Below are positions 1 through 64,000 of a stretch of 64,000 nucleotides of DNA, one piece after another (within the stretch, counting starts at the first letter, position 1; every line of letters begins with the position of its first letter). The stretch is from Collodictyon triciliatum (taxonomy: Eukaryota). Location: the NCBI GenBank assembly GCA_043381765.1, contig JBHJMP010000834.1:1-64000 (forward strand), in the 5' to 3' direction. The position numbers and the translations under genes are program-made. Under the pieces are notes generated by a model, which saw nothing but the letters and a program-made list of their open reading frames with translations, searched no databases and was not told the DNA's origin.

Positions 1-899
1 CTGGGGAGCAAAAGTGGCCTTCGGTAGGTTCACTTGTCTTTGTGGCCTTAACAGTAATGTTTGGTTCAACAACCCAACCCTGGTATCCTTGCACCCATCT
101 TGCTCGGCACTTCCCCCCCCCCTCGTCTATGACACGTAACCTTAAAATGGAAACGCCGTCTCTTCTTTCCTTTGTTGAGCGAAGTGACGCCGTCTCTTCT
201 TTCCTTTGTTGAGCGAAGTGACTTTCCTGGATTGTAAATAATCGCGATTTCAATCCGAAGATGGCCGGTCTTACATAGGGACAACAACCTTAAGCTTGGG
301 GGGGCGCGGGCAACCTGGCTTGGGAGGAAGACGAAGGAAGCCGCTTCGCTCAAACACCTACGAAAGCTTGGTCATAGGGAACAGGTGGCCAGTTAGGAGT
401 AGTCCACAGTCGTTAGCAGGCCTCCGTCCAGGTGGCCTGTTAGAAATTGTCCACAGTTAGGCCTTTGGCCAGATCCTTACTTCCTTGCGCAGCCAGGCCC
501 CCTTGCCCAGCTATATCAACACGGTTAAAATGAACCCAAGAACGCGCTTCTGTTTTGGCTAGCGTCATCCCAATATCAAACAAAGGGCCAGCCAAAGGAG
601 TAAAGGCTGGGGACGCAGGATGGTAAAATGGGCGTAACGACTGCAGCAAAGCGTGTTTGCGTTGGGTCTATGTTATGATCTATCTGGACCACAAGCAAAA
701 AAAGGAGAGGGGAACGGTAGGGGGGGCTGAACGTCTGTTGGCAATCTTATTTTCCCCGCTTTCCCCCTCCTTAGTCTGGTTCATAAGGCACGCGGTCGTA
801 ACGACACGGAGGGGCGGCGGCTGCTCCGCCACTCCTCCTTGCTCTTCTTGTGGTGTCCAACCTCACCTGTTAGATTTTAACCGTCGCTTTGCTTGTACG

Positions 900-1135
900 G
901 CCAAAAAAGGACAAACTTATAATGGTACGATGAGACAGGGGTTCATAATGAACCACATTGTCTTTGAACGTGTATATTGTTTAAAAATTGGTGATCGATC
1001 GTTATAAGCATTTGACCGATTATTAATAATAGTGGCTAACGCCTTGAAGTAATAATCGGGTCGTTTCGACCCAGATAAGCCGTATGCGGATAATACTGCT
1101 TGTACGGTTTTTAGAGAATAACCTGCTATCTCAAT
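900..1135 (+). mobile_element. 3' fragment of trans-spliced group II intron of nad3 (small DIV, DV, DVI); upstream limit approximate
   Basis: 34-nt DV AAGCCGTATGCGGATAATACTGCTTGTACGGTTT at 1077-1110, hairpin GGGTCG-TTT-CGACCC at 1058-1072, DVI ending ...ATCTCAAT (AY). Confidence 0.85.
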
Positions 1136-1299
1136 TTCTTTTTATTATTTTTGATTTAGAAATCAGTTTTTTATTTCCTTGGGCTGTTAGTTTAAAATGG
1201 ATAACATGGCCTGGTTATCTTTCAATGTTTATATTTTTATTAATCTTAACAATAGGTTTTCTTTATGAGTGGAAAAAAGGAGCATTAGAATGGGAATAA
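1136..1299 (+). CDS. nad3: NADH dehydrogenase subunit 3, exon 2 (trans-spliced)
   Basis: (I)[17 protein letters not shown]...[10 protein letters not shown]; joins exon 1 (40935-41130) in phase 1 to give 119 aa. Confidence 0.95.
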
Positions 1300-1778
1300 G
1301 AAAACACGAAGAAGGTTTTACAGTCGTTTCGACCTTAGATCAATTAATAAATTGGGCTAAATCCGGATCACTATGGCCAATGACTTTTGGGTTGGCTTGT
1401 TGTGCAGTTGAAATGATGCACACAGCAAGTAGCAGATATGACCTGGACAGATTTGGTATAGTTTTTAGAGCTAGTCCAAGACAATCCGATGTTATGATAG
1501 TAGCTGGGACTTTAACTAATAAAATGGCTCCGGCTTTAAGAAAAGTTTATGACCAAATGTCTGAACCTAGATGGGTAATTTCAATGGGAAGTTGTGCTAA
1601 TGGAGGAGGATATTATCATTATTCTTATTCAGTAGTACGAGGTTGTGATAGAATTGTTCCAGTAGATATTTATGTCCCAGGTTGTCCACCAACAGCGGAA
1701 GCCTTATTATATGGTCTATTACAATTACAAAAAAAAATAAAACAAACAAAAACTACTACTATTTGGTATAGAAAATAA
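1290..1778 (+). CDS. nad10: NADH dehydrogenase subunit 10 (NuoB/PSST)
   Basis: [35 protein letters not shown] overlaps nad3 end by 10 nt. Confidence 0.97.
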
Positions 1779-2052
1779 AATGCACTCGGGGGGGACGCTC
1801 ATTACCTTGCGTCCCCCCCCAAACGGCTGGGTACACTCTCTTCAAAGCAAGGTCGGTCCGTCGAAGGGATGGCTGGTTATAGTGACCTGTTCATAACGCA
1901 AGGTCATAACGCTTCGCTTGCCTCTTCACCCCTTTGGCGACTGATCTAAAGCCGGTCACGATGGAGGGAAGGGGGGAGGGTCCCAGAGCGAAGCGGGTCA
2001 CTCTCTTTAGCCCCTCGTCCCCCTGAACCACAGCATCGATTCAAAAAACCCT

Positions 2053-2553
2053 ATGTATATAAAAAATATCGAGGGCGAAGGAGCCTTAGAATATTTGATT
2101 TTCTATCTTCAAAAACATACATTATGTCAATTTAAATCATTAATTGATATTACTGGTGTAGATTATCCCGATCGAAAAGAACGATTTGAAGTTGTATATC
2201 TATTATTAAGTATTAGATTCGGCAAGAGGGCCGCTGTTAAAATTAAGGTAGATGAATTAACTTTTGTACCATCAATTTCTAAAATTTTTAATGCTGCTGG
2301 TTGGTATGAAAGAGAGGTTTATGATTTGTTCGGAATCATCTTCAAAGACAATAAAGATCTTCGTAGAATATTAACAGACTATGGTTTCCAAGGACATCCT
2401 TTAAGAAAAGATTTCCCTGTAACTGGATTTACTGAACTTCGATATGATGATGAAGTTAAACGAATTGTATCTGAACCATTAGAATTAACTCAAGAATATC
2501 GAACATTTGATTTTATTAGTCCATGGGATGCTCTACAAAAGCCTGGAGAATGA
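2053..2553 (+). CDS. nad9: NADH dehydrogenase subunit 9
   Basis: WYEREVYDLFGI, RRILTDYGFQGHPLRKDFP. Confidence 0.97.
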   Translation: MYIKNIEGEGALEYLIFYLQKHTLCQFKSLIDITGVDYPDRKERFEVVYLLLSIRFGKRAAVKIKVDELTFVPSISKIFNAAGWYEREVYDLFGIIFKDNKDLRRILTDYGFQGHPLRKDFPVTGFTELRYDDEVKRIVSEPLELTQEYRTFDFISPWDALQKPGE

Positions 2554-3115
2554 GCTTCCGGTGAGGGCCTTGTCTCACCCCGTTTTTATCGCTCCGCAAG
2601 CAAAGCGTGGCGCTACTAAATGCACGACGAGAGTGCAAGGTCCTGGAAAACTGGTCGTTAGCCCCGACTGCTTGTTTTCCAACTTACCCCCTTCACCGTC
2701 CGGCGTTCGTAGCAAGCTTCGCTTCCGGGGTGAGGAAAGCGGGGAAAATAAGATTGTCAACTGTCGTTCCGGCCCCCCTTTTTCTGCGTCTAGCGACCGT
2801 GCTTTATTTTTAGGGAGTCGGTATTGACCGTGGCGTACCGATATACCACGTCCGTCTAAATGCGTTGGGACGTTTCGGATGGAGGGGGGGCCCGCTTCGC
2901 TCTGCGCCCCTCCCCCGTAGAGGTCAAGCGAAGGTAAGGGACGGGCCTTTTACCCTCCTTTTTTTTTTCACGTTTTGAGGTATTTTTCCTTCTGCCTATA
3001 TTTATTATTGAAAAAGTCTAAAAAAAAACGTCGTAACGGGCGCGTGAACTGAGGAACCCGGTCGTGCGACCTTGCATTAACCCCGGGCCGGGCCCGCCCC
3101 CGCGGGCGGGTCAAC

Positions 3116-3619
3116 CTAATGGCTCTGCCTAATTGTTGCAGCGTTTAATAATGCGGCTGTTTGTTTATTTGTTGCTTTGGTTGTTACTATTACTATATCA
3201 ACAGATTTAAACGCTAAAAATGGTATGCCCCCCACTTCTGGATTAAATAAATCGGGTTTACATTGAATAGTCAATGAGCCTTCTCTCTGCTTAAATCCGC
3301 TTCCCACTGTCTGACCTAACAGATTTGGTAAAATGGCTATCACAAATCGATCTAAAAAATGGTATGCTGTATGTTTTCTTAATGTAACTTTGGCTCCTAA
3401 TATCTGATTTTTTCTAATTTTAAACCCAGCATTAGATTTATGAGCTCTAGTAATAATTCCTTTTTGACCTGAAATTAATTCTAATCCTAAATTTGGCTCA
3501 ATTGTACCGGTTGAATGTAAAACTACTTTACTGATCTTTGGAATTAAATTAACATTTTTAAAACGAAACCTTGAAATTAAACTTATTTTGACATTTTTCT
3601 CATAATGTTCTTTGAGCAT
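3116..3619 (-). CDS. rpl5: ribosomal protein L5
   Basis: IPKISKVVL, LELISGQK, GFKIRK..ILGAKVTLRK. Confidence 0.93.
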   Translation of the reverse strand: MLKEHYEKNVKISLISRFRFKNVNLIPKISKVVLHSTGTIEPNLGLELISGQKGIITRAHKSNAGFKIRKNQILGAKVTLRKHTAYHFLDRFVIAILPNLLGQTVGSGFKQREGSLTIQCKPDLFNPEVGGIPFLAFKSVDIVIVTTKATNKQTAALLNAATIRQSH

Positions 3620-3930
3620 ATGACTCCGGCCTCTTTTTTTTTGGTCTTTTTATACACCAATTGGCGAACAACTACCAATAGACAGTGGGTGGCCTGTTCG
3701 CTCATGTTATAAGCAGGGGTGAAAAGACGGTCGTTACGACACGGGCAAAGCCGCTTCGCTCCACAATGAAGTCGGTCGCTACGAAAGTAGAGCAACGCCG
3801 TCTCTTCTTTCCTCCTCTCCTGGCATCCCCGTAGAACGAAGTGAGTATATAATGTAGTTATTGCTTATCGGTCCAGCGAAGTGGGGGGTTGGCCTATCCA
3901 TGACCACCCGTCGTTAGCTCAGACTGTTTA

Positions 3931-4002
3931 TGGGCTTAGATAGATTTGAACTATCGACTTAACGCTTATCAAGCGTTTACTCTACCGCTGAGTTATAAGC
4001 CC
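3931..4002 (-). tRNA. trnI: tRNA-Ile(GAU)
   Basis: cloverleaf, anticodon arm ACGCT-TGATA-AGCGT. Confidence 0.95.
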
Positions 4003-4127
4003 GCGCTTATAAAATCAATATTATATACTCCACCTCAAAGTTGGTCAATCCATGGCGTCGTTAGCAGCTTGAAGTGGCAGTCGCTAGCCCGCTTGGTCGT
4101 TCATCAAGGTAGATAAGCACTCCCTAT

Positions 4128-4199
4128 TGGGGCATAGCCAAGTGGCAAGGCTTCGGTTTTTGATATCGAGATTCGTAGGTTCGAATCCTGCTGCCCCAA
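4128..4199 (+). tRNA. trnQ: tRNA-Gln(UUG)
   Basis: TGGGGCATAGCCAAGTGG..., anticodon TTG, GGTTCGAATCC. Confidence 0.95.
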
Positions 4200-4274
4200 G
4201 GCGTTCTCGGGCTGGTTTACCAACAAGGTCCGCCGCTACGTACCTCCTTATGTAGCGGGCAGAATCGTCAAGCG

Positions 4275-4346
4275 GTCCCTTTCGTCTAAAGGTTAGGACA
4301 TCACTCTTTCACGGTGAAAATATGAGTTCGATTCTCATAAGGGATA
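4275..4346 (+). tRNA. trnE: tRNA-Glu(UUC)
   Basis: GTCCCTTTCGTCTA..., anticodon TTC. Confidence 0.95.
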
Positions 4347-4699
4347 AACGCTGGGAAGGCTGTAATACTAATGAAATAGAACCTTCATCAGCTTAACTCC
4401 GAATTAAATAGTATAATAAGAAGTAATAAAAAAAATTAAGACGAGGTCAGAAAGAGGATGAGTAAAGCGTAACGTTCCTCCCGTAGAGCAAAACGAGTCC
4501 TTATGAACCCCTTTGTCTTGCTTCCCCCTTCGTTACGGGAGGGAAGGGAGAGCAAGCGTTCCTTTTATAAACTGGGCGGGAGGCCTGTTCACCCTTATGA
4601 CCTTGAACAAAGTCGTTTCACTCTGGCGTTAGGTCGACCAAAAAGCAGTAAAAAGAGCAGAATCGTCGTGTCCTTACTGAATATGTCTTATAATCGTAG

Positions 4700-7540
4700 T
4701 GATAAATTAGCATTTAATGGATGTCTAGATCTTTATTCATAGAGGACGGTTAAAATCCGAAAATCATGGGGAGGCAAAAATCCTTTGATCCATGAGTCTC
4801 CTCGAAGTAAAAACTGAATCAATAAGCGTAACCTAGGGAACTGAAACATCTAAGTACCTAGAGGAAAATAAATCAACCGAGATTCCAGTAATAGTGGCGA
4901 GCGAACCTGGAATAGCCCAAAAATAACGTCATACTGGAAGCAGCCCAATAGAACGGACTGGAAAGTCCGACCAAAGAAGGTGATAGTCCTGTAAATCTGG
5001 GTACCCCAGTAAAATCGTTACGGGTTCCTTGTGAACCCCCTTGAGTAGAATAAACCACGTGAAAGTTTGTTCGAAGATTAAGGGACCACCCTTAAAGGCT
5101 AATAATGAATAAAGGATCGATAGTGAACAAGTACTGTGAAGGAAAGGTGAAAAGAAGGGTATTTACCCAGTGAAAAGAACCTGAAATTGAATGCTATTAA
5201 GCAGTCGAAGGGGGTTTACCCTACCGACGTACCTTTTGCATAATGGGTCAGCAACTTCTTAAATATAGCAAGTCTAACTGGGCGAGAGTTCGAGCTCTCC
5301 CGAATAGGAAGGCATAAAAACATGATTTAAAAGCAATATTTTTGAGACCCGAAACCAAGTGATCTAATCATGAACAGGTTGATTGTCTGGTAAAACAGGC
5401 CGGAGGACCGAACCCGTCTATGTTGCAAAATAGTGGGATGATTTGTGATTAGGGGCGAAAGACCAATCAAACTTGGAGATAGCTGGTTATCCGCGAAATC
5501 TATCTCGGTAGAGCCTAAAATAAACGTTTTTAGGGGTAAAGCACTGATTGAATCTTAGGGGGCTAAAGGCCTTTTAAATTCATTCAAACTCTGAATACTA
5601 AGAACCAATCTTTTAGAGTCAGACAGTGAGCGATAAGGTCCATTGTCAAGAGGGAAACAGCCCAGATCGATAACTAAGGATCCAAAAATAATCTAAGTGG
5701 AAAAGGGAGTTTTTTAATGTAGACAGCTAGGAGGTGGGCTTGGAAGCAGCCATCCATTAAAGAAAGCGTAATAGCTCACTAGCCAAAATTAAAAAGCACC
5801 GAAAATATAGAGGAACTAAGATTTATTCCGAAGTTACGAATTGGTTCATGATGAACCTGTGGTAGCGGAACATTCAAATTCAATGAAGGATTGGGTTGTC
5901 CTAATCTGGAGATCTTTGAAGAGAGAATGCTGACATGAGTAACATAAACAGCGTGAAAAACGTTGTCACCGAAAGTTAAAGGGTTTCGATTATAGGATAA
6001 TCCGAATCGAGTAAGTCGGCCCCTAAGTAATCAAAAATAATGGGAAATCGATGCAGAGATTAACCGATAATCCCTATAAGGTGGGTGGTTTATCTTCCCC
6101 CTTCGTTAATCTCGCAGGGGCTCAAGGCCCGGACAAAGAGCAAGGTCCTAGTGACCGCCCTTTCCGCGTTGTTACAAGCCCCCATTTGACCTTTTATAGT
6201 GACTAAAAAGCTTAAGTAAACGGGCAAGGTGTATTTTGGTAAGGTGCTCCTTAACGGCTTTTTACAGGAAAAAACTTAAAAGGAAAAGACCGTACTCTAA
6301 ACCGACTCGGGTTAATGGGTAGAATATACTAAGGTGATTGAGACAACTGATGTAAAGGAACTCGGCAAATTTACCCTGTAACTTCGGGAGAAAGGGTGCG
6401 ACTGGTCAAGCTGGTCGTGGCACAGAAATGGGGGTACCGACTGTTTACTAAAAACACAGGTCTTTGCTAAGAAGAATTTTCGAAGTATAAGGACTGACGT
6501 CTGCCCGGTCTCAGAAGGTCAAATAGATTAGTGAAAGCTAAGAAATTAAGCCCTGAGAAACGGCGGCCATAACCATAATGGTCCTAAGGTAGCGTAATCC
6601 CTTGTCACCTAATTAGTGACCCGATTGAATGACGTCACGAGTGCCCCACTGTCTCTACATCAGACTCAGTGAAATTGAATTTGCCGTGCAGATGCGGTAT
6701 AAAAAGTGATAAGACGGAAAGACCCTATGCACCTTTACTATAACTTAAGATTGAAAAAAAATCCAAAATGAGTAGGCTAGATGGTAGTTTATGAGATCAG
6801 GGCTTCGGCCCTTTATTGAAACTTAAGGTGAAAGACCATCCTTTTAGGATTTTTTTTCTCACTGGAAGGAAATGACGCCCAGGAAAATCTTTGGTGGGTA
6901 GTTTGTTTGGGGCGAATTGCTCCCAAAAGGTAACGGAGCAGTACAAAGGTAAACTCAAAATGGATGGAAACCATTTGTAGAGCGCAATGGTATATGTTTA
7001 CTTGACTGTAAGACTTACCAGTCGAACAGAGATGGGGTACCCCGTCGGTCATAGTGATCCGATAATTCTTTGTGGAAAGGTTATCGCTTATCGGATAAAA
7101 GGTACGCTAGGGATAACAGGCTAATGATCATCTAGAGTCCATATCGCCGTGATCGTTTGGCACCTCGATGTTGGCTCATCGCATCCTGAGGGTGCAGAAG
7201 CTCTCAAGGGTTTGGCTGTTCGCCAATTAAAGCGGTACGTGAGCTGAGTTTAAAACGTCGTGAGACAGTTTGGTCCCTATCTATCACTTACAGAGAATTG
7301 AGAGGCCCTAATTCTTGTACGAAAGGACCGAAAAGGTGAAACCAATGGTGTTCCAGTTGTTCAACCTAGAGCAGCGCTGGGTAGCTACGTTTCAATAAGA
7401 TAACCACTGAAAATATCTAAGTGGGAATCAGCCCTCAAGAGAGATTCTCATAGAGTTGTGGAAGATCACCACGTTGATAGGCTAGGTGTTTAAGCATGGT
7501 AATATGTTAAGCTAACTAGTACTAATCTTACTCATTTCAC
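4700..7540 (+). rRNA. rnl: large subunit rRNA (ends approximate)
   Basis: GAACTGAAACATCTAAGTA, GGTCCTAAGGTAGCG, GGCACCTCGATGT, sarcin-ricin loop GTACGAAAGGAC; no intron evident. Confidence 0.97.
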
Positions 7541-7678
7541 TACAGCATTTTGTCATATTCAGTAACGAGGGTCCGGCCTGTTCATAAAAGCGTTGGGGTT
7601 CGGGGAGTAGGCCTTTGGCCCGCATGTTATAAGCGCCCCTTCTCTTTGCCCGATCCTTTTTGACCCATTGCTTCAACA

Positions 7679-7705
7679 CTAGCTAGCTAGCTAGCTAGCT
7701 AGCTA
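7679..7705. repeat. (AGCT)n microsatellite
   Basis: ctagctagctagctagctagctagcta. Confidence 0.9.
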
Positions 7706-7812
7706 AGGTCCTTGCCGCGAACAGGCCACAAGGTAACCGCTTCGCTTAGCCGGTCGCTACGACCAAGAGAGAGACCTCAGCCCTTATCGTTCGCGGGGAG
7801 TACTCCCCTTCA

Positions 7813-7938
7813 TACCCGAAGGGTACCGTATATGTTTAGATAAACACGATCCCATTCCGAACTCGATTAGTCAATGTCTAAATATTAAACTTTTACTGCC
7901 AGAAGGTGGAAAAAAGTTGATCCGGTACCCTTCGGGTA
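7813..7938 (+). rRNA. rrn5: 5S rRNA
   Basis: loop C motif GATCCCATTCCGAACTCG; helix I TACCCGAAGGGTACCG / CGGTACCCTTCGGGTA; downstream of rnl. Confidence 0.9.
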
Positions 7939-8295
7939 CCCGTATTCCCACCCCCCCCTTAATGCAAGGACGCACGACCGGGTTCAAGAGGGAGCAAGGT
8001 CGAACGACCGTCATTCACCCGTTTAGCAGACATTAGCAGTTGACGGGAGTATCGTTACGGAGCGAAGAGGTCGCTTCGCTCGATCCCCTCCCCCCCTTCT
8101 CGCTTTGCTCCTGCGTGTTGATGCGAAGGGAAGCGGAGAAAGCGAAGCAGTTTGGTGGGAAAAGGAGGCTTTTCCCTTCCCTTCCCTTCCCTTCGGCTGA
8201 GCGAAGCTGGTCATACGGCGAAGGCTCTTGTATATGACCTGGCGAAGTGCAAGGTCACACGCTGGAACACTTGAACCTAAAGCGCGTTTTCCGAT

Positions 8296-8367
8296 TCTCC
8301 AGTAGCTCATTGGTAGAGCATATAGCTGTTAACTATATGGTAATTGGTTCGATTCCAATCTGGAGAG
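8296..8367 (+). tRNA. trnN: tRNA-Asn(GUU)
   Basis: cloverleaf, anticodon GTT. Confidence 0.95.
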
Positions 8368-8731
8368 CAGCGAAACGGAGGGAACCGATAACCATAATCA
8401 CTTGTGGAGGCTGGGCGGAGGAGAGAAGCGACGGTGTCACACGGGATCTTGCATCGTAACGACAGCTTCACCCTCAGGCTTCGCCGTACATCTTGCAGCG
8501 GTGCCGATTGACTGAATCGCAGCAACTGGAAATAAAATTTCCGGTTGGGCTGCCCGCAAAGAGTGGGTCCCCGTTACGCCCAAGGCTTAGGGGTCTAGCA
8601 CTGTATAACGTTTCGGGGCGAAGTGACGCTTCGCTTCTAAGGCTTCGGCCGGAGGCCTATCTTTGCCCGGAAGGAACGCTTGAACGCTAATCAACCCCCT
8701 ACGGCCCTTATTTTTTAGTGTTGTTATAATA

Positions 8732-9120
8732 ATGATCATTAAATGTGATGCCGCTCAATCTTGGCAACTTTTATTTCAAGATTCAGCAACCCCAATAATG
8801 GAAGGAATAGTAGATTTACATAATAATATTATGTGGATTCTTATTGTAATTTTAACTTTTATTCTTTATATGTTAATAGTCATAATTAACGGTTTTGGGC
8901 ATAACTCCCTACATCCGTTAAAAAAAATAGTTGCATTAGATCCAGCAGCTGAAGCTGCTCATTCTCATGGAGCAACTATTGAAATTATTTGGACTATTAT
9001 TCCTAGCTTAATATTAGCTTGGATTGCTATTCCTTCATTTGCTTTACTTTATGGTATGGATGAAACGATTGACCCTTCAATTACAGTAAAAGCAATTGGA
9101 CGTCAATGGTATTGGAGCTA
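8732..9120 (+). CDS. cox2: cytochrome c oxidase subunit 2, exon 1 (trans-spliced)
   Basis: [12 protein letters not shown]...IEIIWTIIP...[12 protein letters not shown] followed by GTGTG. Confidence 0.96.
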
Positions 9121-11780
9121 GTGTGTATTTGTATTGTTTTGAAATAAGGATCCCCTCCCCTCCTTCTCGCTTTGCTCTACGGGTCCCCTTAAGGTCATAG
9201 GGGGCTGGGCAGCAAGCTGAAGAGGAAACAAAGCAGAAGCAAAGAAGAATGTTGCTTCGCTCAGGGCAGCCCCTTGATTCATAAATTTGTTTGGGCGAAA
9301 GCCTATCTGATTTTAACTTTGAATCGGGTTCGTCACAGAGAAAGAATGATTTGCTCATCATGGTTAAAGATTGATTTGATTATTATATAAAAATGGATCA
9401 AATCTTTAAAATCGGGGGGGCTGCAGCGGCCCATCCCCCCTCATCTTCAAGGATTAAAGACTTGGTAGAAAGGCAGAGCCGTATCATTTCTACTATTATG
9501 ATTCGGGAGCAAGTGCAGGCGTTCCAGCGTGTGACCTCCTAAGCAACTGTTAAGGGATCAGTCCCGGAAGGCGTCCACATCCTACTCCCATTATTATAGC
9601 TCTTAATAAAAAAAATAACAACCTATAATGAGCGTACCCTTTAACATTTCAAAACAAACTTTTTTTGCCGGCTTATTTATGAATGCCGGAAGAATAAATT
9701 ATAAGAGTGGTCCGATACAGCTAAAGGCCTTTGGCCGGTGCAAGAAAGGCAAAGCCGAATACATGACAGCCTGTCCTTGATTGTTGCTTAAAAAAAGGTG
9801 GGCGGATTCTGCGTTCCCTCGGGCCGGTCATTTCGACCTTGCCTGCTAAAGAGAGGGACAGAAACGGGTTCACAATGAACCACTTGCCCACTTCGCTCGC
9901 CCCCTTCCAAAAAAGCGCAGCATCGGTTAAAGATCATCATCGCCCTCCATAAAATTTATAGACCCTTTAATGTAATAAGCAACAAGATCGGGGTCCCATG
10001 TCAACGGTCGTTCGGAAGGGGTGACAAGGTTTGTTCCCCGCCCTTTGCTTAGGCGAAGTGCAAGCGTTCCAGCGTGTGACCGCCTATTGAACGGGGACCG
10101 TCAAACAACTCTCCGGCCCTCACGCGAGTCACTACGACCGCATCAGACAACTGCCCTCTGTCGACGGGGCTGAGCGAAGCGGGTCATCCATAAAAAGACT
10201 GTTTATATGCTACTTAAATATTTTAGCGATTTACAATTTTTAAAAGAAATTCATTATAAAATAAATCCTCATTATGGTGTTGTTGATGATTTATATTTAA
10301 TCAAATTAAAAGATTCAATACTAAAGGGAAGCCTTATAGTAGGAAAACCTTTTAAATCAGGGTCAAAGGTGGTGACTGAGCAAGGACGGGCGCGTAGCGC
10401 CGCTTGCCGCGTCCCTTCATTTTATTATTCTGGTCATCCTTATGATAGAATAATTTTAGAAACAATTAGGCTGATTTTAGAAAGGGACAACATCCTACAG
10501 TCCTGGGAAGCGAAGCGCAATAATTGGTCTATTATTCAAGAAATAAAACGGCGGATCGGCTCTATGGAGGAACGTCCCGCAATCTCCATCATTTGCGCTT
10601 ATGGTGTTGTCGACCGCTCCGCTTACCAGGATTACTCTTACAATGAAGGGCATTTTAAGAAAATTGATTTTAGGACGATTTTGCAAGATTATGTTAAAAG
10701 CCCATTTGATTTATATATTTTACAAAAGTGTATATTTGCATCAATAGATGCAGGTTATTGCCGGTTCAATCGTACGGGAACAACCATAGAAGGTCATATT
10801 TTATCAGAGACCTTATGTAATCTTTATTTTAAATCGTTTGTAGATGAGGCAAAACCGGGAATTCAAATTTTCAGATATTTAGATTATTGGATTGCAATAA
10901 CGAGTGACAATAATCACCTTTTTGGGACAGGTTTGCACCTTTTCCCATCCCTTCGCTTCGCTCGGTCCTCACTTCGTTACTCGCCTTGTAGGGGGGGAAC
11001 CGGTCGTTACGAATGGGTAAAACGCGCTTCGCTTCCGGATGGGCGTACGCCAAAACGCGCTTCGGCCGGAGGCCAGTCTGAGCTAACGGTTGCAGCGACC
11101 AAGAGAGAGAACGGCACCTCATTAATTGACCATTTTGGGAGGGGCAACAGTTTAATGCCCTCGCTTCGCTCGCTTTTATATTTAAAGCGTTTAATAATAA
11201 AATTCGGGCTCCGCCCTTATCCAGCACTAAAAAGCATAGAAGCAAATAAAACGGGGAAGAGTGAAACCTTGCTTTATTTTGGGGTTTATTGGACTTTCTG
11301 TTATGGTTCCCTATTTATTTCTATTCCAATAAAACCATTAATTGCTTATCTGAGCCGATTAGGTTTTTGTGATAGACAGGGACGACCGGCCCATAATGGT
11401 AAATGGGTTCATTTAGAGGTACCAGAAATAATAATTAAATATAATAGGTATCTTAACACAATTTTAGATTATTATTTAAGTCTAATCACATCAATAGATA
11501 AAAAGGATTTAAATACCATTCAGCACCTTTTTTTATATTCTTTGGCCAAGACTTTGGCGGTGAAATTTAAAACAACGATCGCTAAACTTTTTGGAAAATA
11601 TGGTAAAAATCTAGACCTCCTTCGGGGGTCAGAACGTTCGACAACCGCTACTCCAGTCCCCTTTAAATACAGCAACGACAGCCGATTTTTATATCGATCT
11701 TGTTATTTTAGGGTTAGAGAGCCAAATGTAAAGAAATTTGCATGTTTGGTTCGGGAAGAAAATATTCTTAGCAAGCGTAG
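9121..11780 (+). mobile_element. 5' fragment of cox2 group II intron: DI-DV plus 5' strand of DVI, maturase ORF in DIV
   Basis: starts GTGTG; DI basal stem TTGTTTTGAAAT / ATTTCAAAACAA; DV GAGCCAAATGTAAAGAAATTTGCATGTTTGGTTC at 11719-11752. Confidence 0.9.
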
Positions 11781-11808
11781 GGTATCACCCCGTCTATTTT
11801 GTTATTAA
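10207..11808 (+). CDS. degenerate group II intron maturase (RT remnant plus domain X, MatR-like)
   Basis: GHILSETLCNLYF, IFRYLDYWI (YADD degenerate), domain X LGFCD..GRP...EIIIKYN..IL.YY...YSLAKTLAVKFK...KYGK. Confidence 0.88.
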   Translation: MLLKYFSDLQFLKEIHYKINPHYGVVDDLYLIKLKDSILKGSLIVGKPFKSGSKVVTEQGRARSAACRVPSFYYSGHPYDRIILETIRLILERDNILQSWEAKRNNWSIIQEIKRRIGSMEERPAISIICAYGVVDRSAYQDYSYNEGHFKKIDFRTILQDYVKSPFDLYILQKCIFASIDAGYCRFNRTGTTIEGHILSETLCNLYFKSFVDEAKPGIQIFRYLDYWIAITSDNNHLFGTGLHLFPSLRFARSSLRYSPCRGGTGRYEWVKRASLPDGRTPKRASAGGQSELTVAATKRENGTSLIDHFGRGNSLMPSLRSLLYLKRLIIKFGLRPYPALKSIEANKTGKSETLLYFGVYWTFCYGSLFISIPIKPLIAYLSRLGFCDRQGRPAHNGKWVHLEVPEIIIKYNRYLNTILDYYLSLITSIDKKDLNTIQHLFLYSLAKTLAVKFKTTIAKLFGKYGKNLDLLRGSERSTTATPVPFKYSNDSRFLYRSCYFRVREPNVKKFACLVREENILSKRRVSPRLFCY

Positions 11809-11974
11809 GGAGGGCTGGGAAGCGAAGCGCAATTCCCGCCTTGATCATCGCAGCAACGGTCTTATCACTCCACACATCCCTGAAAACGACGTTTGATCCG
11901 GTCGCTAGATCCTTACAAGCCGGTCGCTACGACCTTGCTTTCGGGGGGGCGACCGGTTCAGCGGGGGGGCCAAA

Positions 11975-12048
11975 ACGCTTGTAGCTCAATTGGATAGAGT
12001 ATCAGATTTCGAATTTGAAGGTTGCGGGTTCGATTCCCTCCAAGCGTA
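11975..12048 (+). tRNA. trnR: tRNA-Arg(UCG)
   Basis: cloverleaf, anticodon TCG. Confidence 0.93.
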
Positions 12049-12223
12049 TAATGTCGGCCGTTACACGCCCCCCCCCGATCGTTGACGCGGGTGAAGCAAT
12101 AGCTTCAACAATAATGAACAGGGAAGGAAGGTGAGGTCCGTCCCCCCCATCGAAGGGGGGGCCGTAGGCCCGATACGAATGAAATGGGTGCCGCCGTCGT
12201 TACGGTCGTTCGACCTTGGTTTT

Positions 12224-13337
12224 TCACCGCCCCGGCCGGCCGGGCCCTAAATGTCCTAAAATTAATACTAAAAAAATCAAGCCGGTTACTACAACCTCTA
12301 ATGAAGCAAAAGAATGAACTGAATTAAATACACCTATTCGAATAAGCAAAGTACCAAATAAGGCCGAAATAAACGTAAAATAGGTCCCAACTAAAAAAGG
12401 GAACGGAGTCGCTTCGCTCGCCGGGGGACTGTTGTTCAAGGTCGTAGGTTCACGATGAACCACTAACCGTTGCAGCGATTTGGGGGATGTAGCCAAGGCG
12501 TGCTTCCAATTATGATAAATTAAAGTTATAAGTAACCAAGGCAATAAGGCTAGGTTTTCAACTGGATCCCAAAACCACCAACCACCCCAACCTAACTCAT
12601 AATAAGCCCACCAACTTCCTAATAATATTCCCATTGTTAAAAAAATCCAAGGAATAGAAATAAAGTCACCGAGAAGTTTAAATAACCCCCGCAAAGTAGC
12701 TTCGCTCAACCCTGGTACCCGCACTCCGCACCATTGTCGGGCACTATTCGGCGGGGCCGGAGGATGGGGGGGGAAAGCGGGGAACAGTCGTTCCCCCCTC
12801 TGTTCCCCACTCCTTGACATGGTCGCTTGTTCAACTGACCTGCACAAAATATAAATAAATATGGTCCCAACATATCCAAAATATAAAATAGGAGGATGTA
12901 TAATTAATCCAATATCCTGAAGAACGGGGTTCAACCCCGGTCCACCAAAACGGAATAATGAATAAATCGGTAAAAAAGGATTTGATGTCATTAAAATAAA
13001 TAAAATAAAATAACAAAGCATTGGTTTTGCGGTCGCTTCGACCTGGTGAAGGGGAGGTTTAACATTTCTCAATCGATTGGGACCGCGCCACCAGCGCGAA
13101 GCGCCAGTCGCATCACCTTTGTATGAGGCGGGAGTGACATTATCCTGCCCGGTAGATGGTCCCACAAGACGAGCGAAACGAAAAGGTGCAAACCTTGATC
13201 TCTGATCCAATTTTTTTGTTATTATTGAACCATAAAACATTATCACTGTTAGGAACAGGTAAATGGATCCTTCATGATTTCCCCAAATAGCCGCAATTTT
13301 ATAAAACATTGGTAAATTGGGAATTCCTAAATGTAAA
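12224..13337 (-). CDS. ccmFN: cytochrome c biogenesis CcmF N-terminal part, exon 2 (junction +/-5 nt)
   Basis: PMFYKIAAIWGNHEGS, GLNPVLQD..LIIHPP, WAYYELGWGGWWFWDPVEN, SVHSF. Confidence 0.93.
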
Positions 13338-14169
13338 TAAAGAAGGGGTTGATGCTTTCCAGCCCGATAGAACTTAGCAAGCTCTTATTAGCACTAAGCT
13401 CTTATTAGAGGGGGGACATCATTAAGGTGGGGGTAGGGTCCCCCCCTTGCTTCCACCCCTAATCCGGCCCTTGGGGCTTTGCCCTAGTCGGGCCAGTCTG
13501 ATGTATAACAAGAACCAGCTTGGCTCGCGGGGGGGAGAGGTCCTCTCCTCCCGTGTGGTTATACTTAACTCTTATTTCCTCTTCTAATAAAAGGCCTATT
13601 TTAGATTGAGCATATTGTTCAAAAAAGCAATAAAAAGGAGGGATAAAGCAACTTCTTCTTTTTCTTTTTCTTTTTCTTTTTCTTTCCTTTAATGCAAAAA
13701 CACATACTTGAAGGACGGGCGGCATGTACTCGGCTTTGCCTTTCTTGCACTTGAGGCATATAGATGAGGCATATCGATGCCGGTCCCCTAATCTTAATAG
13801 GCTTGTTGTTGGGATCAGCCGTCTGAGCTTCTGGTCCTGTTCAATGAGTCCTTCTTAGCAAGCGAAGATGTCGTTACTGTTTCACCCCGTTGCCTTGGAC
13901 AGAGAAACTCTCCGGCCGTGAAAGCTTAAGCGAGGGAAATGAGTACGTCGCGGGTAACAAGCGAAGCGGTTGTTCATTGTGAACCCAAAGGCCTTATTAT
14001 CTGGGCTTCGCCCGTTCGGTTGTTATAAGCTCGGGAGCAAGGACGGACCGCATCCCGTTTATATTATTAACAGGTTACCGTCCTGAGGAACACACGCTCC
14101 GCTGGAATGCTTGACTGCCTTCCTCCAGTTAGTTAATAATAATAAAGCTAGAAGAGTTTTAAAAGACAC
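13338..14169 (-). mobile_element. cis group II intron in ccmFN, no ORF
   Basis: starts near GTGTC; DI stem CTCTTCTA/TAGAAGAG; 32-nt DV GAGCTTAGTGCTAATAAGAGCTTGCTAAGTTC at 13401-13370. Confidence 0.8.
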
Positions 14170-14342
14170 TAAAGTTGTATAAAAAAATTTCCAGACAAAC
14201 CGCCAGAAACGATATCGGCGAAGCCTAATAAACCTAGAATAAATATATGATCAATAAAAAAATACTGTTGGTCTTTTCTTGCAGCCGGCCAAATAGCAAT
14301 AATCAACGCAATAATTAAAAGAATAGGAAGTGGTGAATTCAT
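14170..14342 (-). CDS. ccmFN: CcmFN exon 1 (not in ORF track)
   Basis: MNSPLPILLIIALIIAIW...LSGNFFIQL, hydrophobic; joins exon 2 in frame and restores the spacing to the PxFYK motif. Confidence 0.72.
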
Positions 14343-14512
14343 TTATTTTTTTATTTTATTATACTGGCCTTCGGCCTGTTTGTTTGTCCACTGCGACTAA
14401 TAAATGCAAGCAGAGGAGCAAAGGGCAGGGAACAAACCTTGTCCCCCCTCCACTCTCGCTCCACTCGCCTCTCTTAAAGGCAAGCTAAGCGTGATGACAG
14501 GTAGAACGAAGG

Positions 14513-14568
14513 AACCAACCAACCAACCAACCAACCAACCAACCAACCAACCAACCAACCAACCAACC
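14513..14568. repeat. (AACC)n microsatellite
   Basis: about 14 tandem AACC units. Confidence 0.95.
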
Positions 14569-14760
14569 CCGTTTTAAGGAACTATTTAGGACGACGTTTA
14601 CCCATTGTATATAAGAAGGGGGCTATTCAATAGGTCTGTACAATCACAACCGAGTCCCCTATAGCACTCAGGATAAACCGATGCAGCGGAGTCGCTTCGC
14701 TCTAAGGTTGGCGTCAATTCAACACAACAGCGCTTTGCTGCACAAGAGGACAGGCTCACA

Positions 14761-15359
14761 ATGATATCCTTGCTCCTTTCTAAATTTAAGGGAGGTTTCG
14801 CTTCTCTCCTCACCGGTAATGGAAAAAACTCGCAGTTGTCTAAAGGATTTTATTTTTTAGGAATTGTGTTTATCATTTTTGGTTTATCATATCTAGCAGT
14901 CCCTCTTTATAGATTATATTGTCAAATAACTGGATATGGAGGAACAATTAAACAGGGGACGTTCATTATAGGAGAAACAACAAACACGGGGGCCGCTCCC
15001 TTACCTTCAAGCGATGGGGCTATGGGGACGCAGCGGTCCAACACCGAAGAAGGGTTCAACCCCAAGGACCAAGGAGCTAACGACCGTTTTTCCGGGAGTG
15101 GAGAAACAACGGTCATGGGCCGGCCCCTTATTCGAGAGATAACAATAAGATTTAATGCTGATTTAAATGAGAACTTGCCTTGGAAATTTAGACCTGCGGC
15201 TAATGAAATAAAAGTTATTGTTGGAGAGGGAGCAGCGCCCACTTTAACTTTTTATTCTTTAACAAATTTAAGTGATCAGCCTGCAACCGGCGTTGCCACT
15301 TATAATGTAACTCCAGCTAAAGCCGCAATTTACTTTAATAAAATTCAATGTTTTTGCTT
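14761..15359 (+). CDS. cox11: cytochrome c oxidase assembly protein Cox11, exon 1
   Basis: SYLAVPLYRLYCQITGYGG, LPWKFRP, ATYNVTP, YFNKIQCFC. Confidence 0.95.
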
Positions 15360-16890
15360 AAGCGCTATTGTAGCTTAACTAATAAAAAGATGTCGTAAGC
15401 TGATCGGGCGAAGGGAAGGGAAAAGCCACCTTTTCCCTCCCACTACAGCTTAAGCGCTCTTTAACTAACTTGAGGAAAAAAGAACGTGGGAAGCGCATGC
15501 TGAACCCCAAGAAAAACAGTGGACTACCCGATGTTCGGGCGAAGGGAAAAGTTACCTTTTCCCTCCCACTTCTTGCTCTTTGCCCGTACGCTTGAACCGA
15601 TGTTCACATTTTCTCCGAACAATAGCCTGTTAAAGAGGAGCAAAGCTCTAGGAAGCGCCCTGTTTCTCAAGCGCCCTGTTTCTCAAGCGCATTTGAGGGA
15701 ATACAACCCCCAGCGCGACGACCTTAAGCGATTTTATGTTAAGGAAAAACCTCAACGTTGCACCGCCCCACCAAGGTCATAATAAGGGACAATTCGTTCG
15801 CAAGGGGAGGGAATACATGAAGACGGGCGAAGCCGTCACTTCTTTCCTTCGACTGGACGCGGCAAGGTCATAATAACGGTTACGACCTCAAGCGCCTTGA
15901 ACGGCCATATACCCGGACCACGGATAAAAGCAAAATCTTAAACAGGGGGGGCCGCTTCGAACGAGCAGCTGCGGGCATCGGTCATTGTGTCAAGCGTGAC
16001 AAAGCCCGGCCGAAGGCCTTCCTGAGCGAGGCGGGTCACGCGTAAACACGCTTTTTTTCTATGACCAGCTCCCCCTACCAACGGACGGCAGCCCGCATTT
16101 CATTCATTGGGCGAAGCCCAGGAGGTAAGGGAGCAAGGATTTAGTTCCCGTAACCCAGCAGTTTGTCATAAGGCAAGCGTTCCTTTCATAGGGGAAAACG
16201 GGGTGAGGAGCTCATTTCTCCCGCTTCGCACTGGGCCGTTCACCCCTTTTTTTTCCCGTCGCCGACTACGTAACTTAAAAATCAAATATTATTAGTTAAG
16301 AACTATAGGAAAATGGGCTAAAGGATGACGCGAAAAGGCTGTTCGCACATGTTCAAGCTGTCTGAGCTTACGACCGTTTCTGTCGTAAGGACCCTCCCTT
16401 ACGGTCATTATGTGTCATTGGAGGAAGTGACGAGCAAGACAAGCGAACCGTCCGAAGAGGTGAGGAGCTCATTCCTCCCGCTTCGCTCGAAGCAACCCTG
16501 TCGTTCGACCTAGATTTCTCCCCTTCGATTACTCCCTGTTGCTTCATTGTGAACTGGCTTTGTCTGCCAAGACTGGCAGCCGAACTTTGTTTCCTTCCAT
16601 CCCCAGGGTGAGAGAAGCGAGGGCGAGAGAAGCGAGGGCGAGAGAAGTGAGGGCGAGAGAAGCGAGGGTGAGAGAAGCGGTATCAGCCAACCACTCCAGG
16701 ACCGTCAAACAACTGCCACCTTTCCCATTTGAACGAAATAGACGCAAGGGGGGGACCCCCCGAACAAGTATTATTGGATTGGAGCAAAGCTCCGGTGGGT
16801 AATAATAACAAGAAACGCCCCCGCATCCAATTAGAGCCTGATGTTCTGAAAAGAACCAGTCCGATTCTAAGAGGTAAAAATCCCTCCTTT
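15360..16890 (+). mobile_element. cis group II intron in cox11, no ORF (junction slides +/-2 nt)
   Basis: DV GAGCCTGATGTTCTGAAAAGAACCAGTCCGATTC at 16834-16867; minimal DVI GAGG...CCTC. Confidence 0.85.
16611..16680 (+). repeat. 15-nt tandem repeat (AGAGAAGCGAGGGCG) x4-5 inside cox11 intron
   Basis: directly visible. Confidence 0.9.
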
Positions 16891-17032
16891 TGATGAGCAA
16901 CGTATTAAAGGAAATGAAACAATAGAATTATCTGTTTTATTTCAAGTTGACGCTTCTATTTTAAAAGATGAAGCTTTAAAAGACATAGATTTAATTACAT
17001 TATCCTATTCTTTTTTTGAAATTAAAGAATGA
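16891..17032 (+). CDS. cox11: Cox11 exon 2 (not in ORF track)
   Basis: (F)[20 protein letters not shown]...[12 protein letters not shown]; completes CFCF.EQ; stop overlaps cox3 start (ATGA). Confidence 0.92.
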
Positions 17033-17826
17033 ATAATATTAGACATCCGTATCATTTAGTTGAACCAAGTCCTTGGCCTATTTTAGCATCAACCGCTGGT
17101 TTATGTTTAACAATGAGTGGTGTAATGTATTTTCATGATATGGTAGGGGTGAGCCGATATCTTTTAGGTGCTTCATTCCTTTTCCTATTGTTTGTTGTTT
17201 ATAACTGGTTTTTAGATATTGTAAAAGAAGGTTCAATACAAGGATACCATACTCATACAGTACAAAAAGGTTTACGATATGGTATGATATTATTTATTGT
17301 TTCTGAAGTAATGTTTTTCTTTGCCTTCTTCTGGGCGTTTTTCCATTCTAGTTTAGCTCCAACAATTGAAATAGGGTCAGTTTGGCCACCATTAGGAATT
17401 GAAGTATTAAATCCTTGGGATATTCCATTATTAAATACTTTAATCTTATTATTAAGTGGTGTTACAGTTACTTGGGCTCATCATAGTATTGTAGCTGGCG
17501 AAAGAAAACATGCGATTGTTTCTTTAGTTTTAACTGTATCATTAGGGATTATATTTACTATTTTCCAAGCTCTTGAATATATTGAAGCAAACTTTACTAT
17601 TTCTGATTCTGTTTATGGATCAACTTTCTATATGGCTACTGGATTCCATGGTTTCCATGTAATGATTGGAACAATCTTTTTATCAGTTTGTTTATTAAGA
17701 TTATTCTATAAACATTTTACTAGACAACATCATTTTGGATTTGAAGCTGCTGCTTGGTATTGGCATTTTGTTGACGTTGTTTGGTTATTCTTATTTATTA
17801 CTATTTATTGGTGGGGTGGAAGTTAA
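17029..17826 (+). CDS. cox3: cytochrome c oxidase subunit 3
   Basis: [31 protein letters not shown]. Confidence 0.99.
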
Positions 17827-18483
17827 TCGCTGCATCGTACCCGTTTTGAACCCTGTTGTGGCTCTGCCTTAACAGGGTGGGAGGGGGTTATCGCTCCGCA
17901 CCCGAGGGGACGACGAAACGACGTCCCCTCCAACGCAGTAATGGTCTTAGCCCCCGCGCTTTCTCGGTTCATACACCTCCACCCCACCACCACACGTGGT
18001 CGTAAGCGGCTTGTTATTCATAGGCACGCGGGCAAAGCTGACGATAGCTTCGCTCCCCCCTTCCAGCTCGCCTTGTTATCCATTCCTCTCGACGGTTTTT
18101 TTTTACGATTGTTGTATTCCCCTCCGTATCATAACTATGGGAATAATTGCTCTTCGATCGACAAAGGTCTGGTCTGGTCTGGTCTGGTCTTCTTTGGGGG
18201 AAAATCGAGGGGCGAGCGAATCTACGGTTACGAATGTGGCCTTCGGCCTGTTTAACCCCCCTCCGACCCACTTTGCTTGGCGGGGAGTGGGACGGAGATT
18301 TCATCCGCCCCACGCAGCTACTTAAGTCAAGGTCATTGGGTAATCCCGGAAGCTTTACTTCCAGTCATGATGACCTTGCAGCATCGGTCCAAGCCCCTAC
18401 CCTTTACATTAGGGTAGTACCGGGCTAAACTTGTCCTTGACCTTTACCCAACTTGAGCAAGGTCGTTTATGTTAAAATTGCAT

Positions 18484-18923
18484 CTAGATGCCATTTTTTC
18501 TAATTGTAGGTACTTCTTCGAAGGTATGATATGGAGGTGGTGATGGAATTGTCCATTCTAAAGTTAATGTTTCTGGAACTGAATACCAAACATTGTCTTG
18601 AACAGGTGTTGGTTCTTGTGATAAAGCATCATAAATAATATAGCAGAATAATACTACTCCTAAAGCTGAGATCATTGAACCCCAAGAAGATAACATATTC
18701 CAAGCTAAATATCCATCAGGATAATCTGGAATTCTTCGTGGCATACCGCTTAATCCTAAGAAGTGCATTGGGAAGAAAGTTAAGTTCACCCCTACGAATG
18801 TAATCCAGAAATGTAATTGTCCTAATGTTTCATTATAATGATAACCTGTTATTTTTGTAAACCAATAATAGAAACCTGCAAAGATTCCAAATACCGCTCC
18901 TAAAGATAATACATAATGGAAGT
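18484..18923 (-). CDS. cox1: cytochrome c oxidase subunit 1, exon 4
   Basis: (H)[11 protein letters not shown]...[10 protein letters not shown]. Confidence 0.96.
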
Positions 18924-19420
18924 ATAGAGTCAATCTAATCAATCAGGTGGCGGGCGAATGAAATGGGTTCATAAGGCCTTGTCGTCACTATGAAAGGAAC
19001 GCTTGGCTTCGCCTCCTCAACCCAATTAATCAGGTGCTCTCCGAACCCAACAAGACAGTTTCCCGTCATTGGGCTCTCTTAATCAAGGGGTGGAATGAAC
19101 CCCGCGTTACGACCGCGTTCAAAGTGGGAGGGCGGACCGGCTTAAGAGAATGGAAGTATCAAAAGGCTGTCGGGGGGGGATAGAGCGAAAAGCGGACCCC
19201 GTCCTTCCCATCCTTCGGGGCCGCCTTCTGAAGGGCCGTAGGAAAGTCTCGCGGCAGGAGGAGCAAAGCGAGAAGGGGGAACGAGGAGCTAAAGACGCTT
19301 ACCTCCATTTCTCCAGGCTATTCACGGGCGGGAAGAGCCTGGGGTCATGCATTGTTCCATCACTCCCTTAGCTATGACACATTCTTCGCTCGACTCCATC
19401 GATGCTACGATCCCCTACTA
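18924..19420 (-). mobile_element. 3' part of cox1 group II intron 3 (DV, DVI); upstream limit approximate
   Basis: DV GAGCCCAATGACGGGAAACTGTCTTGTTGGGTTC (about 19076-19043), DVI with bulged A at -7, ends CTCTAT. Confidence 0.88.
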
Positions 19421-19818
19421 TATACTTTGGTCCTTTCCCCCGCTCCATCATGACCGGAAAAACAGGCAACTCACTGTCAATGAGCGACCGTGCAAAGCGT
19501 GAGTGAAGTGCATTCAACGTATATAGAATGGGGACGGTGCTTGGACCAAGGGGGATGTCGCTTCGCTCTGCGCCCCTTCCCCGCGCCCTTCCGCGTTGTA
19601 ATGAGCCACCCGAATCCCGTCCCTTTTGGTCAGGTCCCGGTTATAGTGACCTTGATTGACCCCCGGCGTTGAGCGAAGCGGGCGGAGTCGTTTCACTCTG
19701 GGCAGGGAACAAACATTGAGCGAAGCAAACAACGCGAGCGAAGCGAGGGGGGAACGAATGGGAAAGAACATGTTTTTTCCCCGCTTCATTTCGCTTATCG
19801 TTGGGAGTAAGGTATGAA

Positions 19819-19891
19819 GGCGATTCTAGCTTATACGGTAGAGCAACAGGTTGTGGTTTTGTAGGGTCGGGTTCGATTCCCGAGAGTCGCC
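19819..19891 (+). tRNA. trnH: tRNA-His(GUG), G-1 encoded
   Basis: cloverleaf, anticodon GTG. Confidence 0.93.
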
Positions 19892-19986
19892 TAATCAAGG
19901 TCAGGGGACTATGAACAGTAATGGGCTTCGCCCGGAATGGGAGAAAGTGGCGTGTACGCCCGCTTGTATAAAAGGGATAATTGTAA

Positions 19987-20961
19987 ATGATTATTTATTT
20001 AATCCAAATAATACTTCTTGTTGTGCCTTTATTAATTGCAGTTGCTTATTTAACTTTAGCGGAAAGAAAAGTAATTGCTGCAATGCAATATCGAGTTGGA
20101 CCAAATGTTGTTGGAGTTTTTGGTTTATTACAACCCTTAGCGGATGGCCTAAAATTATTTTTAAAAGAAACAATAATTCCAAATAATGGTAATACTATTA
20201 TTTTCTTAATTGCGCCAATGTTAACTTTTATTTTAAGTTTAATTGGATGGGCAGTTATTCCATTTGATGAAGGTGCAGTTTTAGCTGATTTAAATTTAGG
20301 TATTATGTACCTATTAGCAATTTCATCATTATCAGTATACGGAATTATTACATCAGGTTGGTCAAGTAATTCAAAATATGCTTTTTTAGGAGCTTTAAGA
20401 TCTTCAGCTCAAATGATTTCCTATGAAGTTTCAATAGGATTAATAATAATTAATGTTTTATTATGTGTTGGTTCATTAAATTTAAGTCAAATAGTCTTAG
20501 CACAAGAATCTATTTGGTTTATAATTCCTTTATTTCCGTTATTTATAATGTTCTTTATTTCAACATTAGCGGAAACTAATCGACATCCTTTTGATTTACC
20601 GGAAGCTGAAGCGGAATTAGTAGCTGGTTATAATATTGAATATTCTGCTATGGGATTTGCCTTATTCTTTATAGGTGAATATGCAAATATAATTCTTATG
20701 TCTAGCTTATCGGTCTTATTATTTTTAGGAGGTTGGTTACCACCTTTCGGAATACTTATTTTTACTTGGATTCCGGGACCGATTTGGTTTGGTATCAAAA
20801 TTCTATTTATCTTATTCCTTTTTATTTGGGTTAGAGCAGCTTTACCTCGATATCGTTATGATCAATTAATGAGCTTAGGATGGAAAGTTTTCTTACCTTT
20901 ATCTTTAGGTTGGTTATTATTTATCGGTTCCCTTTTATTAGCATTTAATTGGTTAGGTTAA
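19987..20961 (+). CDS. nad1: NADH dehydrogenase subunit 1
   Basis: [36 protein letters not shown]. Confidence 0.99.
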
Positions 20962-21464
20962 GGCCTTCGGCCGCTAAACCGGCCGAAGGCCACATTGTTT
21001 CAAGGCCTATTTCGTTGAGGTCGAATGACCGCCCTTATCGTTGTTTTTAGTATCACCCCCTTCGGCCACTTGAATGTCGCTTCGCTCCAGTAGGTTTTGG
21101 TTGACCAGCCCGCAGCAAAGGTCATAGATAGGAAACTTTGTTTCCAGCCGAAGGACCCGGACGTTAGCAGTAGATGGAACTTACTTTCTCCCTGCCCTAC
21201 AAAGCAGCCCTACTTTGCCTCTGTTTTCTTTATGGACAACGTTGCAAAAGGGCTGTCGTAGCAAGGGATAACAGTTGAGCGAAGCGACTTTGTTTCCCGT
21301 TCGCTCGCCCCCGGCACCACCACCCCCTTTATAGGAAACATTTGGCCTTCGGCCGGTCTCTCGCTTGTTCTTGGGGGTGGAGCGAGCGAAGTGCAGCGGA
21401 GCGTCATGACCCGTCTTGCTCGCCACTTCCTCCCCTTTTATTGGGAAGGGGGAACTCTTTATAG

Positions 21465-22177
21465 ATAGTTTATCTTTAAGCCGGATTTTGTCATTAAGAA
21501 GGTCGGGAGGGCAAGGGTTCATTACACACACCCCCCGCAAACCGGATTATTAGGGGGCTGGGCAGGCCGCCCAGGCCTGGGCGGCCTGCCCAGCCGGCCG
21601 CGTAGCCCAGAACTACCTTCTGCCATCCGGTACCCTATGTCAATAAATTAATCTGAGGATTAAGTTTAAAATCATTAATCCTTAAATTGTCGCTGGTCCT
21701 ATCGATCATGTTCAAAGGACAATGACGGCTTTTTTCGCCCCTGCTAACTTTGTTTCCGGTTAGCTCCGACATCCATCATGGGGTTTAATATTTTCAAGTA
21801 CTCATACGCTTCGCTTGTCATTACGACAGCTTGGTCCTTGGAGTTGAGTGACTTCTCTTGAGGTGCGGGCGGGCCGAGGGAGGGGTCCCTTGAATCCACT
21901 TCGCCCTGATATTCTTCCTTAATTTTTTCCCTCAGGTTTTCCTGGTTGGCTATTAACCAACTTTTGGGCCGATAGGGCGAAGGGGCAGCTGCTGGTTCAT
22001 AGTGAAAGGATGACGCGGGTGGCCTCACTACCCACTTCGCTCGTTGTTAGTGAAGTCGGTTGTTAGTGAAGTCGGCCAGTTAGCTCAGACAGCTTGCTTT
22101 ATTCCGGACTTTCCTGAGGCAAGGACGGAAGGTCATTCATAGTGACCGACCCGTTGCCTTTATTGCTGATAAACTAT
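21465..22177 (-). ncRNA. rnpB: RNase P RNA, inflated by repeat insertions (about 710 nt)
   Basis: CR I AGGAAAGTCCGG (about 22116-22105), CR V ACAAAATCCGGCTTA (about 21491-21477), P1 ATAGTTTATC / GATAAACTAT. Confidence 0.9.
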
Positions 22178-22193
22178 TAGAGTATATAATATT

Positions 22194-22264
22194 GCGGGTA
22201 TAGATTAATGGTAAATTATCAGCCTTCCATGCTGAAGATCTGGGTTCAATTCCCAGTACCCGCT
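22194..22264 (+). tRNA. trnG: tRNA-Gly(UCC)
   Basis: cloverleaf, anticodon TCC. Confidence 0.95.
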
Positions 22265-22533
22265 AAAAGGTTAAGTACGTGTTTTCCACCAACAGAACTG
22301 AAGCAAGGAGACCAGGGTTGTTGAACCAAACATTTCGGTTAAGGCAGAGTGGGCGTACGCCCCAACCCGTTCCGCTTGATCCCCTACCGGAAACAAAGTT
22401 TCCTGTCCATTTCGGGCTTTTGTACGCCCTATTGCGCTTGCGGCGTCGTCATTGCTTCGCTTTTGGGAAAGAGCATGTTGTCGCTGGCCAAAGGCCTAAC
22501 AGAGTTTCCACTGCGACCTTGACGACCAATTTT

Positions 22534-22824
22534 CTAATAGGGCACCCCATTTGTTTTCCTCGGTCCGTTGAATATCGCTACCTTTTTTAAACCATTTCTT
22601 AAGACACGAGTGGTTACCCCACCTTTGATGCGGGCCCCATATAATTGAGATAAATAGAGCAAAGCGTCATATTTATTAAAAGAACGATCCATTAAAAAAG
22701 TTAAGCTACAATGAGATGAAGAAGGTGAGGGAACCGTTAAGAGTGGGGAATGATAGGGGGAACGACTGTTCCCCGCTTTCCCCCTAGAGCCAATTTCTTT
22801 TATTTTTATTACTTTTAAGTTCAT
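22534..22824 (-). CDS. rpl23: probable ribosomal protein L23
   Basis: LTFLMDRSFNKYDALLYLSQLYGARIK..VTTRV....KKVAIF resembles the uL23 core F.V....NK.D...Y...LY.V.V..V.T...KKA; AT-rich codons. Confidence 0.65.
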   Translation of the reverse strand: MNLKVIKIKEIGSRGKAGNSRSPYHSPLLTVPSPSSSHCSLTFLMDRSFNKYDALLYLSQLYGARIKGGVTTRVLRNGLKKVAIFNGPRKTNGVPY

Positions 22825-23299
22825 TTTTTTTTTTTTATTTACTTTAGCTGTCGTTACGACCAGGCTATGACACCGGCCAAAGGCCTTGTGTGCGTGACCT
22901 GGCTGCGGCCGAAGGCCTTGAACGACCGCATCTTCCTTCGTTTTCCCTTGCCGCTTAGTGACCCGCTTCGCTCCTCCTCCCCGCTTTTAACATAATAAAG
23001 GCCGGAGAGTTACGGTCCAGCTCGCGTTACGGTCATTGTCGCCGTAGGGCAAGTGAGCTCCCCTGCCATTCACTCACTTGCTCCTCTGGTTCATCGTGAA
23101 CCTAAGTGCAGCGGAGCGTCATGACAGCCTAAGCGTCAGGTTTGCGGGCAAGACGTGAAGCGCATTCCAGGGCTACAAAACCTCCGTCCCTGTTTATAAA
23201 CTCTGCTTAATAAAAGGCAAGGTCGAATGACCGCGGAGCGCCCTTATCGTTGTTGAAGCTATTGCTTCACCCGCTTCACTCGGGGGAAGGAACCCAAGC

Positions 23300-24770
<1,471 letters not shown>

Positions 24771-25246
24771 TACTATAAGGTCAAAGGGAAAACAAGCGTT
24801 GGGCGTACGCCAGGGAAGGGGCGCAGAGCGAAGCTACCTTTTACACCATTCACCAGTGGCCAAGGAAAATGACGGTCGCGGCCGAAGGCCAAAACGACGC
24901 GCATTCAAGCTGTCTGAGCTAAGTGACGCTTCGCTCGCTCTTTTCCACCCGGGAGGGAAGGGGTGCAGAGCGAAGCGGGTGGAAAACTCTAGATAAGTGG
25001 TGACGCTAAAATGATTCATCGCTGTTCCACTCCGCGTGTGAACCCGACGCCAACAAACAAACTGCTGGGGTCGAGGAGCTTGGATCAATACATGACCGGC
25101 GAACAGGTTTTTCGCGTCGTCATTGGAGGGGGAACATCGGGCTTCGCCCAGTGGTCCGGATCTAACCGCTTCGCTTGAAGCGGGGCCCTGTCCATTCGTT
25201 CCCCCCTCGCGTTGTTTGCTTCGCTCGATGTTTGTTCCCTTCGCGC

Positions 25247-26077
25247 CTACGATTTGGATTGCGTATAGGCGTCAGCCATAGCAACAAGGCGTGGTCGCTT
25301 TCTAGTTTTATAACCTTTAGTTGGTTTCCCCCAAGGCGTTACTGATGGTCTACCTTTTGATTTACCTTCTCCACCACCATGTGGATGGTCAATCGGATTC
25401 ATTGCAACCCCTCTAACAATTGGTCGTCTTCCTCTCCATCTCATTTGACCTGCTTTTCTTAATAAAGTAGGGGGCCCTGCGGAACCCACACCAATAGTTG
25501 CAATATTATCTCCATTGAGCAAAGCTGTTTCACTAGAACTTAATCGAACAAGTGAAAGGGATCCGCCCAAACGACCTGATCCATGACCGATTAATATTCC
25601 TGAACAACCACCGGATCTTATTAATTGACCTCCTTTTCCTGGTTCAAGCTCGATATTAAAAATTTTAGTTCCGATTGGAATATATTTTAAAGGAGCTGAG
25701 TCACCGGTATACAGGGCGGTGTTCGGCATTGTTCTTACTGATTTTATTGTATCTCCGGGTTTTAAACCTTCTGCTGCTAAAATATAAGAGGTCTTTATTG
25801 AATTCAGTTGGTTAGGAATGGTGGTTTCCGCTTTCTCCTTTTCTTCCACAATTAAAGCTAATTTTCCTGTTCTTGATGGATCATATTGAATATCTAAAAC
25901 GGTTGCACTTAGCTCGCTTCTCTTAAAGTCTATTATTCTATATAATCGTTTATGCCCTCCTCCTCTATGAAATGCTGTAATATGACCATGACAATTACGA
26001 CCTCCGGTTGATTTTTTACCTCTAGTTAATCTTTTTATCGGGTTATAGCGCCCTATTTGATTGATTTTTGTTTCCAT
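25247..26077 (-). CDS. rpl2: ribosomal protein L2
   Basis: HRGGGHKRLYRIIDFKR, VRGVAMNPIDHPHGGGEGK. Confidence 0.98.
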   Translation of the reverse strand: METKINQIGRYNPIKRLTRGKKSTGGRNCHGHITAFHRGGGHKRLYRIIDFKRSELSATVLDIQYDPSRTGKLALIVEEKEKAETTIPNQLNSIKTSYILAAEGLKPGDTIKSVRTMPNTALYTGDSAPLKYIPIGTKIFNIELEPGKGGQLIRSGGCSGILIGHGSGRLGGSLSLVRLSSSETALLNGDNIATIGVGSAGPPTLLRKAGQMRWRGRRPIVRGVAMNPIDHPHGGGEGKSKGRPSVTPWGKPTKGYKTRKRPRLVAMADAYTQSKS

Positions 26078-26398
26078 TTAATATATCCATTATGTCCTTT
26101 TCACCCCCTCCCTCTCACTTGCACAGAGCGAAGACGGGGCGTACGCCCACTTGTCCGCTTGATGCTGAGGTCCAGCGAAAGACGCTTCGCTCAACTGTGA
26201 ACTTTTAATGCTTTGTTTATGAAAAACGGACTGGTATGTGTTTTGATCCCAAAACAAGGAAAGCTTGCTTCCACATCCCGGTCCCAGACCTTGAAGCTAC
26301 ATAGTGGCCGGGGTGAAGGGAAGGGGAGCAAGGACCAAGCTGTCTGAGCTAACGACAGCATTGCTCCAAGCTCCTTGCCCGGTCGTTCGACCTTGCAT

Positions 26399-26472
26399 TA
26401 CGGGTAGAGGGACTTGAACCCTCAAAATTTGGAACCTAAGTCCAAAACGTCTACCAATTTCATCATACCCGT
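26399..26472 (-). tRNA. trnL: tRNA-Leu(UAG) with short variable loop
   Basis: AATTGGTAGAC D-loop, TTGGA-CTTAGGT-TCCAA, 5-nt variable region. Confidence 0.88.
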
Positions 26473-26474
26473 TA

Positions 26475-26547
26475 TAGGCAATAACAGACTTGAACTGCTA
26501 ACCTTCTCGGTGTAAACGAGTTGCTCTACCAATTGAGCTAATTGCCC
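26475..26547 (-). tRNA. trnV: tRNA-Val(UAC)
   Basis: cloverleaf, anticodon TAC. Confidence 0.95.
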
Positions 26548-27163
26548 TTTTTTTTTTCGCTTTCATACACACACGGAGCGTTGTTCTCTCTGCTCAATGG
26601 AAACTTGTCGAGCGAAGAATGGGGTTCACTATGAACCAGCTGCTGCCCGAAGGAAAGAAGAGACGGCTTCGCTCTACGGCCCCCGGAACGACTGTTTCCC
26701 ACTCTCCGCTCCGTAACGACCGTTTGACAGCAACGAAGGGTTCGGGCCTAATGTACACTCATCCTGCCTACAATGTGGGCAATGTTTGGGCCGTAGACCC
26801 GGACCAGTTGTTGATTCCCCGTCGAACTCCCGTCATGAACCTTTATTCCCCACCTTGCATGTAGGTAAAAACTCTCCGGGGTCAAGGTTGTCGGTTCATT
26901 GTGAACTGGCTTTGCCTTCGAAAGACGGGGTCAAGGTTGTCGCTCGACAGCCAATCGTTCCCCCACCTTGACCCCAGCGAACACCCGCGTCAACGACCGG
27001 TGCAATGCGCTTGAGGGGTCAGGCTACGGGCGGCTGCTGCGGCCCACCCAAAGGCCTTCACGAGCGAAAGAAAGAGCGAAAAACGAGCTCGGAGAGGGTC
27101 CGGCGAACAATATTTGTTCCCTACTCAGAGTGAAACGACTCCGCTCCGCTCCGCTCCGGCTTT

Positions 27164-27493
27164 TTAAAAAATCGATATACGGCTAAGGTTACCTCCTAAT
27201 AGTAGATGCTTTAATTTTTGGGTAAGGATAAACGTCTGCGCTTGTTTTGCAGGCAGCTGCTGCCAAACTATTCGGAATCTTAATAAGAGATAATTATTAG
27301 CTTTTATTCGAGAAAATCTTATTCTTTGATGGATCAATATTATACAATGTGGATATTCATCTCGTAATTTATGAAACTGAATTAAAAGACTAATTAGGGA
27401 AGCACCGGGCTTCGGGGGGGGATTATTAATTTTTCCGGTACGCGATGCAAGGTCGTTACGGGGGGCCCCTTCTTTAATTAATAATTCGTACAT
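27164..27493 (-). CDS. unidentified basic ORF109, downstream of atp9
   Basis: ATG start, AT-rich codons like the true genes, GC-rich insert near the N-terminus. Confidence 0.5.
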   Translation of the reverse strand: MYELLIKEGAPRNDLASRTGKINNPPPKPGASLISLLIQFHKLRDEYPHCIILIHQRIRFSRIKANNYLLLRFRIVWQQLPAKQAQTFILTQKLKHLLLGGNLSRISIF

Positions 27494-27633
27494 GTCGCGG
27501 TTTTTCTCTAAGGGGGGGGAAAGACGCTACGCTTCAAGCAAGGGAAAAGGCGGTCGTAACGACCTCCTAACTTGGATCCTTCAGGGGGGTAAAAGGGGCT
27601 GACCCATCACCCCCCCAGTGGCTCGGCTGCGCC

Positions 27634-27924
<291 letters not shown>

Positions 27925-28046
27925 CTATATTTTATATACCCTTAATGCAAGGTCGAACGGCCGGGGGAGGAGAGAAGCGAAACTGGAAAACGGTCGTTTT
28001 CTTCTTTGCTCCTCTGCTTTTCGCTCGCGGGGGCCAAGGTGCCCCT

Positions 28047-28793
28047 TTAACGGTAAGTCACTATTTCTTTTTTAATTTGAGCAATAACTTTAGCAGGATT
28101 TAAATGTTTAGGGCAAGTTTTAGTACAATTCATTATTGTATGACAACGATATAATTTAAATGGATCTTCTAATGCTTTTAATCTTTCTTTTTTATATTGA
28201 TCTCTACTATCTGCAATCCATCTATAAGCTTGTAATAAAATAGCTGGTCCTAAATATTTATCAGGATTCCACCAATAACTAGGGCAACTTGTTGAACAAC
28301 AAGCACAAAGGATACACTCATATAAACCATCTAATTTTTTTCTATCTTCTACAGATTGATAACGTTCTCGTAATTGTGTAGTAGAACCAGGTTCACTATG
28401 AGGAATATCCCCTTGTTCATTCGGAGAACCTATTAACCAAGGTTTAATTGAGCGATATTGATTGTAGAAATTTGTTAAATCGGTTACTAGATCTCTAATA
28501 ACATACATATGAGGTAATGGATAAATTTTACAATCCTTATCAACCGGAATTTTTTTTAAACAAGCTAAAGAATTAGTTCCATTAATATTCATGGCACAAC
28601 TACCACAAATACCTTCTCTACAAGACCGTCTAAAAGTTAATGTAGGGTCTTGTTCATTTTTTATTTTAATTAAAGCATCTAAAACCATTGGACCACATTC
28701 TTTTAAATTAATATCGTATGATTGAACTCTATAATTTGTTCCTTCGTTTTCAAGGTCATTAATGTCCCAACGATAAATATTAAATTTTACCAT
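28047..28793 (-). CDS. sdh2: succinate dehydrogenase Fe-S subunit
   Basis: [38 protein letters not shown]. Confidence 0.99.
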
Positions 28794-28889
28794 CTTTTAT
28801 TTCCTTATTTTATTATACTATACTAGCGATCAATGCAAGAAGGGGGCGGGGTACAGGGCTACGCCCAGTGGATCGGTCATTATGACCTT

Positions 28890-28962
28890 TAACGGTAGAG
28901 GGACTTGAACCCACGACGTATGGATTATGATTCCATTGTTCTACCAACTGAACTATACCGTT
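28890..28962 (-). tRNA. trnM: tRNA-Met(CAU), probably elongator
   Basis: cloverleaf, anticodon CAT, no GGG/CCC initiator anticodon stem. Confidence 0.88.
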
Positions 28963-29129
28963 ATTAACCAAAGACTAACCCACTTGTTATCGGGCTGGTT
29001 CTTGAGGTCGGACCGCCCGTGAAGCGTATGAAGCGTAGCGTCTTTTCCCCCCTTCTCGCTTTGCTCTACGTCCCCGCGCCCCCCCGCTCACCCATTTGTT
29101 AGAGGGAACGGGGACTGAACCCTCGTTTT

Positions 29130-29221
29130 TGGAAGAAAGGAGATTCGAACTCCTGAAAGGGGCTACGGCACCCTTTTACGATTTAGCAAACCGCCGCTAT
29201 AGACCACTCAGCCATTCTTCC
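29130..29221 (-). tRNA. trnS: tRNA-Ser(GCU)
   Basis: anticodon GCT, long variable arm. Confidence 0.95.
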
Positions 29222-29443
29222 CTATTGGGTGTTCCCCAGTACAACTACCTTCTCGAGAGGAAAGGAAAATGCGCTTCTTTTTATTTATAAAAGAATAAGC
29301 TGGACTATCAAGTAAGGGGAAAATGCAAGGTCCAACGGCTTTTCCCGGGACCGCGTTCGAAAGCTTGGTCCACGAACGGCACAAACAGGTTGTACAAAAT
29401 CTCGAATGCCGAAGTTGACGGGAGTGCTTATCTACTATGACCT

Positions 29444-29528
29444 TGAAGGAGGAAGGATTTGAACCTCCGTAGAAATAAATTTCGATAGATTTACAGTCTA
29501 TTGCTTTTGACCGCTCAGCCACTCCTTC
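29444..29528 (-). tRNA. trnY: tRNA-Tyr(GUA)
   Basis: anticodon GTA, long variable arm. Confidence 0.95.
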
Positions 29529-30225
29529 TAAAAAATAATGGTAAAAATAACGAGGCAAAGCCGAAAATAATTAAACCACCCAGAACCCAGACCTCTTGAT
29601 AAATGGAGAAAATTATTATTGGTATATTAAGGGGAATTAATAGAATAGGTAAGATAGAGGTCATTGTAGAAGGCTTTCCGCTACTCTGTTTTTCTATACC
29701 AGTAGCAATTTCAAGTAATATCAGTTGATTTAAGCTACTTAAAAGAAAAGTTAATGAGGGGCTGGCGGCAAGTTGGTTCATTATGAATGCGGGGAAAATA
29801 AGATTTTCCGGTTGTCCCAACAGTCGTTCCTCCCCTGGTTCATTACAATGGAGCGAAGCGGGGTGGTTCATTTCACCATCCCATTGTTCGGTGCTTTTTT
29901 CAATATTCCCATTGAGCATAATATAATCACAGATACTTAAAGGAATAATAATAAAAATGGTGTCTAACAGCAATCTGAACCCCGTTCTCAATGGTAAAGG
30001 AATAGGAATGATATCCCTCCGGTCAGTCCAACCTGACAAGGGGAAACCTCCATTTCCATTTAGCCGACTAAATAATATTGCCCAAAAACAACAAATCCAT
30101 TTTATCTGGGACCCCTCGTAGTGTAAAGAGGGGGATAATCCGGCTAGAATAACATTAAATAGAAAAAGATTACTTAAATAAAAAATAATCGTTTTTAAGG
30201 ACATTGTGACCGAACCTTTTAACAT
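29515..30225 (-). CDS. ccmB: heme exporter membrane subunit CcmB (divergent)
   Basis: hydrophobic; C-terminal ILPILLIPLNIPIIIFS matches the CcmB L...L.LPL..P..IF motif. Confidence 0.75.
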   Translation of the reverse strand: MLKGSVTMSLKTIIFYLSNLFLFNVILAGLSPSLHYEGSQIKWICCFWAILFSRLNGNGGFPLSGWTDRRDIIPIPLPLRTGFRLLLDTIFIIIPLSICDYIMLNGNIEKSTEQWDGEMNHPASLHCNEPGEERLLGQPENLIFPAFIMNQLAASPSLTFLLSSLNQLILLEIATGIEKQSSGKPSTMTSILPILLIPLNIPIIIFSIYQEVWVLGGLIIFGFASLFLPLFFRRSG

Positions 30226-30402
30226 AATAGTTATTCATTTGATACGGGCTGCGGGATGATGCAGCGGATTAACTCGCTTTACTATTATATACTGGCATTA
30301 TTTAAGCCGCTTTGCTCGATAGGCCACACTCGGCTCGACGCCGGGACCGGGAAAACGGTCGTTACGACCTTGTTCCCAGTCCCTGATACACTTTGCTTGA
30401 TC

Positions 30403-30966
30403 TCACCCCAGATCCCGTTTTTTAAGATTTGAAACTCGATCGATCGCTCTAGCTATTATTTTATTTCTTTGATGGCTATCCCCTCCTTGTTTAGATGATG
30501 GAAAGCGCCCTCTCATTAGATTTCGGGTACCAATGATAACCTCTTTTTGTATTGTAGCTAATATTGCAAATTCCTCAGCTTTAATTGATTCTAAATGTGA
30601 TGTAATTCTTGTTTGAATTTGATAAGCTGCAGCTGCTTGATTATAAGATCGGAGTAATGAAAGTGAAGCGTTCACTAATTGGAATAAATCATTAGCTGGG
30701 TCATTAGCACCACTTTTTGCTCTTTCTCTGTGATAACCTGCTAACTCAACCAATATTTTTTTTTGACGGTTTAGGCCTTCTTCGTATTGTTGTTTAATTA
30801 AATTTGCTCTAGATTCTAATTGATCGATTACTTGAGAACTTAAACTTTGTTCACCATACAGAGCGACAGCAGCAGCTGCCATTGCAACTAATAATTTTTC
30901 ATTTAAAACGATTAGGCCTTTGGCCACTGAGATAAAAATTAGATAAAAAATTAAAGCTTGCTTCAT
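30403..30966 (-). CDS. atp4: ATP synthase subunit b (Atp4)
   Basis: SVAKGLIVLNEKLLVA N-terminal motif, coiled-coil; follows atp8. Confidence 0.85.
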   Translation of the reverse strand: MKQALIFYLIFISVAKGLIVLNEKLLVAMAAAAVALYGEQSLSSQVIDQLESRANLIKQQYEEGLNRQKKILVELAGYHRERAKSGANDPANDLFQLVNASLSLLRSYNQAAAAYQIQTRITSHLESIKAEEFAILATIQKEVIIGTRNLMRGRFPSSKQGGDSHQRNKIIARAIDRVSNLKKRDLG

Positions 30967-31338
30967 TGTTATTTTTATTTATTCGGGGGCCAGCCCGGCC
31001 GGGCCGGCCCGGCCGGTGTTTTGGGTGTCACCCCTCCGACACGCGTTACGCTGGGACCGCAACTGGTCATGCCTTTTTGCGGGGAACACGGTCATGTATT
31101 GCTCCAAGCTCCTTGGTTCCCTATTGACGCAGTTGGCCTGTTCGCTGCTCTTTGTTGTCAACGAGTGGAGCGACGACTGGGGGAAGCGTGGGGAATAGAG
31201 TTTGTAACAACTCGCATGCAACTGGCTGAAGGAGTTGTCCAGGATTGCTGCTTTGTAACAACTGGTCAGAAAAAGGGGTGGAAAGGCTTCATAATGTCTG
31301 CCTTTTACACCTCCTCTTTACGAATTAACAACAGAAAG

Positions 31339-31740
31339 TCATTTTCGGATAAGTTGAATTAAACCTTTTCGGATAAGGCAAAGCCGAATCAATGTATTTA
31401 AATATGGACGACTTGATACGGAAAGCGAAGTGTCCTTGGAGTCATTGTCTGATCCGTGGCTTGGGTGACCGGGGAACGCAGCTTCCCGCGCTTCTCCTAA
31501 AATTGAATTTGCAGTCACTATGACTTTTTTTAATGAATGTGGCGATGCCTCTTGTCCATTTAATTCAATTTTAAAATCTTCGGCAATGGCGTCCAATTTT
31601 TTTAACGATTTATTTCGTAGTTTTAAGATTTTGGCTGTGTCAGTCAAATTTCTTTTAACAATAATAAAATAAAAAAGAATAAAACTTGAAATGAGCGTAG
31701 CGACTTGACTAAAATAAGTTACTTTATCTAATTGAGGCAT
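31339..31740 (-). CDS. atp8: ATP synthase subunit 8
   Basis: MPQLDKVTYFSQ...ILKLRNK. Confidence 0.95.
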   Translation of the reverse strand: MPQLDKVTYFSQVATLISSFILFYFIIVKRNLTDTAKILKLRNKSLKKLDAIAEDFKIELNGQEASPHSLKKVIVTANSILGEAREAAFPGHPSHGSDNDSKDTSLSVSSRPYLNTLIRLCLIRKGLIQLIRK

Positions 31741-32155
31741 TTAATAAATCCATATCTTATTATACAAGGCCGGAGAGTTTTTCCCGCATTTCCTAAGCTG
31801 CAAGTCAAACAACCTCTATGAATTGGTCTCAAGCGCATTTAGCTCGTGTGTGTTGATTGATGCGGGCCCGGGTAGGTATAAGCTACGGGGCATAGCCCCT
31901 TGTTCATAAGACACGGGCTCATGTAGTGGTCTCTATGACTGCGTGTGTGTGTGTTTTATAATGCGGTTGTTACGACCTCCCTTCAGCGTGTGAACCCTAC
32001 CTCATTATCGGCTTAAACACTAACACCCTATAGCTGGCCCTCCCCATTAGGGGAGGGCCAGGAATGGGACCAAGTGTTGGGCCGGAGAGTTTTCGAAGCC
32101 CGTTCGCTCCTCGATGCTGGCCGAGCAAAGCGTTTCACTATGACCTTGGACCGGC

Positions 32156-32516
32156 TTATTGAGAAATGGCCCAATTATAAAATTCTTCAAAAGGCATAGC
32201 TTTAATTTTAATAGGCATAAACCCGTGATTTACACCACATATTTCGCTACATTGACCATAGAATGTACCTGGTCGTTTGATAAATATAGATGTTTGATTT
32301 AATCTACCAGGAACAGCATCCATTTTAACACCTAATGATGGTATAGCCCAGCTATGTAAAACATCACTAGCAGTTACTAAAACTCTAATATGAGTATTTG
32401 TTGGTAATACTAAAGGATTATCTACTTCTAATAATCGAAGTTGTCCTTTTTCTAAATCATTTTCTGAGATCATATAAGAATCAAATGAAATAAAACCAAT
32501 TTCATCAGAATACTCA
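32156..32516 (-). CDS. cox2: cox2 exon 2 (trans-spliced)
   Basis: (Y)EYSD...LRLLEVDN...DVLHSW...[18 protein letters not shown]+T restores Tyr of WYWSYEYSD. Confidence 0.96.
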
Positions 32517-32545
32517 ATGAAAGTAAAATATCTTAGAAGCGCATA
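32517..32545 (-). mobile_element. 3' fragment of cox2 intron: only the branch-point strand of DVI
   Basis: TGCGCTT-CTAAG-ATATTTT-A-CTTTC-AT complementary to 11754-11779; no DV nearby. Confidence 0.85.
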
Positions 32546-32819
32546 CACCGTCTCTTCTTTCCCCGGGAGCTGTGCAAGGAAGTAAGGATCTAGCCCCTAA
32601 CTGTGGACAATTTCTAACAGGCCACCTGGACAGAGGCCTGCTAACGACTGTGGACTACTCCTAACTGGCCTTCGGCCTGTTGAACGAAGCGACTTCCTTC
32701 GTTTTTTTTTTCTCACCTATCTGGCCTTCGGCCTGTGGAGTGAGAGCGACACCGTCTCAGAAAGGACCTTTCAGCCCCATAGTGAAACGCTTCCGCTCAT
32801 TATCGCCGGAGCAAGGTCA

Positions 32820-33848
32820 TCAAGGTGGAAAATCGTATCCTGACAGATACGGACGTAAGCTCCGTCCGCTTGAACGTGGCGTAGACAGGCCAGCCGCGTC
32901 GTCCTTCAGCCCATTTTCCCCGAGCGAACCATTCCTTCCTTTTATTTTTTTGGAAAGGGCATATTCTTTTATTATACCAAGAATTGACACCAACGGACCT
33001 AACCATATTAATATCTGATATGGATTATAAATTATTTTTAGATTCCAACCGTTTAAAATATTTCCCTCCCCTAAATAACAATAAAGATCACTTATTAAAT
33101 TTGAATGAATTTCAATTTTAGAAATTAAAAGGTTTTGAGTATAATAATAACGTTTTTCAGGAAAAAGGGCGATTGCGCCCCCCTTTGTTATTAGTCCACC
33201 ATATAAGGAAAAATAATTTGGTCCATGGGCAGCAGCAGCCCCTCTAAACACCAAATAATTGTCTGAATGGGGGAGGTTCACGATGAACTGATTAGGGCAA
33301 AGTCCAATCTGACTAATAATTTCTACTTTATTTATATCATTTAAGATCACTCCCAATATTCCCAAAAGTAACCCATAATGTCCTAAATGAAAGTTGGAAC
33401 GATTCTGACAAACCAAACCAATTATTAAACTTAACAAAAAACTATAAAAAAGGGGCATGGGTTCACAATGAACCCGTAATATAATAAATATTCCTAAAAT
33501 TTCTAAAATCGAGCCGCTTGTGACCATTCGCTCGTTTTCTACTTTGACCTTGCTTCTGCTCAGCAGTAATAAAATATTTGGTATAAAAGGTATCGTTGTT
33601 TTGATAAAAAAAGATTCTCCAATAGAGATATCTCTACCAATCAAAAAATAAAAAATAATAGGAGCTAACGTTCCAAAAGTAATGGCCGTTACCACCAATA
33701 TTAATATAATATTTAATAAGTATAATGGGAAGGGATATCGTTTGGCTATGCCTGTCTCGAAATAAGCAGGACCATTATTATAAGCCAGTGTGTTTATACG
33801 GTCTGTCCCCATTACCCCATTACCTTTTATATTTGCTCTAAAATTCAT
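32820..33848 (-). CDS. ccmFC: CcmF C-terminal part
   Basis: GTLAPI..GRDISIGESFF, HLGHYG, GPNY, LFPEKRYY, SDLY..LGE, PYQILIWLG. Confidence 0.92.
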   Translation of the reverse strand: MNFRANIKGNGVMGTDRINTLAYNNGPAYFETGIAKRYPFPLYLLNIILILVVTAITFGTLAPIIFYFLIGRDISIGESFFIKTTIPFIPNILLLLSRSKVKVENERMVTSGSILEILGIFIILRVHCEPMPLFYSFLLSLIIGLVCQNRSNFHLGHYGLLLGILGVILNDINKVEIISQIGLCPNQFIVNLPHSDNYLVFRGAAAAHGPNYFSLYGGLITKGGAIALFPEKRYYYTQNLLISKIEIHSNLISDLYCYLGEGNILNGWNLKIIYNPYQILIWLGPLVSILGIIKEYALSKKIKGRNGSLGENGLKDDAAGLSTPRSSGRSLRPYLSGYDFPP

Positions 33849-33992
33849 ATTCGAATAGGTTTAAAACAACGAACGACCGGGTTTCACTTCCCCCCTTCGC
33901 TGCACTTCTCCCTCTCGTCTGCGCATTTAGAGGGCAAGCGTTCCAGCGTGTGACCGTCTCCAAGAAGAACAACTGTTGCCCCCTCTGCCAAC

Positions 33993-34065
33993 GGCTAAAT
34001 CGTATAATTGGCTATTACAAAGAACTGCAAATTCTTTAATGATGGTTCAAATCCATCTTTAGCCT
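33993..34065 (+). tRNA. trnC: tRNA-Cys(GCA)
   Basis: cloverleaf, anticodon GCA. Confidence 0.93.
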
Positions 34066-34670
34066 ATAATCGGCAGCAAACAAAAGGGAAAAGAGTGGGG
34101 AACCGGGTGTGTGTGAATAGTGACAAGCGGGAAAAGAGGTCGGGGTTGTAAGGAGGGGCTGAGCGTTGTCTCTCTCGCTACAAGCGGTTACCTTTTCGTT
34201 CCTTAAAGTTCGCAGCGAACGTGCTATGAGATAATGCGGTTCTTTGTCACACAGGTCGTTCGTTCGATGGGGATGCCGGGAGAGGAGAGAAAAACAAGGT
34301 CCGGGACCGCGTCATTGTCCAACCGGCTTGGGGCGTACGCCCACTTTTTTCCCCTGCCAAGCGTGTGGGACGGGAGGCAAAGAATCAGTTCACAATGAAG
34401 CGTCTTTCACCCCGGCTTTTCATACCATTCGAGCGTCCCTCTCCAAAAGGTAACGAGTGACCGGTCTTTGTTCTGCCTCGGCTGGGCAGGGTCCAAGCCC
34501 CCATGTCCAACGGCTTTTCCCTTGCCGCGTTTTAGTATAAAAGGGGGGCACACGGTCGTTAGCTCCGACAGCTTGAGGGGAATATACATAGCGAACGTCC
34601 TCTCGTTATTATTGGGTCCAAGCAAGGGGGGCGAAGCAAGGACGCGAAGCTCCGGATCGATGAATAAAAA

Positions 34671-35087
34671 ATGAAAAGACCACCTTCGGGCGTACGCCCA
34701 CTTTCTCCACATTTATCAATTTATTCAACACAAGTAACATCTGCTTTTTCTATATTACATCGAGGAACTGGTATATTTTTAACTTTAGTATTATTCGCCG
34801 CTATCTTTTCTCTTGATTTTATTAGCTATGGGTTTCCCAATTATTCAATCTGGAGGGTGAGCTCAGCCTTCACTACCGGACTAGCAGCGGAAGTCATTTC
34901 TGCTTTAATGGTTGCAGCTATCAGTTTTGCTTTATTTTTACATCTTTTAACTGGTATAAGACATTTAATATGGGATTGGATGCTATTTGGTTTTGATTTA
35001 AAACAAGCCGAGCTATCCGCTCAAATTATTTCTTTTTTAGCCTTCTTTTTAACTTTCTTAACGTTATTTCATTATTTAGAATTCTAA
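34671..35087 (+). CDS. sdh3: succinate dehydrogenase subunit 3
   Basis: RPLSPHLSIY, SILHRGTG, HLLTGIRHLIWD. Confidence 0.97.
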   Translation: MKRPPSGVRPLSPHLSIYSTQVTSAFSILHRGTGIFLTLVLFAAIFSLDFISYGFPNYSIWRVSSAFTTGLAAEVISALMVAAISFALFLHLLTGIRHLIWDWMLFGFDLKQAELSAQIISFLAFFLTFLTLFHYLEF

Positions 35088-35251
35088 AGCGGCTGTTCGC
35101 TCCCACTTCGCTCAAGCTTTCATAGTGACCGTAACCGCATTATGCTTCTAGCTCCGACTGGCCTCCGGCCGAAGCTGCTTATACGCTGCGTTTCCCTTAG
35201 GTTGGGCATATCCACCGCTCCCCAAAAAAGGAGCATATTGGCAAGACCGTA

Positions 35252-35602
35252 ATGACAAGCTCTTTAATATGGATTTTAGAACGATTAACAGCATCGGCTT
35301 TAGCCGCTATATTATTATTTACAGTTGGTGCTGGATTACTTGGACCAGCCAATAATAATTTTGATACAGGCGCACCATACATTTTAAGTGAGGTTTTAAT
35401 GTCAGCATCAAGTGGAATGCACTTTCAATGGAGTTTGATATTTTCTATTGGGTTATGTATTTTATTTGTGCATATATTTTTAGGATTACTTTCTATAATG
35501 GAAGATTACATCCATGATTCACACATCTTTAAAGCTCTGGTTATAGTTATAACCGTATTCCTAATCAAGGTTATAGTAACAGGGTGGGGTCACATTATTT
35601 AA
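35252..35602 (+). CDS. sdh4: succinate dehydrogenase subunit 4
   Basis: WILERLTA, HIFLGLLSIMEDYIH. Confidence 0.93.
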   Translation: MTSSLIWILERLTASALAAILLFTVGAGLLGPANNNFDTGAPYILSEVLMSASSGMHFQWSLIFSIGLCILFVHIFLGLLSIMEDYIHDSHIFKALVIVITVFLIKVIVTGWGHII

Positions 35603-36050
35603 AATCGGGGGGGACAGCTGAGGCGTTGCGGCGAATCACCTTACTTAACGAGGCGAAGCCGACCCCTGTGACCTCCCCCGGAATGCGCTTCCAACCATAA
35701 ATAACTCACTTCGTTCTACACAGGGTTGGGGGCAGAGGAGGCCGCATTCTTTTCTCAGTTGGCTGTTGAGCGAACGAGCGAAGTACTCACTTCCCTCGCT
35801 TAGAAGCTTTCACAAGGAGCTTGATGACCTTGAGCGAAGCGTGAATGTAGTGGGCTCCATCAACACACACGCGATCCCAGTGTAACACGTGTAGGAGGGC
35901 CCCCTTCTCCCCCTCAGCCCCTTGGTCCAAGAGCTAACGACCGGGCGAAGCAGCATAATGATGAGGCAAAGCCGGTATATGAACCTTTGACAAGCATGTT
36001 AAAGGCAAGGTCACCTGTTCACTATGAACAAGAGTTGGGTCAAGAAAAGC

Positions 36051-36125
36051 GTACTTTCTACTTTCTACATTCTACTTTCTACATTCTACTTTCTACATTC
36101 TACTTTCTACATTCTACATTCTACA
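36051..36125. repeat. TTCTAC[AT] heptamer tandem repeat
   Basis: directly visible downstream of nad4. Confidence 0.9.
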
Positions 36126-36163
36126 ATGGGGGCACGTGTCCCCCACAGGTTATAATGATTGTT

Positions 36164-37603
36164 TTATAGGGAACCCCCTACGATTTTAGCAAGAGAATAG
36201 TGAATAACATCAATAAAATTGTTAGGAGAAACACCCATATAAAGAGTAGTGAAAACTAAAGGAATTAAAATAAACACTTCTCTTCTTGATAAATCTGGGA
36301 GAAGAACCGGATCTATAGGTAAGAATTTACTACTTGGTCCAAAACATACTCTATTATATAACCAAATAGAATAAGCTGCTCCTAAAATAACAGAAAGAGC
36401 TGCTAAACCTGCAATAATAAAGTTCGAAGCTCCAACTGAAGTTAATATTAAAAATTCACCAACAAAGCTACTTGTTCCCGGTACACTAATATTTGCTAAT
36501 ATAAAGAATAAGAAAATAATAGCAAATAATGGCATTCGTTGAGTTATTCCACCATAATATTTTAAAAGTCTAGTATGAGTTCGTTCATAAAGCATACCAA
36601 TACAAAGGAATAATGCGCTAGATACAATACCATGGCTTAGCATCAATAATAATCCACCATGTAAACCTTGAATATTAAATGAGAATAATCCAAGAGTTAC
36701 ATAATTCATATGCCCAATAGAAGAATAAGCAATTATTTTTTTTAAATCTATTTGTCTTAATGTAGTTAAGGAAGTATAAATTATACCAATAACACTTAAG
36801 GTATATATTAAAGGTGTAAAATAAATAGATGCATATGGGAACATTGGAATAGAAAATCTTAAAAACCCATAAGTCCCTAATTTTAATAATAAACCGGCTA
36901 AAATAACCGAACCACCAGTAGGAGCTTCAACATGAGCCTCAGGTAACCAAATATGAAATGGTATCATTGGAATTTTGATTGCAAAAGAGGCAAAGAAAGT
37001 TAGCCATAAAAAGATTTGTTTAGAGCTTCGTTCTTTTGGTAATAATTCTGTTAGAACCTCAATGTCGGTTGTTCCAAGTTCAAAGTAAATTATTAAGATA
37101 CCAATTAACATTAAAATGGAACCAAGCAATGTATATAAAAAGAATTGATAAGCCGCTTGAATTTTTCTTTCTCTAGACCCCCAAATCCCTATAATAAGGA
37201 ACATTGGAATCAATACACTTTCAAAGAAAATATAGAAAATAAGTAAATCTAAAACACTAAAAACAGCAATTAAGCAAGATTCTAGTATTAAGAAGGCTAT
37301 GATATATTCTTTTGGTAATTTTTCTAAGTTCCAACCAATCAATAAACATAATGGAATTAAGAAAGTTGTTAAAATAATAAAAAAGATTGAAATACCATCA
37401 ATCCCCAAATAACCATCTAATGCAACAAATTGATAATAAGGATAGGCTTTATCAAAGAAAACCCATAAACTTAGGGATAATAAAAAAGTAATTAAAGAAA
37501 CATTCAATCCAATTATTTTAGCTTTTGGCAGGGAAACATTACTGCCCAAAATAAAAAGACTTCCTATGGTTGGTAAGCCGATCAATAATAATAAGATATT
37601 CAT
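36164..37603 (-). CDS. nad4: NADH dehydrogenase subunit 4
   Basis: HIWLPEAHVEAPT, LLKLGTYG, DLKKIIAYSS. Confidence 0.99.
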   Translation of the reverse strand: MNILLLLIGLPTIGSLFILGSNVSLPKAKIIGLNVSLITFLLSLSLWVFFDKAYPYYQFVALDGYLGIDGISIFFIILTTFLIPLCLLIGWNLEKLPKEYIIAFLILESCLIAVFSVLDLLIFYIFFESVLIPMFLIIGIWGSRERKIQAAYQFFLYTLLGSILMLIGILIIYFELGTTDIEVLTELLPKERSSKQIFLWLTFFASFAIKIPMIPFHIWLPEAHVEAPTGGSVILAGLLLKLGTYGFLRFSIPMFPYASIYFTPLIYTLSVIGIIYTSLTTLRQIDLKKIIAYSSIGHMNYVTLGLFSFNIQGLHGGLLLMLSHGIVSSALFLCIGMLYERTHTRLLKYYGGITQRMPLFAIIFLFFILANISVPGTSSFVGEFLILTSVGASNFIIAGLAALSVILGAAYSIWLYNRVCFGPSSKFLPIDPVLLPDLSRREVFILIPLVFTTLYMGVSPNNFIDVIHYSLAKIVGGSL

Positions 37604-37860
37604 TATTAATTTCTTATTTTATACGTTGAGTGTGCCCAGTGATTGGCGCTACGCGCCCAAGCTGTCTGAGCTAACGACAGCGTCAAATTGGGTATTAGAT
37701 AATGTGCTCAACCGCTTCGCTTGACACGGTCATTATGACCTTGGTGAGTTAAGGTATAGGGTTATTATGTGGAACAATTGTGGCTGCGGCCGGTCAACTG
37801 GTCATTATTCCCCCCCCGGTCATGATGGAGAGAAGGGGTGCAGAGCGAAGCGACCTTTTA

Positions 37861-37933
37861 ACGATGTTAGCTCAACGGATAGAGCGACGAGCTTCTAACT
37901 CGTAGGTTGTTGGTTCAATTCCATCACATCGTA
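37861..37933 (+). tRNA. trnR: tRNA-Arg(UCU)
   Basis: cloverleaf, anticodon TCT. Confidence 0.95.
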
Positions 37934-37979
37934 TGGGTTGGTTCATAGTGAACCTATGCCCAATTAAACAAAAAAAGCA

Positions 37980-38480
37980 ATGTCAAAAAACGGTCCATTA
38001 ATTAAATCGCTGGGCTATGGTCCCACAATTAAATTATTAAATCAATCTATTCTCCCACCACAAAGCTTAATAGTATTCACTACACCAGAACATAAAAAAG
38101 AAAGTAAAAAGGCCGGATTAAAAAACAATGCTGGTGAAGGATCACTGGCTATGCCTCGTTATCAATCAAAACGAATAATAATAGATTTAGACCATTCGGG
38201 GCAACGATTACCCTTAAATAGAATAACTAAAGGGTCCAGCCTTATTATTTATAAAGGCTGGAGCATTTTCAGTTCACAGCGGTCCGTCCTACCATTTTTA
38301 ATATTAGGCGGAAAATATTTAAATCATTATCTGCCTGGTCCGAAAACAGTAACCCACTTCGTAAAATTTTGTGAACTTGAAGCAAGTGGTGCTCGACGTG
38401 GTCAAAAAACAATGGGGGAGCCCACAGGACTGGTTTTAATCAAATTATTAACAGCAGCTGTAAAAAAATGGCAACAATAA
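37980..38480 (+). CDS. rpl10: probable divergent ribosomal protein L10
   Basis: KGSSLIIY and [12 protein letters not shown] resemble uL10 motifs; lies directly before rps12-rps7 as in the ancestral operon. Confidence 0.55.
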
Positions 38481-38860
38481 ATCAATTAATGAGCTCTCGT
38501 CGAAAGGGCGGAAAACGCCCTGGTGGTTCTCAAAGGGTTGCTAGAAATAGTGCTCTTTTAGAAGGATCACCTCAAAAAAGCGGAATTTGTTTAAAAGTTT
38601 ATACTACTACTCCTAAAAAACCCAATTCTGCGATCAGAAAAATCGCTAGAGTAAAATTATCTAACGGAAAAAAAGTAATTAGTTATATTCCAGGAGAAGG
38701 TCATAATTTACAAGAGCATTCAATGGTTTTAATTAGAGGTGGACGAGTAAAAGATTTACCAGGAGTACGTTATAAATGTATTAGAGGTAAATACGATTTA
38801 CAGGAGATCAAAAATAGGAAAAAAGCAAGATCAAAATATGGAACTAAAAAAAATCGTTAA
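38468..38860 (+). CDS. rps12: ribosomal protein S12
   Basis: [32 protein letters not shown]. Confidence 0.99.
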
Positions 38861-39371
38861 TGATGCGCTTCGCTTCCCACATTTAACACAGGCGAAAAAT
38901 GACCCACGCTCTGAGGCGGTAAAGGGCAGCTGCCATGGGCCGCAGCGACGGGATGTTGCGGCCGATAATGGAGGGGCTGTCATCCATAAATTTATTAAAA
39001 TCTTAATGAAAGATGGTAAAAAATATATTGCGATCGAGATACTCGAACATTCAATTCAACATTTAGGAATTCCAGCTATACTAACTGCTATTGAAAACGT
39101 TAAACCGTTCTTAGAAGTTAGACCTATTAGAATTGCTGGTACTACTTATCAAGTTCCATATGAAATTAAAGGGGCAAGACAATTATATTTAGCAATAAAA
39201 TGGTTAATTTTAGGGGCAAAATCAAGAAATGAAAAAACAATGGGTCAAAAATTATTAGCTGAACTAACAGCCGCGGTTAAAAAACAAGGATTCGCAATTA
39301 AAAAAAAAGAGGAATTTCATAAATTAGCCGAAGCAAATAGAGCTTTTTCAAATTTTAGATGGATGCCTTAA
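38838..39371 (+). CDS. rps7: ribosomal protein S7
   Basis: [27 protein letters not shown]. Confidence 0.96.
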
Positions 39372-39808
39372 CACGATGCAGGAAAAGCGGGAAGGGGGGA
39401 GGGGCCCAAGCGTTCCAGCGGAGCGTATGACTGTGTTTCACCCCTTGCGCTTGCCTATGTATATTCCGTCAAATGAACCTGGTCCCTCTATCGCAGCAAC
39501 GGTCTGTGGGTCCCTCTATGACTCAAGGGGCAGCTGCTGCCCGTTGCTGTATATCCCAGCTGCGGGCCACGGCCCGCTCCGCGAACAAGGCATAGCCGGC
39601 GATTTATACGAGCTTACCAAGAACATTAAGGTTGCCCTATCCATGACAGCCCGCTTGTGACTGGGGGGTGGGGGCCGGTCCGAGGGTAAACGTCATAGAC
39701 CCATCATTCGCCCGAGCGGGGGGGAATATACATAGGCAAGCGACCTGTGAATTGTGACCTCATTGAACGAGCGAAGAGGGGCAAGCCTTGGTATATAAAA
39801 AAAGAATA

Positions 39809-40432
39809 ATGTTATCACCTTTTATTGCCGCTCATTTTTTTGCTGGTTTAATGATAATTTCTTCCATTATGGTTATTGGAAGTAGAAACCCAATTCATTC
39901 TATTTTCTTTTTAATTTTAGTTTTTTTTAACGCTAGTGCGTTATTATTAATGTTAGAAGTAGAATTTTTAGCAATATTATTATTAGTTGTTTATGTTGGT
40001 GCGGTTGCTGTTTTATTCTTATTCGTAGTGATGATGTTAAATTTACATTTATCAATATTATCACAAAACTTTTTCTATTATTTACCCTTTGGAGGTTTAG
40101 CAGGGTCAATTTTTTTATTTGAGTTACGATCAGCTTTTTTACGTTTCGCTCCTTCTGCGCATAGCACCTACTCCCATCACCGACCTTTTTTAGAATGGGT
40201 AGAATTTTTTGATAATTTTAGTCTTCCATTCGGATTAGTTTTATACACTGAATATGCACTTTTATTAATAATAGCAAGCTTAATTTTATTATTAGCAATG
40301 TTAGGCGCTATTGTTTTAACTGGAGGGCCGAAGGGTGTTCACAATAAGCCAACATTAGGTTCATATAAACAAGATATATCTGAACAAATTTCAAGAGAGG
40401 CTTCCGTAATCGAAGCGCATCCCAGAGTGTAG
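39809..40432 (+). CDS. nad6: NADH dehydrogenase subunit 6
   Basis: NPIHSIFFLILVF, VYVGAVAVLFLFVVMML. Confidence 0.97.
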   Translation: MLSPFIAAHFFAGLMIISSIMVIGSRNPIHSIFFLILVFFNASALLLMLEVEFLAILLLVVYVGAVAVLFLFVVMMLNLHLSILSQNFFYYLPFGGLAGSIFLFELRSAFLRFAPSAHSTYSHHRPFLEWVEFFDNFSLPFGLVLYTEYALLLIIASLILLLAMLGAIVLTGGPKGVHNKPTLGSYKQDISEQISREASVIEAHPRV

Positions 40433-40934
40433 TAATAAAAGGGGGAGATTGGTGTCATAAACACGGATTCATCCCCCCGCACCCAAGGTCATAGTGACCG
40501 TAAGTGACTTATGAACACACTTCAAGGAAAGCAGGGAACCGTGAACCAGCTTCGCTCAAGAACGGGCAAAGAGCAAGGAGTGGGTGATCAACAAAGCGGC
40601 CTTCGGCCTCCTGTGCGTGCCTTTGCCCCTACGACCTTGCTTGGAGGGAAGGGGCCCTGGCTTTGCCAAGCGAAGCGGTTGCTGGGCTGTTCAAGAACCA
40701 GGGAGAAGAGTGAAGCGAAAAACAACCTCTAGCTCAGACTGCTTGTGTATAAGGGACGGGAGCAAGGACTTTGGCCGGTATCATAGCTCATTTCTATTTA
40801 TTCATGAGGGGGGAAAGCGTGGACAACCCGGCTCCGTACTCAGAAATCAAGCTGGTTCATTGTTCACTGGTACCAACTAAGCCAGAGGTCTCTGTGACTG
40901 CTCCCTCCCCAGAGCGAAGCGGTATATACTTTTT

Positions 40935-41130
40935 ATGATTTTAACAGATTATATTTTAATTTTAACTTATTTATTAGTCAGCATCGGGTTAGCAATAATA
41001 ATTTATTCCTTATCTTATTTAATTGCAATACAAAAAGCTGATAGTGAAAAAGTTTCTCCATACGAATGTGGATTTAATCCATTCGATGACGCTCGAAATG
41101 AATTTGAAGTTCGTTTTTATTTAGTTGCGA
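40935..41130 (+). CDS. nad3: nad3 exon 1 (trans-spliced)
   Basis: [13 protein letters not shown]...FYLVA-A followed by GTGTG. Confidence 0.96.
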
Positions 41131-41985
41131 GTGTGACCAATCAGTTAAACAATAGTTAATAGGAGAGACACGCTCAGGGGTAAACGGGCGGCGGCTTCCC
41201 CCTCCGGACTGAGAAACATCCGGTCCGTAGGACCTGCTGCCTTTTTCCGGGTCAAACCTTAAACCGGGCCCCTCTTACCGGCCGAAGTGGTTCATGATGA
41301 ACCTATTCTGCACACCCGCGACAAAGGGGGGGAGAGAGAATGTTCTCCGCTTCCCTTAATTAAACAATTAAAAAAAGAGGAAAGCCGTTCGACCTTCATT
41401 TACCTCAGCAAAGTCATTATTTTAATCAACCTTACCAAGCAAAAAAAGCGGAACGAGATGACGGGAGTGATCTGTGACCTTGTTCATTGTTCACCGGGCC
41501 CTTATGAAAGCAAGCGTCGTTTCGACCACTAACAGGCCACCCACTGTCCTTTGGCCTTCGGCCGGTTTCTCCACTCCCGGAAAGCGAAGTGCAGCGAAGA
41601 GCAGTGGAAGGGGGAACAAGGTTTGTTGTAGGGGAAACAGGGCGTACGCCAAGCGTTCCAGCGGAGCGTGTGACCGTAAGCGGCTTTAAAGTTATCCCCG
41701 TTTGCCCTCTTGCCGCTTTAAAGCAACTTCGACAATTTTCCTCATTGCTCGATCGCCGATCGATCGATCAGTATCTGTATTTATCGGCAGCCAAGAGGGG
41801 GACCCAGCCCCCCGGGCTGCCACGGGGTAAAGACGTTGTTGTAATGAGCGTCGGGCGTTACACGCCCAAAGGTTTAGATTCCAACGGCTTTTATTTTACT
41901 TTAAATTTTAGCTAGGACGACTTTTTATTGTTTACTGACGTTGTGCTTAAGTGATTGTTCTTAAGTATATTTATTAACCATGGTA
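41131..41985 (+). mobile_element. 5' fragment of nad3 group II intron (DI, DII, probably start of DIII)
   Basis: GTGTGAC start; DI basal stem TCAGTTAAACAATA / TATTGTTTACTGA; no DV before rns. Confidence 0.8.
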
Positions 41986-42367
41986 GTGAGTTGGGTAGTG
42001 AGTTGGGTAGTGAGTTGGGGCGTACGCCCACTCTCGCTCCACTCGTCTCTCTTAGTGCCCTGAAGGGCCAAGTGATGATCACACAAACAAAGCCCAGTCG
42101 TAAGACGTGCTTCGCTCACCTTGTTGCCTTCCTTATCGTAGCGCAGCTTGATGGGCAAGGGGGACCAAAAGGACATTTAGCTCGTGTGTGCGGCCGAAGG
42201 ACGTTCGTCCTTGTCGTCATGTAATGAGCTCATACTAATGCAGGCCGTGAGGGATTGAGGGACTCCGGTAGCTTAAAAGTATGGGGACTTTAAAACCTAT
42301 CGGGGAACGACGGTTCCCCGATAGACGCTTTAATTGAAGGATACGGACCATTGCGGCCACTTGATCC

Positions 42368-42970
42368 AAATGGAGTTATTCCAGCCACTGGTTCCCCAAC
42401 GGCTACCTTGTTACGACTTCACTCTGGTCACTAATGACTATCTAATTCAAGGTCGAATGGAAGCAAAGGGAACTGTCGTTCCTCCTTCCTGTCGCTCCGA
42501 CAACTTGAACTTCAATAATCACCAATTCCTATAGCGTGACGGGCGGTATGTACAAGACCTAAGAACTGATTCACCGCGACGTGCTGATTCGCGATTACTA
42601 GCGATTCCGACTTCATGGTCTCGAGTTGCAGAGATCAATCCGGACTGAGATGATTTTTTTGAGATTTGCTCCGACTCGCATCATTGCTACCCTTTGTAAT
42701 CACCATTGTAGCACGTTAGTAGCCCAATCCATAAGGGCCATGACGACTTGACTTCATCCTCTCCTTCCTCCTGATCGATGGACCAGGCAGTTTCCAAATT
42801 GGAAATTAACCCATTATTGGATAAGGGTTGCGCTCGTTTATGGACTTAACCGAACAACTCACGCCACGAGCTGACGACAGCCATGCAGCACCTGCTTTTT
42901 AATTTCAAGGATTGGTAAGGTTCTTTGCGTAGTATCAGATTAAACAACATGCTCCACCGCTTGTGTAGAT

Positions 42971-43010
<40 letters not shown>

Positions 43011-43822
43011 CCCCAGGCGGAAGGCTTAACGCGTTAGCTAATTGACTAAAATCAGGTTTAAGCCCGCTCTAACCAATAGCCTTCATAGTTTACAGCATAG
43101 ACTACCAGGGTCTCTAATCCTGTTTGCTCCCTATGCCTTCGTGATAAAGAGTCAGTTTTTACCTAGAAGGGTGGTTTCCCCTTTGGTGTTCTATCTGATA
43201 TTTACATATTTTATCATTACACCAGATTTTCTCCCTTCCTCTATTAAACTCTAGTAATATAGTATTGAAAGAGGTGATGAAGTAAGTCCATCGATTTTAC
43301 TTTCAACTTTTATTACATCCGACTCACGCTTTACGCCCAGTTATTTTGAACAACGTTCGCTCCTCTCGTATTACCGCGGCTGCTGGCACGAGATTGGCCG
43401 GAGCTTTTTCTGCAAGTTTTGTCTATTTCTTACTTGCTAAAAGAGATTTACAGAGCATTCCTTCATCTCTCACTCAAGATTGCTGGATCAGGGTTTCCCC
43501 CATTGTCCAAGATTCCCCACTGCTGCTGGGATTATACCCATTTGGGCCTTGTTTCAGTCCCAATGTGGCAGATGATCCACTTAGACCTGCTACGCATCAT
43601 CGGCTTGGTAGTCTTTTAAACTACCAACTACCTAATACGATTAAAGACTATCTATAAGCAACGTTAATCTTCTCATACTATTTCAGTAATTCTTATAGAT
43701 TTTGTACTTTAACATTACTCACCCGTTCACTACGGTGGACGAAGTGTCCCCGTTCAATTTGCATGTGTTAGGCATCTTGATAACGTTCGTTCGGAGCCAG
43801 GATAAAACTCTTAGATTTATTC
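42368..43822 (-). rRNA. rns: small subunit rRNA (ends approximate)
   Basis: AGAGTTTTATCCTGGCTC, GTGCCAGCAGCCGCGGTAA, AAACTCAAAGGAATTGACGG, AAGTCGTAACAAGGTAGCC. Confidence 0.98.
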
Positions 43823-43927
43823 AATTACAAAACCTAAAGCCGGGGCTGCTGAATCCCCCAACAACAGTCGAGCAAAGGAAGGCACCCATTGTGAACCGGT
43901 TTCTGTCTCTCTATTAAACCCGCTTCC

Positions 43928-44605
43928 TTATCGGCTGTCCACTCCGCTTTTTACTTTTTCTTTTATATACTCAACTTTTATTATTCTTAAAAAAATAAAA
44001 CTTTCAAGCAAAGCACATACACTTATTAAAGTCAACATCAAACTCTTTATTTCTGGTGGAGTGGCGAGACTCGCAGCCAATAGATTAATAAATAAATATG
44101 TTTTTCGATTCTTTATTGGAAGTAAAGTGCTCCCTACAATCAGCATTATTGTTAAACTTATTAAAAGAGTTAAATAAACATCCACTAAATCTTCTAATTT
44201 ATAATAGATTTTTATTACTTGAGTTTCATTTATTGTTACTAAGTATCCTAATAAATGTCCAACTAAACCAATAATTAAAAATATGCCTAAAACATTAAGG
44301 CAGAGTTGGGCCCTTAAGTTGAATTGTTCTAATTTATAGAGACTTGGACTTAAATAATAGTAAATTTCTATCAAAATCAGCGGGTGAATAATAAAAAAAC
44401 TTAAATAGGCACTCAGTCTTAAACTTAAAATATAGGGTGTTAGGATATTTGTATAGTAAAGGTTTTTGGTTATACCATAATGATAACAAAGCACAGCGAT
44501 TAAATCTAAACCATTTAGATAAATGGCTACTCCTGTTAGTAGATATGAAATTAATAAATAACCTAACCTAATTTTTAATTCTTTGGTATAGAATGATATT
44601 AACAT
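43928..44605 (-). CDS. tatC: Tat translocase subunit TatC (MttB)
   Basis: ELKIRL, HP....EIYYYLSPSLY..E, AASLATPPE. Confidence 0.9.
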   Translation of the reverse strand: MLISFYTKELKIRLGYLLISYLLTGVAIYLNGLDLIAVLCYHYGITKNLYYTNILTPYILSLRLSAYLSFFIIHPLILIEIYYYLSPSLYKLEQFNLRAQLCLNVLGIFLIIGLVGHLLGYLVTINETQVIKIYYKLEDLVDVYLTLLISLTIMLIVGSTLLPIKNRKTYLFINLLAASLATPPEIKSLMLTLISVCALLESFIFLRIIKVEYIKEKVKSGVDSR

Positions 44606-44993
44606 GCGCTTGTCCTTTTCTTGGCCCAACTCTTGTTCATAGTGAACAGGTGACCTTGCCCTCTTAAAGCCGGGGCATTAGACGATTAACCTTGGCCTGT
44701 GACCTCGGGCTTCAGGGTGCGAAGTGTAAGTTGGTAACGATACTCCCGTCAAAAGTGTGACGTTAAACTGCTTCGCTTTCTCCCGTCCCTTTGCTCGACA
44801 CGCTACGACGACGCGAAAAACCAGTTCGCTGCTTTCCATGTCACTGTTTTTCGCTCGAGTGACATTATCGAACTAGGCCATGCCCTTTAAGCTTCCCTCC
44901 AAGCAAATGACCGTGCAGTTTTGGCCCCTTGACAGCTGCAACGAACCTCGGGGAACGCATTAAGGTAGGAGGAGTGGCTCTGGTGACTGCGAT

Positions 44994-45083
44994 AGGGTGA
45001 AGCGGGATTCGAACCCGCGGTAGAGAATTAGACTCTACACCAGTTTTCAAGACTGGCACCTTAAACCACTCGATCATTCACCC
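44994..45083 (-). tRNA. trnS: tRNA-Ser(UGA)
   Basis: anticodon TGA, long variable arm. Confidence 0.95.
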
Positions 45084-45675
45084 AAAAGAAGCGGGGAGGA
45101 GGAGCGAAGCGGGCCACTATGGGGCTGAAGGCGGTCGGGATGTGGTCGAACAGGAAACTTTGTTTCCGGTTCGCTCGACCTTTATTTCTTTATACCCGAG
45201 GCGAGAGAGGGGCAAGCCCCGCAACGACCTGTCATAGTGACCACGAGGTTTCCTTCGTCTGGTCACAAAGGTTGCTTCGCTCTGCACCCCTCCCCCCTTC
45301 CCGCTTCGCTCCCTGCCTTCTCATTCGCTCGGCAGGAGGTCGCTCTCGCTCCTCTCGCCTCTATGAATGTGGTTGTATGATTTTTAACGGCCTCAATATG
45401 CTGCTTCGCCCGGAAAAGAGCAAGGAGAAAGGGGGGAAATCGATCGAAGTAAACCTAGGGGGGCGGAGCGTTGGGAAGCGCGTTTTACCTATTCGCAACC
45501 ACAGCCTGGAAGCTGGTCGCTAGCTCAGACAGCTTGGCCCCCCCATAGAGCGAAGCGACGCCGTCTCTTCTTTCCTTTTAAGGGGGCGGTGGTTCCTGTC
45601 GGAGCAAGGTCGGACCGACTGCGTATCCCGTGACGACCTTGCACCGATGCTGCGGTCCACGTTCGCTGCGAACCT

Positions 45676-46446
45676 CTAAAGTTCTCTGTCGTAACGACCG
45701 CGTTTTTCACCCCTCCCCCGATCGATTATAGCATTAGCTAATAAATTGGCCATTAAAGATAAAGAGCTGCTTCGCTCCACATTTGCTGGAATTGGAATAG
45801 TAATATCAGGGGAAGCTTCCCTACCTATAAACGCAATTACAGGGATTTTCTTTTTTTTAGCTTCTTTTATTAACATTTCATTTTTATTAGGATTAAAAAT
45901 AACTAATAATGATACCGCACCACCAAAAGGTCCGCTGCTTGTTTTCAGGTCGTAACGGCCGCTGCTGCTGCCCATCAATCTGCAACCCGCTCTAATAGCT
46001 GCTAGTTTGACAATGCTGCTTAATTTTGGTTCCAATCCTATAGAAATAAAAACTATGCGATCGTAACGCGGGTTTACCCCTGAATAGTGCCCAGCTTCGC
46101 TTGAAGCCGATAAAGCGGAGCGTGTCGAACGACCGGGTTGTGGTCTGTTCATTATAACTGGATCCGTAAGATGACGAATTAAATATAACGCCTTTCTTAA
46201 ATAAATTAACGTATAAATAGGGTTCATTATGAACACGGGCTCGTTACGAAAGAAGAGTCCCTTCCCGCTGCGCCCAGTTAACCGCCCTTTCTTTGGTCCA
46301 CGATGAAACCTTGTTGGGCCGGATGTTTTTTTATCTCCTTCTATTCTGCGACCAAATATATATTTCTGTATTGATGAGCTATTACTCCAATATTGTGTTG
46401 GGTCACTGTTAACCCGTAGCTTAGTTTTTAATAATACGTTCAGCAT
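45676..46446 (-). CDS. rps2: ribosomal protein S2 (divergent, repeat insertions)
   Basis: KYIFGRR, TLIYLRKAL, LIKEAKKKKIPVIAFI, IPIPAN. Confidence 0.9.
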   Translation of the reverse strand: MLNVLLKTKLRVNSDPTQYWSNSSSIQKYIFGRRIEGDKKTSGPTRFHRGPKKGRLTGRSGKGLFFRNEPVFIMNPIYTLIYLRKALYLIRHLTDPVIMNRPQPGRSTRSALSASSEAGHYSGVNPRYDRIVFISIGLEPKLSSIVKLAAIRAGCRLMGSSSGRYDLKTSSGPFGGAVSLLVIFNPNKNEMLIKEAKKKKIPVIAFIGREASPDITIPIPANVERSSSLSLMANLLANAIIDRGRGEKRGRYDREL

Positions 46447-47043
46447 GAAAAATATACGTCCATTTACCGATAAATCTATGCAGGGGGGTCAGTCGTTGAC
46501 GCGGGTAGCCTGTTCGCTCAACCTCTATGAATGTCACTTCGCTCGGGTACCCGGTCACTCACTTCGTTCTTCGGGCAAGGGGAGCGAAGCGTGAATTAGT
46601 ACGGGCAGCCCCGGTCATGATGACCTTGCCTCCCCCGAGCGAAGCGGGTGATGACATTTTTTTCGTGACCGGCTTCGCCTAACTAGAGAGTGGAAATATG
46701 GGCGTACGCCCGGCGAGACCCCAAGAGCGAAAATGTAATGAGCTCCCAACGCGAAGACACGGGCTCGTTTGAAGGGACAACGACAATGAAGGTCGGACCG
46801 GTTTCCCCCCCTTTATACTCAATGAAAGGGCACCCCTTCCCTCCAACATGACCGGCCCCCATCCCCCATCCCCCATCCCCTTGTGTATAAAGAGAATTGT
46901 TCATAAGGAGGTCATATTCGTTCCGTAGAGCAAAGCGAGTCAACTTTATTCACCTCCCTTACGACTTCGAGCGAAGAAAATAGAGGGCGGGTGACCAGTT
47001 TTCTCGAGCGAAGCGGGCAAGACACTTCATTGTGAACTGGTCG

Positions 47044-49950
<2,907 letters not shown>

Positions 49951-50151
49951 GTCACGCGTGGAACAATAGTGACCAGTTCAAGAAGGCAAGGAGTGCAAGG
50001 TCGAACGACCGGGTTGCGGGGGGCTTGCGGTCAACCAAATGGCATCTAGATGCCCGTACGCCCATTTTCCTGCTCAGTTGCCCCCGTAGAGCGAAGCCGT
50101 CTCTTCTTTCCTTATGATAATCCCTGTTGGTCCCACCCCCCCCCCTTGATA

Positions 50152-50224
50152 GAGAAAGTAACTCAGTTGGTAGAGTATTGGTCTGTCACGCCAAAAGTCG
50201 CGGGTTCAATTCCCGTCTTTCTCG
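50152..50224 (+). tRNA. trnD: tRNA-Asp(GUC)
   Basis: cloverleaf, anticodon GTC. Confidence 0.95.
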
Positions 50225-50640
50225 GTTTGCTTGTCTACAAAAAGGTGAGGGGGTTGGTGGGTAGCAGCAGCCCCTTTATCCGTCTTCGAAAGAGGCTGTC
50301 ATGGATTCCCCCCCCTCTCGCCATAGTATATAAATAAGTTTCGAAAACAGGCCACCCGCGTCGTCCCAACTGTGTCATCGCCGGAGCAAGCATCGTGAAC
50401 CAGACAGCCCGGGAGAAAAGGCAAGCTGTCGGAGCTAACGACCGTTTTTCCGACCCACTTGTGCACAATCGATGGAAAAGCCTGTATAACAATGTAAAGC
50501 CTTTTCCAGCAGGTCGTTCCGACCGCTCAACCCCATTCGTGCCGCGGTAATAGTGGTAGTCGAGAGTAACGTTGAGGTAACCAACAAGGGGCGGTCACTA
50601 TGAAAGGAACGCTCCACCCCCTTTATGAAATGATTTTTTT

Positions 50641-52155
50641 ATGATATTAGCTGAATTATATCTAATGGCAAGTTTGCCAATTTTATTAACTTTTGGAACT
50701 TGGTGTTCCTCAACTCATTATTATTCTATTCATTGGTTAATAATAGAAATAATAGGCATAGCCCTTTATTTATTGACTAATTTTAATGAATCTTTCGACC
50801 AAGGTAGTGGACATCTTTACGTTGCCGATAGTTTATCTCAGTTTACAGGGGTAATCATTCTAATCAGTTTTCTAGTTAGTTTATTATTATCTATTGGATA
50901 TACAAGTGGGTCTAAAGGTCCGATCAATGACTTCTGTAAAATTGAATATCCTCTAATAATGTTTCTAGCGATTCTAGGGATTTTTTTTATTATTTCATCT
51001 AATGATTTTTTAACTTTATATTTAGCCTTAGAATTAAGCAGTTTATCCCTTTATGTCTTATCAACCTTCTTACCACAAAATTTATATTCTACCGAATCCG
51101 GATTGAAGTATTTCGTTTTAGGTTCTTTAGCCTCAACAATCTATTTATTAGGATTTTCATTAATATATGGTTTTAGTGGTTTATCAAATTTCAATGACTT
51201 AGGTTTATTAATCGGTTTAGTTGATCCACTTTGCTCTGAGGGAACACATTCCTCATTATTAATCGGATTCGCCCTAGTCACTTTTGGTTTATTATTTAAA
51301 TTAGGAGCTGTTCCTTTCCATTCTTGGCTTATCGATGTTTATGATGGATCTCCAACTCCAATAACAACATTTTTTGCTTTAACTCCTAAAATTGCAATAA
51401 TAACAATAATAATAAGATTAGGTTGGTCAAATACTAATATTGCAGATGGGATCTTATCTGGGGGTGATGCAAGTTGGTCTCACATCTTCTATATTACTGC
51501 AATATTATCTTTAATTGTAGGAACAATAGGAGCAATTGGTCAAACTAAAATAAAAAGACTATTAGCTTATAGTGCTGTAAATCATATTGGGTTTATTTTA
51601 ATTGCTTTTGCTTCAGGTTATGATACAAACCCATCTGCAATTTTAGCAATACAAGCAATTTATTTTTATTATATAATATATCTTGTAATGACAGCAAACC
51701 TATTCTCATTGGTCTTGGCGATAGGACAAAACTGGGCTTTACCGGATTCAATTTCAACTCTTAACTATCTTTACTATAACAATAAATTATTAGCAGTTAG
51801 CCTGGCATTAACATTATTCTCAATTGCTGGAATTCCGCCTTTAGCTGGATTCTTTAGCAAATTGAATCTATTTCTCATTGCTATTCAAGGGAAATTATAT
51901 CCTTTAATAATAGTAGCGATAGTAACAAGTGTCATAGCTACCTTCTACTATATTAGATTAATTAGATTAATTTTCTTCGGTGGACAGGCCTGCCCTCCTA
52001 CTGATCCAGAAATTACTTTTAATAATCCAAATCGACAAAATTCCATTATTTTAGCTATTACCTTAATTGCTGTTGTAATATTCTTCTTAGGATTACAAAA
52101 TTTATTATTATTACCAACTTATAATTTAGCAATATCAGTAGTACACTTTGCTTAA
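50641..52155 (+). CDS. nad2: NADH dehydrogenase subunit 2
   Basis: ESGLKYFVLG, FKLGAVPFHSWLIDVYDGSP, KRLLAYS, SIAGIPPLAGF. Confidence 0.98.
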   Translation: MILAELYLMASLPILLTFGTWCSSTHYYSIHWLIIEIIGIALYLLTNFNESFDQGSGHLYVADSLSQFTGVIILISFLVSLLLSIGYTSGSKGPINDFCKIEYPLIMFLAILGIFFIISSNDFLTLYLALELSSLSLYVLSTFLPQNLYSTESGLKYFVLGSLASTIYLLGFSLIYGFSGLSNFNDLGLLIGLVDPLCSEGTHSSLLIGFALVTFGLLFKLGAVPFHSWLIDVYDGSPTPITTFFALTPKIAIITIIIRLGWSNTNIADGILSGGDASWSHIFYITAILSLIVGTIGAIGQTKIKRLLAYSAVNHIGFILIAFASGYDTNPSAILAIQAIYFYYIIYLVMTANLFSLVLAIGQNWALPDSISTLNYLYYNNKLLAVSLALTLFSIAGIPPLAGFFSKLNLFLIAIQGKLYPLIIVAIVTSVIATFYYIRLIRLIFFGGQACPPTDPEITFNNPNRQNSIILAITLIAVVIFFLGLQNLLLLPTYNLAISVVHFA

Positions 52156-52345
52156 TCTAAATAGGCCGCTGTGGCCCCTTGGTTGATCTCTTCCCATCAA
52201 AACGTAGTTCATTAACCGTTACGCTTCGCTGACTTCTTGCTTTTTCGTCCGCAGATTGAGCGAAGCGGATCAATATCCATTCCTCCTGCCCCCGGCAGGG
52301 CCGGTTGGGCCGGCCCCTTAATAAGCACACTCGCCTAATTATATT

Positions 52346-52888
52346 ATGTCAAGATTTCATTCTTCTTTAAAAAACAAAGCTCCGCAGCAGCCCCTTTCTG
52401 GTTGGATTTGGTCATTACCTCGTTTTTCAGGTTTGGCCCAATTTGGTATGGCAATTAGAATTAAATATAAATTAATACGATATGGGGGTAAGCAAGGGAA
52501 AACGGGCGTACGCCACCCGAGCCTTTCTCCTGGGGATACATCAATGTGGCCAACTTCACTTGTTCTAGAATCTTCACCAAGCTATGCGCTAGGCTATCCT
52601 GCAACAATCATGTCCCGATCTAAAAAATTAGATTATTATTCTGTTGGATGGGGGTATAGTCATAGTGATCTCATAAATATTGGAGAGGACTCGCTTCACT
52701 CATCGAATGGGTCTCAGCCTTACTCTGCTCCTGCATCACGTTTCGTTCGGCATTCAAAAAATAAAAAATCGCTCCCAAGGGACGGCCAAGGGGTTCATCC
52801 CGCTTCGCTCAGGGGTGTACCTTTACCGATTGACCCGAAAGTTTTATGGATCGTTGGATCAAATGGAAAGGGTATAATAATACAGTAA
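52346..52888 (+). CDS. rpl6: probable divergent ribosomal protein L6
   Basis: VGWGYSHS and C-terminal GKGII resemble uL6 LGYSH and KGKGI; inflated by repeats. Confidence 0.55.
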   Translation: MSRFHSSLKNKAPQQPLSGWIWSLPRFSGLAQFGMAIRIKYKLIRYGGKQGKTGVRHPSLSPGDTSMWPTSLVLESSPSYALGYPATIMSRSKKLDYYSVGWGYSHSDLINIGEDSLHSSNGSQPYSAPASRFVRHSKNKKSLPRDGQGVHPASLRGVPLPIDPKVLWIVGSNGKGIIIQ

Positions 52889-52894
52889 TAAAAG

Positions 52895-53623
52895 ATGATA
52901 TATAGATCACCACTAGAACAATTTGAAATTTACTATATTTTTGGTCCAATAACTAATTCAGCATTATTTATTTTATTAGCTTTTATATTAATTTATCATT
53001 TTTTATATTTTGGAACTAAAAAAGGGACAATAATTCCAAATCGTTGGCAATCAGTTGTTGAATTACTTTATTTGGCTCTATTGAATTTAATAAAAGAAAA
53101 TATTGGAGCAAAAGGGATTAAATATTTTCCTTTTATTTTTATTATTTTTATTTTTATTTTATTTACTAACTTATTAGGAATGATCCCCTACTCATTTACA
53201 GTAACTAGCCATATTGTAGTTACTTTTACATTATCATTATCCATCTTTATTGGGGTAACTCTAATAGGATTAAAAATTCACGGACTTCACTTCTTTAGTT
53301 TTTTTGTACCTCAAGGTGCTCCAAAACTATTACTACCATTATTAGTAGTTATAGAAGCAATTTCTTATACCGCACGAGCTTTTAGCTTAGCTATCCGATT
53401 GTTTGCTAATATGATGTCTGGCCACACTTTATTAAAAATTATTGCTTCCTTTGGTTGGACTTTAATTACAATGGGTGGAATCGCATTACCTTTGTTATCG
53501 GTTATTCCTATTGCTTTAATATTAGCAATCACTGGATTAGAAATTGGTATTGCTTTCCTTCAGGCTTATGTATTTACCATTTTAACTTGTATTTATTTAA
53601 ATGATACAATCCATCTACACTGA
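52895..53623 (+). CDS. atp6: ATP synthase subunit 6
   Basis: SPLEQF, SLAIRLFANMMSGH, LQAYVF. Confidence 0.99.
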   Translation: MIYRSPLEQFEIYYIFGPITNSALFILLAFILIYHFLYFGTKKGTIIPNRWQSVVELLYLALLNLIKENIGAKGIKYFPFIFIIFIFILFTNLLGMIPYSFTVTSHIVVTFTLSLSIFIGVTLIGLKIHGLHFFSFFVPQGAPKLLLPLLVVIEAISYTARAFSLAIRLFANMMSGHTLLKIIASFGWTLITMGGIALPLLSVIPIALILAITGLEIGIAFLQAYVFTILTCIYLNDTIHLH

Positions 53624-54505
53624 ACTACATCATTGTTCGGTGCTTCTCAGGCTTAAGAGACGGTCCATTCTTTTTACGGATTCGCTCCGCTCCGCTCCTC
53701 ACTATGACCTTGAAATGCGGCGCAGCCTGAAATGAAGGCGTTACTTGTCCGAAGGTCCGGAGGGGCAGCCCCGTAATAGGGAACCGGAGCAAGTCGCTTG
53801 TGAACGGGCTGCGGCCGAAGGCCTTGGGTTAAGCCTCCGACCGCATCCCTCAACGTTCGGGTCTAAAGAGAGGTAAAAAGGGGTGCATAGCGCCAAAGGT
53901 CGCCGCTTCCGTCTTAGGCAGCGGTCCAACCCAGAGTTTTCTCTATTAGGCAAAGCTAGTTCCGACAGTTGTTGACAATTCGGCAGCCGCAAGGTCGTAA
54001 CGACCGTGCAGCTGCCATTCATAAAAAAAACGAAGCAAAAACAAAAGCGTTATTCGGCATGTCGGGCCTTGAACGTGCCCTGAGCTCGAGCGAACATGTG
54101 AATGGGGGAAAGAAGAGAGTATGTATGCACCGCAATAGGCGAACACAAAAACGAGCGAAGTGGGCGTACGCCCCGTCCTTGCTGCGCTTTTTTGGAAGGG
54201 GGAACGAATGGGAAAGAACATGTTTTTTCCCCGCCTCACTTCGTTCTACGCGGGTTCCAAGCGCCCGTGTTGAGCGAAGCGGCTTTCGTTCGACCTTTCA
54301 TTACGCTTGCTGCCCCTAAAATAGGCTCAAGCGGTTTTCTTTTATAAAAAAAGACCGGTCGTTGCCCCGCTCTTTTTGTTAAGATCGAAGCAACGGCCGG
54401 ATGGATGGGCCGATGGAAAAAAGCGCTCATTTGTTGGACAATGAACAGCTATCCCCGACAGGTAAACCCGTTCACAATGAACTTGTTCCCCCCAGCGGAA
54501 TTTCC

Positions 54506-55780
54506 CTAAAGGCGGGAGGTGGTCGTATTAATTTGGACAATAATGATACCGATCAACACAATTAAAAGAAGGTCATTAAGAGGGAATGAAGCAATGATGG
54601 CATCTTTTTGGCTAGCTGCTAGCAGCAGTAATATTAACCCAGAAACCATAATAAAGGTATAGTGATAAATTAATCCAGATTGTATATTTCGAGCTCTATC
54701 CACTGTGAAGCGTATAATTGATGCTATTCCATAAGGACCTAATATTTCTATTATTCCTTTATCTAATAATTTAAAGGTAGTATGATAACCTATTTTTAAT
54801 AGTGGTTGAACGCAGAATCTATTATATATTTGATCAAAATACCACTTTTGATTAAAGAAAGAATAAACGAAACGGGCCACTGCAGTCCCTTGTTCAGGAG
54901 AAGCCCAGTTCCATAATAAATTAGAACTATAAAGAGAATATCCAATTATTGCTCCTAATAAGCTGAAAATTACAGGAATTAATTTAATGAAGAAAGGTAA
55001 AAATTCCGCATCATTAGGTAATAAAACAATTGCGTTATTCCAGAATGGTGTACCAAATCCGATTATTAAATCTTTTGTTAAGAAACCAATAAATATACTT
55101 CCAAAAGCTAAAATCATTAAAGGAATCGCCATTTTAATCGGAACCTCGTGCACATTTTTTAAAATAGAATGATAAGCATTGGTATCGGTAATGAAAGTTA
55201 AATAAATTAATCTAATAGAATAGAAAGCAGTAAAGAAAGCAGAAATAGTACCTAACCAATAAGCAAAACTACTATCAAATGAGACGAAAGAATAAGCAAA
55301 AGTTGATTCTAATATAACATCTTTAGAATAATAACCAGTTAAAAATGGGAAACCCATTAAAGATAATGATCCAATTAAAATCATAACATAAGTAAATGGT
55401 AATAATCTAATTAGACCACCCATTTTTCTCATATCTTGTTCATCTCCTAAAGCATGAATTACGGCTCCAGCACTTAAGAATAATAAAGCTTTAAAGAAAG
55501 CATGGTTTGCTAAATGAAAGAAACTTGTAGCAAAACTAGCTATTCCACAAGCAAAAACCATATAACCTAATTGACTACAAGTAGAATAAGCAATTACTCT
55601 TTTTAAATCATTTTGTAATAAACCACTTGTTGCCGCAAATAATGCTGTTAAAGAACCCATTATTGTCATAAGAACTAAAATATCTTCTGCTACAATAAAT
55701 AATGGAGAAGACCTTATTATTAAGAATACTCCTGCAGTCACCATTGTAGCGGCATGGATTAAAGCAGAAACTGGAGTTGG
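54506..55780 (-). CDS. nad5: NADH dehydrogenase subunit 5, exon 2
   Basis: PTPVSALIHAATMVTAG, DLKRVIAYST. Confidence 0.97.
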   Translation of the reverse strand, partial: PTPVSALIHAATMVTAGVFLIIRSSPLFIVAEDILVLMTIMGSLTALFAATSGLLQNDLKRVIAYSTCSQLGYMVFACGIASFATSFFHLANHAFFKALLFLSAGAVIHALGDEQDMRKMGGLIRLLPFTYVMILIGSLSLMGFPFLTGYYSKDVILESTFAYSFVSFDSSFAYWLGTISAFFTAFYSIRLIYLTFITDTNAYHSILKNVHEVPIKMAIPLMILAFGSIFIGFLTKDLIIGFGTPFWNNAIVLLPNDAEFLPFFIKLIPVIFSLLGAIIGYSLYSSNLLWNWASPEQGTAVARFVYSFFNQKWYFDQIYNRFCVQPLLKIGYHTTFKLLDKGIIEILGPYGIASIIRFTVDRARNIQSGLIYHYTFIMVSGLILLLLAASQKDAIIASFPLNDLLLIVLIGIIIVQINTTTSRL

Positions 55781-57142
55781 CGATAATGTTGGTCCAAGGG
55801 GGAGTTCGTGCGGCCCATGTGATGACCGTCTATGACCCATTCCCGGCGGAAATGAGTGAACACGATTGTTTCCTTCGCAAGCGCATTCTTCCAAAGGAAA
55901 GAAGAGACGGCGTCCATAAAACCGTTACCCCTGTTTTAAGGAAAGAAGAGACGGCGTCCCTTGGACACACCATCCCTCACGAGATGGGTCGGACTTTATC
56001 TTCATCTTCTGCGGGCGGAGCGTTGTCCCTCCAGCGTGTGAACTGGCTTTGCCTTTCCCTCCCTAACGAGCGAAAAGCATTGAAGATGCTCAGCGTAAAG
56101 TCTCTGAGGTTCCCTATTTAGAAGTAAGCGCTGTTGGCAAGGTAATGACGCGGGTGATGCTGACGCAGGGGGAGGAGAGAAGCGAAACCCTGTTACCTTG
56201 CTCTTCGTCCGTTCACGATGAACCAGCTACAGAAGCGCCACTTAAAGCAAGATCAAGGTCGAATGACAGCTTATTACCGGCTTGTAACCGGAAGAAAAGG
56301 GAACTGGAAGCGCAATAAAACCAACAGTCGTCATACGGCCTCTTGTACATGCACGAGTGCAAGGTCCTGGAAAACTGGTCGTTACGACTGCTTGTTTTCC
56401 AACTTACCCCCCTCGCGCCTTGCGGCGAAACCAATGTTCTCATCCCGAAAGCGTTAACACCATCATAAACCTATTCCCTGTTCCTTCTAATTTGGTTACC
56501 TGCTGATTGACCTCGCTCGACAGAGCGGTCCGCTTCGCTCGAATGAAACAATATTGTCGAGTGCAGCGAAGAGCGGAAGGGGGAACAAGGGGAAACATCA
56601 ATCGAACAAAGTTCACCCCGTTTTTCCTCTTACCTAACGACCGTGTCACTGCTGCAGGGGGGAAACCCGGTCATTGCGCAACTTTGTTTCCATAGCTCCA
56701 AACATACATGCACCAACTGTCGGAGCTTTGATCGCTCTTTTCCACCCGGGAGGGAAGCAGAGCGAAGCCGTTCAACTTTAGAGATGCAAGTGGAGCGAGA
56801 GCGACAACGCTCAGCCGGGGGCCAGTTACATTTACATAGACCTTTGGCTGGGCATACACAATCTGCTGCGGCCCTGATCTCATATATTCGCTGCTTTCGA
56901 CAAGTTACAGGTTGAGCGAAGAGCGCGCACAAGGTGGAATTACCCTACCCTTTGGTCCGTTTTAAGGAACGAACGAAGGCCACATCAAGCAGGTCCCGTA
57001 GAGCGAAGCGACTTCTATGACCACCTTTCGGACGACGACTCAGTTGCAGAGGACCGAGTGATTCCCCCCGCTTTGTTTGAGGTTGTTCCAGCATATAGCT
57101 GAGTTGATGAGAGCCCAAGGCGGTCGTAACGACCTTACCCTA
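55781..57142 (-). mobile_element. cis group I intron in nad5 (AMEG|PTPV site), no ORF
   Basis: exon ends GGT, intron ends G; R CCTCAGAGACTTTAC, S AAGATAAAGTCC. Confidence 0.92.
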
Positions 57143-57871
57143 ACCCTCCATCGCATCTGGTAACCAAGTGTGTAATCCAATTTGAGCAGATTTACCAACC
57201 GCCCCAATAAATAATAGTAACGCTACTAATGTTAAAATAGAGTGAGGTATTGTTAAGGCTGAGCCGGAAACTATAGAAAAAATGGTTTCATAATCAACAC
57301 TTTTAAATATAACCATTAATCCTATTATTCCTAAAATTAAACCAAAATCCCCAATCCTATTAACTATTATAGCTTTCATTGCACTTTTATTTGCGGCAAT
57401 TCGAGTAAACCAAAAATTTATTAATAGGTATGAACATAAACCTACACCTTCCCAACCTACAAACATTTGTAGATAATTATCAGCAGTTACTAAGATTATC
57501 ATTAAAAAGGTAAAGAAGGATAGATAAGACATAAATCTTGGTAAATGAGGATCTTCAGACATATAATCTATGGAATATAGATGAACTAATGTTGAAATAC
57601 TAGTGATGATCACTAACATTGAAACCGTTAAGCTATCAAATAAAAATCCCCAATCCGCCTCTAATAAATCACTTTCTATCCACTTTGCTAATTTTATCTC
57701 ACAAACACTTCCTAAAATTCCAACTTCATATAAACTTGTTAATGATAGAAAACAAGTAATTCCTACTAATGTTGTTGTTATTAGACTAGAACCCTTTGGC
57801 CCTAAGAAGCGACCAAAAAAACCTGATAATAGAGATGCTATCCCTGGTATTATTATAATACTTAAATACAT
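57143..57871 (-). CDS. nad5: nad5 exon 1
   Basis: [34 protein letters not shown]. Confidence 0.97.
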
Positions 57872-58517
57872 AAACTTTTTTTACAGTAAGCGCATTGGCT
57901 TCAAGCGAAGTGTACGAAGTGTAGGCAAGAGTGGCAGTTAGGGGAAGCAGGGGTAATGTGATGATCTTTCTTTAGTCCCCCGTATTTACCCAGCAACCAA
58001 CCCGCTGGCGGGGAACAATAAATGACCGTATCGCTTCGTATGAACCGGTGCAAGGTCGTCAAGGCGGGTGTTTCACTTCCCCTTGCTTCGCCCGTCTCGC
58101 GCTTGTTAAGGTGCCGCCCCCCGAACCCTTGGAAGCTGTCATTCGTGCTTTTGGGCGCTCATTACAACAAAGCCTCCTTTATTATATACGCTTCGCTCGG
58201 ATTCATCCCATTGAGCGAGCGAACGCGGTCATTCGACCTTGATCCCCCTTCGCTTGCTCCGGCCAGGCATCAAGGTCATAATGACAGGATCAAACCACTT
58301 CAATCAACCGTAACAGCACTTGGTATATAAGAGGGGAAGCAAGGTCCGTCCCCGACTGCTTCGACCCAAAGGAGCAAAGCGGGAGCGAAGCTGGGGAACG
58401 ATAGTTGGCAATCTTATTTTCCAGTTCCCCGCAGAGCGAAGCTGCAGTCGCTCAACTTTAGAGATGCAAGTGGAGCGAGAGCGGCAACGCTCCGCCCCAG
58501 ATATATGAACACTTAAG

Positions 58518-58590
58518 CGGGATGTAGCGCAGTTGGTAGCGTACTTGTTTTGGGAACAAGTGGTCACATGTTCGAGTCATGTCATCCCGA
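58518..58590 (+). tRNA. trnP: tRNA-Pro(UGG)
   Basis: CGGGATGTAGCGCAG, anticodon TGG. Confidence 0.95.
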
Positions 58591-59006
58591 TCAATGGTCA
58601 CCTTTTAGGCTGAGAAAAAAGCTTGCCACTTACCTTTACCCTCTATATTATTGCCTGATGATAATAAGGCCTTTGGGTTCACAATGAACAACCGCTTCAC
58701 TTGCCCTTGGAATCGGGTCACTGCTTATAACAAGACGGCAATAACCCCCCGTTGAGCGACTGTGACCTTAATGTCGGCCTGTTTTCCTTTTATTAGAGAA
58801 ACTGAACGCGGTCGTAACGACACGGAGATTACTGTTCCCCTATTACGGAGAGTCTCACTGCTTATAACACACTGGAACGCTTGCTCTTTGCACGGAAGGA
58901 ACGCTTGACCGTGACCTGGAAAGCAGCGAACCGCTTGTTTTTTGCTAATAAATTAACGCAATAAACAGACATTCCTACGGGTATAATAAAATGGTAAAAA
59001 AAAGTT

Positions 59007-59399
59007 ATGAGAATAATAAAAAAAAATCATTTATTAGCGGTTGTTAATAATTATGTTGTTGAATATCCTGCTCCAAGTAACATTAATTATCTTTGGAGTT
59101 TTGGATCTTTAGCAGGTTTATGTTTAGTAATTCAAATTATGACCGGAATAGGATTAGCAATGCACTATACACCTCATGTAGATTATGCTTTTCTTAGTGT
59201 TGAGCATATAATGAGAGATGTAAATTATGGTTGGTTAATGAGATACATACATGCGAATGGCGCTTCTATGTTCTTTATTGTTGTCTATATACATATATTT
59301 AGAGGATTATATTTCGGTTCATATAATCGTCCTAGAGAAGTCTTATGGATGAGCGGAGTGACAATCTTGTTATTAATGATGGCAACAGCGTTTATGGGT
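59007..59399 (+). CDS. cob: apocytochrome b exon 1
   Basis: [21 protein letters not shown]. Confidence 0.97.
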
Positions 59400-60446
59400 G
59401 AAATTTACATTGCCTAAAATGGAACAAAGAGGCGGCATTTTCTCCGTTGCGTGTCATAGGGAGCAAAGCGTGTTGTAATTGTGAATGAGAGTGGAGCGCA
59501 TTCAACGTGGCCGAAGGCCTAACAGAGGGATGCCGATAAAAAAAAGGGCAAGGAGGGCAGACGTTCGAAAGAGGACTCAGTGACCGCGTGACCCCCCCTC
59601 GAGCTCATTTCCCTCTCTTCTTTCACGAAGCGAGGCCGTCTCTTCTTTCCTCCTTGGTGAAGTGTAACGAAGTGTAACGAAGTGTAACGAAGTGTAACGA
59701 AGTGTAACGAAGTGTAACGAAGTGTAACGAAGCGGCGCAGCCTGTTTTCCTCTCTTCTTTCCAGCATTTGAGGGTTAGGACGTTACGACCGCATCCTCCG
59801 GCAAGCGTTCGGCCAAAGCGTGTGACCGTTTTTTTTAAACAAACAGGTTTTTCGCGTCGTCGTAACAACGTTGACAACTCACTTCGTTCTTCGTCATGTC
59901 GGGCCTTGACAGCCTCCACGTTTCAGCCTTCACGTTTCATCCTTCACGTTTCATGCAGCCCGTTTCGCACCCCACATTTGTTTCATAGTCCTACCCAAGG
60001 TCATCATGACCGGCTGGTGTGTAATCTACACAGATAAACATCGGGGAAGGGTAGATCACCCTGACAGGGGTGTGCGCCGTGCAGCGGTTAGGCGATGTCA
60101 GCGAAAACGAGTCAAAGGGCAGATTCCATCCCACTTGAGGCGAAGCCAAGCGTTCCTTTCATTGTGACCGCCTATTCCCCACCTTCTTCGCTTTTGGGAT
60201 TCCCAAGACCGTCGGCTCTGTGTAGGGTCGCTACAGACTAGGTCGCTGATGGGTATCTGAAATGATGCTTAATGTATAGTCGGAAAGTCAGGGGGTTCTT
60301 TCGCTGGACCCGCTTTCAAGGCCTTAAATGAAAATACATCGAAACCACTTGTAGCCAGTTGGCCGAGCCGGGGGATGATGTATTCGATAAGGTACAGACG
60401 TACTTTCTCAGGAATTGCGCTTGGATGATTAAGTATGAGACTTTTG
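59400..60446 (+). mobile_element. cis group I (ID-like) intron after cob nt 393, no ORF
   Basis: GGT|...G|TAT; R GTCGCTACAGACT, S AATGTATAGTCGG; contains (GAAGTGTAAC)x7 tandem repeat. Confidence 0.92.
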
Positions 60447-61256
60447 TATGTGCTACCTTGGGGCCAAATGTCTTTTTGGGGAGCAACTGTTATTACTAAT
60501 TTATTCTCTGCAATCCCAGTAATAGGAGGAGATTTAGTTAAATGGTTATGGGGAGGTTTCTCAGTAGATAATGCTACTTTAAATCGATTCTTTAGTTTAC
60601 ATTATTTACTACCTTTTTTAATTGCTGCAGTAGCTACTGTTCATTTAGTTGTATTACATGAACATGGTTCTAATAATCCATTAGGAATTAATAGTGCAGT
60701 TGATAAAATAAGCTTCTACCCTTACTTCCATGTTAAAGATTTATTAGGTTTCATTGCTTTCTTTATCTTCTTTGCTTATTTCGTATATTATGACCCTAAT
60801 GTTTTAGGACATCCTGATAATTATATTCCTGCTAACCCTATGGTTACTCCTCCACATATTGTTCCTGAATGGTATTTTTTACCTTTTTATGCAATATTAA
60901 GATCTATTCCAGATAAATTAGGTGGAGTAATTGCTATGTTTGCTTCTATTATATGTCTTTTAATTCTACCTTTTATTGCTAAATTAGGATTTGCTCCATT
61001 TAATATTAGAAGTTCTGCTTTCAAACCTTTCTATAAATTTTTATTTTGGTTTATTTTTATTGATTCTTTAATTTTAGGATGGATTGGGAGCCAAAGCGTA
61101 GAACCTCCTTATATTTTAATCGGACAACTCGCAACCATCTTTTATTTCTTTTATTTCTTAGCCATTTTACCCGCTTTAGCATTATTAGAAAATTGGTTAG
61201 TATATCCAAAAGTGGGCGTACGTCCCATCAAAAACGAGTTCGTAGCGAACGGGTGA
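60447..61256 (+). CDS. cob: cob exon 2
   Basis: [22 protein letters not shown]. Confidence 0.98.
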
Positions 61257-61480
61257 CCAAGGCGCAGGGTTACGGGAAGGCGTCGGGTCAGTCGCCGCCC
61301 TCAAGCGCCTTTCTCAATAGGCAACGGGGCAAAGCGCAGCTACGATTACGGGGCGGGCTTTAGCCCTGCCTTAACACTGTCGTAACGACCTGACATTGTG
61401 ACCTCCCTCATGCGTTTTGATGTAAAAAAAGATCGCTTGACCGGGGCAACGGGTTGCCCCGGGCAAGGGGGGGCCACGCA

Positions 61481-61547
61481 CTTGAGCGAAGCGACTCACA
61501 CGCTTGAGCGAAGCGACTCACACGCTTGAGCGAAGCGACTCACACGC
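61481..61547 (+). repeat. 22-nt tandem repeat x3 (CTTGAGCGAAGCGACTCACACG)
   Basis: directly visible. Confidence 0.9.
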
Positions 61548-61861
61548 TGAAGGGAAAATGGGCGTACGGGCATCTAGATGCAATTTTTTCCCGCAAGCCC
61601 CGCAACGACAGCGTCTTTGTTTCCTCACACACGCTCAGGTTCACAATGAAGCGCCTTGCTCCGCCTTTGGCCTTCGGCCGGTCAAAAACCATTCATTTTA
61701 CTTATCTTTTGGCTTCGCCTACTTCGCCTATGTCAAGGTCGTAAGGAGGAAGGGGCCCCCGCAGAGCGAAGCGAGTCCAAGCGCTTCACTTGCCCTCGCT
61801 TCACCTTTTGTTTCCCAAGCAAAGCGTCCTTGAAGGGGGCCGCCGTTACGACCTTGCTGTT

Positions 61862-62503
61862 CTAAATGGATGGGAACACAGTGACCCGGTCCTGATTTGG
61901 TAGTTGTACAAGGGTAGCAATCAAAAGTTTCCAATTTATCTCCCAATCATTGCTCCGGTTTTTTAGCTGCATCATAACCCTCCGTTGCTCTTTTTGACCA
62001 AGACCGATAAAAGGTGTTAACCAAGGTCGGATTTTAGAATTGATTTGAACAAAATCTCCTAATTCCACCTTGTAACTTGGTTTATATATTTTTTGACCAT
62101 TTACCAAAACATGGCCATGATTGATCAATTGTTTTGCAGTATATATTGAATTAGAGCTAAGCCCAGTTCTAAATAAAACCACATCTAATCTTAATTCTAG
62201 GTTTCGCAGAAACCCGTTTGTCGATCTGGCTTTAACCAAATATCGACAAATGTTTCCCTGTCTAATATTACCATAAAAATGTCTTAATAGGGTTTGGATT
62301 GGCATGTTCCTTTTGTGGAGAGCAGAAACCTTCGTCCCCCGTCCAGTCGAAGTCTGTTGCTCCGCTCTGTCACTATGACGGTCCGCAGCGGAGTTAAGTT
62401 CATTATGAACGCGTGGGCCCCCTTGCCCATTGCCAGTTTTCCCCCTTAATCGTTTAAATTGCTTAATTTTTTTAGGTTTTTTTAACATAACGTCCTTAAC
62501 CAC
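61862..62503 (-). CDS. rps4: ribosomal protein S4
   Basis: LELRLDVVLFR, AKQLINHGHVLVNG...KPSY.V..GD. Confidence 0.95.
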   Translation of the reverse strand: MVKDVMLKKPKKIKQFKRLRGKTGNGQGGPRVHNELNSAADRHSDRAEQQTSTGRGTKVSALHKRNMPIQTLLRHFYGNIRQGNICRYLVKARSTNGFLRNLELRLDVVLFRTGLSSNSIYTAKQLINHGHVLVNGQKIYKPSYKVELGDFVQINSKIRPWLTPFIGLGQKEQRRVMMQLKNRSNDWEINWKLLIATLVQLPNQDRVTVFPSI

Positions 62504-62718
62504 TTTTCATCATATACTATGGGGTAGCAATTGACCCTGCTTACGGATAACAACGCTCAGACCCCATCAAATATCAAATAAAGACAGGGAGGGTAAAGGT
62601 GGCTTTTCCCTTCCCTTCCCTTCCCTTCCCTTCCCATCCCATCCCATCGGGTCATCAAATAAAGCCCGGGCTTCTGGCCATCACCGCTTGCCAGTTAGTA
62701 TAAAAAGTGGCTCTAAAC

Positions 62719-63150
62719 ATGAAAACTAAAAAAAGTGTAAAAAAACGTTTTTGGATAACAAGGAATAGAGGGAACAGTTGTTCCCGGTTTTTCTGTCACT
62801 CTTTTGGTCGCAGCGACCTTTGTGAACTGGCTTCACCTATGCCGCTGAATCGCGGGCGAAGCCCAGTCGTAACGCCCGGAAAAAATGACGAGCGAAGCGA
62901 CGTTGTTTCCCTCCGTTGCAGAGGAAACAAAGCAGAAGCAAAGCAGCTTATAGCATTTCAAAAGGCGGAGAAAAAGCACGATATCTTCCAGCGCAGCCGA
63001 TTGAGAGCATCTAAAAGATGCAGCAAGGAGCAAGCCCGTAACCAAAGCATATTAGCTAGAAGTGGTTCAGCTAAAAAAGGGTTTAATCCCGTCATCATTA
63101 AAAAATGTGATAAAAAACGATTATTAAAATGCTCCCCACGGTCATTATGA
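62719..63150 (+). CDS. rpl35: ribosomal protein L35, inflated by repeat insertions
   Basis: MKTKKSVKKRF.IT..G start, K.DKKRLLK..P end; upstream of rpl20 as in bacteria. Confidence 0.8.
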   Translation: MKTKKSVKKRFWITRNRGNSCSRFFCHSFGRSDLCELASPMPLNRGRSPVVTPGKNDERSDVVSLRCRGNKAEAKQLIAFQKAEKKHDIFQRSRLRASKRCSKEQARNQSILARSGSAKKGFNPVIIKKCDKKRLLKCSPRSL

Positions 63151-63444
63151 AAGCTTGCTCTATCGGGACAAAGGGGTAGCCGACCGATGCCGCGGTTGGG
63201 GGCAAGACGTTTTGAGTCATCTGTTGGGCCGGAGAGTTTTCGAAGCCCGGTTCGCAGCGAACGTGCTTTATTTTTAGGGACCGTTCGCAGCGAACGGATA
63301 ACCATTCGGTCAAAGCCCTAACAATGGGGCCCAAGAGGTTCACTATGAACCGTGTAGAAAATAGGAAACGTTCAAAAGAGCAATAACCGGTGGGGCCGAT
63401 GACGACTGTTCCGGGCCCCGTAGAACGAAGTGAGTTGTTAAATA

Positions 63445-63705
63445 ATGAAAAACAAAGGTGCGTACGGGTTTCATGCGCACAATGGGGCTAAAGCCCGTGC
63501 GCATAAAAACAAGAAATTATATATTAGCAAACTTGGCAGTTGTTGCCGATTATATGGGTTATCTTTCGCTTCACTCATATCAAAATTAAAAGAAGAAAAT
63601 ATAAAATTAAATCGAGAAATCTTGCCATTATTAGCCATTTATGAACCAATGTCGCTTAAGGCAGTCATTAATAGGTCGCAGCATCAGTCACCCTCAAAAG
63701 AATGA
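63445..63705 (+). CDS. rpl20: ribosomal protein L20 (N-terminally short)
   Basis: KLYISKL..CRLYGLSF..LI..LK..NIKLNREIL..LAIYEP. Confidence 0.85.
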   Translation: MKNKGAYGFHAHNGAKARAHKNKKLYISKLGSCCRLYGLSFASLISKLKEENIKLNREILPLLAIYEPMSLKAVINRSQHQSPSKE

Positions 63706-63833
63706 ACAAGCCAGTCGCTAGCTTCGACAGCTTGGTCAAAGTGACCGCGTTTATCTTTGCTCTCCCTTCCCTTTCGCTTCTCTCGACCAAACAAGGTGGC
63801 CTATCAAGTCAAACAAAACAAAGAACAAAAGTT

Positions 63834-64000
63834 ATGCTCAAAAAAAATTATCGCGACCAAAAACGAAGGTCACTCTTTGGAAAGCATGAATCTCTTAGAA
63901 TAGTTTTAAAAAGTATTATTTATAATCAAGAATTGCCAGAAGAAATTAGATTTAAAGCTCAATTAGAATTAGCATCATTACCTAAAGATTCTTCTAAAGT
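63834..64000 (+). CDS. rps14: ribosomal protein S14, 5' part (runs off window)
   Basis: MLKKNYRDQKRR....HE..R..LKSI...RFKAQLELASLPKDSS. Confidence 0.92.
   Translation, partial: MLKKNYRDQKRRSLFGKHESLRIVLKSIIYNQELPEEIRFKAQLELASLPKDSSK

Follow-up and report, generated by a model that had tools for sequence, protein, structure and literature searches.

A mitochondrial cox2 group II intron joined from two RNAs, with a probable break in the loop of domain VI

In a freshwater protist that stands near Diphylleia rotans, the mitochondrial gene cox2 lies in two pieces on opposite strands of the window (the whole stretch of 64,000 nucleotides analysed here), with 20.7 kb between them, so that its exons occupy the separate loci that trans-splicing implies. 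This raises the question of where the group II intron between them is broken. A preliminary description had placed the split inside domain VI (DVI), the last hairpin, which would require two molecules to come together in the helix that carries the branch adenosine. Drawing on the sequence anatomy, the pairing statistics, the arrangement of the DNA in several lineages and the spliced junction in RNA, we consider it highly probable that this mitochondrial group II intron is bipartite and trans-spliced and that its sole break lies in the distal DVI loop, the branch site being rebuilt by a helix of two strands.

Two exon loci and a spliced RNA

The features of the locus are the following.

8732 to 9120, plus strand: cox2 exon 1, 129 codons and the TA of a split Tyr codon
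9121 to 9125, plus strand: intron 5' boundary GTGTG, read directly, fitting the group II GUGYG
9596 to 9603, plus strand: candidate delta A9596 and EBS1 (TAGCTC at 9597-9602, T9603), complementary to the end of exon 1
10207 to 11808, plus strand: 533-aa ORF within the intron, its sole domain match a maturase (X) domain (PF01348, residues 368-471, E 1.8e-18)
11719 to 11752, plus strand: domain V (DV), 34 nt, intact (Rfam RF00029)
11754 to 11779, plus strand: DVI 5' strand, 26 nt, GGAAG-AAAATAT-T-CTTAG-C-AAGCGTA
11780 to 11974, plus strand: tail at the 3' end of the 5' precursor, extending as far as trnR(ucg) (11975-12048)
11904 to 11916, plus strand: left copy of an inverted 13-nt pair, GCTAGATCCTTAC
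32156 to 32516, minus strand: cox2 exon 2, stop codon included (Pfam COX2, E 5.8e-51)
32517 to 32543, minus strand: DVI 3' strand, 27 nt, TGCGCTT-CTAAG-ATATTTT-A-CTTTC-AT, the 3' splice site falling between AT and T
32524, minus strand: predicted branch adenosine, at -8 from the 3' splice site and bulged in the co-fold
32582 to 32594, minus strand: right copy of the inverted 13-nt pair, separated by 38 nt from the DVI 3' strand downstream of it

Exon 1 is contained in an ORF at 8732-9121 with a Pfam COX2_TM match (E 2.3e-23); its DNA ends in ...TGGAGCTA at 9120 and its translation in ...QWYWS. Exon 2 begins with TGAGTATTCT... at 32516 on the minus strand, is 96% identical to the D. rotans-type protein P0006, and when its first T is joined to the TA of exon 1 the reading ...QWYWS-Y-EYSDE... 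is restored. No exon is present 3' of 11779, in the sequence that follows the DVI 5' strand. The preliminary description had named the GTGTG boundary and the maturase and had given the exon 1 end, the 34-nt DV and the strand at 11754-11779 with exact coordinates, and its sequence for the string at 32543-32517 that precedes exon 2 on the opposite strand was equally exact, as was its statement that no 3' exon follows 11779.

It had also proposed a search of RNA across the exon junction, and such RNAs exist: in runs X11 and X17, from two metatranscriptome studies, contigs carry the spliced junction, ...GGAGCTA at 9120 running straight into TGAGTATTCTGATGAAAT, the 18 nt with which exon 2 opens, in the contig piece of each run. 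The exons are thus ligated exactly in RNA, and the 3' splice site is therefore fixed at 32517/32516. The spliced junction has a depth of 37.8 (X11) and 92.2 (X17); contigs that contain the intron reach 8.07 and 10.4, and exon 1 contigs 34-49 and 52-85, respectively. The junction was not seen in the contigs of DNA run X13 or of run X16, the latter possibly cDNA, which yielded only an unspliced exon-intron contig.

Anatomy of the 5' piece and the two strands of domain VI

The 5' piece begins with the GTGTG boundary, found at the same site in L005 and L006. TAGCTC at 9597-9602 is a candidate EBS1: no other 6-mer of the intron before the ORF is complementary to a part of the final 22 nt of exon 1, the predicted element complements the last 7 nt of that exon (GGAGCTA, 9114-9120; EBS2 is ambiguous), and the hexamer is kept in L005 (at 955) and falls within an invariant block of alignment A2. 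Domains I-III have no Rfam model match and their MFE fold is not diagnostic; the window and L005 rows of alignment A2 contain conserved blocks and one covarying hairpin, CCGGC/GCCGG versus CCGAC/GTCGG. The PF01348 match, the only one in a Pfam search that detected no RT domain in the intron ORF, identifies an intron-encoded maturase in domain IV (DIV), whose frame continues through DV and the DVI 5' strand. This maturase is 73-74% identical to P0002 and P0003 by BLASTP (78-80% in alignment A1), and the 90% cluster of P0003 includes P0264, annotated as 'intron maturase [Diphylleia rotans]'.

The RF00029 match spans 11717-11802 and clears the gathering score of 40 with 46.7 bits, with the DV columns at top posterior probability, and the DV is identical in metagenome contigs L002-L005. 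The Rfam model forces a cis DVI hairpin at 11754-11802, which we rejected: it consists of weak G-U/A-U pairs, has a GU end and no exon after it, and is also unconserved in L005. Passages of two reviews (PMC4424553, PMC7912774) place the breaks of natural trans-spliced group II introns in DIV and, for a few, in DI or DIII, in agreement with the preliminary description. The cox2 intron is not of the DIV-break type, as its ORF, DV and DVI 5' strand are contiguous in DNA and in RNA contigs at 9091-11966.

The locus is not misassembled, since a contig of DNA run X13 (10914-12242) spans 11779/11780 and L002-L005 run past the same point, with DV, 5' strand and spacer leading to trnR, and remain collinear on into trnR and ccmC. 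There is no loose end at 11779 in any run, and the fraction of sampled words from 8700-12100 present is 1.00 in five runs from four studies. RNA contigs stop at 11966 (X11) and 11890 (X17), while the X13 DNA contig goes on to 12242, a weak hint that the 5' precursor RNA ends near trnR. A DV upstream of exon 2, which the preliminary description had named as a refuting observation, was searched for on two scales: none of the 8 matches in 32400-36000 at E<=10 is a group II match, and the four Intron_gpII matches in the whole window at E<=1 (11717+, 18924-, 24666- and 1075+) include none on the minus strand above 32545.

What precedes exon 2 is the DVI 3' strand. Co-folding gives the DV hairpin and a 24-bp intermolecular helix from which A32524 is bulged (total -42.2, duplex -24.1 kcal/mol). 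The hallmark of DVI, an A that bulges from the helix 7-8 nt ahead of the 3' AY, is found here solely in this intermolecular form, and the geometry is canonical, with 5 basal base pairs, one A bulged at -8 and a tail of two nucleotides, AU. The usual domain VI helix is shorter than 24 bp. None of 2000 dinucleotide shuffles of the 3' strand (mean -9.4, sd 2.5) and none of 5000 random 30-mers of the window reached -24.1. The co-fold and the shuffles bear out the pairing, the bulged A and the AY end of the preliminary description. When 12,792 windows of 40 nt were scanned on both strands and the four plus-strand windows opposite the query (32501-32570) were disregarded, the site after DV came second. 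The one better duplex, 35720-35681(-) at -24.7, forms only through the repeated GGAAGCGCAT motif and a large internal loop, and its slight advantage over the DVI site comes from the likeness of the GC-rich distal part to a dispersed repeat.

Related lineages and the position of the break

The split is common to at least three Diphylleia-type lineages, one of which has proteins matching those published for D. rotans, and the arrangement is alike in L002-L005 and in DNA run X13. The DVI 5' strand is identical in L002-L004 and changed in its distal part in L005, where AAACGAG replaces the AAGCGTA of the window. L005 is D. rotans-like: its exon 1 protein is identical to D. rotans Cox2 P0252, and the DV and 5' strand as in L005, when translated, give the ...EPNVKKFACLVREENIFRKRD... 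at the end of D. rotans maturase P0264. For the 3' strand of this type, known through protein only, V-S-F stands in the read-through ORFs P0006 and P0246 in place of the Y-A-L of the window. The back-translated strand permits all pairs with the L005 5' strand, forces the change of G11775-C32539 to A-U, and forces three new pairs, ACC with GGT, although Ser could be encoded by AGY rather than TCN and Val leaves its third base undefined. The D. rotans-like 3' strand thus fits compensating changes to the altered distal 5' strand. Of the compensatory changes that the preliminary description had suggested looking for, the 5' side is read directly in L005 and the 3' side is a fit from protein. The proximal strand (LRYFTF), A included, is the same in both lineages, the sequence upstream of the strand is unrelated, and a Thr codon of the D. 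rotans-type read-through ORF preserves A32524 as its first base.

With the split in related lineages, and distal helix changes that fit compensation, the break is therefore placed in the DVI loop. The split is older than the divergence of the window lineage from the D. rotans type, and the simplest account of its origin is a single inversion that had one of its breakpoints within the DVI loop.

Trans-splicing of cox2 is itself not new. Kamikawa et al. (2016) showed by RT-PCR that D. rotans cox2 is joined from opposite-strand pieces and called its break site unusual (PMC4779616, in the sections cited here), so that the preliminary description went too far in knowing of no natural precedent. The D. 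rotans intron is an orthologue, with the same insertion site between QWYWS and YEYSDE, exons on opposite strands and a maturase-only ORF, and D. rotans-like L005 shares the DV, the 5' strand and the trnR order. The two genomes differ: D. rotans mtDNA has an AT content of 65.6% and 62,563 bp, against 56.9% in the window, which alone exceeds that length, so that the window genome is larger and more GC-rich. Identity is 97% for Nad1 and 73-74% for the maturase, with in-frame GC-rich insertions, and the distal DVI helix differs in sequence.

In the cited text of Kamikawa et al. the break is in 'Domain V', with one inconsistent sentence reading 'Domain V and Domain VI' (PMC4779616). Taken literally, the main text would make DV the intermolecular stem, and the sentence in section 7 of that paper does name Domain V. 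We give this reading almost no credence: 'Domain V' does not fit because the whole 34-nt DV, above the Rfam gathering score, lies within the 5' piece, both in the window and in L002-L005, and translated DV is a C-terminal part of the annotated D. rotans maturase. The reading also fails at nad3, whose exon 2 in the window has its own DV-like element before it, at 1075-1155. The present evidence places the break in the DVI loop instead, which corrects or clarifies the published assignment.

The exact inverted 13-nt pair flanking the inverted segment suggests another source of spliced RNA, namely a sub-stoichiometric isomer, recombined at the two copies, in which the 3' strand and exon 2 would lie about 175 nt past the 5' strand and a cis intron with a large DVI loop would be transcribed. 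The motif has 3 matches at <=1 mismatch where 0.08 are expected (0 of 100 shuffles reach 3). All the same, such an isomer is very unlikely to supply the precursor. There is no loose end or alternative junction near 11916 in any of four runs, though contigs drop rare variants; L003, L004 and L005 have the split and lack the motif, which is absent from all 86 loci compared, L002 stopping one base before its position; and the spliced junction has 4.7-9x the RNA depth of the unspliced contig, for which an undetected isomer is hardly a source. For D. rotans, the cited part of Kamikawa et al. describes PCR between the split fragments and adjacent protein-coding genes to confirm the split genes 'as assembled' (PMC4779616).

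Proposed branching from a helix of two RNAs

For the trans-spliced intron with its break in the DVI loop, the anatomy suggests the following course. The 5' RNA would comprise exon 1, GUGUG, the exon-binding site, the maturase ORF (DIV), DV and the DVI 5' strand, with a tail of about 110-190 nt beyond it. The 3' RNA, which probably starts upstream on the minus strand, would contribute only the 27-nt DVI strand, which bears the bulged adenosine, ends in AU and leads into exon 2. Annealed over 24 bp, the helix would tether both RNAs and rebuild the branch-site helix beside DV, presumably in vivo and with help from the maturase; A32524 would attack G9121, giving a Y-shaped product, and splicing would join 9120 to 32516.

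The helix might instead serve as a tether only, the split and the pairing being real and splicing proceeding by hydrolysis or from another nucleophile, with no Y-branch at A32524. No branch reads were seen when a 2'-5' branch was looked for among the run contigs, the missing closed DVI loop should preclude the loop contacts of cis introns, and sections of PMC7912774 and PMC12625411 describe several plant mitochondrial introns with aberrant DVI that use atypical splicing pathways. Against this stand the canonical basal helix, bulge and tail, and the preservation of the proximal strand with its A in two lineages whose upstream sequence is unrelated, and we regard a mere tether as unlikely. We lean towards a natural group II ribozyme that branches from an adenosine in a bimolecular helix, an RNA with the whole core recognising one that bears the branch strand and 3' exon, to give a Y-branched product.

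The preliminary description had compared this pairing with that of U2 snRNA and the branch site. The comparison stands in function, as both systems present a bulged branch adenosine in an intermolecular helix, join the A-bearing strand to the 3' splice site and 3' exon, and have the other strand on the RNA with the catalytic hairpin (DV being the counterpart of the U6 ISL in the cited part of PMC4424553). It does not extend to membership: the cox2 intron has no snRNA and no Sm site, and its pairing strand is part of the exon 1 precursor. The U2-branch-site duplex is also much shorter than the 24-bp cox2 helix. Since a covalent bond ties it to the 5' exon and to the entire ribozyme, the cox2 strand serves one intron only. 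The 3' partner resembles the 3' end of a nuclear intron, with a branch-site strand, a short spacer and a 3' splice site. Bimolecular branching, if true, would be a living example of branch-site recognition turned intermolecular, and a conserved, expressed intron cut in the DVI loop would mean that two RNAs can together build a branch-site helix in vivo. With D. rotans available in culture, one step in the proposed descent of the spliceosome from group II introns is directly testable.

The screens of engineered Ll.LtrB introns by Belhocine, Ritlop, Cousineau and co-workers similarly tested where cut group II introns still trans-splice in vivo, and in the cited passages fragmentation of DVI was not tolerated (PMC3410883, PMC7912774). 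The natural cox2 intron is cut at this intolerant domain, with a much extended helix, and bimolecular branching, if real, would thus occur at a site where cutting was not tolerated in engineered introns, and would be conserved across lineages. With the classical trans-spliced organellar introns (plant mitochondrial nad1, nad2 and nad5, Chlamydomonas psaA and plastid rps12) the cox2 intron has in common that exons are transcribed apart, that the halves re-pair and that genome rearrangement is the origin. In the classical introns both halves hold substantial parts of the ribozyme, whereas in cox2 DIV runs on into DV without interruption, and recognisable intron in the 3' half amounts to about 27 nt.

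Anatomy of the split cox2 intron

The cox2 intron is most likely a bipartite, trans-spliced group II intron whose break lies in the distal loop of domain VI (DVI), and our results support the interpretation of the preliminary description, in which the intron was said to be split inside that domain. The coordinates claimed for the intron were all exact on re-reading of the window. The parts are as follows.

8732-9120 (+): cox2 exon 1, with COX2_TM, ending ...TGGAGCTA and followed by GTGTG
9597-9603 (+): candidate EBS1, conserved; A9596 beside it can base-pair with the initial nucleotide of exon 2
10207-11808 (+): intron ORF, with the maturase domain PF01348 as its sole domain
11719-11752 (+): domain V (DV), Rfam RF00029, 46.7 bits against a gathering score of 40
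11754-11779 (+): 5' strand of DVI
32543-32517 (-): 3' strand of DVI, TGCGCTT CTAAG ATATTTT A CTTTC AT, adjoining exon 2
32516-32156 (-): cox2 exon 2, COX2, E 5.8e-51

The exon joint TA|T rebuilds a tyrosine codon (...QWYWS Y EYSDE...). The 5' RNA carries GUGUG, the candidate EBS1, the maturase and DV. In the proposed mechanism a long intermolecular helix would act at once as tether and as branch-site helix. Domains I-III are conserved block by block between the window and L005, a metagenome contig of a Diphylleia rotans-like lineage, and contain one covarying hairpin, as seen in the rows of these two sequences in alignment A2. No Rfam model matched domains I-III of L005 at a permissive threshold, and the minimum free energy fold of its intron ahead of the ORF gave nothing diagnostic.

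The maturase ORF (10207-11808, +) encodes 533 aa and its D. rotans counterpart (P0264) 430 aa; the surplus consists of GC-rich sequence blocks, in frame and without stops. The 545 aa maturase of another lineage (P0268) has different blocks in similar places. At 9149, contigs of three runs (X17, X16 and X13) begin to match the window and are preceded by other GC-rich letters, a pattern suggestive of either an insertion polymorphism or a copy of a dispersed repeat where the intron starts.

Spliced cox2 RNA and arrangement of the DNA

The trans-splicing foreseen in the preliminary description was borne out in RNA runs X11 and X17, from two studies of different years and on different platforms, each of which has a 48-nt contig that covers 9091-9120 and runs on into the start of exon 2 (18 nt, TGAGTATTCTGATGAAAT). 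The depth of this junction contig is 37.8 in X11 and 92.2 in X17, and that of the contig running from exon 1 into the intron is 8.07 and 10.4, respectively. The junction is absent from the contigs of DNA run X13 and of X16, a run that is possibly cDNA and has adaptor-like loose ends; its lack of a spliced junction is no evidence against splicing. RNA contigs extend over 9091-11966 (X11) and 9091-11890 (X17) and take in DV, the 5' strand and also a tail. Before trnR the RNA cover ends while DNA cover goes on, and parts of 11899-12172 are without RNA cover, which gives a weak hint of a 5' precursor end near trnR. Records of the exact 249-aa Cox2 of D. rotans (P0252) comprise a EukProt entry and eight contigs, none longer than 1,747 nt. 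This fits a spliced mRNA in that lineage, and the main text of Kamikawa et al. (PMC4779616) reports RT-PCR proof of cox2 trans-splicing in D. rotans. A third, more divergent full-length Cox2 (P0250; 251 aa, ...QWYWSYEFSDEIGFV...), on record from eight short contigs, may come from another relative with a spliced or intron-less cox2.

The separation of the two loci is not a misassembly, an outcome that the preliminary description had itself named as fatal to its reading: a contig (10914-12242) of DNA run X13, a run that carries no flag as a possible source, spans 11779/11780, and there is no loose end at 11779 in the contigs of any of the four runs compared (X11, X13, X16, X17). The sampled words of 8700-12100 are all present (1.00) in five runs from four studies. 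Four metagenome contigs related to the exon 1 locus (L002-L005) share the order DV, 5' strand, spacer, trnR(ucg), ccmC; L002 is identical to the window, and L003 and L004 are about 92-97% identical to it in most aligned blocks. About 1 kb separates the 5' strand from trnR in L003 (2812-3815) and L004 (1748-2751), versus 158 nt in the window. Nor does a second DV precede exon 2, as a search of 32400-36000 at E<=10 gave no group II match; at E<=1, Intron_gpII matches four sites in the entire window (11717+, 18924-, 24666-, 1075+), none of them on the minus strand above 32545.

A rare isomer, flipped through an exact 13-nt inverted pair, could unite the two halves in cis, the DVI loop of the resulting intron measuring some 175 nt. 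The copies, at 11904-11916 (+) and 32582-32594 (-), lie on either side of the inverted segment, and the motif has three matches at one mismatch or fewer where 0.08 are expected, but the contigs of the four runs compared show no alternative junction, and L003-L005 have the same split yet lack the motif. Its one-mismatch copy is at 468-480 (+). We rejected the repeat as the footprint of an ancestral inversion, given its absence from other lineages with the same split.

Pairing and conservation of the domain VI helix

Trans-splicing across a broken DVI calls on the two strands to pair, and co-folding returned what the preliminary description had drawn, the DV hairpin together with a 24-bp intermolecular helix and A32524 bulged at -8. 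The total energy is -42.2 kcal/mol and that of the duplex alone -24.1, a value reached by none of 2000 dinucleotide shuffles (mean -9.4, sd 2.5) and none of 5000 random genomic 30-mers. In a duplex scan of 12,792 windows on both strands the site after DV ranks second, with four plus-strand windows (32501-32570) set aside because they lie opposite the query and pair with it trivially. The top site, 35720-35681 (-) at -24.7, was rejected as a competing partner, as its duplex needs a large internal loop and relies on a repeat motif resembling GGAAGCGCAT; two more sites near -23 use the same motif and also need large internal loops. The strongest argument for the pairing is position, the helix starting one base past DV and ending two bases short of the 3' splice site. 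A cis DVI taken from the Rfam alignment (11754-11802) was likewise rejected, being weak, followed by no exon, not kept in L005 and contradicted by the spliced junction.

Only three close relatives of the maturase were found among the proteins searched. The 90% cluster of one, P0003, includes the 'intron maturase [Diphylleia rotans]' P0264, whose C-terminal end ...EPNVKKFACLVREENIFRKRDHRRLLDPVEK corresponds residue for residue to what L005 encodes in DV and the 5' strand, so that the 5' piece of D. rotans, too, has an unbroken DV. L005 and P0252 do not differ in the exon 1 protein. In L005 the 5' strand reads GGAAG AAAATAT T TTTAG A AAACGAG ACC, the distal part differing from the window. The D. 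rotans-type 3' strand is known as protein alone, from the exon 2 read-through ORFs P0006 and P0246, whose strand region differs from the window's at the protein level; back-translated, it is TGG GTN WSN TTY YTN MGN TAY TTY ACN TTY AT. With this back-translated strand every pair of the helix can still form: changes on both sides turn G11775-C32539 into A-U (Leu CTT to Phe TTY), U11778-G32542 is replaced by A-U provided that Ser is TCN, one step from GCG, and C11767-G32532 by U-G, while three more forced pairs (ACC with GGT) lengthen the helix and the bulged A is retained. The covariation evidence for the helix is partial, because one side is inferred from protein. The proximal strand is the same in both lineages and the sequence upstream of the strand is unrelated, which fits selection on the helix. 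Judged by canonical geometry and conservation alone, branching probably takes place at A32524; hydrolytic splicing without a branch seems unlikely.

Further searches for relatives gave nothing of this lineage: viral contigs scanned with the maturase alignment contained no relative, those scanned with exon 2 contained one unrelated cox2 (63%), and genome contigs scanned with P0006 gave 80 loci, all at most 71% identical.

Published break sites, nad3 and the surrounding genome

The text of Zimmerly and Semper 2015 (PMC4424553) places natural group II breaks in DIV, and in DI in tripartite cases, and that of a 2021 Chlamydomonas review (PMC7912774) adds a DIII break in rps12. In the literature searched we found no description of a natural DVI break, save one ambiguous sentence on D. 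rotans in the main text of PMC4779616; Kamikawa et al. may have drawn the same helix in supplementary figure S5C. A break within DV, as the D. rotans text has it, is contradicted by the intact DV. The preliminary description put the lack of a precedent too strongly: the sister species was already known to trans-splice this cox2 intron. A break placed in DVI, with a bimolecular branch helix, seems not to have been clearly published. It also runs against results with engineered Ll.LtrB, where cuts within DVI were not tolerated (Ritlop et al.; PMC3410883).

An open frame that runs up to 1299 (+), ends ...GALEWE and is presumably the C-terminal half of Nad3 follows immediately on a DV-like match at 1075-1155 (+; 32.8 bits, under the gathering score). 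This nad3 exon 2 (about 1150-1299) has its own DV-like element before it, which agrees with the break ahead of DV published for D. rotans and implies that the second break-site sentence in the main text of Kamikawa et al. (PMC4779616) is in error.

The window is a gene-rich mitochondrial genome with bacterial-type rRNAs, 18 tRNAs and protein genes that include ccmC, ccmF-C, cox11, sdh2-4, tatC, nad9, nad10 and ribosomal protein genes. Nad1 shares 97% identity with that of D. rotans (P0136, YP_009245603.1), and the organism is a close relative of D. rotans. GC-rich insertions are numerous, and AT content is 56.9%, versus 65.6% in the 62,563 bp D. rotans mtDNA according to the text of PMC4779616. 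At least half of the sampled words of 8700-12100 are present in 20 of the 24 listed runs (16 studies, mainly freshwater metagenomes).

A weak 5S rRNA match (7820-7932, +; 25.3 bits against a gathering score of 38) lies just 3' of the large-subunit rRNA, and a further DV-like match (24666-24745, -; 35.6 bits) downstream of rpl2 on the minus strand. Between two nad5 ORFs, a group I intron match at 55970-56307 (-; 29.7 bits, below gathering) agrees with the published account of D. rotans, in which nad5 has a cis group I intron. Finally, cox1 is fragmented, its layout seemingly different from the D. rotans description: within 18484-19078 (-) the last exon is preceded by a 155-nt DV-DVI match (49 bits), and two N-terminal pieces (47082-48891, +) have a group I intron match between them (47557-48276; 49.7 bits against a gathering score of 50).
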